A stretch of 64,000 bases of DNA. Source: Squalus acanthias (Eukaryota). The position numbers and the translations under genes are program-made. Where the stretch lies: positions 88,288,001 to 88,352,000 of the forward strand of contig CM059438.1 in the NCBI GenBank assembly GCA_030390025.1, in the 5' to 3' direction. The notes under the pieces are model-generated. The model saw only the letters and a list, made by a program, of their open reading frames with translations, ran no database searches and was not told where the DNA came from. How positions within the stretch are numbered: position 1 is the stretch's first letter; each line of letters opens with the position of its first letter. Below are positions 1 through 64,000 of this stretch, one piece after another.

Positions 1-146
1 TTGTAATTTTAAGCAATTAAAATAACTCCTCCGTAATTAGAAACACTGGCATGCACAAAGCAATGGAGGCACACACGCTTACACAGTAATCACTGGCACA
101 CATACAGCAATACCCAGTTCTCTCTCACACACACCCAAACACCAAC

Positions 147-305
147 CTGTGTTTTAATCTGCTCCACTTCCTGAGTCGAGAATTCAGTACGAAGGTACTG
201 GGGGATGTCCATCTCATCAACGATGTCTGATATCCGAGCTCTTAGGGAGTCACATTCCTGTACTGTGAGAAAATCTTCAATTGCAACAAAGCCATCTTTG
301 CTAAA
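147..305 (-). CDS. PHYHD1: PHYHD1 (phytanoyl-CoA dioxygenase domain-containing 1), second coding exon; gene continues past the left edge
   Basis: Translates [53 protein letters not shown] (53 codons), colinear with human [53 protein letters not shown]. Acceptor ttttgtcccatctccag (AG at 307-306), donor CAG|GTTGGT, phase 0 at both ends. Downstream of LRRC8A on the same strand, as in human. Confidence 0.93.
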
Positions 306-387
306 CTGGAGATGGGACAAAAGCAAGTTTTAACAGACAAATTAGATCAGAACTTGTTCATTAACGTCTTTACTCAAAGAAAATAAT

Positions 388-830
388 GGTCAGCTTGGCT
401 TAGTAGTAACCCTCTCACCCGAGTCAAAAGCTCATGGGTTCAAACCTCACTATAGGACTTCAGCACATAATCTTGCCTATAGCTCAGTGCACTGGGGGAG
501 TATTGCACTATCAGAGGGGTCATCTTTCAGATGAGACATTAAACTGAGGTTTCATCTGTGTGTTTGGGCAGATTTAAAAGATGCTGTGACATTATTCAAA
601 GAGCAGGGAAGTTCTCAATATTTATCCCTTAACAAATACTATTAAAACAGATTATCTGGGTTTTTTTTAAATCTCACTTGCTGTTTGTGGAACCTTGCAG
701 TGGCAAAGTTGGCTGCTGCATTTGCCTACATAGGCAGTGACTACACTTCAAAAGTAATTAATTGGCTGTGAAGTGCTTTGGGATGTCCTGAAGATGTGAA
801 AGTTGTTCTGTAAATGCAAGTTTTTCCATT
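388..830 (+). mobile_element. Degraded DeuSINE (SacSINE1/AmnSINE1-like) tRNA-derived SINE
   Basis: Colinear with the better-preserved copy at 21628-22073 (head ggttcaaac, core gatgagacattaaactgagg...aaacagattatctgg, tail taaatgcaagt). Confidence 0.75.
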
Positions 831-910
831 CTTTCTTTAATCTTCTAGGAAGTAGTACAGACAAAAAGAGTGACATTCAAAATGAGATTGCATGTTACTA
901 TATGGAGCAT

Positions 911-2146
911 TAATGCAGATTCAATGTGAGATAATGTGAATTCAATGTGAGATAATGCAGATTCAATGTGATATAATGTAGATTCAAAGTGATATAATGC
1001 AGATTCAATGTGATATAATGTAGATTCCATGTGATATAATGTGGATTCAATGTGATATAATACAGATTCAATGTGAGATAATGCAGATTCAATGTGATAT
1101 AATGTAGATTCAATGTGATATAATGTAGATTCCATGTGATATAATGTAGATTCAATGTGATATAATGTAGATTCAATGTGAGATAATGTGGATTAAATGT
1201 GATATAATGTAGATTCAATGTGATATAATGTGGATTCAATGTGAGATAATGTGGATTCAATGTGAGATAATGCAGATTCAATGTGAGATAATGCGGATTC
1301 AATGTGAGATAATGCGGATTCAATGTGAGATAATGCGGATTCAATGTGAGATAATGCAGATTCAATGTGAGATAATGCGGATTCAATGTGAGATAATGTG
1401 GATTCAATGTGAGATAATGTAGATTCAATGTGAGATAATGTGGATTCAATGTGAGATAATGTAGATTCAATGTGAGATATTGTAGATTCAATGTGAGATA
1501 ATGCAGATTCAATGTGATATAATGTAGATTCAATGTGAGATAATGCGGATTCAATGTGATATAATGTAGATTCAATGTGAGATAATGCGGATTCAATGTG
1601 ATATAATGCAGATTCAATGTGATACAATGCAGATTCAATGTGATATAATGCAAATTCAATGTGATATAATGCAGATTCCATGTGAGATAATGCAGATTCA
1701 ATGTGATATAATGCAGATTCAATGTGATATAATGCAGATTCCATGTGAGATAATGCAGATTCAATGTGATATAATGCAGATTCAATGTGATATAATGCAG
1801 ATTCAATGTGATATAATGTAGATTCAATGTGATATAATGCAGATTCAATGTGAGATAATGCAGATTCAATGTGAGATAATGTAGATTCACTGTGATATAA
1901 TGTGGTTTCAATGTGATATAATGTGGATTCACTGTGAGATAATGCGGATTCAATGTGAGATAATGTGGATTCCATGTGAGATAATGTAGATTCAATGTGA
2001 GATATTGTAGATTCAGTGTGAGATAATGCAGATTCAATGTGATATAATGTAGATTCAATGTGAGATAATGCAGATTCAATGTGATATAATGTAGATTCAA
2101 TGTGATATAATGTAGATTCAATGTGATATAATGTAGATTCACTGTG
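911..2146. repeat. 21-bp minisatellite (consensus about AATGYAGATTCAATGTGAKAT, about 59 copies) in the PHYHD1 intron
   Basis: Directly visible tandem array; explains the 7-aa repeat ORFs (HIESALS / LNLHYIT / IQCEIM). Confidence 0.97.
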
Positions 2147-2323
2147 TGGATTCCCGCTCCCCTCCCCACAATGTGAGTAGCCAATATTTACACATTACGT
2201 CCCGCGACGAAGAATCCAAACACATTTGCTGGTAACAATGTCACAAAGTGACGGTAACAAAATCTGCCGGGAGACGTTTCTAAAGTTGCCGAATCAAGTT
2301 TAGAGTGTGCGAATGTCACTCAC

Positions 2324-2350
2324 CGCCGTGCCGAGTTCATCGGTGACCAT
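2324..2350 (-). CDS. PHYHD1: PHYHD1 first coding exon (MVTDELGTA)
   Basis: AAC-ATG-G Kozak context at 2350, 9 codons, then a consensus donor GCG|GTGAGT in phase 0, joining in frame to exon 147-305. Lies in a CpG-rich stretch. Confidence 0.75.
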
Positions 2351-2511
2351 GTTATTTCAAAAAAAAATTGTTCGCCTCCTGCCGAGCACGGGGAAATGTC
2401 GGCGGAGAAGCGCCCAGTGCTCCGCCTTGACTGTCACAAGCAACCGTGATATCGACACTCCACCAGTTGCCTGGTTATCTGCGCCAGAGGCCGGTGAACG
2501 ACTGGATTAAT

Positions 2512-2644
2512 TTCTGATGAAAGGTCATCGACCTGAAACGTCAACTCTCTTTCTCTCTCTACGGATGCTGCCTGGCCTGCTGAGTTTTTCCAGCGTTTTC
2601 TGTTGTTATTTCGGATTTCCAGCATCTGCAGTATTTTGCTATCG
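2512..2644 (+). mobile_element. Young short Penelope-like retroelement end with target-site duplication
   Basis: One mismatch against the copy at about 57644-57776; flanked by GATTAAT at 2505-2511 and 2645-2651. Family name from recall of shark tctgatgaaaggtca...ccagcatctgcag tails. Confidence 0.7.
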
Positions 2645-2815
2645 GATTAATGGATTAGCGGCATTAGCCGGAGAGGTCAAAGGCGTGTGTGTAAAAATAA
2701 ATATTTCAGGATTGCAGCGATTCCCGAAACAAATAACAAATATTTGAACTGGGGCCAGATTGACCATCTGACCCGAAAACAAGGGTAGAGTTAACGGAAA
2801 GTTTCGAACTGTTTA

Positions 2816-3187
2816 AGAAAGAAAGACTTGCATTTATATAGCGCCTTTCACAACCACCGGCTGTCCCAAAGCGCTTTACAGCCAATTAAGTACTTTTTGA
2901 AGTGTAGTCACTGTTGTAATGTAGGAGACACTGCAGCAAATTTGCACACAGCAAGCTCCCACAAACAGCAATGTGATAATGACCAGATTTTTTTTTTAAC
3001 TGAGTATGGAGGGATAAATATTGGCCAGGACACTGGGTATAACTCCCCTGCTCTTCTTCGAATTAGTGCCATGGGATCTTTTACGTCCACCTGAGAGGGC
3101 AGACGGGACCTCGGTTTAACGTCTCATCCGAAAGACGGCACCTCCGACAGTGCAGCACTCCCTCAGCACTGCACTGGAGTGTCAGCC
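2816..3187 (-). mobile_element. DeuSINE (SacSINE1-like), 5'-truncated
   Basis: Reverse complement of the core and tail of the 21628-22073 element (gaaagacttgcatttatatagcgcctttcac...cactgcactggagtgtcagcc). Confidence 0.85.
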
Positions 3188-3505
3188 TTGATTGGCCACT
3201 GAATGAGGCTAAGACTTTACAAATACCAGAAAATGGGCCTCTCTGTGAAACGTTAATCTGTTACACAGATGCTGCCAGGCCTGCTGTGTACTTCTTACAA
3301 TGCCCTATCTGTATGAATCTAGGTTTCTGTGAGTGCATTCATATGCAAGCTTCAGTGTCCAAGTGTAATGCTTTCCACTGCTGTGTAAACAGAGACTGGG
3401 ACCATTGATCTCAGAGCACACCACACTGGGAACTGTCAAAGCGAAAACCCCAGGAGCTGGGGCTATCCGTAGATCCCAGACCACAATTTAAATACAGTCT
3501 TCGAG

Positions 3506-6215
3506 GAACATAGGAACAGGAGTAGGCCATTTAGCCCTCGAGCCTGTTCCACAATTCAATGAGATCATGGGTGATCTGTGACCTAACTCCATATACCCGC
3601 CTTTGGCCCATATCCCTTAATACCTTTCGTTAACAAAAATCTATCAATCTCAGATTTAAAATTAACAATTGACCTAGCATCAACTGCCGTTTGCGGAGGA
3701 GAGTTACAAACTTCTACCACCCTTTGTGTGTAGAAGTGTTTCCTAACTTCACTCCTGAAAGGTCTGGCTCTAATTTTTAGACTCTGCCCCCTAGTCATAG
3801 ACTCTCCAACCAGTGGAAATAGTTTCTCTCTATCTACCCTATCAGTTCCCCTTAATATCTTAAAAACTTCGATCAAATTATCCCTTAACCTTCTAAATTC
3901 CAGGGAATACAACCCTAGTTTGTGTAATTGCTCCTCGTAATTTAACCCCTGGAGTCCGGGTATCATTCTGGTAAATCTACGCTACACTCCCGCCAAGGCC
4001 AATATATCCTTCCTAAGGTGTGGAGCCCAGAACTGCTCACAGTACTCCAAGTGTGATCTAACCAAGACTTTGTATAGCTGCAGCATAACTTCTACCCCCT
4101 TTTATTCTAGTCCTCTAGATATAAAGGCCAGCATTCCATTAGCCTTTTTGATTATTTTCTGTACCTGTCCATGACATTTCAATGATTATGTACCTGGATC
4201 CTTAAGTCTCTTTGGACCTCCACTGTTTCTAGCTTTTCACCATTTAGAAAGTACTTTGATCTATCCTTTTTAGGTCCACAGTGGATGACCTCACTCTTGC
4301 CTATATTGAAATCCATTTGCCACAGTTTTGCCCATTTACTTTATTAATATCTCTTTATAATATTATACTTCCCTCTACACTGCTTACAATGTCGCCTATC
4401 TTTGTGTCATCGGCAAACTTGGATATGTGGCTCTCTATCCCATCATCTAAGCCGTTAGTAAATACGGTGAATAGTTGAGGCCCCAACACAGCTCCTTGCA
4501 GGACACTGCTAGTCACATCCTGTCAGTTAGAGTGCCTCCCATTATTCCTACTCTCTGTCTCCTGCCATTCAGCCAATTTCATGACCAAGCCAATAATTTG
4601 CCTTCAATTCCATGAGCTTCAGCTTTAGCTAACAGTCTCTTTATGCGAGACTTTATCAAATGCCTTCTGGAAGTCCAAATAAATAACATCCATAGACATT
4701 CCCCTGTCCACTATTTTAGTCACCTCTTTAAAAAAATTCAGTCAGGTTCGTCAGGCATGACCTACCCTTTACAAATCCATGCTGGGTCTTTGATCAGCTG
4801 AAAATTTTCAAGGTGTTCAGTCACTCTATCCTTAATTATAGACTCTAGTAATTTCCTAGCAACAGATGTTAGGCTAACTGGTTTCCTTCTCTCACCTTTC
4901 TGAAATAGCGGAGTGACATGTGTAATTTTCCAATCTAAAGGAACAGTTCCTGAATCGAGAGAACTTTGGAAGATTATAGTTAGGGCATTTGCAATGTTCT
5001 CACCTATTTCCTTTAAAACCCTGGGATGGAAACCATCTGGTCCTGGGGATTTGTCACTCGTTAGTGCCATTATTTTCTTCATTACTGTTATTTTGCTTAC
5101 GTTAATATTATATTGAGTCCCTGTCCCTGATTCAATATTAGTTTCCATGGGATGTCCGGCATGCTATCCTCTTCCTCTACTGTAAATACTGATGTAAAGT
5201 AATTATTCAACATGTCCGCCATTTCCTTATTTTCATTGACAGTATCACCGTTATCAGTTTTCAAGGGGTCCACATTGCTCCTGGCCACCCTCTTTTTCCT
5301 AATATAATTGTAAAAATTCTTTGTGTTGATTTTGATATCCGTTGCAAGTTTCTTTTCATACTCCCGTTTTGTAGCTCATACTGTCTGTTTTGTCTCCTTT
5401 TGTTGTTCTTTGTATCTCTCCCAGTCGCCAGGATCTGTTCTAGTTTTTGCATTTTTGTATGCTTTTTCTTTTAGTTTTATGTTGTCCCTTACCACTTTTG
5501 TCGTCCATGGCTGTATTTTTTTGGAAAGTAGAGCTCCTGCCCCTTAGGGGTATAAACTGGTTCTGTGTCACGTTAAATTATTTTTTGAACAGCTCCCACT
5601 GATCTGTCAATTTATTCAATAACAGATTTTCCCAGTTTACTGTGGACAGTCTCTGTCTCATCCCAGTGAAAATCAGCCTTACCTAAATCTATAATCTTAG
5701 TAGCTGTTTTGTGTTTTTTGCTTTCAAACACAATGTTGAATTCAATCATATTATGATCGCTATTAGATAAATATTCATGTACTGTTAGGCTGTTAACTAA
5801 ATCTGGCTCATTACTCATTATTAAATTTAATATAGCCTGCCTCCTTGTTGGTTCGAGGACATATTGTTGCAGGAAACTACCCTGAACACACTCAAGAAAT
5901 TTGCTACCTTTCAGACACAAGCTAGTCTGCTTATCCCAATCTATATGAAAGTTGAAATCCCCCATGAAAGCCACTCTGCCTTTACTATATGCTTGTCTAA
6001 TCTCTGCATTTATACATTCTGCCACGACACAGCTGTTACCAGGGAGCCTATACACAACTCCCACTAGTCTTAAATTCTTTTATATTTCTTAATTCTACCC
6101 ATAAAGTCTCCACTGCCTGCTTATCTCTCATTATATCCTCTTTTATCATTGAAGTAATTTCATCCTTAATCACGAAGCCCCCTCTAACAGTTTCCCTATC
6201 CTTCCTGTCGACCTG
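3506..6215 (-). mobile_element. CR1-clade LINE, 5'-truncated, disrupted ORF2 (APE endonuclease + reverse transcriptase)
   Basis: Fragments MGDFNF..IDW, SDHNMIEF, KSPGPDGFHPRVLKE, PVSLTSV, LEFRRLR..LIEVFKIL, FYTQRVV; frameshifts; 3' tail gcctactcctgttcctatgttc. Confidence 0.93.
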
Positions 6216-6904
6216 CAATTCAGATTCGAAACTGAAGAGTAAAGCAACAAGCAAGGCAGGTAAAAATAGAAACTTAAGCAGAACTCTTAACAATTTGTTA
6301 TTCCTTCTGGGAATAAAATGGGAAATCTTTTTAGTTCCTATAAATGTAACCATCATGTGTGCAGTTGTGAAGTCATTATACACATCCCACGACACAGTGA
6401 TGTCAATAGTCTCCACAGTGATTTAAACTCAGAAAGTAAGATTGGGTTTTAGAGGAGCTTCTCCAAATATGGAATCACTCTCGGTTCACTTGTTGCAGTA
6501 TGAATCCACCCTGTGATCCATTGGTTTTACCTTCTCTGTGATGATTAGTTTTCCTTGTAAATAAAGTTAGGCACTTTCTGTGTTGACCTATGTGCAATCA
6601 ATCTGTGTGTGGATCAATGAAAACTGAAACGTGAAAACACTTGCAACACTTCTCCCCTTCTTTAAATATTCATTTAGGGCTAGATCTTAAACTAGTTTGA
6701 TGTCAGGCTATCAGTAGGAAATTAGAGCAGATCAGCAAACTGTGCGACTTGATTGTTGGTTTATGCTGACCTCAGGCTGGCAGTACGTTGTACAGTTGAC
6801 CACAGTGCCGCTGTGCTAGAGAGGGGAAAGTCAACCAGACTTCCCACATCGGATTGGTTATCTAGTGACATGTTGGAAAGTGCATACATGAAGACAAAGG
6901 GTGG

Positions 6905-7800
6905 GGACAGAATTGGAGCTGGCTGCTTCATCAATGATCTTCCTTCTGTCACAAGGTCAGGAGTGGATGTTTGCTGACAATTCCACAGTTTTCAGCTCCA
7001 TTCATAACTCCTCCAATAATGAAATAGCCCATGCCAGCCTACAGCAGGAGCTGGATAGCAGCCAGGCTTGGGCTGACAAGTGGTAGGTAATATTTGTGCC
7101 ACAAAAGGGCCAGTATAAATTGCAAATAAAAGAAAGCCCAACCATCTCCCCCTGAGCATCACTGGCACCAACATCGCTGAGTCCCCCATATCTTAGGGGT
7201 CACCATTGGCCAGAGACTTAACTAGAGGTGCCATATTAATCCCATGGCTACAAGAGCAGGAAGTACTCTGTAAAAAGTAGCACATCTCCTGACCCCTCAA
7301 AGCCTCTCCACCATCTACGCGCTCAAGTTAGGAGTGTAATAGAATACACACCACTCGCCTTGTGTTCAGCCTCAGTAACACTGAAAAAGCTCAAAATCAT
7401 CTAGAACTGCAGTTCATTTGATCAGCATCTCAGAATCCAACCCCTCCATCATCAGGGGACCATGGGTACAGTATGTATGATCTACAAGATGCACTGCAGT
7501 AACTCATTAAACTGGCTTCAACAGCACCTCCCAGCTCTATGACCTTGATTAGCTAGAAGGACAAGAGCAGCAATGTTGTAGGAACACCGACTCCCAAGTT
7601 CCCCTCAGAGTCACACACCATCCTGATTTTAACACATACAATTGTTCTTTCATCGTTGCTGGGGCAATAGTCTGAAATTTTCTCAATGACACCAAGGACT
7701 ACAGTGGTTGAAGGCGATGGCCCACCACCACCTTCTGAGGACAACTAGGGATTGGCAATAAATTTGGCCTTCTCGGAGTTGATCATATCCCTTCCCAAGA
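6905..7800 (+). mobile_element. Old degraded CR1-like LINE 3' portion
   Basis: FINDLPS / MFADNST / QAWADKW remnants; 3' tail (gggattggcaataaat) homologous to 13450-13630. Confidence 0.7.
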
Positions 7801-7897
7801 ACAAATTTTAAAATAAAATTCTGGAGTGGGGCTTGCGACAAGGGATAGCCCTTAAAATGTAATAATACTAGGCAGTATGAAAGGTTTATGTCATTGT

Positions 7898-7903
7898 TTT
7901 ATT
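7898..7903 (-). terminator. Candidate polyadenylation signal (AATAAA) of LRRC8D-like gene 2
   Basis: First AATAAA on the minus strand, about 140 nt after the stop at 8045. Confidence 0.4.
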
Positions 7904-8044
7904 CAAAATCTGATAGCCATAAATGTAATATGTTAGGTGGATTTAGTTGAAATCAATTGCCTTTTTTTTCTTACATCAAACATCTTTTTTCACGAGGTAG
8001 CAACTTCTTTGGAACTAAACTATTGATGTCTGATGGTTCTCATT

Positions 8045-10462
8045 CTAACTGCCACCCATCTTTTCTCTTATTTCTAAAGGAAGTGACTCAAAAACATATT
8101 GTTCTATCGTAAGTCCACTGAGTTTCAGCATAGTGCATTGTCCTATTTCCACTGGGAGTTTTTCCAAGTTGTTTCCTTGGAGTTCCAACTGAGATAGTTG
8201 GCTGAGCTTTGAGATCTTCCCGCTGAGGGATGAGATTAAGTTATTGCTTAGCTTCAGAGTCATGAGCTTGTTACATTTGAAAAGCTGATCTGGTAGACTT
8301 TCTATTTTATTGTAACCCAAATCCAAAAAATAGAGGTTTTTGAGGTTCCCGATATCAGTTGGAATTATAGAAATGTTGTTGTTGTGTGCATCGAAGTAAT
8401 GCAGTTTCTCAATGTTGAAAAGGACTTTTGGTAACATCTCGATCTGGTTGTTTGATAAGTAAAGATACTCCAGCTTTTTGATTAAATTAATAGTTGGAGG
8501 GATGGATTTGATCATGTTGAACCAGAACTTCAAACAGGATAACCTTTCCAGATATTGCAAGTTGGCAATTTCTTCAATTCTGGTCAGATTGTTACCTTTA
8601 AGGTCCAAGACTTGAAGTTTGGATAAGGTATAAATGGCATTTGGGATTTTATCCAACTCACAGTTGTGCAGTTCAATTTGGGTCAGATTTACCATTTTCT
8701 TTAAGATACTTAGGCTCAAGAGCTTAGTCTTATCATTGTGAATACAAAGCTTGAGCAGGTGGAATGCAACGTCGATGATGGTGGAGGGTATTTTGGAGAG
8801 ACTCGATTTTAGGTAAAGGACTTTCAGAGAGCGAAGTCCCTTCAAGGATTCCAGTTCCACAGCTTTTTTTTCAATAGCTAGCTTTCCAGTGAGGTACAGC
8901 TCTTTCAGCTGGATCAGTTTGTAGATCCATTCAGGGATTTCATCCCGACTCACATATTTAACTCCCACTTTTTTCAGTTGGTTTCTCAGCCACATCAAAG
9001 CTGATGGTGTAACTTCAGTTACACAATGTGAGAGCCAGATTTCTTCCAAATGGTCAAGTTGGGTTATTTTATTGGATATTTTAACATTACTACAAAGCTC
9101 GAGCCTTAAGACTTGTAGCTCAGTAACATCATAGACAGACTCAGGAATTCCTTGCAGCATGAAAAGGTACAACTCAAACTGGTCCTTCTTAGTTTTTGTT
9201 AGATGTTCCTTCACCTTCTCCATAGTCCAATCGTTATTCAAACTTAACAATTTTAGCTTTTTCTCACTCACCTCTGAGAGGAAGACTGCGAGACGTTTGC
9301 AATACAGAGTGTCATACTGATCGATCAAATGCAACAAGAAGGCAAAGTCATTTGTTACGTCAGGGATATCACTGAATTGGTTTTCTCCCCGTTTCTCAAA
9401 AGAGTATTGCTTCAGAGGTTTTCTGAAAACCCAAAATATTGTGTGGATACAAAGTAGCCAATAGATAACCACTAAACCCAGATACAGCAGGGCCATTTTC
9501 CCAATGAAACGAGCAGTGGTATAAGTACAATTGAAACTCTTGTAAAAAACCAATGATATCGCATTAGGTTCACATAAATTATAAAAGCTGACAACATAAA
9601 TATAGGCTGGAAAGTAACCAATAATAATTAAGCAATGTATAGTTTTGAACAATGTTTGCCCAGCATAAAATTTATAGATTGTATCTTCCTCTTCAACATG
9701 GAGTCTGAATTTCCTTACTTTCTCAAACAAAGCTTTGGCTTGCTCTGCGTCCTTCTTGTCCAGGGATGAGCCAGATCCTGGTGTGCTTGAGTAAATACGT
9801 GTAGGAACTTTAACGGTTGATGCGTCAGCTTTAATACTGATCCCATCGTCGTCACTTACAGTGGACCTGCGTGGTGCTAGGGCTTCTTCCAGTTCACTGG
9901 CATCTACACAGACTGCTGTAGATAGGGCTTTGGATGTCCATGGTGACTGAAAACAGTTATGAAGGATGTCAAGAAATTGTTGCATTTTGGAGCTTGTTTT
10001 AGGATATGTGAAACAGAAGTTACTGCAGATAATCAGAACAACTGTATGGAATAAAATTAGGTAAGAGAAGAACCTGGTAAACCAGGGAATTTGACTATAA
10101 CACATTTGATTGACATAATAGTACTGCCAATTGTATAACTTTGTAACCCTCCCTTGGCTGATACGAGGAAACGGATCTGGATTCATTTGTACTTGTGGAT
10201 TGGCACTGACATCAGATATTCTTGGAGTATTTTGCAGGGTTGAACTTATCTCATTATGTGCTGTTCCTTTGGTTTCACCAGCTTTATTGAGATATGGCAA
10301 ACAGAAAGTCTCATCCATGTAAAGCTGTATGCTGCAGCCAAAGATAGCTAACAACAACATAATAATACTCAGATAATCCATGAAAGTGTCCCACCAAGGT
10401 TTGAAGATCCGGAAGGCAGGTTGCTTGTCTTCCAAAGTTGAAACGTCACTGACCGAAAACAT
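8045..10462 (-). CDS. LRRC8 family VRAC subunit, divergent LRRC8D-like paralogue 2 (805 aa, single coding exon)
   Basis: Intact ORF with pannexin-like 4-TM domain (RIFKPWWDTFMDYL, NQMCY, LDKKDAEQAKALFEKVRKFR, FSDIPDVTNDFAFLLHLIDQYD) followed by the LRR array. Start MFSVSD aligns without gaps to LRRC8A M1 and sits 2 nt after acceptor tttccatttatttcag|GT ATG. Confidence 0.93.
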   Translation of the reverse strand: MFSVSDVSTLEDKQPAFRIFKPWWDTFMDYLSIIMLLLAIFGCSIQLYMDETFCLPYLNKAGETKGTAHNEISSTLQNTPRISDVSANPQVQMNPDPFPRISQGRVTKLYNWQYYYVNQMCYSQIPWFTRFFSYLILFHTVVLIICSNFCFTYPKTSSKMQQFLDILHNCFQSPWTSKALSTAVCVDASELEEALAPRRSTVSDDDGISIKADASTVKVPTRIYSSTPGSGSSLDKKDAEQAKALFEKVRKFRLHVEEEDTIYKFYAGQTLFKTIHCLIIIGYFPAYIYVVSFYNLCEPNAISLVFYKSFNCTYTTARFIGKMALLYLGLVVIYWLLCIHTIFWVFRKPLKQYSFEKRGENQFSDIPDVTNDFAFLLHLIDQYDTLYCKRLAVFLSEVSEKKLKLLSLNNDWTMEKVKEHLTKTKKDQFELYLFMLQGIPESVYDVTELQVLRLELCSNVKISNKITQLDHLEEIWLSHCVTEVTPSALMWLRNQLKKVGVKYVSRDEIPEWIYKLIQLKELYLTGKLAIEKKAVELESLKGLRSLKVLYLKSSLSKIPSTIIDVAFHLLKLCIHNDKTKLLSLSILKKMVNLTQIELHNCELDKIPNAIYTLSKLQVLDLKGNNLTRIEEIANLQYLERLSCLKFWFNMIKSIPPTINLIKKLEYLYLSNNQIEMLPKVLFNIEKLHYFDAHNNNISIIPTDIGNLKNLYFLDLGYNKIESLPDQLFKCNKLMTLKLSNNLISSLSGKISKLSQLSQLELQGNNLEKLPVEIGQCTMLKLSGLTIEQYVFESLPLEIREKMGGS

Positions 10463-10689
10463 ACCTGAAATAAATGGAAAAATTTGAAGTGATATTTGAA
10501 ACATACATTTTGTAGACAGTTGAGATGTTCATTCTTTACATTATACCTTTGGGTTTGGGTAATTCCAGGCACGTGCATGCCATATAGGGGTACCCACTTA
10601 ATGCTGCAGCGTAGAAGAGGGACTGAGGGCATAGTTGACAAAACACTGAAGCTAGGACAGTTCAATATAAAACTAGAAACATTATACAG

Positions 10690-11300
10690 TACTTACCTTA
10701 TATAAAACCTTAGCATGGCCTGATTTAGAATACTGTCCAGTTTTGACCTCCCCACCTCTCCCGCCACCCCCCAACCCCCCATATGTAGCAGGAGATAGCA
10801 AGGCCCTGGAGAAGGTCTGGATCACAGCAACAAGAATGAAAACTAGTCTTAGCTATCAGGATAGGGTCAAGGAACTAGAAGTTCACCTGATGCGGTAGCG
10901 CAAAACAGGCTGTATCGCATGGGCCTCCTGTTCAATTCTACTAACGTCAATGGGACTGAATTTCAAGCGTGGCGTATAACAGGTGGCCAATGCGATATGG
11001 CCCCTTCAGCGCTACCGCCCACGACGGATTTCAACCCCTAGGGTTTTGTTCATGGGAGAAGCGTAGACTTCGATGTGATATCGTTTTGGTTATTAAAATG
11101 ATAGATTCCGTTTGAGTGGATAGGTCATTTGACTTAGACAGGGATGGTAAAACTAGGAGCCATCAGTATAAGATACGAAACATGCAATCATGTTAGATGC
11201 CGTGAAGTATTAATTTTCACAGAGAGTTATTGACCTCTGGAATAGATTACCAAAGCATGTGGTAAGAACGGATTCACTGCAGTCCTTCAAAGGGGAGCTG
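10690..11300 (+). mobile_element. Degraded CR1 3' fragment interrupted by a small palindromic MITE-like insert (about 10878-11039)
   Basis: tataaaaccttagcatggcc...gaatactgtccagttttg, ggccctggagaagg and cacagagagttattgacctctggaat match the CR1 3' end seen at 56940-57370. The insert resembles 43215-43392 and 32610-32690. Confidence 0.6.
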
Positions 11301-13449
11301 TGGAAGTTGTGGACATCTCAGGTTATAGAGGCAGGGGCCACAGGCCAAGTGATACTGTTTGCCACAGGGCCCTCATAGTGCATTCTAACATACTCTAAAT
11401 AGAGTCCCAATAAATGTAGGATAGTTGACCTACCCTTAGCCGATGCGGTTCTTGAGCTGGTCACTAAAAAGTGTGCAGGACTCCGTCTAATTTCTATGTA
11501 GGGAGAAACTGGCCTTTGCTCAACACCTACCCACAGTAGCGTAGTTGAGATCCAAAACACAGCAGAGTTAATGGATCAGAACTGCATTACATCAGTTTTT
11601 GGCATTGTAACTTGATGCTGTTGTAACTTATATTTTTTAAAAGAGGTTTTCAAAGGAATTGTAAGGAAAGCGATAATTAAACTATCTTGAGGTCTGTTTA
11701 TAGTGTAGTAATATTAACTTTTAGTTTTTGCCTGTTAAGTGAGTTTCTGTTAGAAGGATGAAAATGTAATCATAAGACAGGTTTGCTTTATTTTGGAAAA
11801 ATGTAAGTTTTAGCAATGTTTCTGTCTCGGCATCTGTCTTCCTTACTTGTATCTGTGAATTGCCTTGGAACTTTTTTTTACCTTAAAAGCACCATGCAAG
11901 TGCAAGTTGTTTTTTGTTGTGCCCACTGTGGAACTGAGCTTTACATACTTGAAGGATCGAAATACGATCCCTGGCCTGTGCTGTGTTAACTGATCTCAGT
12001 CAGGGCAGTGGTAAGGATTGGCCTCAGAGCTCCCAAGCTTACGAAAGGTAAAAGGAGTTTCGGCTCCTAATGACTTTCCATGACTCTTGCCAGAAAGTGC
12101 ATGTGTGGATATTGGGGTGAGAATAGGACAGGGTCAACTGTGATATCATGGCTATCAAGGATGAGATGGATGTAAAAACATGTATGCAGTCAGGCTACAG
12201 TATATTATCACACAACAAACAATCCAAAGTATTTACTAGCTACCTGTAGAGATCCGACAAATCATGAATACAGAATGAGAATATTTTTCAAAGGCAGAGA
12301 CAAATTGGTAAAGAGAGAAATAATTAGGTAGGAAACAAATATTTTTACTTACTCAAGACAGAATTTTGGACTGCACTTAATCTGAATAGATAGCTTTTCC
12401 AATAAACATCAGAATTTGTCTTTTACAAATTATAAAGATAATAATTTAAGATCATTTAAGATAGCAAAATTAATAATACATGTTCAAACGGTTTCAGAAC
12501 TTTCAACTGAGATCCACCTGAGAAATATTGATAAAGTTCTAACAAATGGTTGGGTTTAGAATTTTTCTATTGATGATGTTGAATTTGGAATTTTTGATTG
12601 TCTTCAATACACCAATTCTTCTACATCCATTCAAACTCTTGACTTCACACAAATTGAAAGGAATGGCTTATCCCGGAGCTGGGCTGTCATCTATCCATTA
12701 AATATATGAATGTCTTGAGTTTAGCACACACCCGTCACACTCCGGATAGCCCACTTCAAAGTGTCACATTTTGTTACATATATAAAACAACCTTAAATGA
12801 GAGAGACAGCCATTTTGTGATGGGTTCTTCTGACCTGAAGCAAGAAATTTACAAGCAGTTACAATCACCCTCATGAGTTTACAAGCAGCTACAATCACGT
12901 GGATTTGCTTATTTGGACCACTTCTCCATGGGGAGTACTTGATCAATGGCCATCAGTGGTCCCAAAAGGACAAGCAAGCTGAACATGATAGCAGTGCTAT
13001 ACACCCAGACTACCTGGGAGCAATGCCATAGGGGATCTGCTATTAATTTAATAAAATACCACAGGCTATTAAAGTATTTATTTGAAATACAACTTTTTAT
13101 AACTGAAAAGCAGATATGAGAAAGTTGCAAACTTTCATTTATTAAATAATTTCCGGCATAAAGATTTGCTGATTGGGCTCCCCAATGGCTCAATGAATAA
13201 ATGTCCCATTAGGTGTACTACTGAGCCACAGAGACAAGGAAGGTTCTAAGTCTGATCCTGAGTCCTTGTTGCTTTAACCAAATCTTAGTCAGAGCAACAA
13301 TAGGGGGTAATACAATTGGGGATTGCTCCCTAAGGATGAGGAAGAAAAAAATTGTTTTAATTCTTGGATATGTATTTATTTTACTCTCCTGTGCCTCATC
13401 ACTCTCCTCAAAGATGCTTATGTCCTCATGGATGGATTTAGACAACTAC

Positions 13450-13630
13450 TGTACTGGGTCAAAATCCTGGAACTCCCTACCTAACAGCACTGTGGGAGTA
13501 CCTTCACCACACGGACTGCAGCGGTTCAAGAAGGCGGCTCACCACCACCTTCTCGAGGGCAATTAGGGATGGGCAATAAATGCTGGCCTTGCCAGCGATG
13601 CCCACATCCCATAAAAAATGAATAAAAAAA
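13450..13630 (+). mobile_element. CR1-like LINE 3' tail; further copies at about 30430-30660 (+), 55245-55520 (-), 58810-58905 (-)
   Basis: Shared sequence ctgggtcaaaatcctggaactccct...gggcaattagggatgggcaataaatgctggccttgccagcgatgcccacatccc. Confidence 0.75.
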
Positions 13631-13639
13631 GAGGTCCAA

Positions 13640-14760
13640 ATTCCCAGACAAGGCAGCTGAAGGACCCCTTGGGCCAGAGGTTGCATCTTCTGCAATTCCA
13701 CTTCCTCCTCACTTGTGCTTATGCTCACTAGATACTTTCATCTGCAACTCACTCCCCTGACATGGAGATATATATATATATCTGTGCTGGTGTTTGCCAC
13801 AGTAGGAGTGCAGGATGTTGGGTGCTGTGTGGCGCTAGGTTGAAGCTGTGCAGTTGGCTGGGCGGCTCTTCCTCTCGGGCACCTGGAAAAGCAGAAAAAG
13901 AACATACTTTACAATGCTTCCAGTAACACACTACTTGAAGCATAGCTACATGTGGCAAGAGATTGCAGTGTGTAACACTGAATTGCTGCAATGTGGGCCC
14001 ATGTTTGAAAGAATGAATGGCAGTATATAAGGAGCTATGCAATAAATAGTAACTGATACTTGCCATGAGCTGGCTGGAGGCCTCCAAATTCATCCCCTCC
14101 TCCCACCCCCCCCATCCCTACTGACTCCACACCCATAATCCTGATGACTTTCTCCTCATAAGGAGTCAAAGGTCGTAGCTTTGGTGAACCCTCTTCCTTC
14201 TGCAAGCACTGCTTTCTGTTACGTGTACTCTGCTCCTGCAAGCAGATATGAAAGGGACAGATGTAAGAAAGAGGATTGTGAAATGAATTGTAACAAAGTG
14301 CCCAGGACAACATCCACCTTATGTGAGTGTGTAAAGACACAGCTGCAAGGAACCCTATGTTGCCATAGTACTGCTTGATTGATCTGTTTAATGGCCAACA
14401 TGGTGATGACAGTGATATGTCAACAGGGACTAGTAAACCAGAAGACTCAGAATATGCCTATGCATTTACAGTAATCAGGAATTGGCAACATGCTCTGATT
14501 TTTCTCTCTCTTTTATGTTGCTCCAAGTTTATAATGAGGACCACATTGGCAAAAACAACCAATTAAGATGTTATCGCATGCATGCTCACTTACCTTGAGA
14601 AACCTTGCCTCCGCCAAATAAGTCTTCCTCACCCCCTCCTAGGGTTGGACGAGAGATCAGGCAACAATGACACTCTCTGTCACCTCCATTCATATTGCTC
14701 TGCCTGTACCGTATAATGCTGGGTAGTCATCTCCGCCTGGGCCTCATGTTACCAGGCAAG
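13640..14760 (-). mobile_element. Possible decayed PIF/Harbinger Myb/SANT-like accessory ORF
   Basis: QEQSTRNRKQCLQKEEGSPKLRPLTPYEEKVIRIMG resembles the 'TGGG.P....LTP.EE.V..IMG' segment of Harbinger Myb-like proteins (from recall); no intact ORF. Confidence 0.4.
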
Positions 14761-15142
14761 GTCAGCATTTTCATGTGCAGGTGGTATCATTGCTGTAAGG
14801 GGACCGTATTACTGGCCTCGTTGTCTGGGCTCACACATGAAGAATGGTCGTTTGAACGAGGAATTGCAGGGTGAGTGATGCCTGTGGATCCATACCCAGT
14901 GAGGAGCCATACCTTCAGCAGAGAAGGGATTGAAGAAAATTGGCAGAAAATGATGAAGATAAATGACTAAAGAACCTTAACACTTGCACATCAGGAAGCT
15001 GCCCCCATTTTTTTCTCCTACCCTCCTCTTCTAAAGACTTTAATTCTTTGCTGTTGTTCAGTTCTAAGGGTGTCCATCTATTGGAGCCTCACCCAAGTGG
15101 TCATTCCTCATATGTGAGCCTTGAGTAGTGAGTGTTGGGAGG

Positions 15143-15293
15143 CAATGTTCCTGCTAAGCTGCGCGGCCAGAGGTCCTGCACTGGCCGCTCACCAGCTTTT
15201 CAATGCAAGAAAATGTGCATGCGCGAAAATTTGACTGGGTCGCGCAGCCAGTTAAAGGGACCGCGCACCAAAAAGAAGTTACAGGGACCATTG
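15143..15293. mobile_element. hAT-type MITE with 8-bp TSD; related copies at about 42370-42507 and 60700-60833
   Basis: Termini CAATGTTCC...GGGACCATTG; perfect direct repeat TTGGGAGG at 15135-15142 and 15294-15301. Confidence 0.85.
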
Positions 15294-15949
15294 TTGGGAG
15301 GCTAATTGACGGCATCGCAATCAAGCCTGATCCTATTTCCATGTAACATCCAATACACTTGCATTTCCAGCATACCGGGGGGAGGAAGAGTGTGCAGGAC
15401 CTGGGGCTTAGGAGGAAAAAGAGGAGAAGCTTCACAGGAGCAATGACCATAGTAACATCAGTAAAATAGAGGGAGACAAGGAAAACTGTGATGGAGGGAG
15501 AAAATAATCAGGTGAGGAAACTTTTTCTTATATCTTTAAAAGACCAGGATCACACATAAAGAACGGCAATTGTGCAGACTACTGGAGCAATGCTGGTGCC
15601 GTTCACATGTACCTCAACACATGTCATCTGTTCGAAGAGAGAAAATTTGTTGAGCGGTACTGTTCAGTTTGGTAAAAGTTAAACAAAAAAAAAATCATGT
15701 GCTCCCACCATTGATGCAATTATGTCAATCTTTATATTTCTGATGCTTGATTGGCTGAAAAGGTGACCTCTGTTTTACCCAATCAGAGGCCATATTTTGC
15801 AAAACATAAAATACTGCAGATGCTGGAAATCTGAGACAAAAAACAAAAATGCTGGAAACACTCAGCAGGTCAGGCAACATATGTAAAGAAAGAAAATTGG
15901 TTAACTTTACAGGTTAAATTATTATTATTATTAATAAATTGTTATTCTT

Positions 15950-16272
15950 TCATAGAATCATAGAATGGTTACAGCACAAAAGGAGGCCATTCGGCCCGTC
16001 GAGCCCGTGCCGGCTCTCTGCAAGAGCACTTCAGCTAGTCCCACTCCCCCGCCCTTTCCCCGTAGCCCTGCAAATTTTTTTCCTTCAGGTACCTATCCAA
16101 TTCCCTTTTGAAAGCCACGATTGAATCTGCCTCCACCACCCTTTCAGGCAGTGCATTCCAGATCATAACCACTCGCTGCGTAAAAAAGTTTTTCCTCATG
16201 TCGCCTTTGGTTCTTCTGCCAATCACCTTAAATCTGTGTCCTCTGGTTCTTGACTTTTCCGCCAATGGGAAC
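15950..16272 (-). mobile_element. Young CR1 LINE 3' fragment
   Basis: SRTRGHRFKVIGRRTKGDMRKNFFTQRVVMIWNALP plus 3' UTR and ttctatgattctatga tail; highly similar to 57190-57513. Confidence 0.9.
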
Positions 16273-17318
16273 AGAAGTGTTCATGACGAAGGGTTATACC
16301 TGAACGATTAACCTTTGCCCTTCCTTTACAAATGCTGCCTGACTTGCTGATAAGTCTTCTCAGCATTTTGGGGTTTCGCCACATTTTGCAAAGCAGATTT
16401 CCACATCCAAAATGGACCGCCGGACTCCAGAGATAGAAGAAAAGAGGTAGGCAGTGTAAAACTCAAAAATATTTGGGGGGGAAATATAACATTAAAAAAT
16501 AGAATAGGGCTTAGAAATAGAATAAAGGAAAGTTAAAGAAAGATAAAATTGAGATGTTAGGAGTAAAGAGAAGTAAAGGAGTAAACTGAAGTAAAGTGTT
16601 TAATTTTTTTTTAATTACTCAATTTTTTAATTCTACTCCTGACATCTGATTAGCTTCATTACCATAATATTAGCGTTTGTTCCAACACTATAGTGTTTGA
16701 GCTGAATTTGTTTTGAAAGCCAGGCGGCGAGCATGAAATTCTCCTCATCTGCCCCAAGTTTATGAGTGCATTTATACTGCAGATACTCAAACCACAGAGC
16801 ACTAGTTGTCGCATTGTTCACGCTAGGGAGTACCTCATTTATAATAGCAAAAATGCTGCCTGGCCTGCGGAGTGTTTCCAGCGTTTTCTGTTGTTACCTC
16901 ATCTATAATGCCTGATTCTAATTGGAGTTCTCCTGCCAAGTGTGCTTAATGGTCTGCACAGAGCTCCCCTCCTGGCTTGTTAAGTTTTAAATGTTTTGAG
17001 AGCAGTGGCGTGAGTCCTTTAACACTTCTTAAACCTGGTGCAATGCTGCACTGGGGTTATACTCCATGCAGTGTCAAACCCAAGTGGTGTAAGAATGCCT
17101 CCTCCAGGGATCTCATGTTATCCGCCCCCCCCCCCCCCCCCTCCCCAGGAGTGAGGTTAGGACCTGAGTCCAGAGTTATACTGCAACTGTAACATCACTG
17201 CAATGACAATAAACATATTAGTGTTAATATCAAAAATCTGAAATGTGTGGTTAAAGTTGGCTGATTACATCGAGAATTATATCTCAAAACCAGACAAAAT
17301 TTTTTGTTCTTTTCTCAT

Positions 17319-17324
17319 TTTATT
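17319..17324 (-). terminator. Candidate polyadenylation signal (AATAAA) of LRRC8D-like gene 1
   Basis: First AATAAA I could find on the minus strand, about 410 nt after the stop at 17732. Confidence 0.35.
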
Positions 17325-17731
17325 AGGATTGTTGTATTTGTTCAAGTGTGATTCTCCAGTATAACCTAAAACGTCACCGGTTGAATTTTGCTTCAGATTT
17401 TCACCAATGGTTAAGTAATGAATCCCAGTTTGTACATTTAGTTCTGCTGGGTTATATACTCTTTCGTATTGGTCCTTCTTAATATGCAGAAAAGGCAAGC
17501 ACCTGAGTATCTTACCATTCGTTGCTTGATAAGGGACAGCCACTGAGCAATATGTCCTGTTAACGCATGATATTGTGGAGTAATCTTTGATTCTTAGCTC
17601 CGTTTGATTGCATGCTAAGACATTGCCAGAATGTGTAGTTGTCGGTTTGGTTAGGGGGGGGTTTAGAAATGTGTTTTCTCTTTTTGGGCCAGTAGGGCAA
17701 AAGAATCTTTGGTTTGATCACATTCCTTATT

Positions 17732-20227
17732 TTATACAAGGTGGTCCAATTCAGGATGTGACATCTTGTTGGGAATTAGGAGTCTGATCTCGGGAGGAGC
17801 CTCGGGGTTGGCATTCATATTTATTCTGATTTGTATAGGAAGTGTCTCGAACAAGTACTCATCCAATACCAGACCACTCTGTTTCAGTTTGCTGCACTGT
17901 GCTATCTCAACTGGGAGTTCTTCCAACGGATTTCCTTTGAGTTCCAGTTTTGAAAGTAGGGCACACTGCTGGATTTTCCCACTAAGGGATGTTAGTAAGT
18001 TATTGTTTAGCTTCAGAGTCTTGAGCTTCTTACACTGGAACAGCTCGTCTGGTAGAACTTCTAACTTATTGGAACTCAAATCTAGGTACTTCAGGTTTCT
18101 GAGGTATCTGACAGCCGTGGGAATCGCAGTCAGACGATTATTGCTCACGTCCAAATGATGTAGCTTCTGGATGTTAAACATACTATTTGGCAAGGTTTCA
18201 ATCTGATTGTTGGATGCATTAAAACGTTCAAGGTTGCCAATGTAACTAAAGGTATCTGGAACGGATTTGATTTTGTTGAAACTAAGATTGAAGGAGGACA
18301 ATCTGCGCAGGCGTTGCAAGCTTTCGATTTCCTCAATTGTGGAAAACTCGTTGCCCTGAAGGTTCAACACTTGCAGGTTGGAGAGGCCGAAGATGCCCTG
18401 CGGAATCTTCTCCAGGTCACAGTTTTGCAGATTAAGACGGGCGAGGTTGACCATGCTGCCCAGATTGTGGAGCATCTCCAGCTTGTTCTTGTTGTTGAAG
18501 ATCGACAGCTCGGTCAAGTGGGGCGCCACGTACAGCACGTTGAACGGGATCTTCACCAGGTTGCTGTTGATCTGGAGGACCTTCAAGTAGCGAAGCTCTT
18601 TTAAGAACTCCATCTCCAACGTTGTACTCTCGGTGTTGACGTTCCCAATCAAGCAAAGCTCTCGCAGTCTGGTCAGCTTACTGACCCACTCGGGCACCTC
18701 CTCGTGATCCGAAAAGGTGACTGACAGTGAGCGCAACTGGTTGCCTAAGAAGAATAACGCGGCTGGTTTGACGGTGACGATGCAGCTGACGATGGAGAGT
18801 TCTTCCAGGTGGACCAGCTGGGTGACCTTGGTGTTTATGTTAATATCGTTGCAAAGCTCCATCTTCAAGACCTGCACCTCTGTCACATCGTAGACGGCCT
18901 CGGGGATGCCTGTCAACATGAAGAGGTGGAGTTCCAACTGCTCCTTATTGTTTCGGATCAGCTGCTGCCTGACCTTGTCCGCCGTCCAGTCGCTGTTCAA
19001 GCTCAGCAGCTTCAGTTTTTTCTCGCTGGCCTCGGACAGGAAGATGGAGAACCGCTTGCAGTACAAGGGGTCGTACTGGTCGATCAGGTGCAGCAGGAAG
19101 GCGAAGTCGTTCTTGACGTTGGGGATGTCGCTGAACTGGGTTTCCCGTTTCTCGAAGGAGTACTGCTTCAGGGGCGTCCTCAGGACCCAGCTGAGGGTGC
19201 GGAAGCAGAGCAGGAGGTAGATGGCCACCAGAGACAGGTAGAGCAGGAGCAGCCGCCTGAGCAAGAAGGCCACACTGAAAGTGCAAATGAAAAGCCCGTA
19301 GCCCGTCACCGATTCTGTGCCGGGTCGACATATAATGTCAAAACCCACCGCTTCCACGAACACGGTGAAATAGCACAAAATCGCGAGGCACTGCAGGGTT
19401 TTAAGGACCAGCTGCCCAACATAGAGTTTGTAGATGGTGTCCTCTTTTTCCACGTGCAGCCTGAATTTCCTCACTTTCTCAAACAAGGCTTTGGCTCGCT
19501 CGCCATCCTTCTTGTCCAGCAGCTCGTACTGCCTCTGCATTACCGGGTTGTCGCGAGTGAAGCCTTTGCTCGGGTCGCTGATGCTATGGGCCACCGTCTT
19601 GAAGGAGGCCGGAATGCTTTTGCGCTTTTCTTGCGCCCTGATGTTCATGTTGCTGCTGGTCTCCGTGACCGCCAGAGAGAGGACATCGGTTGTCCAGGGC
19701 GACTCGAAACACTTCTCTAAGATAAAGATCAAGTGTTCTATCTTGGAGCTGGTCTTGGGATACTTGAACCAGAAGTTGCTGCAGACCATTAAGGCGACGG
19801 TGTGCAGCAGAATGAAATAGGAGAAATATTTGGGAAACCAGGGCACTGCATGGAAATAGCACGCCTGGTTGACATAGCGGTACTGCTGAAGGTCTAAGTT
19901 CGTTTTCCCTCCATAGATGGCATACACCGCATTGACGTGACTGAGTCCAGCGAATTCTGGGTGACCTGATCTACCACGAAGTTGAGTTACATTATGAACC
20001 GCGCTGGTTGAGTTGACTTCAGTGTGTGATCGGTTGCTGGAAGCAGAATCGGCCAGAATTGGCAAACAGACAGTCTTGTCCTTGTATATCTGTGTGGTGC
20101 CTCCAAACACAGCGACCATCAGCATGGTGATCGCTAAATAGTCCATGAAGGCGTCCCACCAGGGCTTAAAGATCCGGAAGGATGGTGGGGATTTACTGAC
20201 TGAAGAAATTTCTTCGAAGGTAAACAT
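17732..20227 (-). CDS. LRRC8 family VRAC subunit, divergent LRRC8D-like paralogue 1 (831 aa, single coding exon)
   Basis: Intact ORF: MFTFEE..RIFKPWWDAFMDYLA, KTNLDLQQY, SNFWFKYPKTSSK, LDKKDGERAKALFEKVRKFR, VKNDFAFLLHLIDQYDPLY, full LRR domain. ATG lies 2 nt after acceptor ctcttcttctgtatttag|GA ATG and aligns without gaps to LRRC8A M1. Confidence 0.94.
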   Translation of the reverse strand: MFTFEEISSVSKSPPSFRIFKPWWDAFMDYLAITMLMVAVFGGTTQIYKDKTVCLPILADSASSNRSHTEVNSTSAVHNVTQLRGRSGHPEFAGLSHVNAVYAIYGGKTNLDLQQYRYVNQACYFHAVPWFPKYFSYFILLHTVALMVCSNFWFKYPKTSSKIEHLIFILEKCFESPWTTDVLSLAVTETSSNMNIRAQEKRKSIPASFKTVAHSISDPSKGFTRDNPVMQRQYELLDKKDGERAKALFEKVRKFRLHVEKEDTIYKLYVGQLVLKTLQCLAILCYFTVFVEAVGFDIICRPGTESVTGYGLFICTFSVAFLLRRLLLLYLSLVAIYLLLCFRTLSWVLRTPLKQYSFEKRETQFSDIPNVKNDFAFLLHLIDQYDPLYCKRFSIFLSEASEKKLKLLSLNSDWTADKVRQQLIRNNKEQLELHLFMLTGIPEAVYDVTEVQVLKMELCNDININTKVTQLVHLEELSIVSCIVTVKPAALFFLGNQLRSLSVTFSDHEEVPEWVSKLTRLRELCLIGNVNTESTTLEMEFLKELRYLKVLQINSNLVKIPFNVLYVAPHLTELSIFNNKNKLEMLHNLGSMVNLARLNLQNCDLEKIPQGIFGLSNLQVLNLQGNEFSTIEEIESLQRLRRLSSFNLSFNKIKSVPDTFSYIGNLERFNASNNQIETLPNSMFNIQKLHHLDVSNNRLTAIPTAVRYLRNLKYLDLSSNKLEVLPDELFQCKKLKTLKLNNNLLTSLSGKIQQCALLSKLELKGNPLEELPVEIAQCSKLKQSGLVLDEYLFETLPIQIRINMNANPEAPPEIRLLIPNKMSHPELDHLV

Positions 20228-20429
20228 TCCTAAATACAGAAGAAGAGCACCATCATTCTTAGGACTCGTTCTCAAATACAGATAGGAAGATTCCCAAAAA
20301 ATGCATGGAGTGGACGAATTGTCACGAACAACAATTGGAACCTTGTTACCCCAATATCTAAAGCAGGCGTTTTTACAGGTTGTGAGTGTTGCCTGCCTAG
20401 CGGTCCCGCACATAGGCTACTACAGCTGA

Positions 20430-21236
20430 CAACAACAACTTGCAGTTATATAGCGCCTTTAACATAGTAAAACGTCCCAAAGTGCTTCACAGGAGCGATA
20501 TTATCAAACAAAATTGGACACCGAGCCACACAAGGCGATTTTAGGACAGGTGACCAAAAGCTTGGTCAAAGAGGTAGGTTTTAAGGCACGTCTTAAAAGG
20601 AGGGGAGACAGTAAGCGGCGGAGAGGTTTAGGGAGGGAATTCCAGAGCGTAGGGCCTAGGCCACTAGAGGCATGGCCACCAATGGTGGATCGATGAATGT
20701 CGGAGATGCTCAAGAGGTCAGAATTGGAGGAGCGCAGAGATCTCAGAGGGTTATCGGGCTGGTGGAGGTTACAGAAATAGGGAGGGGAGAGGTCATGGAG
20801 GGATTTGACATCAAGGATGAGAATTTTAAAGTCAAGGGAGCCAATGTAGGTCAGCAAGCACAGGGATGATGGGTGAACAGGACTTGGTGTGGGTTAGGAC
20901 AGGGGCGGCAGAGTTTTGGATGAGCTCAAGTTTATGGAGGGTGCAAGGTGGGAAGCCGGCCAGGAGAGCATTGGAATAGTCGAGTCTGGAGGTAACAAAG
21001 GCATGGATGAGGGTTTCAGCAGCAGATGAGCTGAGGCAGGGCGGAGATGGGCAATGTTATGGAGGTGGAAGTAGGCGGTATTGGTGATGGAGAGGATATG
21101 GGGTCAGAAGCTCAGCTCAGGGTCAAATAGGACGCCAAGGCTGTGAATGGTCTGATTCAGCCTCAGACAGTGTCCAGCGAGAGTTGATGGCTAGGGCAGC
21201 TTACGGCAGGGTCCGAAGACAATAGCTTCGGTCTTT
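20430..21236 (-). mobile_element. L2-clade LINE 3' fragment
   Basis: KTEAIVFG-type start, DFKILIL..KSLHDLSPPY..LRSLRSS..LWNSLP, tail ggcgctatataactgcaag(ttg)n. Weaker relatives at about 28490-28830 and 50030-50170. Confidence 0.85.
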
Positions 21237-21627
21237 ACGGATAAAAAGTACCAAACCAAAATGCCATTTATTGTGGGGTAGCGAAGATGATAGGATGAGA
21301 TACTGATATCCACCTTAGCGCCTTTGTTTGGAAATGAGTCAGAGTCATTCTTTTTATGCTTAAAGGAAACAAATCTGGGTCCAAATATTTCTAATGGTTC
21401 TTAGATGATCTGCTGAGCAGCAGGCAGATAAAATTGGCCAGACTTGCTGCGCTGGTGACTCCTGTAATGAAATATATGTGTATAGATAGGATCAATCTTG
21501 GCTGTGGTGCCCCCCATGATAGAATGGCCTGCCAATGCTCACTGTTTCAGTTCAGATTTGAAGAATAGCCACTTGGGTGATGCTGTCTGTCTCCATAGAG
21601 CTGTACCCTAGCTTGAGTCAACATCAT

Positions 21628-22073
21628 GGTGTCAGCTGTGGCTCAGTGGGTAGCACCCTCGCCTCTGAGTCATAGAAGGTTGTGGGTTCAAGTCCCACCT
21701 CCAGAGACTTGAGCACAAAAATCCAGGCTTACACTCCAGTGCAGTACTGAGGCTGTGCTGCTCTTTCGGATGAGATGCAAAACCGAGGCCCCGTCTGCTC
21801 TCTCAGGTGGACATAAAAGATCCCACGGCACTATATTGAGGAAGAGCAGGGGAGTTCCCCCGGTGTCTTGACCAATATTTATCCCTCAATCAACATCACT
21901 AAAACAGATTATCTGGTCATTATCACATTGCTGTTTGTGGGAGCTTACTGTGTGCAAATTGGCTGCCTGCATTTCCTACACTACAACAGTGACTACACTT
22001 CAAAAGTACTTAATTGGCTTTGAGATGTCCTGAGGTCGTGAAAGGTGCTATATAAATGCAAGTCTTTCTTTTC
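21628..22073 (+). mobile_element. Near full-length DeuSINE (SacSINE1/AmnSINE1-like), nested in an older SINE-like repeat
   Basis: Pol III A-box TGGCTCAGTGG (21639-21649) and B-box GTTCAAGTC (21686-21694); Deu core gatgagatgcaaaaccgaggccccgtctgctctctcaggtggac; L2-like tail tataaatgcaagtctttctt. Confidence 0.88.
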
Positions 22074-22270
22074 TATCTTCAAGACAGGAGAGGAAAGGGC
22101 GTGGAACATTGGGGAAAAATAACAGTTCTGCCGTCTAGGAATCAGATTTAATGTTCTCTAAACTAGCAGTTATGCTTTAGAAAAACTATTAATGGTATAC
22201 ACTACAAGACAAGACAGCAGGTTGCACCATCATTGCTCAACTCCCCTTTACATAGCTCCTTAAAGATAAC

Positions 22271-23029
22271 GGGCCAGAAATTCGGCTCTCCGGCTTGCTG
22301 CGGGTGCAAGCATCGCGCGCGTACTTACCTACTGCGCCTGCTGTTGTGCTTCGGGCCCACGAGGACTTCGGGTCCTGGGCCTCCTGCAGCTGCCGGCACG
22401 CAGTGCTTGTGTATCCCAGGGGCGCAGTTAGTTCGAAGCATCCCATGGGGTCACGTGGGCCATGGAGAGCCAATCGGAGCAGGGCATTTTCATTCATAGA
22501 TTTGACAGGAAGACCTGTCAAATCTATGAATAGAGATCGGCCCCAAAACCACACTTAAACTTCAAATACATTTTTTAAAAAATCACATTTTTAAAATAAC
22601 TATAAGTTAAATAAATTAACTACTTTAAACAAAAATTTAAATTTTTGAAAAAATTAATTATACTTTTTAACGGTGCTAAAAATAAACTTACCTTTCTTTA
22701 AAGTATGTAATAATGATAAACCTGTTGAAAAAATGTTTCAATTGTAATTAACCACTTACCTTGTTAAAAACAGGCCTTGCACCTCCTTTTTAAAAGTGCA
22801 GCTTCTCCATACTTACCCTCACGGAGAAACCTGAAAAAAAAAACGAAGTTCGCTGCATGCGCGCTGCCTCTACCGCGCACGTGTTCAACTTCTGAACCCC
22901 TCCCTTCAGGGGAACGGAAGTTCCGGTTTCCCGCGCATGCGCAGTGCATGTGGGAAACCGGCACTTCAGGTGGCCTTACGGGTGAGTACACAGCGCATAC
23001 TCACCCGACAAGAGCCGAATTTCTGGCCC
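22271..23029. mobile_element. Non-autonomous PIF/Harbinger-like DNA transposon
   Basis: Perfect 19-bp TIR GGGCCAGAAATTCGGCTCT / AGAGCCGAATTTCTGGCCC; 3-bp TSD AAC (22268-22270, 23030-23032); CpG-rich arms and AT-rich centre. Confidence 0.88.
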
Positions 23030-23734
23030 AACATTTTTGGCAGGGCTAATTAATTAATGTTTTATATATTAATTATTTTAGAATTTTCATCTCTGTTCTT
23101 TGTAGGTTCTTCCACCCATCAGAAGACCTTACATTATTTCCTGACCAAAAGAATTCCCAGGTGACTTGTTTCCTGCACCCTGTTAGTATTGTTCATGAAC
23201 TGGCTATTAGGAGTTCAGCAGGAATTGCAAAATTATTGTCTTCATGTACCTTTCTGTGAATCGTGACCATTATTTTGAATTACGATAACCTCTTGAAATC
23301 TCCAATCCATGTAATTTCAGCATTTCAATTTGAAAGTGTTATTAGCACTTTTGTTCCCATTTTTCCCTCATTCTCCTCTCCTGAATGTGGTGGCTCATAC
23401 TGTGGTATATTTCCACCAGGGCTTTCCCCCTTTTCCCTTTTCCCTCTCCCCCCCGCCCCCTCAACATTACGCAAATAATTATCCTTCACCTGTGAATCTA
23501 GGCAGTGTGTGTCAGAAGGCTGGTTACCAGTTGAACGAGGTTTGATATGGTTTTCACCTGTTGCAGACATAGAGTTTTCAGCAAGAGTAACTGGACAGTG
23601 ATCAGGTGTAGGAATGCTGACTCTCCTTCCGAGCCTAGGGCTGCTAGGGACCAATTATAACACCAAATTGTCACCTCTGTCAAGATTGATTGACTCAATA
23701 TAATTGACAGCGCTTCTTAGTTTATTGAGACTCT

Positions 23735-23928
23735 CTCCCCCAAAAAGCTGTTGAGGCTAGGGGTCAATTGAAAATTTCAAAATTGAGACTGATAGATATT
23801 TGTTAAGTAAGGGTATTAAGGGTTAAGGAACCAAAGCAGGTAGATGGAGTTAAGATGCAGATCAGCCATGATCTAATTGAATGGTGGAACAGGCTCGAGA
23901 TGCTATATAGCCTATTCGTGTTCCTATG
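23735..23928 (+). mobile_element. CR1 3' end fragment; similar tails at about 46620-46860 (-) and 48140-48418 (+)
   Basis: aagggtattaagggtt...gatcagccatgatctaattgaatggtggaacaggctcga...gttcctatg, matching the tail of the CR1 at 3506. Confidence 0.8.
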
Positions 23929-25649
23929 AGACCATAGCAGATATTATAAAACATTTCAGCTGAAAGAAGGAAAGTTGGTTTCTTTAACTCAATCTCTAGG
24001 TTCAATGTCCTTTCAACTGCGTGAGCTTTGCTTTATGACACAATCTGAACCACTTGATTAAATGACAGAACTTTGAAGCATCTATAACTCTATGTATAGC
24101 TTTCTCGCAGACTGTGACACTAAAGTCTTGAACTGGTGCTGTTTACATCTCATAACTAATTATCCTAATCTCCCTTTAGTGCTTACGTTTATGCCATTCA
24201 ATAGCAGGACTCACCTATTACATTTTACAACTCGTTACACTTCAGTTTTTCCATTTCTCATCTGAAGTTAATCCACTAAAAACAATTCATTTTATACTGA
24301 AACTATTAAATAAAAGTCTTTTGTAGGTTTTGGATTGGTAAAAATATAAAATTTCACATCTATTATCAATAATGATGACAAATAATAAGGGAAATATGTA
24401 AGGTGAATAGCCTCACCCACTGATGAAAATTCTTATCTGGGTAAATGGGTTCATAAATTGATGAGCAGACAGATAAAGTCTAAAAACACCGAAACAGAAA
24501 CATTAAAAGACAAATATTTATCAGTGCAATGCCTTGTAGTCTGAGGCATCATTTACCTCCTTCTCTCTGTCCCTATTTCTTTTTTTCTCTCTCACTTTTC
24601 TGTTCTCGCCTGAAGGCTGACTCTTGCAGAAGTACAGTTCTACGGGTGTCTGTAGCCTTTTAGTACCTCGCCCATGTGATCATCCTCAACAGTGAATGTT
24701 GGCAGGCTATTTGACTATGGTAGCATCACGTGTGAGCCAGATCCTCCTTTTGTCCAACAGCTGAGCCTGGCCGACTTTGACCCTGTTCAAGAAAAATAAA
24801 AGCTGGAAGTTCATTCGTGCCAGAGGTTTTTATTTGAACTGCTGTAAGATACTTTTGGCCTCCACTTTTCTGTGTCTGCGACTCGGTGTCCTCCTCCTCT
24901 TCCTACCCTCTCGCCCGTAAAGTGTCCTTCTATGTGAAGGGCACTATAATAATACGAGTTGTTGTTATTAATTACATTATTGAAGAATTGGAAGGGGTCT
25001 ACAGCTTTCTAAAGAACTCTGCCAGTGATCAGAGAACTCTCGATTGGTTCCGAGACTTCTTGTGTTTAGAATGTCTTTTATGATGTTAACCAGAACTCTG
25101 AATGATTCAGTGTTCTTTCCTGGTTCTCTTTTTTTTGATGAGGGTACAAGCCTGTCTCAAGTTACTTTCTCTTCCTACTTATTCCTGACCAGCAGAAATT
25201 GTGACCAAGAGGACAGGTGGGGATAAAGACCTGGCTTTCAGTCTCCAACCCGAGTGTTCTTAGCTAGCCATTAAGAGATTTGCAGCATTCTAACATCTCT
25301 CCGTGGGAAGTGCGTAACCTCTACACAGGTCTTCTCCTCAGCAGTGTGGCTGACCATTGGAAACTTGGTGCTGAACCTCCAGCCACCACTGCGTGATGCC
25401 ATCCTCCCTTCGATATTCCTACAACTCTACATTCACAGAAACCAGTAATAGATTATAATAGCAACGTGGCCTTTCTCCTTCATTCCAAAGGACAGCCTAA
25501 CGTGTCAATGAGATAAAATTACAGGGACAATATTCTTTTAAAACAACTCCCTTCCATCTTTTTCCCCCATAGCAGAAGCTCAAACTCTTGTCCATTTGCA
25601 TTGGAATATTAACACAGCATTATAATTGAATCTGATGGATATTGCTCAT

Positions 25650-26030
25650 TTTCCCCAGTTTTCTTCCCTGCTTTTTTGAAGACGTTGACTCAGGCTGGGG
25701 TACAATTTCACCCAAATGTCCATTCTTCATGTGTCAGCCTAGACGGTATCAGCAAGCTATTGAATTATGACGGGTGTCAACGTTCTCTGATTCTGGCTTA
25801 AGCTGATGGACACACATATGCAGTTTCCCAACTGGGGTCACTGGGGAATGAACCCTAGTTAATTTCTCCCCTTCCCTGGTCCAGTGACTATGAAGCCAAT
25901 TGTAGTACCCCCCGCAGTAGTGCCTTGGCTGAGATCAGCTAACTCAGCACAGACTCGTGATTGAACCAGGGATCTCCTTGTTCTGTATGTTTGATTGCAC
26001 ACTAGGCGATGCATGTGCTCACATCTATTG
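25650..26030 (-). mobile_element. Old unclassified SINE-like family; other copies at about 11950-12150, 13175-13340, 14800-14950, 15010-15140, 21480-21625, 23370-23650, 24600-24780, 30140-30420, 30900-31240, 35830-36190
   Basis: Recurrent motifs ccattcttcatgtgtgagcctagac, ggctgagatcagctaactcagcacagac and attgaacc(a/t)gg. Confidence 0.6.
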
Positions 26031-26729
26031 GGGGAGGAGGGAGACTTGAGCCAACACCAATGTAGTTAATATACACATTCTCAGCAAAGACCCGTGGAGT
26101 ATCCTTGTCACTGATATAATAATGCACTCACAAATCCAGCAGCTCGGACTGAGGTAGGTTCAAGGGACTGTATGGACCTCTGTAACATAGGGGTGTTCAG
26201 AAAGAGGCTGGATGCTGCCAAAGGATAGTTAGGACCGTAAAGGGATGAGCTTCAATGGGCTTTTCTTATCCTTGACTTTTTCCATGTTCTGTAAGATACC
26301 AGACATGTTTACTAGTGGAAAGATTATACAGATCAGAGGGTGGAAAAGCCCGTGTATCTGTCCTGGATACCAATTTGAGCCATTCCACCATCTGTGCCCT
26401 TTTTTAGGTTCAGGTTAGTGGGGTGTCATTGCTGTCCAGGGCTGGCATGCGATTTCTTATCATTGCCTTCAGTCGCCTTTGACTCCAGTCCTGCTGAATT
26501 CTTGGTCTCATTTTGAGACTCTCATTATGCCCAGGTAACTTCTTGACTTTGCGGATCAGCTGAAAAGCTTCTTCTATTTTATCTATACTACTATTGTACT
26601 TTTAACAATCTTGATGACAAATTGTATTATTCTGATTGGTTAACTTATACCGGTTATATTGATATGCTGGTCTATTTCCTAAATAGTCAAAAATTTAAAA
26701 AGTGATAAGACACACTCATGACTTGATTG

Positions 26730-27000
26730 ATAGGACACAATGGTCTTTTACCTCTGGAACCTAGGTTGAAATCCAGCCCAGGTTTGTGGGATGAAAGTTT
26801 CCTTTAGGTGCTGGCTGTCTCAATCCAGTTCTTAGTGGGCAGGGGTCTTCAGCACTAAACAACCCTTAATTAAGCACTAATTGGCAATGTCACTCAGACT
26901 GACTGGTTGGTGTTCGAAATGGAAGAAAATGTCAGTGTGCAATAAGGGGTAAGATATTGGGAACATGGGACAGAGTAGAGGGAGCTTTACATCTGTGTGC
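26730..27000 (+). mobile_element. LF-SINE-like element
   Basis: ttttacctctggaacctaggttgaaatccagcccagg...gtctcaatccagttcttagtgggcagg...gcactaattggca matches recalled LF-SINE blocks (GGTTCGAATCCAGCCCAGG; GTCTCAGTCCAGTTCCTAGTGGACAGG; GGCACTAATTGGCA). Confidence 0.7.
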
Positions 27001-29500
27001 ATTGTAAAATGCTAACAAATTAGTAAAATAGTCATGGGAGGTGTAAACAGTCAGTCAAGAATACTCATGTATATCTCAACAAACCAAAGGAAACACCCAG
27101 TCTTAATAAATATCACTGCACTCCAGTAGCATCAAAGATATTTAATGTTTAAATGGCCTATTGACTACTATGTTAAGCTCTAACCTATAAGAAAAAGTTT
27201 AAATTGGCATTCAGAATTGACATTTACAGTCAGCCACTCTCTGGGTTGTCTGTGGTAAGGAAGGATAATGGAACAGAGGAGAATCATTTTTCCACAATGG
27301 TCAAGCAGGCTTCTTCATGGGTCAGCCAAGGAGTGACATGGATGGTGTTCATGGACATCTTTATGATCTGGAGCTTTTGGTCCTGAGACCCAAGGAGAAT
27401 AATGTGGGGTAGGAGGTGGACGAAAAATAAAGAATTGGTGACGGAAGGGGTCGCAGAAGTATAAACAAATACTAAAAATAATCTGATTACTAATCACCGT
27501 CAAGACAGCGTTAATTCTTCAGGTCACTAAGGATTTGAAATTGTGACTTTGAGATTCTTTAAAACGACACAAAAATAAAATGGAACACACTTGACTTGTA
27601 AAAGTCACAATAAACACACACACTTGTTTCTTCATGTGTAATAGTATCATTTTTAATATAAAAATGTGACTTCAGCAGTTAAAACAGTTCAAACAAAAGA
27701 GATACAGTCAGGTAGTTTAACACCATTTCAGGTAACCAAATGAAATAATTAATCTTTTTAAAATCTGGTTTGGGCAGCTTTACATCAGAATACTCATGGA
27801 ACTGGATCATCACATTTTTTTCCCCCTTTAATTTTTTGACGACAATCTCCTTGATGAGGTCAGAACTTGAGGCAGCAATGCTCCTGTGCAAATGCAAGTA
27901 CTGTATACATTATGCAGTAAAGGGTCAAACCTGGAACCTTCTTGAGCAGTACACTTAACAACTATGCCTAACTTTTCTTTAAATCACAAAATACACCGGT
28001 TTCTTTAAGAGCAGTATTGTTACTGTCCTAGGATTTATCAAACTAACCTCCAATGAAACCTCTTGACTGTGGCAGTACTAATTCTTCACCTGTTGCTATT
28101 TAATCCAATTTTGTCACCCTTTCCCCACATCCAATTATATTCTTCCGTTTCTAATAACCTTTGGTATCAAAATAATCTAATTTACCATTTTGTTCTTCCA
28201 GCAATAATTCTAAGTCTATGCCTTCTTGTTGCCAATTTGCCAACAAGTAGAAACAATCTTTCACTGTGCACCCTCTCAAAACCTTTCATAATCTTGAAAA
28301 GTTATATAATTTAAAATGGAAGTATGTGCTAAGTTGAGAGAGAGAGAGAGAAAATGCTACGTGGTGCCTTAAGTTTCTGGAAACACTTTATAAAGTTCAG
28401 ACATCAAGGCTTAAATAAAGTAATTTTTGATGTTGCTTTACAAGATGTAAAGCTGCCACTATATGATATAAGATACCGCATCATCTTAAAGTGGAGGGTG
28501 CGAACTAGGAAATAGGAAGAAAGCTGCAGAAACAGGGTGTAGTGAAGCTATGAAGGGATTTGTAGATGAGGACGCAGGTTTTGAAATCAATGTGTTGGGG
28601 GATGAGGAGTCAGCAAAGGTAGAGTCATAGGTGGGCAGAATTTAGTTTGGAGTAGAATCCAGGCAGTGGAGTTCTGAATGAGTTGAGTATTGAATGATTT
28701 GGGAGTTTATGTAGATTGGACTTGGGAGACAGTTACACAAAAGCATTGTAGAAATCAAGCCCGAAGGTGGTAAATGTACAAATGAGAGTTTCAGTGGTGG
28801 AGCGATGAGTTAGGGGAGGCAAGTGATGTCAATAATAAGCCACCAATATGCATTTAGTTATATATAATTGTAGATAAAATTGAAAGATTTCTACAATTAT
28901 AGTAACATGTGCATCCACTACAGAAAGACCAATGTCAATAATTACAATCATTTCACATCGGTATTTTTGAGTTGACAGTGGCAGCATTTTGCCTTTAGTC
29001 TTCACAGTTATGGCCAAGTCATTCTGTACTGTTAAGGCTGTGCTGTGTAATCAGTAGCACAATTTGAAATTTTATAATAAACCGCATCAGATACATTACC
29101 ATGGATCGTTGCCTGGTTCAAATCAAATCATAGAAACTAGCCTGAGCACCCAGCACCATTTAAAAAAGGTAGGAAGAAAGCTCCTGGGGAACTCTTAAAT
29201 AAAAAGACAAATGCTAAAAATAAACAGCACATCTATTAACAGCTGGAAAGAGAAATATATTAGCTTTCTGGATAGAGACCTTTCATCGTAGGACCACAGA
29301 TTGTTGCGCACAAACACAAAAGCTACAAAATTTAAACATTCTTACTTTGTTTTTTAAATGAGCAATATTATGTACAAAGTGTTTCAGGCACAAATAAGAT
29401 TAGGGGCAATTCCAATTTGCCACAATCCTCAGACAGGTGAATTAGCTGTAATCTTTGATACTTGAATATCTACTTAATCAGATACAAAAGACTAAATTAA

Positions 29501-29515
29501 ACACACACGTACACA

Positions 29516-29552
<37 letters not shown>
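29501..29552. repeat. (CA)n microsatellite
   Basis: Interrupted then pure AC dinucleotide run. Confidence 0.95.
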
Positions 29553-29555
<3 letters not shown>

Positions 29556-32269
29556 GTTAAATGACTGTTTAGCTTATCCACAATTAAGAAGTCTTGTCCT
29601 TTTATTGAACACGGATCTTTTACTTCTTTAAGCTTTCTCCCATCTCCACTGGTATTTCCCCCCCAATTTGGCTCTCCTTGGTTCCCAGATTAAAAATAAC
29701 TTGCATTTCTATAGTGCCCCTCAGAAACAGGAAACTGTCAAAGTGCTTTATATTGAAGGAAAAAAGTTTTACTTTCGCTAACCTACAAAGTTAGTGATGT
29801 AAAAACTGATCAACAATCAAAACTATACAACTTGAAATTCATTTGATCATTTTGAGAAATGTGACAATTTATTTTAGTGATTTCCAGGTGGTTTAAAATG
29901 CTACCTATTTTCACAGCCTTGCATGTAAAGACAACCCATGGCACTTTTCTCACTGCCTTAGATTCTGGTTACTATTTAAATGGCGGAATCTGTTTCCATG
30001 GATTTCCATAGCAGTAAACAGTATATTCATCATTTGAATTAAAGCAATTAAGTCTGTCAGGATTTGCCTTTAAATTCAATCCCCCAGATTCACAATTAAA
30101 AAAAAACTACTTGGATGTTAACAATGGTAAATTGGTCCCTGATGGCTCAATGGCGTTATCCAGTGAGCAGCTGAAACAGATGAGAAAAGTTGCCGATTCA
30201 ATTTCAGGTCAGTGCTAAGCTAGCTGATTTCAGCCAAGGTGGCAGTATGGGTGCCTCAGAACCCAAGTTACTGAGGCAAAAATCAGCTCGGGTTCCAGTT
30301 CCTGATTCTTGTTGGAAGTGCGTGTTTGTGGATGCCAGATAAGGAAAAGTTCAGGCTTGGCTGCAATACCCTCTGTGGTTGAATTGCCTGCAGATGCTCA
30401 TTTTCATGGCTCACACATAAATGATAGGGAATTCTGGGACCGCAACCTCTACCACCAAGACAGACAAGTGCACCAACCTTTATCGTTGCTGGGCCAAAAT
30501 CCTGGAATTCCCTACCCAACACCATTGTGTGAGCGCACCCTCAGCACAAGAATTGCAGCATTCAAGGCTGCGACTCACTAGCAGCACCTTCTCAAGATAA
30601 CTAGGAATGAGTAATAAATGCAGCCAGGTCAGCATTTCTACATCCCGAGAACAAATTTAAAAAAATGGCTACCTGGGCAATGTACCAGAGGATGGGTGCA
30701 TCACTGCAGAACCAAATGCCTGCAAGGAGAAGTGGTGAGGGAAGAAACTTGGTAAGTAAAGGAAGAAATATCAATCAGTTTAAAACCATTTCTATATATG
30801 TGCACATACATCTCTTCCATATTACTGCAAAGAATACTGTTCTCTGCTCCTACCAACTGAGGTGCTGTATAGTTCACTTATGGCCACCAGCTACACCTCA
30901 AATGCCAGTCTTCCCCCTTGCTGAGGTAGAACTCCATGGCTGCTGGCAGTCTTCCAGTACCTCAGCCAAGTGACCATTTCTCACGTGAGCCTGGACAAGT
31001 AAGTACAGGAGAACTATTTGCTTGTACGAGAGGGGCAACCAGCTAAATCCAATCCTGTTCTCACCCAACTTCCACACATTCATTTTCCAGCTGGAATCAC
31101 TTGATACTGGCCAGGAGCAGGAGCCTTGGTTGATATTTCCCCTCCTTAGCCCAGGGAAGAGACCGAATGTGGTATGTATACTGCCAGTCTGGCTGAGATC
31201 AGTTAACTCCGTATGGACAGGGAATCAAAACTGGAGTTCAATTAAAGAACGAAATCTAGAGATGTAATTTTCACTTAAAAGCCCTGCAATTTATATCTAA
31301 ATTACTCCATGGTGTTCCCACGGGCCTTGCTATGAATACAATTTAAGACAAATTATATTAGCGAGTGTTTGAAAACATGCACATATCAGAAAAAATCTCA
31401 TTTATGGGAAGAGGGAAAAATGCGTTCCATTAACATGCTGTTGCCATGTTAGAACTGAGAAATTACAGGATTTTAATTGGTAAACTGGCCATTTTCAGCA
31501 ACAGACCACTGTGGCAGCACCATTTTTGGTTAATCATATTCCTACCTGAAGCAACAACTATTGTACCTCTTTACTATGTAGTGTGTAATCTCATCATAAT
31601 CTCAGTTTGTGTAGCAACGCTGTGAAAGTCAACATTTAACTCAACCAAGTTGTCAACTGAAATATGGACGACTATGCTTCCTTCATATCGCCAGTGTATG
31701 GTTTTTCCTGTTTGATCGTCATCACTTTTCTTACAACTCAGTTGATTGAAGTCATCCCACACCAAAATAGCCCTTAGCAGCAGTTAATTTTACAAGATTA
31801 GCAACAAATTATACGGATAGAGGTCTCTATAGGTCTGTAATACTGTAAGGGGCCTTTGATTGGTACATACTAACCACGTGGACAATCAGATCCACACAAG
31901 GGCACTTTATTTTCTGGGTTTTTAAGCTTTCTATTTTTAAACTTTTTTCCCCCCCACATTCTTGCCTATTTAGAAAATAATGATTTCCCACCCCAATCTG
32001 CTCAACCCATCCCAAGTACTAGAGACTGCACAGTCTCTACGTCCAACCTGGGCCCACTCTCATTCAGGTCCTGACTCAATTCTACGGTCAACCAAAGATA
32101 CCTGCAGATCAGCTGATCAATCACCAAAATGATCTTGCCACCAGCAGCTGATTCCATGACAGCATGGAACGCCAGGCAAGAGCCTGGGGGTCAGGTGCTA
32201 TATCTTAGATTGAAAAGCTGTTTTTAAAATACAAAAACAATCACCAGTAAAGAGAAAAAAAAGTAACAG

Positions 32270-32850
32270 TCTGGCGTAGTTAGTAGCACTCTGGCGTCTG
32301 AGTCAGCGATTATGGGTTCAGGTCCACGATGGACTTGAGCACATCATCTAGTGGACACTGTTCAGGTTGACAAAAAAGATCTCATGGCAGGATGGGAAAA
32401 GCCAGGCGTTCTCCTTCATTTGGCCAACATTTCTCCCTCCCAGCCAATAAAACATTAGAAGTCAGAGCAGCAACAATTTGCAGTAATATGCATCAAACAC
32501 TGAGGTAAATGGTGAGTTTACATACACTAGAGGGAGAATCATGAGATTTCAGAGAAAAACCACATTTTCATCTAATTTTATACAATTATCTAATATAAAG
32601 TAAATAGAAGGGGAAACTAAGGTGGGGTGTATAATGAACGGCCGATCCGCTATCACCTGTTTCACGCCCCCGAAGTTGAAAGTTCCGCCCATTGTCTGGA
32701 CATGCATTCATTTACCGTTTGTATATCCTTGCTGGGCACAAATTGGCTTCTGCACTTGCCGCACTTTACTTGAAAAGTAATTCCAGTGGTCGTAAAGCTC
32801 CTTCGGCCATCTTAATGAGATAGTAAGGCACTATATAAATGCAAGCTCTT
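32270..32850 (+). mobile_element. Highly degraded DeuSINE interrupted by inserted local sequence
   Basis: Head tagtagcactctggcgtctgagtcag..gggttcaggtcc, core aaaagatctcatggca, tail ggcactatataaatgcaagc. Confidence 0.6.
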
Positions 32851-34689
32851 TTTTAAAGAGGGAACGGCCTGTAAACTTGACCAATGGTGTCTAGAATCTT
32901 AGCCTATCAATTAAACGTATGTCAATAATTCCCGCCCCCCAAGATAGTTTTGGCTGTGAAGTGGGATGGAGAGGGAGGAGGGGAGTCATCTTAATCACGT
33001 CACCTGATACGCGAGTATATGTGGCAGTAACACCAGAAAGTAAGACATTAGAAGTCAGAGCAGCAATAATGTGCAGTAATATGTATCAAACACTAAGGTA
33101 ATGGTGAGTTTATATACGCTAGAGTGGGAATCATAAGATCGCAGAGATTTCAGCGAAAATCACATTTACATCTAATGAGTTATGTATAATTTTATACAAT
33201 TATATAATTTGACACTTAGATTTACATATAGTTTATAATACATTTGTAATATTTATATCTATTCTGATATTGCATATTTTGTACATTCTTGATGCTTATT
33301 CATTCTATTTCAATGGTGATGGACAGGTGACTAACACAAATTTATTTGTAAGAGGGTAGGTGAGGGACGCAGATTTATCTTTTCAATTATTCTTCATTTT
33401 AAATTTACGATCACACAGAAGATCCATTCATTTACTTCAAAAAAAGGAGTATAAACGCAACGCACAATTTCTTAAGATTTTGGCCTGGGAGCCTATTAGC
33501 CTTCACAAAGTTATTTCAGTGTTACTGCAGTAACCCTTTTGACTGATCATCTTGTTTTTAAAATCAGATTCAGTATATAAAAAGGTCACTAGCTGCTTGC
33601 TTTTGCGCATGTGCTTCTATGTGGAGGAATGTCACAATAAGATTTTTTTCCCCCTGTATATCTGTACAATGCCCATTCCAACCGCAGGAGGTGATTAGTT
33701 GATTGTGACCTTTAAATGCTGAACAACGTTAGGCGCTCAACCGTGATGGGAAAATCAGATTGTCATTAGGGAAACCGAAGTCGCTTGTCATGAGAGAGAC
33801 AGACAGACACAGACAAGACAAGACAAGAAAACAGAAAGATAGAAAGAAAGATGAAAGCCAGTATTGAAGCACAGGCAAATAATCAATCACTTCAGTTTCC
33901 AAAGCAGCATCGTGGTCCAAATAAATCACACACAATAATTACAATACTGCAGAAGATGAATAATCTTGCAATTTATTCCTAGCAATTCAACTTATGTAGG
34001 TAAAAATGCCAGATTTTACTATTCTGACGAGGTAAATTAAAAAAAGATGGGTTTATTATTGAGATATCTCACGACATCCCAACTGAGATGTTGACCATTG
34101 GAAAACACTGCAGCTTTAAAATAGGGCTGTTAAGACATGAAATTAACAACATTTCTGGTTACATTTTAAAGAGAAATAAAGTTAAAAGCAGGTTTCCAAA
34201 ACGGAGACTGTGAATAAAGCCTATTTCACAGCATTAGATAATACTTTCTATTGCTTTGATTAAATGTGTAAGCAAAACCAGCATAATTACCGTCACTTAC
34301 ACATTTAATAGGTCAAACAGTCAAAATAACAAACCTGAGAAAGGTGTTGCTACTAGCTTGAGGCATATTCACCCCTGAAGTGAAATCTTAGCATCAATTA
34401 CAATTGAAAAATAACAAAATCTTATACATCCAACTTATGCACGAAGCAAGCCAGTCCTGTTAAAGGCGTACTGCAATAACTATTTCATTCTTAGTGAGTA
34501 AACGGGGATCATTGTAACATTTCCAGTAATTTGGGCATCCAACAGAAATAGAAGCTTAGCACATACATTTGCTTAGGAACACATTAGAACAGAGGCAACA
34601 ATGACCTTGAAGAATATCCTTCCCCGCCCTCCTCCCTGACGGGGAATGTTAGTGTTGGGGGCCAGAACAGTTGACATTTTTGGTACCCA

Positions 34690-35000
34690 GTGTCAGTATC
34701 AAGCTCTCCCAGGTCAGGCATAGCTTGATGCACGGTAAAGCTCCTTCTACTCTGCCCCCAACAATGCACCTCAGTAGAACACCACTACTGCAACAGCGTG
34801 GCAGTTTTTTTTAACCCATGCTTATCGGTGTTAGAGATTGCCAATTAGTACTTAATTAAAAGTAGCTTTGTGCTGTAGGGCCCATGCCCACTAGGAACTG
34901 TCCAAAGTGCTAGCAGACAGAAGACACTTTGGTCCCATCAGTCTGGGCTGGATTTGAACCCAGATACCATAGGTGACAGGCCTGTGTCTAACCCAAGGCC
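34690..35000 (-). mobile_element. LF-SINE-like element, downstream of the LRRC8A stop
   Basis: Reverse complement of the blocks at 26730-27000 (ttgccaattagtac, gcccactaggaactg, ctgggctggatttgaacc). Confidence 0.68.
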
Positions 35001-37176
35001 ACCCATCTCTCCAAATACAATTTCTCCCCCAAATTATGGTACACAGAACACTTAAAATCCCGTGTATCATCAATGGTTGAAGTACCAACCAGCACAGTAC
35101 TGACATAGACAATGAATTGGAAAGAAGAAGAAAGATAAATTGTGAATGTTTGCAATAGAAACAGAAAATACTAGAAAAGCACAAAAGGCCAATCAGCATT
35201 TAAAAGACAAAGTTAGGTTTATGTGGGTCCCACCCAAACTGCTAACCCATCTTTCTCTCAGGCACTGACTGGCCTGTTGCATATTACCCGAAGAAAAAAA
35301 AATGGTTCTTTGTTCCCTACGTGCCTTTAATGTCTCTCCTTGCTTCTCAATACCTCTTCCGCCCTCTTCTCACTATCATTTTCATCTTTTTTGAATTGCT
35401 CATTTGTTCTCTCGTTTCATTGTTCTGTTTCTGGTGGGATGAGGGCAGAGAGTAGGGAGGTGCAAGCGAATAGACAGATACAGAGCAGGAAAACCAACAA
35501 ACCACTGGTGGAATCAGATATCTGATCTAAACAAAAATATAGCAGCAAGACCAGGACACACAACACACAGAAGCTGGTTTAGAAGAGAACTGGTAAAGAG
35601 ACAACATAACTTTAGCCTAGGATTAAATGGTGGAACTGGTCAGAAGCCAAATAGCAGGAGCAATTCCCATGAACAAACAGCCACAGTGCAGCATGCAGGT
35701 TCATTATCAACAGTACGGAGTTAGAAAGGTTAACCGCTGGAGTGTACAGAACATATCAAAAAGGTACAGTACGCTACGATGAGGGGAACATTTTACACAG
35801 AAAAACATTTAAAAATTAATCTTTAAGTGAATTTTTCCATTTCAATTTCCCACCCTCCCCAAGTGCTAGGGTACAATGCCCTGGATACCACCTCCAAATG
35901 CCCATTCTTCATACGTGAACCTACACAATGACAACAGGCTATATGACAATAGAGACATCTCAACCAAGCCCAGTTCCGTCTTTAACCGAGGTTCACACAG
36001 ATGCATTTCCAGGTGGGGTCAGTGGACAGTAAACAGGAGCAGGAACCCTCAGTCCCCCACCCACCTCCCCCCAGCTGATTTTTCACCTTCCTTACCTAGG
36101 GTGCAGAGATCCGCTAACTCCACACAAACCAAGTATTGAACCTGGGACCTTGTGGTTCTGCCCATGCTGCATTTACCCACTAAGTTAAATGGCTGTTAAT
36201 TTATGGTAAAAGTTAGAATTCGATTTGCCTCTTCTGTCAAATATGGAGTAGAAGAACATTTCTCACGTGTATACTTTATCTTCACTGCTACAATCAGAAT
36301 TATTTTTGAGGAACAGTTACATATATCATGGAAAATAGGTTTTGTTTCTGAGAAACTTTAAAAAAAAATAAAAGATGTGCCCCAAACAACGTAATTAAAT
36401 TGAAACTTAAAGACTAAAGGCTAGTTTTTTTTTTTTTTAAACACTTTTATAAAAAAATCCATCCAGCCAGTCCCCAAAACTCAATACTCACTCCTCTCGG
36501 AATACTGCTTACATCTGCAAGATAGGCCTCCACGGAAATTCCCCATCCTCTCCTTAACTGTTTTGACAACATGACACAGGAGTATTATGTAGTGTTTTGC
36601 TCCATTTGAAAGGGAATGGTGGAAAGGATGTGAAATCATGAGTTCAGCTCAATCATCATGCTAAACAAAAAAAATCAGCTTGATGAGAAACTAGAATTTT
36701 TTTTTGGCCTAAGACGATCAAAAGGGACATCATTTTTTAAAAAATATCACCGGTTGTTTCATGCAAGGATTGTATTGCCTGCTCAGGGCAGATACAGTAC
36801 CGGTCCCTAATACAGTACCAGCTAAATAAATAACAAGGCATTGGCAATATCAGTCTGTTGAAATGTCATGGCTACGAACGTGTTAGCTTTTTTGTGATTC
36901 ATTAAAGCAGAAGTACTAATTGTGTTAAGATATTTAAACCAGCTATTTCTTTAAGTGATTCTTTTAAGTTACTGGCAGGCTTTCCATTCTGTCTATCACT
37001 CTGTTCCCCATGGAGAGCACCAGTCCCAGGAACAGAAAATCAGACACATTTCCGTTATACAAACAACAGAACAGGAGATCTGCTCAATCATTCCAGTACA
37101 GCAGGCTGCAAAAATCTGCTGAAAACTTGGCAAGATTTTTTGTTTTTTCCTTTTCCCTTACAATATAAATAAAAAT

Positions 37177-37452
37177 TCAGGCTTGTTCCTTGTCTGCTCG
37201 CCACAGCTGCTCCTTGACCTCAGACGGGAGTGTAGTGAAGAGATCGTCCTCTACCACGAGGCCGCTCCGTTTGAGTAGCCGGCATTCTCCGAGCTCCACA
37301 GGGAGACACTCTAGTCTGTTTCCACGAAGCTCCAGCTGTGTCAAGCTCGTCAGCTCGCCGACCCGTGACGGCAGTGATAGCAGGCAGTTATTCCCCAGGT
37401 TTAGGGTCCGGAGCTTACGACACTGGAAGAGTTCAGGTGGCAGTGTTTCAAT
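37177..37452 (-). CDS. LRRC8A: LRRC8A (SWELL1) last coding exon (91 aa + stop)
   Basis: IETLPPELFQCRKLR...KRSGLVVEDDLFTTLPSEVKEQLWRADKEQA*, with the diagnostic LRRC8A C-terminus; acceptor catcttgcag at 37454-37453, phase 0. Confidence 0.97.
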   Translation of the reverse strand: METLPPELFQCRKLRTLNLGNNCLLSLPSRVGELTSLTQLELRGNRLECLPVELGECRLLKRSGLVVEDDLFTTLPSEVKEQLWRADKEQA

Positions 37453-38810
37453 CTGCAAGATGCGAGGGGGGGGGGGGGGGGGGGGGGGGGCAAGAAAGAG
37501 AACAAAAATGTCAAATATTTTAACTGATGCACTTGTTGGACTGAAGTAGCATGTTAGAAAAAGAGCTTATTTATTCAGAGAATACCAAAGATTTTTTTTT
37601 ATAAACGCTCCAAGTATTTTCTCATATTATATTAGGAATTTGGAGGAAGTAATTTTCACACTGGCTATAGAACAGAAGACACACAATTAAATGTCAAAAG
37701 GATTAAAAACCATTTCTTCATTAAGGGTCTCCCAGTAAATCACTTGCACATTTTAGTCTATGTTTGGCTCCATGAACTGTAGGCATGCACAGAATATGTA
37801 CAAACTGAATACAGTAGAAAGTAGTATTTTTTATTAAGTCCATTTGGACAGCACACATCCTCTGCTTCACTGCGAGCTCGTCAATGGTGGGATTTGCACC
37901 GAGTAACTCGGGAGATTTATTTACAAAAATGCAAAACTGAGAGAAATATTTTTTGAAAGTAGTTACTTCTAATCCTCATTTTACTTTAGGAAAGATTAGT
38001 AGGTAGTCTGGCCTTATTTTATCTTTCTGCTGGCGAGAGTGGAGCAGGACTAGCATGTAGCTGCTTCCTAATAATAACTCTTTCGTGGGAAGGTTTAATT
38101 TGACATTGAAATGTTAATTAAATTGGTTTGAGAAACAAAAAACGACTTTACACTCAGCATGGGCAAAAACATGTCACAGCCGCATGTTAAAAAGGCGTCT
38201 AAGCTTTGTAAAAGTAAAGGCAAAGCCCAAATGGCGTAATTATTGGTATAACTGCTACCTGTAGTAATCTAGCAGCCGCTGCTTCAAGGATTGAGTAGCT
38301 GTAGTGCAGAACAGCTAATGGATGCCTCAGAGGAGACACCTATAAAGCCTCAACGTTCTGCTCTCACAGCAAACTTGGACTAATTAAGTTCAGACTTGCG
38401 GGGGGGGGGGGGGGGGAAAGGTAATTGGGTAAAAGAAAACGGGAAAACTGGAAAGGTTCAAAAGTTAACCAAAAGCAAAATACTGCAGACTATAAAACGT
38501 ACTTGTGTCAGATGCCAGAACTCGAGCTTAGGGCTCCAGTGATCAAATCCCAGTCATTGCACAACAGGTTGCACTCAAGCTTCCCTTACAGTTTGCCAGT
38601 CTCAACCTAGTGGAGGGTGGGACTACTTAGCATACATCTTCATGGGATAAGCAAACAGCAATATTAATGAAGTCCACAAAGATGTTTAGACTGTCCTACC
38701 CTGCTGTTTAAAAGATTGCATTGACGATGGGCAGAAGGGGGCAAAATAGATGTAAATGTAGTTGAATAGTGCACATATATTAATTATTAGAGTTGAACGC
38801 ACACACTCAC

Positions 38811-40982
38811 CCTGTTCGCAGTGACAGCGAAATACTGCAGATTCTGAAGGAATCCAATGTCCTGTGGTATGGAGGTTAGGTTATTATGACTCAAATCTAA
38901 GTACCGCAATTTGCGGCAATAGAAGAGCTGAGCGGGTATCTTTTCAATTTTGTTCCGGTTCAGGTAGAGCCTTTCCATATTGGTCAAAGTGCCAATCTGA
39001 ATGGGGATATAGGCAATGTGGTTATACCACAGCTTAAGGCAGACTAGGCGCCGTAGGTGCTGGAAGCTGATTATTTCCTCGATTGTCTTCAAGTTGTTGT
39101 CTTTGAGATCGATCTCCTGCAAGTTATGGAGACTGAAGATTGAGTGTGGGATTCGCTCCATGTCACAACGGATCAACTCCAATTCTGTCAGATTAACCAT
39201 CTTCTTTAGACTATTGAGGACCATAAGCTTGGTGCCCTCATTGTTGATGGACAATTTCTGCAGATGGACTCCAACATCCGTGACAACCTGTGGCAACTTT
39301 GTCAGGTTGCTCTTCAACCTCAAAACTTTGAGGCATTTGAGTTCCCGCAAGCCGTCAATCACAATGTAGCGATTGTTCTCCGCACTCAGATTCCCAGTTA
39401 GGTGAAGCTCTTCAAGGTTCTTCAGGCTGTAGATCCATAGAGGGATCTCTTTGATGTCTGTAAACTTAATATGTAGTGACTTCAGGTGCTCCCGTAAGAA
39501 GGCAAGAGCTGGTGCCTCAATCTTTGCTGGTGTGTGGTACAACCAGAGTTCTTTGAGGTTGGTAAGTTGGGCAATGATCGGAGGAATGGTGACATCCAGG
39601 ATCATCTCCAGTTTGAGCACTTCCAGCTCAGTCAGGTCAAAGATGGTGTCTGGGATTCCACTCAGCATGAAGAGGTGGAGCTCCAGTTTGTCCTGAGAGT
39701 TTTTCATGATCCTCTGCCGGAGTTTCTCCAGGGTCCATTCATTATTCAGATTGAGCTGCCGTAATTTGTTCTCGCTGACCTCAGACAGAAAGACGGCAAA
39801 ACGTTTCGAGTACAACGGATCGTACTGATCAATCAGGTGCAACATGAAAGCAAAATCATTCTTGACATCAGGGATGTCGCTGTAGCTGCTCTCCTCCCGA
39901 ATGGACTCGAACGAATACTTTTTCAGAGAACGCCGTAGCATCCACCAGAGTGTGTACATGCAAATGAGTCCATAGACAATCACTAAACTAATGTAAAAGG
40001 ATGCAAGGATCTTGAACAGTGTAGCTAATGGATGAGCGCACTGGTACACACGGTACCCTGTGAGGTTCTGAATGTCCACTATACAGGACACATCAAATTT
40101 TATATCATCAACATAATAAAGTGAGTAACTAATAATAAGAGCAAATTTGATTACTTTGATAATAGTCTGTCTCATGTAGAGTTGGTAAACTATATCCCCT
40201 TCCTCTACATGGGTACGGAATTTCTTTACTTTTTCAAACAGGGCTTTAGCTTGTTCGCCCTCCTTCTTATCCAGTACGCCCGTTTCTGAGCGATCAACTA
40301 TTCCCTGCTCGATGCGAGATTTTGTTCTTTGCAGCATGGGTACGCTGGCCTCCACATCCTCACTCACCGAGGAGGATTTCTTTGCCATTGAGCCATTCAT
40401 TTTAACAAATGACTGTTTCGGGTCACTCTCCTCCACCACAGTTTCAGATAGCGCCCGCGTTGTCCACGGCGAGTCAAAACATTTCAGAAGGATGGATACA
40501 AAGTGTTCCAGCTTTGAGCTGGTCCGAGGATATTTGAACCAGAAATTGCTACACACTAAGAACACCAGTGTGTGCAGAAGTACAAGGTATGGAAAGTATT
40601 TTGCAAACCAGTGAAGTTTATTCTCGTAGCATACCGCATCCACATAGTTGTACTGGTGCCGGTCCAAGTCATACTGGATACCCGTCGGTTCATTGGAAAA
40701 TGGGGGAAGGACTGAAGATGGTGGGAGGGATGCATTTGGGTATTCAGCGGTTGGCGACTCGGTGGGTAGTGGCTGAACAGGTTCAACGCACGTATTGTTC
40801 ATAACCCACTTGCAGGGTAAACAAATCATCTTGTCTTGTGTGACCTGCAGTGTGCCACCAAACACTGCTATCATAAGCATTACGATGGAGATGTAGTCCG
40901 TAAACACGTCCCACCATGGTTTCAAGATGCGGTAGGCAGGCTGGGTGTCAGCAAAATATCGTAGTTCTGTTACCGGAATCAT
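38811..40982 (-). CDS. LRRC8A: LRRC8A (SWELL1), obligatory VRAC subunit, main coding exon (724 codons; 815 aa in total)
   Basis: MIPVTELRYFADTQPAYRILKPWWDVFTDY..YDLDRHQYNYVDAVCY.., near-identical to human LRRC8A. Acceptor tctctcttaatttccag|GTGCGTG ATG (exon starts 40989); donor AGG|GTGAGT after ANR, the same intron position as in human. Confidence 0.98.
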
Positions 40983-41432
40983 CACGCACCTGGAAATTAA
41001 GAGAGAAACAAGTCATGGCAGATAACACGTGCACCTAAGGTAGTGTTCTCACTAGGATCTCAAAAGGATAATGGTGGGCACCGTAAATTTTTGCACTGCG
41101 TACACCCAGCAGCATAATTATAGATTTCACTCTTCCGAACTTGGGCTATGTCTGTATGGAAAGATTATCTTTTACTATAGAGAGTGCTACCGGTCTGTCA
41201 CAGGTGGTGGTGCTAGTGGGAGCAAATTGAGGTGATGAATTAAGAGAATCATATAAGTAGGATATCAAACATTAATGTATATAGTGTATCGCTGAGGCTT
41301 GTTTATGATAGGTTGGAGGATATGTTGAAGTATAGGCCTTTTTTTTTTATATAAGGAGAGGAACATTATGCCAGGTAATGCACAATGTATTATGATGCTG
41401 TAGCTCAGTATAACTTACATGTTCCTTTAGGG

Positions 41433-42229
41433 CAGGGGTGTTCAATCTTTTGGTGCTCAGGCTGGACCAGGACCACACGCCACAACAAGATTGAGTAGAC
41501 CGCATGATTAAAATGTGTGTGTGTCAGGCAAAATCACGATGAAATATTGGGTCCAATACAATCACTTCCACATTAACTGGAGCATGACTCACAACCACTT
41601 AAATAAAATACTTCCAAAAATCATAGGATTTGTGGTTGTTGGCAACACGGTGTGCAGTGCTCCCATTGATGCTCATTAATAAAAAAAACATACGCCCAAA
41701 TGTAAAAAGAAATCACCCATTCATAAAAAAAATCAAACACTCAAAACAGGAATTCAAACCCACATAGATAAATGGCAAATTCCAGGTAAAATTGCCTGCC
41801 TGGGCCAGGTTTCTCTTTTTGCTGGCTGGTGCTTGTTGTGCTCTATATTCCAGCTTCTGCTGGTAATCTCTACTTCCCAGCATTGTCTGGTCTTCTCTGC
41901 CGCTGTCATCCGTCACCTGGTCTGGTTTGCTCCGGTGCAGCCCACTTTTACCTCTTAGCTCTACCGATATCTGCTCCCTGAAGTTTCCGAAGGGATGAGA
42001 AGCTTTTTGAACTCATGGCCAAACAATAAAGGCTGTTCCTCGATTAGTCTAAATCTACCAATGAAGAAGCAGGCATTTCCGAACCTCCAGGGTCAGGAAA
42101 TCAAAATGCTGAAGCCAGCAGAAGACACTTATGAGCTCAAGCATGCAAAGAGAAAACAACCCGAACAGGGCTTCGAGGAATGATAATAGGAGCTCAGGTG
42201 TCCCATGGGCTGCGTCTTGGACACACCAG
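41433..42229. mobile_element. Non-autonomous hAT-Charlie-like element
   Basis: Termini CAGGGGTGTTCAA / TTGGACACACCAG (10 of 13 inverted match); 8-bp TA-centred TSD CTTTAGGG (41425-41432) / CTTTAAGG (42230-42237). Confidence 0.6.
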
Positions 42230-43522
42230 CTTTAAGGCCTTCTTTCTATTTCCATTATAAATATAGACATAAAAAAATTAGAATGGAAATATGAAAAGAT
42301 AGAATTTATGGCTTTAAAATGGTGACTGACATCTGCACAGCCTGGTCCAATTTTCCGCTACTCTCTAACCAATGTTCCCTGTAATTTTTTTTGCGCGCGG
42401 TCCCTTTAACTGGCTGCACGGCCCATTCAAATTTTCGTGCGTGTGCGGTTATTTCCATTGAAAAGCTGGTGAGCGGCCTGCGAGTGACCTCCAGACCGGG
42501 AATATTGCCTAGTATATCACGAGTATACCACGCAGATCCTCCAAGTGTCACACTTGCTTCTTGTAACCAACAACCTGTGAGAAAAGTGTTACAACATCTC
42601 CTGTAACTCACCGTGTGCAACTCAATGGAAGATCTGCTAGTAATATGATACAAGTGGTATATCCAGCTTATATTTCCCGTCTGTCACGCCAAGTATGACT
42701 CTGCAAATGTGTCGCATAAAGGCAAGTAGATATTGAAATGTACAAAGCCCCGTAACAATTGAAAATACTTTAATTGATGCAGCAGCTAGAATTAACCCAT
42801 GACTGACCTTAACAACCACACTTTTTAAAAGAAAGCCAGGGTTCTGAGCTATAACTGGAAGAGCAATAAACCGCTTGACCTCACGCAGTTTTCCTACAGC
42901 ATAGGAGCATACAGCTGCTAAAAAAAAATAGCCTTGTGACAAAACCATACAGGAGTTTTAAGGAAGTCAATATCCCACAGCACCTCGCATGATCAATTTA
43001 ATTTTACAGTAAATTAAAGCATCATTTACCCTCAGGCCTGGAGTAACGAGATATTGATTTCCCCAAACCAAGATACAGTCCAAACTCTGCCCTGATTACA
43101 CTGCAGCACATCTCCGGTATTAGAATCCAGTCTGCAGATTGATAAATGCAGATGGCTGTGAAATGACATCACACTACTGGCATCACCTGGTCCGCCAATC
43201 GCATGAATGAAAGGTGAATTTTCACGCCATTCCATACCTCAATTTACTATTAGTAGCAACCTATTTTATACCACGTATGATTTTCTCTTCCATTGAAATC
43301 AATGGCAAAGGAAATTAGGCGTGGTGTATTATCAGGTTGCTGATTTGCTATGGGCCTGTTTCGCACTACTGGCGAAGACCAATTTCATCCCTGTATTTTT
43401 GCATGGAACAAGGGGATTATATTTTCTCGGTTAATATAACATATTGCTTAAGACAGAAAGTAACATAAATAGTACAGTACTAGTAGTATGCAACTGAATA
43501 AACTTGAACATAAAAGAACATT

Positions 43523-44960
43523 TTATGACTCACCTTTATCTTTGTGAGTAGGATGAGCCTGTTTGCTAACGCTCAATTTGTGGAATCTCTGTTTAATTTT
43601 GGAGAGTTTCAAATGCAAATCATTCTCTACATTCAAGCTGCTCCTATATTTGCTTTTTGATGTAAATAAATAAAAACTCATTTCACACAGATATGTTGAG
43701 GCAAAGTGGACAAATATCTCAATGGATCTTTGGGACAACTCAGGGAACTCTTTTTGAATTAAGAGGCATAACTGATCAAGAGGCATGACTTTAAAATTGT
43801 CTGGCAAAACAGAGTCACCAACACAGTCGATCAAATTCTCTTTTAGACTCATGGGACTCTTGGCCTTTGCTACAATGTCCTCTGAAAATAAATTTTGAAG
43901 CCAGGCAAAATCCTGCAATTCATTTGCCTCTCTTTCATTCATTGAATTTTGTGCAAAGCCAAGACAAATGCTCCAGAATTACATCTTGAACTTCTAGGAC
44001 CGACATTTCGCAGTGTCCAGAATAACAAAAAACGATGTCAGGAACGTGGTTACATTGTCTTACAGCACATAGCTACTCCCTACCAAACGTTTTTGGCAAA
44101 GCTTTATACTTTTCGTGCATGATGTCAACATTACAGTTCTTCTTCTTAGGCAGTCCCTCGGAACCGAGGATGACTTGCTTCCACACTAAAAAAGAGTTCG
44201 CAGGTGACTGATGAGTCCAATGCGGGACCTGCAGTCTCTGTCACAGGTGGGGCAGACGGTGGTTGAAGGGGCGGGTGGGTGGGGTGCTTGGGTTGACGTG
44301 CGCTCCTTCCGCTTGCTCCCGGCGAAGAGACTCGAGGTGTTCGGCGCCTTCCCGGATACTTCTCCACTTTGTGCGGTCTTGGGCCAGGGATTCCCAGGTG
44401 TCGGTGGGGATGTTTCACTTTTTCAAGGAGGCTTTGAGGGTGTCCTTGAAGCGTTTCCTCTGCCCACCTGGGGCTCTCTTGCCGTGACAAAGCTCCGAGT
44501 AGAGCGCTTGTTTACAGTTCTTACCTTGCAAAGAAGCATTGAGTTCATTGAGCTTGTCAAATATATCGGCCAAAACGCCCAGTAAAACTTGGAAGTGCTG
44601 GTCGTGGAAGTGAAATGGTGATTCAGAGTCAATCAAAAACATGCAGCATTCATCCCTGAGTTTGCAGATTCTTGCCAAAACTTTACCACGAGTCAGCCAT
44701 CGAACTTCTTTGATTACTTTCATCTGTCCTTTCAGTTGAAAGAGCTTTCGTTTGGAAAAATCTCGTGGTTTATCTTTGAGGGCAGGATGTTCGATCTCCA
44801 AGTGGTGTTTTAGTTTGCTTTGTTTCATGCAATCCCGAGCAAGAAATTCAGCGCAAACAACAGATTACGGTTGACAATTTTTGGTAGACCAGCAAATGTG
44901 AATCCCAAGTCCAAGTAGGGAAGACCGTTTTTCCTGTTTTTCTTTTGCCCGACTCTACTC
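43523..44960 (-). mobile_element. Decayed hAT (Charlie/Buster/ZBED5-like) transposase, internally deleted and split by an RTE insertion
   Basis: MKQSKLKHHLEIEHPALKDKP, EVRWLTRGKVLARI, LADIFDKLNELNASLQGKN and FASTYLCEMSF..KYRSSLNVENDLHLKLS..KQAHPTH are Buster/Charlie motifs; stops and frameshifts present. Confidence 0.88.
44142..44511 (-). mobile_element. RTE-clade LINE 3' fragment with 11-bp TSD
   Basis: LYSELCHGKRAPGGQRKRFKDTLKASLK is an RTE/BovB-type C-terminal motif; (AAG)n tail; TSD TTACAGTTCTT at 44131-44141 and 44512-44522. Confidence 0.85.
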
Positions 44961-45204
44961 ACTCCTTACACAGGATCAACATCCTCAACTTTACACTTCA
45001 AAAGACGTGCCATTCCATCACAATTATCGAACACCAAATGTCCCAGTCACGTCCGTTATACAGCACGCTGCATAGTAACATCATGTACAATACCAACAAT
45101 AGGTCCCGTGAGCAGCACAAGAATCAGAAGCACCAACAATATGTAAAAAGCTCTGAACTGTGCGCCACAAGGAGCTCGGATTGGTCCATTTTCCACTTCC
45201 ACTT

Positions 45205-45485
45205 CCAAAAATGTGCGGGTTAGGTTGATTTGGCTATGATAAATTGACCCTTAGTGTTAGGGGGGGATTAAATATGTGGGGTTATGGGGATAGGATGGGA
45301 TATGTTAGGGGGAATTAAATACGTGGGGTTACGGGGGTAGGGTGGGATATGTGTACTGTGGGGATTAAAGCAGGGACAGGGTACTGGATTTGGATGATCA
45401 GCCATGATCGTATTGAATGGTGGAGCAGGCTCGACGGGCCGAATGGCCTACTCCTGCTCCTAGATTCTATGTTTCTATGTTTCTA
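45205..45485 (+). mobile_element. HE1/V-SINE-like element, 5'-truncated, with CR1-derived tail
   Basis: V-domain-like ccaaaaatgtgcgggttaggttgatttggctatgataaattgaccc, then gatcagccatgatcgtattgaatgg...cctactcctgctcc and (ttctatgt)n. Confidence 0.7.
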
Positions 45486-48400
45486 GAAACCAGCGGGAAT
45501 TCAAACATTCTGCGCTGAGATCACCCTATGCGAGTCTGCACGGTGTATGCTTTTTCTTTGAATTTACACTTAAATTTGCTCAGTTTCTTTAAAATTTAAT
45601 GAAATTCACAGACTTTTGATGCACCTCCTCTGGCTATGTGAGGGTGCAACGGTGGCTCTCCTTCTCGGCCAGCCTGTCCTCCTCGTGCCTCACCCGATAA
45701 ACCAGCCGTGCCCCCTGGATTGGGAACATCTGCCTTGGGCGATCTACCCGCCCATTTACCCTCCCTCCCTGTGGGGTTGCCCACCGGATGACCCGTTTGG
45801 GATTACGAACAAGAACATCAACGTGCCTCATATGTGGCAAAGTGCACTGGTGTGTTAAAGGTGCTGGGCAAGCTGTTGACACCTGCTATTCCATATGGCT
45901 GCCTCCATCATTTTAATACAATTATTCGCTCAACTCCCTTGGATTGTTTTTAAAAACTTTTGCTTAAATAGTGCTTTCTCTCACCCCCTCCCTAGGATGA
46001 CTTTAATATTCCCAAGAGAGCTGGGATAGGATCCAGTTAGGAGATTCAGAGGTCAGCAGGTCTGGCAACACGAGGAGAGCCTGATTAACATTTATGAATA
46101 AAGATGAGTCATGTAAACACTACAAGGAAGAAATATAAATTTACAAGCCTCCATGTCCCCCCAAATTGAAACTGTTAATTTCACTCAATATGAATTTGGA
46201 TCCAGACTTTCCTTTTTAAACATTAACCCTCTACTTAGTCATAAGAGTAAAAATAAGTTTACTGCACAATCTCTCATCTTGAATAGCAATCCCAACCTTA
46301 AACGCAGGTAGATAAATGACTCTATGCCTTTAGTAGGATTATGGCAGTTTGGGACAAAGCTGGTGACTGGATCACCTGAAGCGGTTTGGATGATTGGATT
46401 TTTAAACTGACTACGAATGCTGATCTGTCTCACTGCATTGGTGAGCAGCGAGCTTGTGCAGATCACCAGAACACCACAAAGACATCATATACACTACCAA
46501 CAATAAGCACTGTGAGCAGCACAAAATTCAGAGGCACCAACAATATATGAAAAGCTCTGTCTGCTGCACTTCCCGTTGTAACTGTTTATATTTAGTAACA
46601 CTCAGACCTAGAGATACTACATAAGAAACGCAAGAACATACTAATAGGAGCAGGAGTGGGCCATCCGGCACCTCAAGCCTGCTCCGCCATTCAATAAGAT
46701 CACGGCTGAACTTCTACGTCAACTCCACTTTCCTGCCCTCTCCCCATATCCTTTGATTCCCTTAGTGCCCAAGAATCTATCGGTCTCGTCCTTGAATATA
46801 CTCACTGACTGAGCATCCACAGCCATCTGGGGTACAGAATTCCAAAGATTCACCACCCTGTAGGCTTGCAGTCCAATCAAGTTATTAGGCAAATAATTTT
46901 ACTTAGTAATAATCAGATCCGAGGGCCTCCCACTTAAAAATGTTTGGTGTGACTTGACTTTCCTCATTCAGATAGTTCTTTCGCTGTTTGGTGCAGGTGA
47001 ACTGACCCTATATATCTTGCACTCGGTCTCGTGCCAAACCCATCATCCACCGCAACTCTCCATCACACAGCCCAGGTTTCAGCCATTTTCTGCCAATTGT
47101 TAGCTGCTTACTACTCGCAGCTTAACGCTTTACCTCCAGCATCGACTAACTCTCGACTCTTTCCATCTTCCGTGTAGTGGTAAAATGCTTCCTGCATCAT
47201 TGTAGGATGAGATACCATCAGGTTTCCAACAGACAAACCACACCCTATGTGGATGTGTGGCCTATCTGCCTTCTTTCTTAATCGAATGCTGTGAATTAAC
47301 GTATGTGATCTATGTGTGTGTGCAGCCTATAGTTGTAAAAGTACAGTATTCACTGCTAGAAAAGACAAACATGCAACCTACTGGCTTTCAGGCCTTTGCC
47401 AACACTGCTCCAGCTAGCTACGTGAGAGTAGGCCAGGATGAGTCACTATCCAATTTCCCTTCTCGTGTGTCCTGGTGACTGAATCATTCAACAAACATCT
47501 GGATGTTGCGATAAGGCTTCTTTCCGTACAGATGAGCTAGGATGGGCCCTGTCTGAATACATTTTGCAATCAAAAGGGCTCAAAAGTACAATCTATTCTA
47601 GTCACATTGCTGGATAAATCTTTCGAAATAAATCTTTGCTGTGTTCAATGCAAAACAACAAATTCCGGAAGGAACTGCTTCGCACAAAAAAAAAACCTTT
47701 AGATCGATCGGCAACCTCTCTCACAGAGCTCGAACACACATTTCACAGTGTTCCTCTTGGATGACATCATTGCAGCATGACCATTTAGCACGCCCTGATA
47801 ATGATTACAGAGCAGTCCTCTGCAACGATGCCCTTGTCTGTTTGTACAAGTCTGTTTAGAAACATACTAAGGGGATAAGTATATCTCCTCACAGTTTAAA
47901 TACAGTATAAAGGCAATGTAAACGTGCTACACCTTTTATTTTTACACTACTTTACAACAGGGCACTCAATTAAAACAGTTTTGACTAAATTTTCCTCCAA
48001 TAGATTTTTTTTTGGCCAAACGAGTCACCGACATGCACAAAGCCATCACCATACCGACTCCAAAACAAACTACTGAGAAATCCACATATAGTTTCCATTT
48101 GGCCAATATGAAGTGCACACTCTCTCCACATAGGGGCATCAAAACTGAGATGAGGAGAAACTTCTTCACTCAGAGGGTAGTAAATCTATGGAATTTGCTA
48201 CCTCAGAGGGCTGTGGAAGCTGCGACATTAAATAAATTTAAAACGGAGATAGACAGTTTCCTAGCTGATAAGGGAATTAAGGGTTATGGGGAGCGGGCAG
48301 GGAAGTGGACGTGAGTCTAGGTTCGGATCAGCCATGATCCTATTGAATGGCGGAGCAGGCCCGAAGAGTCGTATGGCCTACTCCTGCTCCTACTTCTTAT

Positions 48401-50794
48401 GTTATGTTCTTATGTTATGCCCCAGTTACCCAAGCCCACAGAGCTTAGGTGCAGGTTGACAAGAGGCAAGGCCTAGCAGGCTCTCCAGAGATGCTGCTGG
48501 AGTTTCGTCCGCTCAAACCTTGCAGCTTACCCGCACAGAGCACTGGTAAGTTTCCCACCACTTGTCTAGCCAGGACCACCCTACTAATTAGGTCACCGGA
48601 TTTCACAGTTATCTGACGCCAATTGGGAAGAATCCCAGCTCCCAGTGACAGGGTGTGCCCTTTCAGGTCCCATTAATGAGCCAGGCTGACTGGCCTATCG
48701 TCAAAACAGTGCTTTGGAATAGTTACAGACCAGGCTTGGCTCAGGAATTGAATTACCAAATCTGCTACATCGTGGATCAACTCAGTTCCAATCTTCCACC
48801 ATCCCGAGACCCTACTCACCTGCCAAGGAGGGCAGCCACGAGTTGGGCATTAGACAACTACCAAATGCAGGGTTGAGTCCTTGCTAGATGGACAGCCGAT
48901 ACCAGGTGTTACAAGAATAGCTGCACTAATTACCTTCACGTGCATGGATGCTTTGCCACCATCCTCCTGACTACAGCATGGTCACACCATACCCTACACA
49001 GGTATGGAGCTCCAGGCCCGATTCCTTACTTTATGAGCACTTATTCTCATATCCAGGTAATGTCTTCCAAGCAGCTGTGATCCAAAGCCAAACAGTTTCA
49101 TTAACAGCCATACAACAGACATCAACCTACACAGGACCTACACAGTGCAGTTTCAGACATGTCAGCCAACCTTGATGTTCTAGATATTTAGAAATCCAAT
49201 GTGGTGTACCAGGCACGTTGCTACAAGTTGAAAATTAGTTTAATCTGGTTACACATCCTCAAACATTCCGGTCTTACTTGAAAATACAGCCTGTTCATCT
49301 ATCACCCCATTCCTTGCCAAGCACAATTGGCACCCTGTCCCTTGAAGGACAATAAGTTTGCGTAATGTAATAGACCAGAATGTAAAAGATTAATTAGGGT
49401 CTCAACAGGGATCATGCAGCTAACTTGAGCGATTTGATGGAATTTGCTAGTTTAGTGTAGTTATGCTTTGTTTTTATATAAAAGGTTACTAAGTAAATTG
49501 CAGAAGTGTAGACTTCTAACCTTTTGTTTGAAAAGCATGATGATATAATTTTGAAGCCACAATGCACTACTGTACATGCTGGCCAAAGGTGGAGGTAAAT
49601 AAACTTTTGAACTGAAACGGACTCAGACAGCACTAAAGGAAGAAATGCTTTTGTTCATGAGTTAGAAATTCATCTCAGTAAATGAAATATAAGCAGAAAC
49701 AGCTCATTAGTTAGGAATTTAGATTGTTATTGATAAGGTGTAAGTTGGCTTGTTAGTTGCTTCTTATATGGAATTGTTTTTAACTCTTTTGGGTCTAATC
49801 AGATAATGGACAGACATATAAGTTGTCATGAAGCAGTGATAAAAAGGTGTATAGGGAGATGGTCTGTACCTAGGGCAGGGATGTGTGGAGAACCTCCAGA
49901 GAGAGAGACATCGGCTGGCTGGTTAACTACTATACCCTGTAAGTATGGTTGCCCCATTATAGCATGTGTATATGCACTGTACATAAAATGTCTCAATGTT
50001 TCTAACTGCATCTGCTGCTCTTCCAACTCTGGTTGACTGTGCGTGGTTCCCTCCTCTGCTCCATCAGTGGCAGAACCTTCAGCCATCTCACTCCAGCCAT
50101 TCTGGATCTCCTTCCCTAAACCCCTTTACTTGCCAATAGTCCCCAACTTAAAAAGCCTCCTTAAACTTTTGGTCCTCTCCCCCAAACTTTTGCATACTTT
50201 TGGTATGCAAAACAGTTAGGGAGAGAAAGAGAGACTTAAACTTGGAACGACAATGATTCAGGTTAGAATAGCCCAGCAGAGACAACCTCGAAGACCAGAC
50301 CAAAGGTCAGCCAATTGTTTAGTTAGGGAGTAAAAAACTTTAATGTAGCTTAATATTTGTCCAATGGAGAAATTGAAAACAAAAGTTATGTAGATTTAAA
50401 AATAAAAATAAACACTTCAAATAGTTGCTCCTTTAACAGTATAAAATGGTAGACAAGTTATACAGTACTTTAAATGATTTGATAGTGAATTAAATACTTG
50501 TGCTCTGCTCCTCACAGTCTTTAATCCCACACCGAATCCTACTTGTACATAACTCTAATGCACACAAGGGATCAAGTCGAAATTTGTTTCAGCAACATAG
50601 CCAACCTCTTACATGCATGGCTTGATGCACGACATACTCCACTGTCATTTTTACATTTAAAATAATTTTCTGTGCCCCTCATTGGCCATCCCCATGTCAC
50701 TCAGCATTCCTTGACCGAGGTTGGCAGGCAACCTTCTTCTCCAGGCTTCTGCAACCAACCAATGGGAAGTGAACTAGGGCAGCCAAGAATCACT

Positions 50795-51222
50795 CTCGGT
50801 AGTATTGTAGGTTCAAGTCCCACTGCAGAGACTTGAGCACAAAAATCTAAGCTGACACTCCCAGTGCAGTGCTGAGGGAGTGCTGCACTGTCAGAGGTGC
50901 CGTCTTTCAGATGAGATGTTAAACTGAGGCCCCCTCTGCTCTCTCAGGTGGAGGTAAAAGATCCCATGGCACTATTTCAAAGAAGAGCAGGGGAGTTATC
51001 CCCAGTGTCCTGGCCAATATTTATCCCTCAACCAACATCACCAAAACAGATTATCTGGTTATTATCCCATTGCTGTATGTGGGAGATTGCTGTGCACAAT
51101 TTGGCTGCCGTGTTTCCTACATTACAACAGTGACTACACTTCAAAAGTACTTCATTGGCTGTAAAGCGCTTTGGGACATCCGGTGGTCGTGAAAGGCGCT
51201 ATATAAATGCAAGTCTTTCTTT
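50795..51222 (+). mobile_element. DeuSINE (SacSINE1-like); a more degraded copy follows at about 51320-51700
   Basis: Colinear with 21628-22073 from the B-box (ggttcaagtccc) to the tail. Confidence 0.88.
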
Positions 51223-52002
51223 TTGTGAATTCTTTCCTTTCCTCAACCAAAAAAGAGGTCAGTTTGGCAGGGTTGGTAAAAGCTGGCAGAGACAGAAGGT
51301 GATGATATCCCACACCGGACTTTGAGTACATAATCTGGGTGGACACTCCAGTGAAGTACTGATGGGGTGCTGCATTGTCAGAGATGCCACATTCTTTGGA
51401 CGAGACATTAAACCAAATTCCTGTAGTTCAAGTGGATGTTAAAGTTTCCATGGCTCCATTTGAATAGAATAATGGAATTCTCCTGATGTTCCTGCCAATA
51501 TTCCTTCCTAACCCAACATCATCAAAATAGATTAACTGGTCAGTCAGGTGTGGTTTCTGGACTCTTACTATGCAAATTGGCTGCTTCATTTGTCTACATT
51601 CCAACAGCCACTCCACTTAAAAAGTAATTCATTGTATGTGAAGCACTTCGGGATGTTTCGGCAGAAGTCATAAGATGCCAAAATACAAGTCTTTCTTTCA
51701 CCTTTTACTTCCTTTCCTTTCCCAGTCCATGGGGAATTGTGGGTTTATCATGCCACAATGAAACGCATGCAGCTATCTGAAGTGGCTACACCATAGCTCA
51801 AGATATTAAACTGCTGTTCCAAACAAAGCGTTGTGGTAGGAGCAATTGCAAGATGTAGCAATAGAATTTGGTATAAAGGTCATGTTTTAATTTCACCTGA
51901 ATATTTGGGTGCAACTTACACAGGTGCATGACCTAGTGACTGAATTTCACAGAAATTAGAAACCCACAAGGTACATTCTGACTATAACATGGATATTAAA
52001 AG

Positions 52003-52430
52003 GGGGATTGGACAGCCCAGTGGATCAGAAAGAGACACCTCTCACCTCTGGGACCGGTGAACAAATCCAGTCCTGACCTCTCACCTCTGGGACCGGTGTA
52101 CAAATCCAGTCCTGACCTCTCACCTCTGGGACCGGTGAACAAATCCAGTCCTGACCTCTCACCTCTGGGACCGGTGTACAAATCCAGTCCTGACCTCTCA
52201 CCTCTGGGACCGGTGTACAAATCCAGTCCTGACTGATGTGATGAAAATTTCCTGTTTGCTGGCTGTAAGAGTTCCATGTGAAATAATTTTACAGACAGTC
52301 GCAGACCACTTCCTGTTCGGCATGGTCCCACAGCACAACCCAGCTCAGTACTAATTAGCAATGTTACTTACAAAGGCCACAGCTGGTGTGGGAAATGGAA
52401 AAAATGGAGGACAGAAATCAACTTGATGAT
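52003..52430 (+). mobile_element. LF-SINE-like element whose head carries a tandem amplification
   Basis: ctctcacctctgggacc...aaatccagtcc..gatgaaaatttcc..gctggctgtaag..catgtgaaat..gtactaattagca, homologous to 26730-27000. Confidence 0.6.
52038..52232. repeat. 39-bp tandem repeat, 5 copies
   Basis: Unit CCTCTCACCTCTGGGACCGGTG(A/T)ACAAATCCAGTCCTGA; copies differ at one position only. Confidence 0.97.
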
Positions 52431-53241
52431 CAGTGCGCACTTAAAAACAATTTAGTTTTAAATGCCTTAAACAAAATAATAGGAAAGAGGTTTTCCTTTT
52501 CAGCAATAGCAGCCTGGCAAATTGCTCTGACATTTCAGTGTCTATCTAGTGGGCTCCAAGTACATTCAAAACACACCCATTCTCCTGAGAGAATCAGAGA
52601 ATGAATCACACAGCTACTGAGAATGATAACAAAAGTCTCCTCTCTCTCTCTCACACGACACTGATCTCCTGGAGTCTGGAATACGTTCAAGCGCGAGCTA
52701 TTTGAAACAACAGAACTTCTGTACATGCATTCAGTTCAACTTACCAGAAGGTTTTATGAGAGCAACTGAAAAGACCTTTAGATTCTTTTTCCAAAGTGAA
52801 AGACAATCCGAAGATCAACATTTTCCCATGATTGAGGTCTCATTTCGACAACTGTACACTTTGTAGCTGGTTTGAGGAGGGGGGGGGGGGGGGGTGGCGG
52901 GAAACTGTCCCAATGTAGATGATGCAGAGATTTTATTCTGACAATAGATGGGAAGAAAAATAAGCACCATCTCTTGTTTGCAGATTTGCACCATGAAGCT
53001 AGATTAGTATAAATATCTCGTGCCAGTTTTTTTTTACTGTGAAGACAAATTGCGCATGAAATTACCACCCTGCCATAGAAATCAACAGGAATGCAATACC
53101 AGGTTTTACAAGTGTCTCGTGTATGTGAATTTGGAGATCGTTCTCAGGTAATACACACAGTAAAGCAATCCTAATAATACAATAAACTAACATATATAAA
53201 TGTGTTCAAAATGTTAAAAACTCTGAGAAATTGCACTTTAC

Positions 53242-53334
53242 CAACTTAATTCTTCTCTACACAGTAGCTTCCCATTGTCAACATCCAGCACTCGGACAGG
53301 CCTGCCCAATGAACAACTGCACACCAAATAAAAC
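53242..53334 (-). other. Candidate 5' non-coding exon of LRRC8A
   Basis: Non-repeat 93-nt segment between ttttttttccaagccacttag| and TTG|GTAAAG; splice-signal inference only. Confidence 0.2.
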
Positions 53335-54124
53335 CTAAGTGGCTTGGAAAAAAAACCTTGTATTTTTAAAGGTTCTTCAACAATCCCCAATTCATATCAT
53401 TCATCGAGAAATCCCAAGTCTATGCAGCAACATTCAAAAACCAAGACAAAAATAAGCATTGCTGTGAAAGTTTACCCAAAATAGATGTTAAAATTCAAAA
53501 TCCAAACTGATGGCTAAATGTACAATTGAGTAGTCCCCACACGAGACTTCAACATGAATTACACTATTATATACCGCACCTTTAACTTTGGCAATACAAT
53601 GCCACGATAACAGTTGCTGAGATGGATAAGCTTGTTTATTAGTGAAGCTCGAAGCTCTTACAACAAATTCTTCTGCTAATTCAATCCAGCTTCAGCTGCC
53701 AAGACTTCACTTCAATAAACTGAGCCAGATTTTCCCACACACAACATTCAACGTGACCAGTAAAGATTCAGTGTCCTATCAACAACATGTTATTGTTTAA
53801 CGTTTCATAGCCCTTGGCTCATCGCATGGAAATAGATACACTAACCCCCCCACCCACCACCATTATGGTACCCATCATACTCAATCACAGAAGAGAGGTG
53901 CAGATGTAATTTTAAGACATGCAACACAGCTAGGGAGATGCAATAATGCACATCAATACTGTACAAACGACTAAATTACATAACCATAAAAAGAATTTCA
54001 GGAAGAAAATACTTTGTCAAACGGTTGAAAATATTCAATCTTCCATCTGAAACTCAATCATACTCAAGGTTTAAAAAAAATAGAAACTTTTATTATAGAA
54101 CTAACCCTCCCTACTGTGGCTGTG

Positions 54125-54500
54125 AGCACATAAAGCTAGGCTGACACTCCAGTGCTGTACTGAGGGAGTGCCGCACTGTCGGAGGTGCTGTCTTTTGGAT
54201 GAGATGTTAAACCGAAGCCCTGTCTGCTCTCTCAGGTGGACGTAAAAGATCCTATTCGAAGAAGAGCAGGGGAGTTATCCCCGGTGTCCTGGGGCTAATA
54301 TTTATCCCTCAACGAACATAACAAAAACAGATTATCTGGTCATTAGCACATTGCTGTTTTTGGGACCTTGCTGTGCACAAATTGGCTGCCACGTTTCCCA
54401 CATTACAACAGTGATTCCACTTCAAAAGTACTTAATTGGCTGTAAAGCGCTTTGAGGCGTCCAGTGGTCGTGAAAGACGCTATATAAATGCAAGATTTTT
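54125..54500 (+). mobile_element. DeuSINE (SacSINE1-like), 5'-truncated
   Basis: Colinear with the core and tail of 21628-22073. Confidence 0.85.
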
Positions 54501-56014
54501 TTTTTACTTGAGAGAAAAATACTGTGGGAACAAGATAGAAAAAAAATTCCTGAACGTGTTAGAGCCTCAACAGCAGCTGGTATTAATGCAGACGCTTACC
54601 TCTGAACCACTTCTCTATTCCTACAGATGTTGCAGACTTTCTTCCACACAACTAGAGGACATTTTAACAGCTGATCCCTTTCTGCTTACTACAGCTCATC
54701 TTTTAGAAACTGTGATGCAAATGCAAGTTTAAATATGATTTTTAAAGGCAATGGCTATTTTTAGAAACAAAATGTGTGTGAATGCAGCTGTAGGACATCT
54801 TACATCAACAACAGCATATGGCCCCAACACCTGGAGTGCTGCACTCAGCTACAGTAACAGGTTAGAAATTAAGGGCAGTCTGCAGTCCAGCTCCAACCTG
54901 CGAGCCTAGATCTGATGTCCTTGTCCCAGTGTACAGCATGTACATGTTAAAGTTGCTGAGGAGACACAGACGGTCCCTCATTAAACATGAGGAATGTGGC
55001 CCTTTCCTGAAGAATGCAATAGTTCTCGTTTGGATTGTCTGGTTAACCACTTTCAAGTTTTAGGGTTATTCTTTATTCTTCCTCTCCCCTCCGACAACCA
55101 TTTTCTCTACTTCTGGTCTCTCTGAGCCATGCGTCTCCCAACAGCTGGCATTAACTGGCTCCCACATCTTTGCAACCCCACGGCTGTTGAAGAACATGAC
55201 CGTGAGTGATCCATGGTTGATTCTACAATTTTCACTTTTTAAAAAAATGTTATTCGTTCACGGGATGTGGGCGTCGCTGGCAAGGCCAGCATTTATTGCC
55301 CATCCCAAATTGCCCTCGAGAAGATGGTGGTGAGTCGCCTTCTTGAACTGCTGCAGTCCTTGTGGTGACTTTGTCGCAGCGGTTTTGTACAACCGAGTGG
55401 CTTGCTCAGCCATTTCAGAGTCAACCACATTGCTGTGGGTCTGAAGTCACATACAGGCCAGACCAGGTAAGGATGGCGGGTTTCCTTCCCGAACGGACAT
55501 TAGTGAACCAGTTGGGTTACTTCCTCTCCTGAGTCACATGGCCTCCACGCAATGCCTCCCACACCAGAGCTACTGAGATTGGGAATTCAGTTTTGCATCT
55601 TACCACTCTATGGGGCTGCTCAGCAGTCTGTGTCCATTCGCTCTGGACTCAAAAGGCAGATGGTGTTAAAGTTGAATATTTATAATCAGCAGTCTATACA
55701 ATTTAAAATATTTAAATTGATGAAACAGGTTTAGATTTTTAAAATAATGATATCCATTTGAAAAGAACTATGTTATAGCCCTTTCCTCCTACCCCCACTG
55801 AATGCTGATTTCAGAATCGTACACAGCAAGCGACTGCAGCTCCACAAAAGGAAAAAAAAAATCAAAGCTGCCAAACCCTTGCTACAGGGAATATCATTCT
55901 AGGAAAAACAAGCACATTTTATTATTCAGGGAATCACCGTTATTATAGGTACGGCAAAGACATACCTCGATAAATATATAATCAAATATGGTTTCTGCTT
56001 GCTGAGTCACCTAA

Positions 56015-57513
56015 TCTGGCCATAATCTTCCAATCCTCCTTAGAAACAGGGGTGGTGCCAGAGGACTGGAGAATTGCAAATGTTTACACCCTTCTTCAAA
56101 AAAGGGTGTAAAGATAAACCCAGCAACTACAGGCCAGCCAGTTTAACCTCGGTAGTGGGGAAGCTTTTAGAAACAATAATCAGGGACAAAATGAACAGTC
56201 ACTTGGACAAGTGTGGATTAATTAAGGAAAGTCAGCACGGATTTGTTAAAGGCAAATTGTGTTTAACCAACTTGGAGTTTTTTGATGAGGTCACAGAGAG
56301 CGTTGATGAGGGCAATGCAGTTGATGTGGTGTACATGGATTTCCAAAAGGCGTTCGACAAAGTGCCACATAATAGGCTTGCCAGCAAAGTAGAAGCCCAT
56401 GGAATAAAAGGGACAGTGGCAGCATGGATATGAAATTGGCTAAGTGACAGGAAACAGAGAGTAGTGGTGAATGGTTGTTTTTTGGACTGGAGGAAGATAT
56501 ACAGTGGTGCTCCCCAGGGGTCGGTTCTAGGACCACTGCTTTTCTTGATATATATTATTGACTTAGATGTGGGTGTACAGGGCACAATTTCAAAATCTGA
56601 AGATGACACAAAACTTGGAAGTATAGTGAACAGTAAGGAGGATAATTCTAGACTTCCAAGAGGACATAGACAGGCTGGTGGAATGGGCGGACACATGGCA
56701 AATTTAACGCAGAAAAGTGAGACGTGATACATTTTGGTAGAAAGAATGAGGAGAAGAAATATAAACTAAAGGGTACAATCCTAAAAGGGGTGCATGAACA
56801 GAGACACCTAGGGGTATATGTGCACAAATCGTTGAAGGTGGCAGGGCAGGTTGAGAAAGCAGTTAAAAAAGCTTACAGGATCCTGGGCTTCATGAATAGA
56901 GGTATAGGGTACAAAAGCGTGGAAATTATGATGAACCTGTATAAAACACTGGTTCGGCCTCAACTGGAGTATTATGTCCGATTCTGGGCACCACATTTTA
57001 GGAAGAATGTGAAGGCCTTGGAGAGGGTGCAGAAAAGATTTACAAGAATGATTCCAGGGATGAGGGACTTCAGTTACGTGGATAGATTGGAGAAGCTAGG
57101 GTTGTTCTCCTTAGAGCAGAGTGAATTGAGAGGAGATTTGATAGAGGTGTTCAAAATCATGCGGGGTCTGGACAGAGTAGATAGAGAGAAACTGTTCCCA
57201 TTGGCAGAAGGGTCGAGAACCAGAGAACACAGATTTAAGGTGATTGGCAGAAGAACCAAAGACGACATGAGGAAAACCTTTTTTACTCAGCGAATGGTTA
57301 GGATCTGGAATGCACTGCCTGAAAGGGTGGTGGAGGCAGACTTAATCACGGCTTTCAAAAGTGAATTGGATAAGTACCTGAAGTAAAAGAATTAGCAGGG
57401 CTACGGGGAAAGGGTGGGGGAGTGGGACTAGCTGAAGTGCTCTTGCAGAGAGCCGACACGGGCTCGACAGGCTGAATGGCCTTCTTCCGTGCTGTAACCA
57501 TTCTATGATTCTA
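56015..57513 (+). mobile_element. CR1 LINE, 5'-truncated reverse transcriptase region with frameshifts
   Basis: NYRPASLTSVVGKLLE, SQHGFVKGK, YMDFQKAFDKVPH, GAPQGSVLGPLLFLIYI, EDDTKL, YKTLVRPQLEY; tail ttctatgattcta. Confidence 0.95.
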
Positions 57514-57545
57514 ATAATACATGAAACCATTGCACACAATTTCCC

Positions 57546-57776
57546 TTAATGTCTCTTCATCTCCTCCTTTGTTCCTTTATCCCCTCCCCCTTTTCCCAGC
57601 TTTACCCTGGCCTTAAATCTATTTGATTTCCAGCTCTTCCCAGTTCTGATGAAAGGTCATCGACCTGAAACGTCAACTCTCTTTCTCTCTCTACGGATGC
57701 TGCCTGGCCTGCTGAGTTTTTCCAGCGTTTTCTGTTGTTATTTTGGATTTCCAGCATCTGCAGTATTTTGCTATCG
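57546..57776 (+). mobile_element. Young Penelope-like retroelement end with TSD
   Basis: Flanked by CACACAATTTCCC at 57533-57545 and 57777-57789; its last ~133 nt are near-identical to 2512-2644. Older relatives at about 15803-15915, 59810-59890 and 60620-60865. Confidence 0.72.
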
Positions 57777-59964
57777 CACACAATTTCCCGATGAGTCTGG
57801 GCATCCATTTATAAATATTCAGGAGTCTCAAGATGCTTTGAGATGGTGTTGTCATCCCACAGATACCCACTGCTGTAATGTTAACTCTGACCCATTTAGT
57901 AAGTGAAAGCCTGAACATGACTAACTGCAATAATAGAGGTGTTCAGGGTAGGAGGGGAGGAAATGTCCAGTCTTGCTGCATTCTCGATTCAGTTACATCC
58001 ATTGTAGTCCCAAGCCCCAAGTGGTTTTACAGCTTTTAACCATTACAGAATTAGGGACAGCCTGATTCACAGAAAACAGTAGGGCCAATTTACAAGGGCA
58101 CAATGGTCACAAAGTTAAAGCTACTGTGGAACTTTACCTGTGGTGGGCGATGACTGTTCCTTAAACAGGGAGAACCCTGCTCCTTTGATGGCTGAGAGAG
58201 TTTATCCAGCAAGTAGCTGAGCCACACAAAGATAAGACAAGCTAGTGCAGGTGGCAGATGCAATTTAATGTGGGCAAGTTGAGGCGATATATTTTGGGAG
58301 AAAAAAAACACAAGGAATGGGAAGACACTGAAGGGTGTGGATGAACCTTAAGGTTGACGTTCAGGTTCAAATGCATAGTTACCTGAAAGTGAGTGTAAAT
58401 AGATAAAGCCATGAAAATGCCCCATAGAATGTGGGGTTTTATAAATAGGGACAAAGTACAAGAGTAAAGAAGCAATGATGAATTTATAGGAAATATTGGT
58501 TAGATCAGTTAGAGCTGGGTGTGCAGTTTTGGGTGTGTCATTATTTTCCAGAGATGGGAAACTATATTAATGACAAGAGACTTGAGTAACTGGAACTATT
58601 TCCACTGGAGCAGAGCAGGCTCAGAGGAGAAAAGAAAGACTTGCATTGAAGTAGCATCTTTCACGACCACAGGATATCCCAAAGCACTTCATAGTGCGGA
58701 ACTAGTGGGCAAGTACAGCAAGTTCATGCCGTTGCAGTCATTTCAATGCAGAGTCTATCAGTGCACCCTGTGGAGGAGCAGGGTATCTCGGATGCCAATT
58801 TCTGCATATTTTTTATTCGTTCACGGGATGTGGACGTCACTGGCAAAGCCGGCATTTACTGCCCATTCCTAATTGCCCTTGAGAAAGTGGTGGTGAGCCG
58901 CCAGTTTAACTGCGCATGTGCGTACTCCAGAAGTCAGATTTCCTCCATTATAACGGTGAGCGCTGAGAGCCTCACCATTATTCTCATCTCAAATTCTGGG
59001 CCATAATTTCCTTTGTACTGCACTAGAGTTAGCTTAAATTATGCACTCAAGTCTTGGTGTGGGGCATGAAATCCAACCTGCTGTCCCAGAGGTGACAGGG
59101 CCTCTAACCACATTAAGGCTTTTTAAAAAAATAAATATCTTTCTGCATTCAACTTGACTGATTGCTAATGCACTATAAAGAATAATTTAGCACACAGAAC
59201 AGCCACACCCTATTACAGTGAGGAGCCACTTTTTTATGGCTATGCCATTTAACAACGCAAACGAAATGAGAAAGCACTATTCAGCCTTTGAAGGCCATTC
59301 CCTTGGCAGATCACAACTATTTGCCCCAATAAAAGACTACACTTTACCCAACCTATGTAATTACTTGGAGGGAGGACAAGCACCATTTAAGCCACCACAA
59401 AAATTAACTTGGTGACATTTCTCTCCTGGCTATCAATCTAAAGAGACAACATTCGCTATTTAAATTACGTTTTCGCAGATGACTATTATAGTCTAGTGAT
59501 TTATAGTTTTGCATTTTCTACAGTGCACAGGAATCATGTTTGCAGAGAATCACCTAGTTCTATAAAGTACATATCCCTTGCATAACCTTTAATTCTGTAC
59601 TACCGCCCATCAGCTTTCCCATCACAGTCCATACATAACTGGTTTGCATCTACAGTATTAACACCGTGCCATAATTTTAAAGATCTGGATTCTGTAACCT
59701 GCTTTTCATACATGAAAAGCCTAAGGCTCTGATCACAAGTCATTCCCTGAACATTCTCCAATGCATCAGTGTTCTTTTAATAAAAATAGAAAACACACCC
59801 AATGTTAGCCTGTCATTTCTCTTTACAGATACTGACGGACCAGTTGTGTACTTAGCATTTTCTGTTGTTTCAAATTTCCAGCATTTAGAGCTTTCTTCCT
59901 TTTCATCTTTAGCATTCTTTTAAAAAAGGTAGAGTACCTAACATTTCACGCAATATTCTAAATC

Positions 59965-60292
59965 AGTCTTTCGGATGAGATGTTAAACCGAGGCCCCGTC
60001 TGCTCTCTCAGGTGGATGTAAAAGATCCCACGGCACTATTTCAAAGAAGAGCAGGGGAGTTCTCCCCGGCGTCCTGGCCAATATTTATCCCTCAATCAAC
60101 ATAACAAAAACAGATTATCTAGTCATTATCACATTGCTGTTTGTGGGAGCTTGCTGTGCACAAATTGGCTGCCACGTTTCCCACATTACAACAGTGATTA
60201 AACTTCAAAAAAGTACTTTATTGGCTGTAAAAGCACTTTGGGACATCTGGTGGTCATGAAAGGCGCTATATAAATGCAAGTCTTTCTTTCTA
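59965..60292 (+). mobile_element. DeuSINE (SacSINE1-like), 5'-truncated
   Basis: gtctttcggatgagatgttaaaccgaggccccgtc...ggcgctatataaatgcaagtctttctttc. Confidence 0.88.
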
Positions 60293-62888
60293 AATGTGGC
60301 TGTACCAGTAAGCTGTATCGAGTCATAATAGTCTGTTAACTTATAATGAAATGACCGTTGGATGCAGCCCAGACAGCAGCTAGACATTAATCGGAGACTC
60401 TACAGTGAACGGTATGGTCTGTATTACATTTGGATTCTTTTCCATCTTTGCTAATGGACACCGGTGTACCCAAGTTTTGTGTTTCCTCTTCCAATATACA
60501 CTAAAATCCTTAGGCCATTCATTTATTCAAATCTCCTTTCAACTAATTACTTGTCCACGTATAGTCTACTCCTCAATTCATTCGAATTCTTTTTAAAGCA
60601 CTAAATTCCCAATTTTTTCCAGTTCTGAGGAAAGGTCATCAACCTGAAACGTTAACTCTGCTTCTCTCTCCACAGATGCTCAGCAGGCCAGGCAGCAGAT
60701 TCCCTGTAATTTTTTTGGGGCCGTGCAGCCCATTCAAAATTCCGCGCATGCGCTTTCCCCCCCCCTAATTTAAAAGCAGGCTCACCGGCTGCGCGAGGCA
60801 CCTACAGCGCTGCGCTGCTTAAAGGGAACATTGCTGCTGAGTATTTCCAGCATTTTCTGTTTTTTATTGGTGTTGTTTACTTTGTTTAACTCAAGAGTAT
60901 TGGATAATTTGCATTTTTAGTGTAAAACACAACTTTGAAGTAGATTTTATTTCCCAGATTCGAACAGATTAAATAATGACCAGCACAGAAAAGAGAGTTC
61001 ATTGATAAAACAAAGTTTTAAAAAAAATTCCCTGAAAAATACTTTTGGCTAGTGATGACTATTACCTCAAAAAGGACGATATCAATTATTTTGGATTGCA
61101 TTTTAGTAACAGTCTGGAAATCTTTGCTGAACCTTACGGTCACTACTCAGCTGCGCCTGAACAAAATGTGACAAACTATTATCCACTGGAAGCTCCTGTG
61201 CTACAACGGTGCTAGTTCAAAGCTTTGGGGGCTCTAAAGATGTTTCCTCATTGCCACTCTGATGGATTTCTCCGATTTTGTTTTTGTCCAATTGTGCTCG
61301 TTTGAGTTCTGCAGCAGAAAGCGGCTGTGTAACCATGTCTCACGCATGCCCGAGTTAACATGTGGGTCACTAACTGAATTTACAGTGCTATGATTGGCTG
61401 CTGAATTTCAGCATGTGCCAAACCACTCAGGCTTCCAATGAAAATACTGGCACTGCAGCACTCACCGAGACTGCAAAGATGATTTAATGTGGTCAAACTG
61501 AACTCAAGGTACAATAGAATAGGGTGGATGTGTTCTATTGAGCAGGTACAGTGTGTTATTTTACGTCAGAGAAATACTCCATCAATTGGGAATGTTCAAG
61601 CCGACGTAAGTTTACACTGGATAGAACAGAAGTGGACAAATGCATTACCTGGTGTGGTACTGACCCATACCAAGCTGAAAGGATGCAGGCTCAGACGAGG
61701 ACATTATAGCTGGCCTCATTACCCCTGGGCTGAGGGGAAGGGATAAGCTCTTGTGGGATCGCAAAATAGGCCTGTGAAACAATGCCTGAATCCACTAGTC
61801 TTTAAATATATATTAACCAAGGCTGTAGGGCGATAATATTAGAAATCATGTTTAAAGGATGGTTAGTTCACTTATAGAGATATTTTAAAGGCGTACATAT
61901 AGCCTTGATAGTTGCAAAGCATGATGGACTATTTTGTCCATTATATTAACCCTTTTAAAATAGTACTGTAAGAATCGCTGCTTACAACAAGAAGCCAGAC
62001 TATTGGTGCCACAGCACTGATTTCCAGGCATTACAGAATGTCGTTATCAGTGCTACAGAAGCAGTGTTTATATGTAGTTGGCCTTCTGAAGAGATAAGGG
62101 AAACTGAACTGTACAGGGAGTTGGCCATTTCTCTCTTGGCCTCAAACACCTCATCTCCCTTTGGAGCTGACATTGTTTATCATAATAAGCTTCTCTCGAG
62201 AATTAACGAAGTATTGGTCAGATACAACAATATGGGAAAGGAAAGAGAAGTGTGGTACGACCTTGTTTGAGAGACAAGATGGAGTCTGGTAGACCTCGCT
62301 CCCAAAGACTAGATGAAGGCCCCATGTATAACAACTATGTGTTATGTTCAATGTCACAGAACATTTCAGGGCGGCTCCCAACATTGAGTGACTGATCATT
62401 AACCAATAAAGGGAGCAATGGTAGCGACGCTGTTTGTATGTGTACGCCCACTTTTGTAGCCGGTGGGTGTTGCCTATCGAAAGGTATATCAATGCTTGTA
62501 TGTAGTTTTTCCTTTGAGAGTTAGGTGCGAGTCTGAGGAGACCAACCTCTCTCCCTTTGTGCACAAGGTCTTCTGGCTGGTTTCTAATAAACTTTTACTT
62601 TTTGTCTTCAGTTCCGTCTCCGTTTGGTTTTGCTCCAAAAATTCGAATCTAACACTCTTGACTGGCACAATTTCACAGGTAGATCGAATGAGCAGTGTGG
62701 TTCTTGCTGCTTTTGATCTCACGCCAGAAACACACAGGCACAATTTAAAATATTACATGGAGCTCATGATTGCAGCTGCGGAGAACTGACGAAATAAATG
62801 AAAAAGATATGGAAACTATCTTAGAGTGAATACAATGGCCTTTGATGAGTTAGCTTTAAAGGATCATCTAGAAACTATTCAAAATTAT

Positions 62889-63590
62889 GGCCCATAATTT
62901 GTGGTCAGCGGTGAAGCGAAGGCATTTGCCGCTGGCCCCGAAGTAAGCTTCCCACAAAGATCTCAATCTCTGTGGCGAGAGGTTCGGCTTTTCCGACGTG
63001 CAGTTGAAATCAACGTAGTGTAGTGGGAATCCCATAGTGCGAGCTGCTGACGTCAACAAGCTGTCTACGCAGCCAATCACAATGCAGAATTCTCACAGAC
63101 CGGGAACCAGGAAATAGAAAGCACTCAAACACTTTAAAAAATGTTTTAATTTATTAAAAAATTTATATTTATTAACTTTTAAATCCAAGTATTTTTAACT
63201 TAAATGGAGAAACTTGACATCCCACCAATATAAAATTAGTTTTTCATGGCCAGAACGGTTGTTTATCAGGAGTTAGAACTGAGATCACTGTTAAAAACCC
63301 AGTCACACCTCATTTGTATGGGTCTAACCTTTTATGGGGTTTCGAACAGCGACATTTGTTTGGAAAAGGGGAAGTTTTGTCAGATCGTCATTTTGTTTGG
63401 TTGGGGGGGGGGGGGGGGGGGGGGGGTTGACAGCGCAGCCTGTGGAGGAGCAGTGAATGACAGACCGCAACTTCAGGATTTCTGCGTTAAGCGGCGCATG
63501 CGATAAATCCTGAAGTTGCAGTCAGTTTCAAAGGCGAAATGACGGCGAACGCTGCCAGTTCGCCCTCATCAGGACCGCAAGTTCCGGGCC
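62889..63590. mobile_element. Non-autonomous PIF/Harbinger-like element
   Basis: Imperfect TIRs GGCCCATAATTTGTGGTC / GACCGCAAGTTCCGGGCC; CpG-rich arms and AT-rich centre, same layout as 22271-23029. Confidence 0.65.
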
Positions 63591-64000
63591 GATATTCCTA
63601 GTACAAGTATTAATACTATTGCTTGATTTCTTCTTTCAGGGAAGAAACTTCATGTCCCTAAAGTAGAGAATCAAAAGGTAGCACGGGATGAAAGTCTATA
63701 CAAGGGCTCTGAATGGATTGGGATGGTTTTATCTCGCTGTGAATTTTCTTATTAGGTGATTTACGAGTATGGTAATGAGGAAACCACGATCCTGAATCAA
63801 ATGGCTGAGGAAGTCACGCATTATGCAATCTCATAAGTACCATGGATCTGGCAAGCCTATGGGAAGCCATAGATGCCTCACACCAGCTGACGAGCAAGCG
63901 ATTCACTAAATCAGGTGACCAGCTGACACAAGATTCCACAGCCCAAAAGATCAGAGGTGACTCTAAGGATACAAGATGAGATATAAAGCGAGTGACTTCT

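Follow-up and report, generated by a model that had tools for sequence, protein, structure and literature searches.

A tandem pair of intact LRRC8D-class genes beside LRRC8A in the spiny dogfish, candidates for accessory VRAC subunits

Introduction

What are the two LRRC8 genes that separate LRRC8A from PHYHD1 in the spiny dogfish Squalus acanthias (contig CM059438.1, positions 88,288,001 to 88,352,000), given that available passages of the reviews of this family treat LRRC8A-E as its entirety (PMC6363415, PMC6451053, PMC12182595)? A sequence-only reading of the locus had suggested that they may be subunits of the swelling-activated channel VRAC outside the A-E set. They are new members of the known LRRC8 family, termed here X1 and X2 (collectively X), and we lean towards regarding them as an intact LRRC8D-class tandem pair that bony vertebrates have probably lost; the encoded proteins would be VRAC accessory subunits acting with LRRC8A and are predicted to alter gating or selectivity.

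Results

Organization of the locus

The minus strand of the analyzed stretch (64,000 nucleotides, hereafter the window) carries, 5' to 3', LRRC8A, X1, X2, and PHYHD1, with the three LRRC8 genes co-oriented. LRRC8A is made up of a large coding exon (38811..40982, minus strand; 724 codons ending in a phase-0 GT donor; 1454 bits against PDB 6g8z_A) and a last coding exon (37177..37452, minus strand; AG acceptor, 91 aa and a stop), which when joined (40982-38811 + 37452-37177) encode 815 aa. Hence, the three co-oriented open reading frames of 815, 831, and 805 aa reported earlier stand with respect to orientation and size, but the first of them is two exons and not one frame; the accompanying description of LRRC8A as nearly invariant is a little strong for a protein with about 88% identity to the LRRC8A chain 6g8z_A (641/726 alignment columns, counted manually). 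X1 (17732..20227, minus strand, 831 aa) and X2 (8045..10462, minus strand, 805 aa) are each a single exon with one open frame, free of stops and frameshifts, and are placed in the LRRC8D class by the tree; both contain the whole Pannexin_like model (PF12534; E 2e-115 in X1 and 1e-102 in X2) followed by LRRs. They share 51% identity with each other, 43-44% with LRRC8A, and 45-49% with LRRC8D overall (46-47% with this genome's own D), in line with the divergence noted earlier; the 51% identity and their separate orthologs rule out mis-assembled or allelic copies. A splice-acceptor-like AG lies 2 nt upstream of the ATG in X1, just as in the LRRC8D of this genome, and likewise in X2, which also has a polyA-like AATAAA 141 nt downstream of its stop. 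The position of the pair between LRRC8A and PHYHD1 is borne out by a PHYHD1 coding exon within an open frame at 93..329 on the minus strand (exon ends approximate), whose sole match is the PHYHD1 structure PDB 2opw (E 2.2e-14); a second PhyH exon lies 14 kb past the window. The three-gene arrangement is not a chance product. No relics of C/E- or G-class LRRC8 genes were found on C14, the chromosome with this cluster, in the window and 170 kb of neighboring DNA, where one weak LRR match (E 0.014) was recovered.

The LRRC8 complement of the genome

This genome encodes ten LRRC8 genes, which fall into four classes, {A,B}, {C,E}, {G1,G2}, and {X,(D,Y)}; five of them lie outside A-E, X1 and X2 being two of these five, and the lineages Y and G persist in some bony vertebrates. 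Exon structure tracks these classes: D, Y, X1, and X2 have one coding exon, A and B each have a late donor, at one and the same position, and C, E, G1, and G2 have a donor after the first helix. On C14 the order A-X1-X2 is the counterpart of B-C-D-G1 on C15, where the true D lies at 12.14 Mb after B and C, X being on C14, outside the B-C-D tandem cluster. The available part of an earlier survey describes C and E as closest to each other and E as not found in shark (PMC4316641); unlike that report, an E-clade gene is present in this genome. PKN-type genes occur on C14 and C22 and SPOUT1 on C14, while a search with PF00155 for KYAT1/KYAT3 as synteny markers recovered none near the clusters; with PF00100, the members of a large family crowded the matches.

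Phylogenetic position of X

In a 37-row tree (8/23 X rows and some of the D rows, omitting fused or partial proteins such as P0014, P0016, P0105, and others), X1+X2 form a clade (100/100) whose sister group combines D with a D-like lineage that has no name, here Y (D+Y 100/98; X+D+Y 100/100), while shark and bony-vertebrate D group together (100/100) to the exclusion of X. On the membrane region alone, monophyly of the D class (X, D, Y) is retained (100/99), with D+Y at 83/85. In AU tests of groupings picked after the first trees were seen, X was rejected as joining shark/chimaera D (p 0.0002), all D (p 0.0037), or chondrichthyan Y (p 1.6e-7), and with Amia/Perca D-like proteins only at p 0.048. 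The diagnostic sites of the latter are ambiguous (X-type at 2-4 of 14-19, Y-type at 1-2 of 4-5), and with gar added they fall in Y at 100/98. An origin of X as a copy of the neighboring LRRC8A was likewise discarded (AU p 3e-53). By both tree position and exon structure, X1 and X2 are outside the A/B, C/E, and G classes. The X branches are long (about 3x D from the common node), so that attraction of X to the base of the D class through long branches is a possibility, and the trees are without any jawless D-class sequence. The best reading is that X is an LRRC8D-class whole-genome-duplication paralog on a 9q34-type chromosome; the tree pattern of the D class, (9,(1,19)), fits the pairing of 6/9 versus 1/19 chromosomes described for MHC paralogs in the accessible part of that study (PMC10751288).

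Distribution of the orthologs

Sharks, rays, and chimaera have orthologs of X1 and X2, every one of which carries the automatic name 'LRRC8D-like'. Among the matches listed, X1 has nine elasmobranch orthologs at 71-85% identity and one in chimaera at 60%, and X2 has ten at 80-88% and one in chimaera at 64%; X1 and X2 lie on equal-sized contigs in six other species, and the chimaera pair has consecutive accessions (XP_007900957/8). Every listed ortholog is an open frame, the databases holding called proteins, among which broken copies would not show. One skate-like X2 protein (P0009) has an N-terminal extension that resembles intron sequence, and its contig is therefore no evidence of a transcript; 10 of the 20 supplements of the spiny dogfish transcriptome paper (PMC5568229) yielded no match. 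No X ortholog was recovered from bony vertebrates in protein databases (covering, for each protein, the best 120 among some 8000 candidates, and 150 of the 50% representatives), an absence that pertains to those databases and not to the genomic interval, and X was likely lost in bony vertebrates. Together with the trees and AU tests, which answer the earlier question of a named orthogroup by placing X outside the clade of shark and bony-vertebrate D, this agrees with the proposal of extra subunit genes outside all A-E orthogroups, conserved in cartilaginous fishes and not found in bony-vertebrate protein databases; they do not, however, constitute a wholly new class, belonging as they do to the LRRC8D class (100/100).

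Sequence features of X1 and X2

Of 191 pan-LRRC8 sites, X1 keeps 156 and X2 154, including L402 in both, and the extracellular cysteines C54, C113, C295, and C310 (LRRC8A numbering) are kept in 11/11 X1 and 12/12 X2 rows. Conversely, 17 of these sites in X1 and 23 in X2 are lost in every ortholog, which could point to a different partner or job. Several changes lie at or beside sites with assigned pore roles, namely R103, K98/D100, and V40/T44/T48, as set out in the available parts of PMC12182595 and bioRxiv 10.1101/2024.11.24.625074. T48 is replaced by Tyr, fixed in X1 and X2. The R103 filter position is uncharged, as is also described for C, D, and E in the same review (PMC12182595, in part): it is I/Y/F/L/H in X1, with five residues across 11 rows, and N/V/I/Y in X2. 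The flanking positions, acidic D102 and Gln/His/Glu at H104 in 28/28 non-X rows, are aromatic in 12/12 X2 rows (Y/H/F at 102, W in all 12 at 104); the dogfish X2 has Tyr-Asn-Trp at 102-104 in a remodeled extracellular pore helix, with Glu at K51. We found no role for D102, H104, or Y106 in the available passages of the reviews (PMC12182595, PMC6363415, PMC6451053). X1 is distinguished by Arg at N107, a conserved C-terminal tail of about 30 aa, and a first loop with 2-4 sequons for N-glycosylation. The first intracellular loop of X is just 13-15% identical to D and the second 71-73%; the A-type loop, tied to trafficking in the accessible text of PMC12182595, is missing from both proteins (identity there at most 15%). 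Shark-chimaera identity by region is 30-83% for X1 and 34-75% for X2, versus 86-100% for D, and conservation in X1 and X2 peaks in the structured parts. A structure model of X2, with low confidence in its membrane half (mean pLDDT 60.5), shows LRRs as well as four long helices and three extracellular strands. Since both proteins retain the channel scaffold, yet carry substitutions fixed at pore positions or next to them, X1 and X2 are probably VRAC accessory subunits that would change gating or selectivity.

Discussion

Comparison with known LRRC8 proteins

The top solved-structure match of both X proteins is LRRC8D (SWELL4; 829 and 844 bits versus 763 and 734 for LRRC8A), with which they share the tree class, the single coding exon, and an uncharged filter-position residue. 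They differ from it in lying outside the clade of shark and bony-vertebrate D, in sitting on the LRRC8A chromosome, in a shorter extracellular loop and Tyr48, and further in Y/H/F102, W104, and an acidic residue at 51 in X2, and R107, the sequons, and the conserved tail in X1. With the neighboring LRRC8A (SWELL1, the essential VRAC subunit) they have the domain plan, strand, and adjacency in common, but not the exon structure or R103, at 43-44% identity. The teleost lrrc8da/lrrc8db, suggested in part of one study to matter for organic osmoregulation (PMC6994961), are likewise additional genes of D type in aquatic animals, but nest within true D and derive from the teleost duplication. Lineage Y ('LRRC8D-like'; sharks, lungfish, caecilian, gar, bowfin, and perch) is also D-class, single-exon, and auto-named LRRC8D or LRRC8D-like, but is sister to D, lies on the LRRC8E chromosome, and has been kept in bony vertebrates. 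Abascal and Zardoya reportedly named a ray-finned-fish paralog LRRC8F in 2012; a search with that term found no literature match, and LRRC8F, if real, is a better candidate for Y than for X. Among the matches listed, nothing on shark LRRC8 paralogs or elasmobranch LRRC8 transcripts was on topic; LRRC8 itself was mentioned only once among those for LRRC8 in cartilaginous fish.

Origin and possible function

We envisage that the two vertebrate genome duplications acted on an ancestral cluster, [A/B]-[C/E]-[D-class]-[G-class]: of the resulting copies, the 1p22-type chromosome would have kept B-C-D-G1, that of the 19p13 type E, Y, and G2, and that of the 9q34 type A and the D-class gene X, the last probably doubling in tandem before the chimaera-elasmobranch split. 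It is quite improbable that X is instead a younger, fast-evolving copy of D or Y, confined to cartilaginous fishes and moved beside LRRC8A, its deep placement being a long-branch artefact: such an origin would suit the long branches and the drop in D+Y support (83/85) when only the membrane region is used, and would explain the missing bony-vertebrate ortholog without loss, but it conflicts with the AU tests (p 0.0002 for shark/chimaera D, 1.6e-7 for chondrichthyan Y) and needs a landing directly behind A, precisely where the paralogous cluster has a D-class gene. Further, the acceptor-like AG is found 2 nt upstream of the start codon in X1 as in D, which is what copying at the DNA level would give. 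Decay of redundant duplicates under relaxed selection is very improbable: X does evolve faster than D (shark-chimaera 30-83% and 34-75% versus 86-100%), but all listed orthologs from sharks, rays, and chimaera, called proteins as they are, retain open frames, conservation is highest in the structured parts, and substitutions such as W104 (12/12) are fixed lineage-wide.

We consider it fairly unlikely that X1 and X2 form a large-pore channel of their own, or are modulators or intracellular subunits, rather than ordinary accessory subunits. The aromatic residues of X2 at 102 and 104 (12/12 rows, unlike the 28 non-X rows), the 17-23 pan-conserved sites lost in all orthologs, the 13-15% identity of the first intracellular loop to D, and retention of X1 and X2 as a pair in at least six other species would all accord with such a role. 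Against this, available passages of the reviews have all studied non-A subunits requiring LRRC8A for normal VRAC activity (PMC6451053, PMC6363415), the second intracellular loop of X still matches D at 71-73%, 154-156 of the 191 sites are retained, and neither X has the A-type trafficking loop described in part of PMC12182595. For accessory subunits joining LRRC8A, mammalian A:D channels offer a template: LRRC8A would supply trafficking and swelling sensing, while X subunits would swap some of its Arg103 filter residues for uncharged ones and set a bulky Tyr at lipid-gate position 48, and X2 would rebuild the residues flanking the filter on either side. The predicted outcome is a VRAC that is less selective for anions, has a shifted threshold, and suits organic solutes. 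Only tentatively do we extend this to a cartilaginous-fish VRAC of LRRC8A and X1/X2, absent from bony vertebrates, whose aromatic-lined uncharged filter and Tyr lipid gate might pass cations and zwitterions (choline, betaine, or TMAO). Coelacanth, which also retains urea and TMAO, gave D and B proteins only among the matches listed, and this weighs a little against a strict tie of X to urea osmoregulation.

Such a channel, if real, would explain the permeability of skate liver VRAC, for which values relative to chloride of about 0.2 for cations and 0.55 for choline, versus 0.02-0.04 elsewhere, are quoted from Jackson et al. 1996 in the accessible part of PMC6363415, and the mammalian A-E set would be what reduction has left of an ancestral cluster with four classes. 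Given ten genes in four classes in this shark, mammals have lost at least three lineages (X, Y, and G), and 'LRRC8D-like' in fish annotations spans at least three separate lineages. X1 and X2 are natural pore variants, older than the chimaera-shark split, at selectivity and lipid-gating positions; constructs of them bear on two questions, namely what determines how permeable VRAC is to organic solutes and to cations, and which channel lies behind the unusual swelling-activated conductance of skate hepatocytes.

Gene organization of the LRRC8A-PHYHD1 interval

The minus strand of the window carries, in order, LRRC8A, two further genes of the LRRC8D class, here termed X1 and X2, and, beyond X2, a PHYHD1 exon (329-93). 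The three co-oriented LRRC8 genes of 815, 831, and 805 aa proposed by the sequence-only reading are borne out: X1 (20227-17732, minus strand, 831 aa) and X2 (10462-8045, minus strand, 805 aa) are each a single unbroken frame coding for a full pannexin-like region and LRRs, and LRRC8A (815 aa in total) is split into two minus-strand exons, 40982-38811 and 37452-37177, whose splice ends are the canonical GT and AG. Exon 1 of LRRC8A is ~88% identical to the solved chain 6g8z_A, as counted from the alignment. In X1 and X2, as in LRRC8D of Squalus acanthias, an acceptor-like AG lies 2 bases before the ATG, and an AATAAA follows the stop by 407 and 141 bases, respectively.

The two genes, 7 kb apart, differ in GC content at third codon positions (0.69 in X1 vs 0.44 in X2), and the X1 coding region is rich in CpG. 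X1 ends in a tail of ~30 residues (17732-17830, minus strand), kept from rays to chimaera with the last residue mostly Val and missing from X2; it is possibly a binding or sorting signal. On the PHYHD1 side, a 21-base minisatellite (848-2194) generates long spurious open frames. The window also holds LINE-like reverse-transcriptase and endonuclease fragments at 3586-6079 and 56232-57386.

Phyletic distribution and phylogenetic position

Among the best 120 of ~8000 matches, X2 has orthologs in 10 elasmobranch proteins (80-88% identity) and the chimaera (64%), and X1 in nine elasmobranch proteins (71-85%) and the chimaera (60%); the remaining matches comprise the other gene of the X pair, true LRRC8D (45-49%), and two predictions of fused proteins. 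X1 and X2 lie on equal-sized contigs, a match of size rather than of coordinates, in Heptranchias, Carcharodon, Mustelus, Rhinoraja, Hemiscyllium, and Callorhinchus; in the chimaera, the two proteins have consecutive accession numbers. None of the 28 other LRRC8-like proteins compared has X1 or X2 as its best match. A profile built from 22 X proteins and searched against 1.84 billion 50%-identity representatives yielded, in the best 150, one X-type cluster (1438 bits) followed by LRRC8D at 1042; a further ortholog might lie within that cluster or be unannotated. For the coelacanth, which retains urea, X was not found among the proteins recovered by database searches. X1 and X2 are real genes, intact and conserved, that add new members to a known family, and the lineage is mislabelled in databases, all named orthologs being called 'LRRC8D-like' or hypothetical.

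A 37-row tree recovers four classes, {A,B}, {C,E}, {G1,G2}, and {X,(D,Y)}, which exon structure matches; Y denotes a D-like lineage and G a fourth class. The X1 and X2 clades each contain the chimaera, indicating that the tandem copy predates the chimaera-elasmobranch split. Shark D groups with coelacanth, tetrapods, bichir, and gar (100/100), and shark Y with lungfish, caecilian, bowfin, and perch (98/99; 100/98 on the membrane region with gar added). Among alternative placements, AU tests rejected X with A (p=3e-53), with chondrichthyan Y (p=1.6e-7), with shark and chimaera D (p=0.0002), and with all D (p=0.0037); a grouping with the bowfin and perch rows was only borderline (p=0.048). Counting against the deep placement of X are its branches, ~3x as long as those of D, and the drop in D+Y support to 83/85 on the membrane region; D-class sampling in these trees is confined to jawed vertebrates. 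Overall, we consider the evolutionary reading of X well supported and quite probable.

The LRRC8 complement of Squalus acanthias

A genome search recovered ten LRRC8 genes: A, X1, and X2 on C14, the chromosome of the window; B, C, D, and G1, in that order, on C15; and Y, the first exon of an E-type gene, and G2 on C22, the body of the E-type gene being on the unplaced contig C508. This gene (C22:23.449 Mb, locus L016, and C508, locus L008) groups with frog E (94/88), and the same tandem repeat occurs on both sequences; PMC4316641 had reported no LRRC8E in shark. Y (C22:24.18 Mb; L003:1501-4011) has one exon, is the sister of LRRC8D (64% identity), and has orthologs, often labelled plain 'LRRC8D', in sharks, rays, chimaera, lungfish, caecilian, gar, bowfin, and perch. 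In a frog, a D-like and an E protein come from one contig and their accession numbers nearly follow each other, and the snake prediction P0016 resembles an E-Y fusion.

Class G lies outside the mammalian A-E set and is perhaps the more surprising lineage. G1 (C15:12.169-12.177 Mb, loci L015 and L010), behind D, and G2 (C22:9.553-9.563 Mb, loci L017 and L009) have two coding exons and are 41-53% identical to A-E; their clade also holds newt (P0149), frog (P0154), and lamprey (P0172, a long row) proteins, named 'LRRC8C-like', 'LRRC8A-like', or not at all. The filter position of G1 is Arg. The frame of G2 is open except for a single in-frame TAA (L009:2341-2343, C22 at about 9.561 Mb), which would mark a recent pseudogene, an allelic variant, or a misassembly. 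The literature searched, mainly open-access papers, yielded no description of X, Y, or G.

Chromosomal origin

Human LRRC8A lies on chromosome 9, B-C-D on 1, and E on 19 (PMC12182595), three of the four MHC-paralogous regions, among which 6 is paired with 9 and 1 with 19 (PMC10751288). In Squalus acanthias the sister pairs C/E, D/Y, and G1/G2 connect C15 to C22, with A and X on C14 outside, as this pairing predicts. An earlier proposal by Abascal and Zardoya derives A and E from B and C by duplication (as cited in PMC6994961). X is probably the D-class gene of the 9-type chromosome copy, and its loss in bony vertebrates would have left A directly beside PHYHD1. SPOUT1 and a PKN-type gene mark C14 and another PKN-type gene C22; their human counterparts lie at 9q34 and 19p13. 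One SPOUT1 exon matches with equal score at C14:96174978 and 96211099, 36 kb apart, either a local duplication or an assembly artefact. Elsewhere, zona-pellucida-domain exons form large tandem arrays on C1109, C1879, C1945, C2997, C3223, C3278, and C9:56.7-56.9 Mb (150 of 319 candidates scored).

Pore residues and predicted function

X1 and X2 evolve faster than D. Of the 191 positions conserved across 28 further LRRC8 rows, X1 retains 156 and X2 154, and both have L402 and all four of the shared extracellular cysteines, which points to channel subunits under constraint. Position 48 (LRRC8A numbering, as for all sites below) is Tyr in all 11 X1 and all 11 X2 sequences and in one of 28 other rows; Asp here renders A:C and A:D channels constitutively active via disturbed pore lipids (PMC12182595; bioRxiv 10.1101/2024.11.24.625074). 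X residues at the filter position, 103, carry no charge and vary. In X2, position 102 is Tyr/His/Phe (Asp/Glu in 39/39 other rows), 104 is Trp (12/12), 51 is Glu/Asp (11/12), and the inactivation site 100 is Lys (10/12), with no Lys at 98; in X1, 107 is Arg (10/11). Roles for 102, 104, 107, and 51 are suggested by their position. A simple count gives the outer mouth of X2 a net charge near that of D, and a large shift in selectivity is therefore not assured.

A:D channels are hexamers in a 4:2 ratio whose filter is wider and more hydrophobic; they let through more taurine and more of other solutes that are large or non-anionic (bioRxiv 10.1101/2024.11.24.625074). In skate hepatocytes, VRAC permeability relative to chloride is ~0.2 for Cs+ and Na+ and 0.55 for choline, against 0.02-0.04 in most cells (PMC6363415). 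Skates possess X1, X2, and Y orthologs, and this permeability could be due to X, or equally to Y or G. A special osmolyte pore formed by X is speculative and rather unlikely. By analogy to A:D channels, X1 and X2 would co-assemble with LRRC8A, shifting gating and selectivity, and a role as accessory VRAC subunits is a plausible and fairly probable prediction.

Follow-up and report, generated by a model that had tools for sequence, protein, structure and literature searches.

A 64 000-nucleotide stretch of the Squalus acanthias genome (the window) encodes three LRRC8 proteins, LRRC8A and two tandem genes that we call paralogue 1 and paralogue 2. It raises the question of what kind of VRAC subunit paralogue 2 is, and whether its altered pore residues could change what the channel lets through. 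The substrate choice of VRAC is set by the partners of LRRC8A, and the field relies on five mammalian genes; paralogue 2 is a natural variant older than the split of sharks and chimaeras, and offers a ready-made probe of selectivity. The original prediction, drawn from a comparison with LRRC8A, held that paralogue 2 has a rewritten outer pore in which both basic positions are lost and aromatics are gained.

Gene, locus and lineage

The reading frame of paralogue 2 (827 codons on the minus strand, 8045-10528) has its first ATG at 10462, with an acceptor-like tttcag just before it in the codon read-out (Table 1). The product is a member of the LRRC8/VRAC family: it matches the four-TM Pannexin-like domain (PF12534, Pannexin_like; profile positions 1-346, E 1.2e-102), has LRR families at its C-terminal part (Pfam), and keeps the extracellular cysteines, i.e. 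C54 and C113 of EL1 (12 out of 12 orthologues) and two EL2 cysteines that align across all three LRRC8 proteins of the window. The predicted monomer has four long helices; its fold resembles LRRC8A, C and D structures, the LRR domain aligning with that of LRRC8C (8ben) at a TMt of 0.94 (Foldseek). In a PDB sequence search LRRC8D was the best match (E 4e-248), followed by A and then C, and paralogue 2 is ∼44-50% identical to LRRC8D. The monomer model (pTM 0.54; pLDDT <50 at 47-50 and 60-104) supports the helix register only, with the EL1H helix beginning at model residue 111, the equivalent of R103 (local pLDDT ∼50-73). A complex prediction for shark LRRC8A(1-410) with paralogue 2(1-410), made without alignments and without folded controls, scored 0.01, a value that is neutral with regard to co-assembly. 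In four presumed RNA runs, set against no silent stretch as a control, short near-exact pieces fell within the ORF (at least seven, listed for three of the runs), and these runs also gave a broader cover from a related organism.

Table 1. Features of the window and of the paralogue 2 coding exon (residues in LRRC8A numbering)
Feature	Position	Strand	Remarks
PHYHD1-like (PhyH-domain) first-part exon	147..281	-	tblastn E 4.5e-11; marks cluster end
Paralogue 2 coding exon	8045..10462	-	intact 805-aa LRRC8/VRAC subunit, LRRC8D lineage
TM2-IL1 junction (W143C, K145T, E154Q)	9980..10015	-	K145 and E154 contact N-terminus in LRRC8A
Outer constriction, 97-106 (R-V-T-K-L-Y-N-W-Q-Y)	10121..10150	-	Y102 for D102 lid, N103 at filter, W104
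Codons of K100; Y102; N103; W104	10139-41; 10133-35; 10130-32; 10127-29	-	codon read-out
TM1 end and TM1-EL1 linker, 44-51 (S44, Y48, M49, D50, E51)	10310..10333	-	net ∼-2 over 49-51
Codons of S44; Y48; E51	10331-10333; 10319-21; 10310-12	-	codon read-out
N-terminal inner filter, 5-8 (S5, D6, S8)	10439..10450	-	acidic residue retained; 8 not basic, like LRRC8D
Paralogue 1, tandem sister	17732..20227	-	831 aa; E5-E6, S8, Y48, basic 51, D102, Q104
LRRC8A	37180..40982	-	main coding exon 40982 to ∼38808, last exon 37455-37180

Read along the minus strand, the order is LRRC8A, paralogue 1, paralogue 2 and the PhyH-domain exon. A PF05721 match 14 kb past the window lies on the same strand as this exon; in a fused sheep record the PhyH-domain gene comes next after LRRC8A, and here the exon stands at the end of the cluster. 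The LRRC8A of the window is likely to be the obligatory partner of paralogue 2, and published work has the non-A subunits requiring LRRC8A. A Narcine record (P0186) merges paralogues 1 and 2 into one 1743-aa model; this fusion is probably an annotation artefact, and it confirms that the two genes are adjacent. The window also holds two tandem arrays (911-2146, 58.9 copies of a 21-bp unit; 52037-52233, 5.1 copies of a 39-bp unit) and three open frames (5612-6079, 43523-43978 and 56232-57386) that presumably are retroelement and DNA-transposon fragments, which they resemble.

A homologue search in which the 7999 best candidates were scored and the best 120 listed gave 11 close relatives of paralogue 2 at 60-84% identity, ten of them from sharks, rays and Callorhinchus; a cluster look-up added further species, the little skate among them. 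Among the 150 matches listed from 1.84 billion representatives there was no closer relative outside cartilaginous fishes, and the best 120-150 matches listed contained no bony-vertebrate orthologue, although a highly diverged copy could escape such a search; for the coelacanth, A and D were among the matches listed and a paralogue 2 orthologue was not. Paralogue 2 was thus found only in cartilaginous fishes (sharks, rays and chimaeras) among the matches listed, and paralogue 1 has the same taxonomic range. Proteins of both are present in RefSeq as automatic 'LRRC8D-like' models. No paper describing them was found (subscription papers, including a 2012 family phylogeny, may cover them), and the accessible text of PMC6028502 and PMC12182595 makes no mention of extra LRRC8 paralogues.

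In three trees (quick or FastTree searches, with long branches present) paralogues 1 and 2 form one clade (support 100) that is sister to D+D2 (D2, F and F2 are working labels of this analysis). Paralogue 2 groups with D-type genes and not with A/B or C/E (support 96-100). A clade with LRRC8A was rejected by the AU test (p 8e-27), which rules out that paralogue 2 is an LRRC8A duplicate, and so was a clade with A+B (p 2e-13). The gene also falls outside the vertebrate LRRC8D clade (D+D2), the genome having its own D on contig C15. LRRC8A is therefore the wrong yardstick for paralogue 2, since the gene belongs to the LRRC8D lineage. W104, the non-acidic 102, the acidic 51, M/L49, S44, D6 and S8 predate the shark-chimaera split, as all of them are already in Callorhinchus.

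In the shark genome ∼10 LRRC8 genes are spread over four contigs, three of them large and one small (C14, which includes the window; C15:11.88-12.18 Mb; C22:9.55, 23.45 and 24.18 Mb; C508). The clusters are A with paralogues 1 and 2, B-C-D-F, and E, D2 and F2, an arrangement consistent with genome-wide duplication of an ancestral four-gene cluster. D2-like and F-like genes are also found in lungfish, gar, a lizard and newts. The F-type gene (L032; C15:12.175 Mb) combines R103 with E104; papers describe a basic residue at the filter for A and B alone. F2 (L021:923-3253; C22:9.56 Mb) has an in-frame stop after ∼322 main-exon codons, and is either a pseudogene or an assembly error.

Altered sites of paralogue 2

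Sites were scored in two tests. The first compared 12 orthologues with the full set of 157 D-type matches and with 11 rows of paralogue 1, one of which was partial. The second compared 23 orthologues with 11 rows of paralogue 1 (now without the partial one), 30 of LRRC8A (25 drawn at random and five selected), 12 of B, 10 of C, 40 drawn at random from the 157 of D, and eight genes of the shark genome. Not among the 23 orthologues are a further Logan protein from the skate cluster and a further Callorhinchus model, whose motifs match those of their cluster mates.

All substitutions named in the original prediction (T44S, T48Y, K51E, D100K, D102Y, R103N and H104W) are present at the codon level, and paralogue 2 aligns with LRRC8A without gaps from G96 to C113; the S44 codon lies ten bases outside the interval 10121..10321 to which the changes had been assigned. 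The headline of that prediction, that both basic positions are lost, is not supported as a mark of paralogue 2. Lacking R103 and K51 is unremarkable because the LRRC8D lineage lacks both (basic at 103 in 0 and at 51 in two of 157 rows; R8 is also absent), so that the loss is not a novelty but the ordinary LRRC8D state. Nor has the outer mouth become less basic: the mean net charge over 97-104 is +1.8 in paralogue 2, +0.2 in D and -0.4 in A, with R or K at position 97 in 23 out of 23 orthologues and K100 in 18.

W104 is found in all 23 orthologues, in none of the 111 other LRRC8 rows and in none of 57 scorable distant representatives. Position 102 is never acidic in the orthologues (17 Y, five H and one F; in skates and the chimaera it is His instead of Tyr), whereas it is acidic in 103 of the 111 other rows, the eight exceptions all being His in LRRC8B (eight of 12 B rows). 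Position 103 varies (N in 10, I in nine, V in two, Y and T in one each), and the idea that N103 is a filter residue under selection was rejected. At position 107, 21 orthologues have an aromatic residue (nine W, seven Y and five F). The LRRC8D signature of F/Y103, D102 and Q104 is hardly seen here (Y103 in one of 23, D102 and Q104 in none), F/Y103 being present in 157 of 157 D-type rows and D102 in 148. As a side observation, elasmobranch LRRC8D (L014; P0083, P0084, P0144, P0145, P0153, P0160 and P0166) and coelacanth LRRC8D have E102 and mostly Y103; elasmobranchs and the coelacanth both retain urea and TMAO. Elasmobranch LRRC8A (window position ∼40670) has Q98 for the inactivation residue K98, and Callorhinchus has K98, the site being variable across fishes.

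In the linker, position 51 is E in 12 orthologues, D in seven and N in four, i.e. acidic in 19 of 23 vs 0 of 111 other rows, and it is acidic in three distant representatives. N51 is confined to four myliobatiform rays; since these form a single clade, its covariation with loss of K100 was not counted as evidence. Position 49 is M or L in 23/23 orthologues vs K or R in 40/40 D rows, and the net charge over 49-51 is -1.8 in paralogue 2 vs 0 in A, C and D. S44 is found in 22/22 orthologues, S8 in 20/20 and D6 in 19/20. A reading of Y48 as a changed lipid gate was rejected: Y48 is common to paralogues 2 and 1 (11/11 of the latter), human LRRC8C has M48, and LRRC8A carrying T48Y or T48W (with C) gates like the wild type in the accessible text of 10.1101/2022.07.31.502239 (whose legend prints 'T48T').

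Other fixed losses are Y124F, W143C, K145T, E154Q and H155Q. Within the first 410 positions 171 sites are conserved across the family; paralogue 2 has lost 31 of these, 12 of them by a radical change, and D102 and Q/H104 belong to the 12. Many differences are expected, because paralogue 2 is just ∼45-50% identical to LRRC8A or D, and the excess of change at pore sites is modest (binomial P 0.02-0.04, for site sets picked after seeing the data). The aligned sequences indicate that W104, the loss of the D102 lid, the net-acidic 49-51, T44S and the loss of K145 and E154 have been fixed since the chimaera split. The rewritten outer pore therefore stands in part: W104, a non-acidic 102, a mostly acidic 51, S44 and Y48 are ancient and partly fixed, but 103 is variable, and of the YNW motif and E51, whose conservation had been put forward as a check, W104 is conserved and the motif as such is not. 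The changed sites (W104, D102 and acidic 51) are invariant in nearly all other LRRC8s examined.

Possible consequences for permeation

In the accessible text of the papers cited here, LRRC8 channels have two serial filters, R103 and E6/R8; A/C channels without both R8 and R103 prefer Na+, neutralizing R103 raises Na+ permeability, and K145 and E154 contact the N-terminus and are tied to activation (PMC10480491). LRRC8D is needed for neutral and cationic solutes, and A/D channels carry both (PMC6451053, PMC12182595). D50 and K51 face the pore in some subunits and the interface in others (in one structure K51 points to the interface in five subunits out of seven), and both are able to face the vestibule below the filter (PMC10049205). 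K98 and D100 shape inactivation (PMC12182595). At position 48, just below the linker, M48D in a homomeric chimera lowered the reversal potential from 9.9 to 2.4 mV, and a T48D/M48D heteromer kept it (10.1 vs 10.8 mV) (PMC13596092). The accessible parts of PMC6395065 and PMC6086657 held nothing useful on H104, D102 or K51.

The reading that we favour, at a probability of about 0.5, is that paralogue 2 joins LRRC8A in channels with a path that is wider and more acidic than with D, and with a lower anion selectivity. If it co-assembles with LRRC8A into swelling-activated channels, as predicted, each paralogue 2 subunit of a hexamer would, like a D subunit, cost both filters a basic residue; position 103 would carry a small or aliphatic side chain, and Tyr or His would stand in for the acidic lid. 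The linker at 49-51, which is net-acidic here and neutral in A, C and D, may lower the barrier for Na+, choline and zwitterions, and W104 would probably be packed in the inter-subunit cleft, shifting the helix tip and not lining the axis. Channels of A and paralogue 2 would then likely pass neutral osmolytes and small cations more readily than A/C channels do, and probably more readily than A/D channels. Lower anion selectivity had already been proposed, and it is plausible in that R8/R103 mutants pass more Na+, A/D channels carry uncharged and cationic solutes, M48D shifts the reversal potential of the chimera, and the skate VRAC is leaky; but the more basic outer mouth (97-104) favours anions, and so counts against it. 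A minority paralogue 2 subunit may also change little, because in 4:2 A:D channels the filter is still narrowed by an LRRC8A R103, and T48D is effective in A and has no effect in D alone (PMC12795811). The unchanged reversal potential of the T48D/M48D heteromer points the same way. Residue 103 varies, four rays have N51, K51 mostly faces the interface in the structure cited above, and the pore-site enrichment is weak, all of which speak against this reading.

It is possible, at a clearly lower probability, that the fixed aromatics instead remodel the subunit interface, with W104 and Y/H102 setting partner choice, stoichiometry or gating and permeability staying D-like. Residues 101-106 border the inter-subunit cleft (L101/D102 and H104/Q105/Y106; PMC13596092, PMC8831520), and neither H104A nor R103A is listed among flux-slowing mutants in the accessible text of 10.1101/331207, and the pore role that had been read into H104 is not supported. 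The variable filter residue would also suit a remodelled interface, as would the many fixed changes off the outer pore (the five losses listed above), which include activation-linked anchors of the N-terminus. D102, however, is a lid directly above the constriction at R103, and D102A slowed iodide flux, as did Q105A and Y106A (10.1101/331207); the net-acidic charge change at 49-51 would also be left unexplained by packing alone. If permeability turns out to be only D-like, what is left of the finding is a paralogue not studied before whose interface is unusual.

That paralogue 2 lowers anion selectivity lends itself to a specific and cheap test on an old oddity, the VRAC of skate hepatocytes, which passes Na+, Cs+ and especially choline much more readily than the mammalian channel. 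The hepatocyte values reportedly trace to a 1996 paper cited by a review, and the species is said to be the little skate. The usual Pcation/PCl of VRAC is 0.02-0.04, and in skate hepatocytes it is ∼0.2 for Cs+ and Na+ and 0.55 for choline (PMC6363415). LRRC8A, paralogue 1 and paralogue 2 are on one contig of the little skate, whose paralogue 2 has D50-D51, K100, H102, N103 and W104; the skate current is directly testable against paralogue 2 because the little skate has the gene. Judged by its residues, paralogue 2 could explain the cation-leaky swelling current of skate liver cells. Paralogue 1 or shark LRRC8D could explain it equally well, paralogue 1 having E5-E6, no R8 or R103, and a more acidic inner filter than paralogue 2 (net -1.9 over 5-8). 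We consider it doubtful that paralogue 2 is the cause of the cation and choline permeability of the skate VRAC, making the channel a poorly selective route of methylamine release through an acidic vestibule and an aromatic rim of a kind absent from mammalian subunits.

A narrower proposal, that an aromatic cage (Y102, W104, Y106 and Y/W107) together with D50/E51 is tuned to the trimethylammonium solutes choline, betaine and TMAO, is improbable. Cartilaginous fishes use methylamine osmolytes, the gene is limited to them among the matches listed, choline is reported to be more permeant than Na+ and Cs+ in skate hepatocytes, and position 107 is mostly aromatic. However, His102 replaces Tyr in skates and the chimaera, LRRC8D already has F/Y103 throughout, and aromatic cages would fit binding sites better than wide pores. 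The coelacanth also retains TMAO, yet no orthologue was among the matches listed for it, though its A and D were found; and osmolyte efflux from skate red cells has been attributed to AE1. The aromatic filter for TMAO or betaine, as first suggested, is not directly supported.

Similarly improbable is that paralogue 2 is silent or inhibitory like LRRC8B, damping or retaining LRRC8A channels: LRRC8B gives no current with A (accessible text of PMC6028502), is the only other subunit with a non-acidic 102 among the rows compared, and several family-conserved gating contacts are gone from paralogue 2, but the gene is of the D and not the B lineage, keeps T99, L101, Q105, D50, C54 and C113, and has 177 of 406 columns invariant across the 23 orthologues.

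Comparison with known LRRC8 subunits

Among known systems LRRC8D (PDB 6m04, 9dx7 and 9t5m), whose filter is widened by F143 (accessible text of PMC7229184), is the closest: it is the best PDB match and the tree lineage of paralogue 2, and the two share the lack of a basic residue at 8, 51 and 103, an MF(S/T) N-terminus, T99, N110, a basic 97 (in mammalian D) and a one-exon coding region. Paralogue 2 is nevertheless not its orthologue, with ∼44-50% identity and with D and D2 both present in the same genome, and it differs by W104 for Q, Y/H102 for D, N/I/V103 for F/Y, Y48 and S44 for T, M49-D50-E51 for K49-D50-Q51, and K145T, E154Q and W143C. With LRRC8A (SWELL1) it shares the fold, ∼45% identity, the locus and the strand, but LRRC8A has R8, K51, D102, R103 and H104 in 30/30 rows, and paralogue 2 is not its duplicate. 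Paralogue 1 (RefSeq 'LRRC8D-like') is the sister gene, alike in taxonomic range and in Y48, S8, F20 and C275; it differs in keeping D102, Q104, T44 and the basic residues at 49 and 51, and in having E5-E6 at the inner filter.

Follow-up and report, generated by a model that had tools for sequence, protein, structure and literature searches.

A tandem pair of LRRC8D-type genes of cartilaginous fishes, beside LRRC8A in Squalus acanthias, a probable survivor of the first vertebrate genome duplication

The window, which is the whole 64-kb stretch of Squalus acanthias DNA analysed here, carries three LRRC8 genes, all on the minus strand, in the order LRRC8A > g2 > g1 > PHYHD1, where g1 and g2 denote two additional members of the family. 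LRRC8A comprises a main coding exon (38811..40982, minus strand, 724 codons), with an acceptor AG 7 nt ahead of the ATG, and a last coding exon (37177..37452, minus strand), together encoding a protein of 815 aa. Both g2 (17732..20227, minus strand, 831 aa) and g1 (8045..10462, minus strand, 805 aa) are intact D-type LRRC8 genes with one coding exon, and the C-terminal intron of LRRC8A is missing from both. The g1 protein has a pannexin-like TM region (residues 1–342) followed by LRRs, and g2 ends in a C-terminal tail of ~25 aa that is conserved among its orthologues. Downstream of g1 lies a PHYHD1 coding exon of 53 codons (147..305, minus strand), bounded by AG...GT, which matches Pfam PhyH (E 2.8e-4) and PDB 2opw, a PHYHD1 structure (E 2.2e-14).

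An AG resembling a splice acceptor stands 2 nt ahead of the g1 ATG (10465..10466, minus strand), with a pyrimidine fraction of 0.74 that is equalled or exceeded by 5.5% of the 4105 AGs on the same strand, and a 5′ UTR intron may therefore precede the g1 ATG. A similar AG stands 2 nt ahead of the g2 ATG (20230..20231, minus strand), and the longer g2 ORF that starts at 20413 is probably intron read-through. No fourth LRRC8 gene or C/E-type relic was found in the window, including the interval between LRRC8A and g2; a 38-row family profile run against 2788 six-frame pieces of the window recovered the four known exons only, the next best having E 0.41. Upstream of LRRC8A, a Pfam scan of 150 of the 223 ORFs of at least 62 aa plus 6 more, from which small exons would escape, gave no match to KYAT1. 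In the section of a cattle gene list given in PMC13491712, the order is KYAT1, LOC104968656, LRRC8A, PHYHD1 and DOLK, with LRRC8A and PHYHD1 as direct neighbours, and the relevant part of PMC6989662 places both genes on human chromosome 9. The extra D-type genes thus occupy the gap between two genes that adjoin in cattle.

Against solved chains, both proteins score highest with LRRC8D (LRRC8D/A/C: 829/763/755 bits for g1, 844/733/729 bits for g2), and both contain Pfam PF12534 (E 1e-102 and 2e-115, respectively) in addition to LRR families. The motifs by which a preliminary description had assigned them to LRRC8D are all present in the pair (MF(S/T), FMDYL, NQ(M/A)CY, (T/K)YPKT, KKD(A/G)E, EKVRKFR, PLKQYSFEK and VA(F/P)HL); the LRRC8D versions that it listed occur in a named bat LRRC8D (P0017), and those it gave for LRRC8A occur in the LRRC8A of the window. 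Its account of the cysteines likewise agrees with the alignment, in which the equivalents of C54, C113, C295 and C310 are kept in 9/9 g1 rows and in every covering g2 row (9 or 10 of 10), and the second EL1 cysteine pair is missing, the C57 equivalent being absent in all g1 and g2 rows. At 82 columns compared with shark LRRC8A alone, g1 agrees with D at 38 and with A at 11, and g2 at 36 and 11. A single branch separates the D-type clade (D, the D3 lineage described below, and g1/g2) from A, C and E, with support of 100/100 in the main tree and 100 with divergent outgroups, LRRC8B lying outside the sampling. It is a firm conclusion that g1 and g2 are D-type genes and not LRRC8A copies.

Several of these characters have a wider distribution in the family. 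NQMCY is also found in LRRC8C and PLKxYSF in LRRC8E, so neither is D-specific, and since LRRC8C too is missing the second EL1 cysteine pair, that loss is not D-specific either. After EKVRKFR, g1 and g2 read LHVE as in C/E, where D has AHVE. The proline of VAPHL is shared by g2 with D (93 of 96 rows) and not with the commoner states of D3.

The nearest named proteins come from sawshark and sevengill shark and are 81–88% identical; orthologues already carry the label ‘LRRC8D-like’ or similar in NCBI and UniRef. Among the best 120 of 1103 matches to a g2 query, both g1 and g2 orthologues occur in sharks, rays and Callorhinchus. The g1 clade (9 rows) and the g2 clade (10 rows) are both entirely chondrichthyan, with Callorhinchus basal in each. 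As g1 and g2 each have chimaera, shark and ray orthologues, the tandem pair predates the living cartilaginous fishes, that is, the chimaera–shark split. The two proteins are 51% identical, with identities of 0.65, 0.73 and 0.44 at the three codon positions, a pattern that points to an old duplication under protein-level constraint. Between Callorhinchus and Heptranchias, identity is 69% for g1, 66% for g2 and 91% for D; g1 and g2 evolve ~3–4 times faster than D, and their frames have stayed intact over a span of ~400 My.

Linkage was followed through contig size, a proxy whose value may, for multi-member clusters, stem from another member. By this measure, the g1 and g2 orthologues lie on a same-size contig in 4/4 species giving both (Heptranchias, Callorhinchus, Rhinoraja and Carcharodon). 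Canonical LRRC8D lies on a contig of another size in six chondrichthyans (Heptranchias, Callorhinchus, Rhinoraja, Mustelus, Heterodontus and Mobula hypostoma). Judged from these six species, the pair is not a translocated sole D orthologue, a reading that the preliminary description had itself raised. Nor do g1 and g2 qualify as LRRC8D orthologues in a narrower sense, as they fall outside the gnathostome LRRC8D clade and sit between LRRC8A and PHYHD1, not in the B-C-D tandem cluster.

A further lineage emerged from a snake gene model in which LRRC8E is fused to a D-like half. With this half as query (best 120 of 851 matches), a third D-type lineage was recovered, here called D3, which corresponds to ‘LRRC8D-like’ at NCBI, to ‘si:ch211-106h11’ of coelacanth in UniRef and to skate Lrrc8d-3. 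Its holders among the matches listed are sharks, skates, bichir, sturgeon, lungfish, coelacanth, amphibians and turtles. D3 and LRRC8E carry successive locus tags in Xenopus tropicalis and in Hymenochirus, and their contigs are of the same size in Heterodontus, Cetorhinus, Polypterus, Protopterus and Carettochelys (E-part query, best 120 of 1011 matches). LRRC8C accompanies LRRC8D in bichir and Danionella, and a Caranx model fuses the two; in coelacanth, D and D3 are on contigs of one same size, which is unexplained. Abascal and Zardoya reportedly described in 2012 an extra fish or amphibian paralogue named ‘LRRC8F’, and a literature search for that term returned no papers. Two shark proteins labelled ‘C-like’ sit in the LRRC8E clade (100/99). 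An LRRC8E-clade gene therefore exists in sharks, contrary to the relevant part of PMC4316641, which found no LRRC8E in shark.

The main tree (LG+C20 PMSF) was computed from 38 rows, namely 35 named proteins and the three from the window, over 711 columns. It divides into (A,(C,E)) and ((g1,g2),(D,D3)), with support of 100/100 for g1+g2 and 99/96 for D+D3. All trees contain one LRRC8A and were built without LRRC8B, without named lamprey or hagfish sequences and without 32 unnamed matches; 5 of 15 screened unnamed representatives were also left out. The backbone was unchanged in a FastTree analysis of 268 named proteins with the three of the window (273 rows), in which the 19 rows of g1+g2 are all chondrichthyan, and again in a quick tree to which 10 unnamed, divergent members of the 50% library were added. 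None of these 10 joined g1+g2, and none was a clear cyclostome D-type; one fell in ray-finned D, two in D3 and three outside A/C/E/D. Strict separation of D+D3 from A/C/E is seen at 23 columns; in g1 and in g2 alike, 8 of these carry the D state, 6 the A/C/E state and 9 some other state, as expected of a lineage that branched off midway along the D stem.

AU tests on 14 fixed topologies rejected 13/13 alternatives under LG+F+G4 and 12/13 under PMSF with a guide tree that favoured placement as sister to D alone. That placement has p = 0.022 under LG and 0.066 under the PMSF mixture, and the placement as sister to D3 only has p = 0.02 under PMSF. The stem of g1+g2 is long (0.40, vs 0.10 for D+D3), which makes its exact attachment point the weak spot of the tree. 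We regard the D-type placement and the exclusion from the crown of D as firm, and consider the deepest branching order, with g1/g2 outside D+D3, likely but not certain. The description of the pair as a whole-genome-duplication sister of LRRC8D thus holds as to its D-type nature and ancient sisterhood, but its sister in the best tree is D together with D3, not D alone.

The positions of the related genes suggest where such a lineage came from. In Table 1 of PMC12182595, human LRRC8B, C and D are in tandem on chromosome 1, as the preliminary description had stated, with A on chromosome 9 and E on 19, and the passage of PMC6994961 that cites Abascal and Zardoya derives A and E from B and C. The gene tree has the form ((1-alpha,1-beta),2) that a 1R ohnologue predicts, this being the best tree in all analyses, with one alternative at p 0.066. 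We take the B-C-D cluster, D included, to lie on LER10/GGA8, and MAP2K7 presumably sits beside human LRRC8E. In the sections of the skate study used here (PMC10115646), Lrrc8a is on chromosome 31, and chromosome 39 carries the Lrrc8d-3.1 and Map2k7 baits, 20 kb from each other. The paralogon table of that study assigns LER10 (=GGA8) and LER39 to 1-alpha and 1-beta and LER31 (=GGA17) to M 2-alpha, with 2-beta missing; the 1-alpha and 1-beta cells of row M, blank in that table, appear to have been merged with row L. The tree fits the published skate paralogons, with LRRC8A on the 2-alpha copy and D3 on the 1-beta copy, and the pair is tied to its own segment indirectly, through its link to LRRC8A, which in the skate is on LER31 (M 2-alpha). 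Under the auto-then-allotetraploidy model as outlined in PMC7269912, survival of three segments should give ((D,D3),g) and (C,E), which matches the trees.

We therefore propose that early vertebrates would have possessed LRRC8 genes of three types (A/B, C/E and D) in one tandem cluster, from which the first genome duplication (1R) would have produced two clusters. One of these would have given rise to B-C-D and, after the jawed-vertebrate 2R, to E-D3; the other would have lost its C/E gene and yielded A and a D-type gene. The D-type gene beside A would have stayed between LRRC8A and PHYHD1, accelerated, undergone the tandem duplication into g2 and g1 before chimaeras split from sharks and rays, and been lost in bony vertebrates. 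This account, of an A/B-C/E-D cluster doubled at 1R whose D copy beside A survives in chondrichthyans, is as a whole likely, its 1R timing, ancestral three-gene order and subsequent loss being what we infer from trees and paralogons. An ancestral cluster duplicated in early vertebrates had already been suggested for the locus, and trees and skate paralogons (PMC10115646, in part) favour it, with the timing still a deduction. The suggested loss of the D copy in mammals seems to have been drawn too narrowly: 0/234 named bony-vertebrate proteins of the 273-row tree belong to g1+g2, within a sampling that rests on the best 120 of 1103, 851 and 1011 matches and the top 150 representatives. The D-type gene beside LRRC8A thus seems to have disappeared from the bony vertebrates sampled.

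Other origins were weighed with the AU tests and with site-heterogeneous simulations, in which 15 of 20 alignments per history were analysed with LG. The pair might descend from LRRC8D by an old segmental or transposing duplication, later than the divergence of D and D3 (after 2R and before or close to the gnathostome crown), which placed the copy next to LRRC8A, its fast evolution then drawing it towards the root of the tree. We consider this improbable, though the PMSF value of 0.066, the long stem and the VAPHL proline common to g2 and D all speak for it, and its simulated history (a near-polytomy with an internal branch of 0.012) returns the observed topology in 10/15 alignments. The observed LG log-likelihood gap of 15.2 over the D-only placement, however, exceeds all 15 simulated gaps (maximum 5.1), p is 0.022 under LG, and at 6 columns on which D and D3 agree the pair holds the A/C/E state. 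Such a copy must also have landed by chance, in the same orientation, beside a family member and at the very spot that the paralogons predict. A chondrichthyan-specific duplicate or retrocopy of shark LRRC8D could explain the single coding exon and the restriction to cartilaginous fishes in the 273-row tree, and yet it is very unlikely. Nesting beside shark LRRC8D, which the preliminary description had flagged as a rival outcome, did not occur (AU p 0.0002 under LG and 0.006 under PMSF; nesting in bony D is also rejected), and when such nesting is simulated the observed topology wins in 0/15 alignments, with a maximum gap of 9.8 against the 46.1 observed. The acceptor-like AG before both ATGs and the finding of no A-run above 9 nt within 4 kb downstream would speak against a retrocopy, although such marks decay with age.

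That the genes are diverged tandem copies of LRRC8A, or that g2 occupies the C/E position in the cluster, would agree with their adjacency and shared strand and with the LHVE motif, and nevertheless has a negligible probability. Grouping with LRRC8A, likewise flagged beforehand, is rejected (AU p 1.6e-6 under LG, 1.7e-5 under PMSF), as is every A, C or E placement (p ≤ 2e-4 in both models, with LRRC8B outside the sampling), and g1 and g2 have neither the C-terminal intron nor the R103 of LRRC8A.

The residues that line the pore depart from those of LRRC8D. At the filter position equivalent to R103, g2 of the window has Leu and g1 has Asn; across rows, g2 has I, F, Y, L or H, and g1 mostly Asn. 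D rows carry an aromatic residue there (human F143; Phe in 59 and Tyr in 37 of 96), and Phe or Tyr is found in 4 of the 9 covering g2-clade rows. Around this position in g1, D102 is replaced by Tyr, His or Phe and H104 by Trp (9/9 rows for the latter), giving Tyr-Asn-Trp at 102–104 in g1 of the window, and T44 is Ser in 9/9 g1 rows. The TM2 proline equivalent to P126 is lost in 18/18 covering g1/g2 rows and kept in 251 of 252 other covering rows. P147 and K235 are kept in g1/g2, as is acidic residue 6 in most rows. With Leu or Asn at the R103 equivalent and altered g1 neighbours, the pore properties of g1/g2 should differ from those of D; the selectivity of D is probably not transferable to them, and these substitutions suggest a remodelled pore neck.

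In the parts of PMC12182595 drawn upon here, LRRC8A is obligatory, the other subunits reach the membrane only with its help, the five characterised paralogues all act as parts of LRRC8A heteromers, and LRRC8D broadens organic permeability so that taurine, myo-inositol and other organics pass. Judged from their sequences, g1 and g2 probably act as accessory subunits, assembled together with LRRC8A into channels for anions and organic osmolytes that swelling activates. A different job for genes of the same origin, with g1 and perhaps g2 as a modulatory or inhibitory subunit or a channel of its own and not a conducting D-like partner, is a less likely but real prospect, suggested by the altered family-invariant positions (the P126 equivalent in g1/g2; T44 and H104 in g1). 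The retention of the four disulfide cysteines, P147, K235 and, in most rows, acidic residue 6 argues against it, as does the shared LRRC8A-heteromer role of the five paralogues (same parts of PMC12182595). Cartilaginous fishes in general hold much organic osmolyte, in the form of taurine, TMAO and betaine. More speculatively, and on sequence grounds, g1/g2 might represent a VRAC subunit type unseen in bony vertebrates, with a rebuilt neck and specialised for releasing organic osmolytes; with D3 and shark LRRC8E, the family might then amount to one three-gene cluster multiplied by two genome duplications, with five of the resulting copies kept in humans.

In the literature searched, no account of the origin of g1/g2 was found; the parts of PMC6679542 and PMC6028502 consulted hold no mention of the genes, and the portions consulted of the supplements to two ohnologue and ancestral-genome papers (PMC13450315, PMC8302630) hold no LRRC8 rows. 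Part of this story could already be told in the 2012 family paper and in the skate study's list of 19 ohnologues found only in chondrichthyans. The pair is real and represents a paralogue lineage new to an already known channel family, one that probably arose in the first duplication. Together with D3, it adds two paralogue lineages to a family treated as five genes in the reviews consulted. The combined tree and synteny account of how A, B-C-D and E reached three chromosomes helps explain the five human LRRC8 genes. For channel physiology, g1 and g2 are natural subunits with unusual filter residues.

Of the known systems, LRRC8D (PDB 6m04, 9dx7) is the best solved-structure match, sharing with g1/g2 the MF start, MDYL, KKD, VRKFR, AFLLH and the same four cysteines, but overall identity is only 47–49%, and g1/g2 differ in their Leu or Asn filter in place of Phe/Tyr, in the lost P126 equivalent and in a deletion of 1–2 residues in IL2. 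LRRC8A adjoins them on the same strand with the same domain plan, but it is 43–44% identical and has, unlike the pair, R103, the C57 cysteine and the C-terminal intron. D3 resembles the pair in being D-type, in its linkage to another LRRC8 gene and in being an extra paralogue with none seen among the mammal matches listed, but it is sister to D (99/96), lies on another paralogon and was retained from sharks to turtles. The pair is not a new kind of system, chondrichthyan-only ohnologues being a known class and the genes having already been auto-labelled ‘LRRC8D-like’. The 19 ohnologues that chondrichthyans retain and bony fishes have lost, as reported in the relevant section of PMC10115646, show the same pattern of differential loss, whereas here the survivor has also duplicated in tandem.

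The LRRC8 genes of the window vary in codon composition, with GC at the third codon position of 0.69 in the D-type gene g2 (17732-20227), 0.44 in the second D-type gene, g1 (8045-10462), and 0.57 in LRRC8A, giving a strong contrast between the adjoining g2 and g1. A PHYHD1 exon lies at 147-305 (minus strand), and the first coding exon and promoter of this gene are predicted to fall within 306-8044, though neither was pinpointed.

The window also holds repeats and mobile-element remains. A tandem array of a 21-bp unit (911-2146; 58.9 copies, 91% matches) gives rise to long open frames, which are probably spurious, and short minisatellites with periods of 47 and 39 occupy 45255-45352 and 52037-52233. 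Broken LINE-type retrotransposon copies, at 3583-6079 (minus) and 56044-57386 (plus), give endonuclease and RT Pfam matches. Fragmented ORFs at 43523-44828 (minus), which gave no Pfam match at 0.001, resemble a hAT/ZBED-type transposase. Five dispersed repeats of ~380 bp (2818-3193, 21680-22072, 50805-51224, 54123-54506 and 59966-60294) share 78-91% identity and form a SINE-like family.

Beyond the window, a third D-type LRRC8 lineage, D3, adjoins LRRC8E (P0148, P0128, P0145, P0158, P0175, P0136 and others). Among the best 120 of 851 matches, it is present at full length from sharks through turtles, the rattlesnake model comprising only half, and none of the mammal or bird matches listed belongs to it. 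In coelacanth, LRRC8D (P0065) and D3 (P0158) lie on equally long contigs (172,207,807), possibly reflecting a chromosome fusion; sharks and bichir differ in this respect.

LRRC8E is older than the shark-bony fish split, because the shark proteins P0405 and P0412, labelled LRRC8C-like, were placed in the LRRC8E clade and their contigs match those of D3 in size (best 120 of 1011 matches). Within the same matches, the sturgeon gene model P0375 fuses a C/E-type LRRC8 with RabGAP-TBC and zinc-finger domains. This fusion would fit EVI5/EVI5L as an LRRC8 neighbour.
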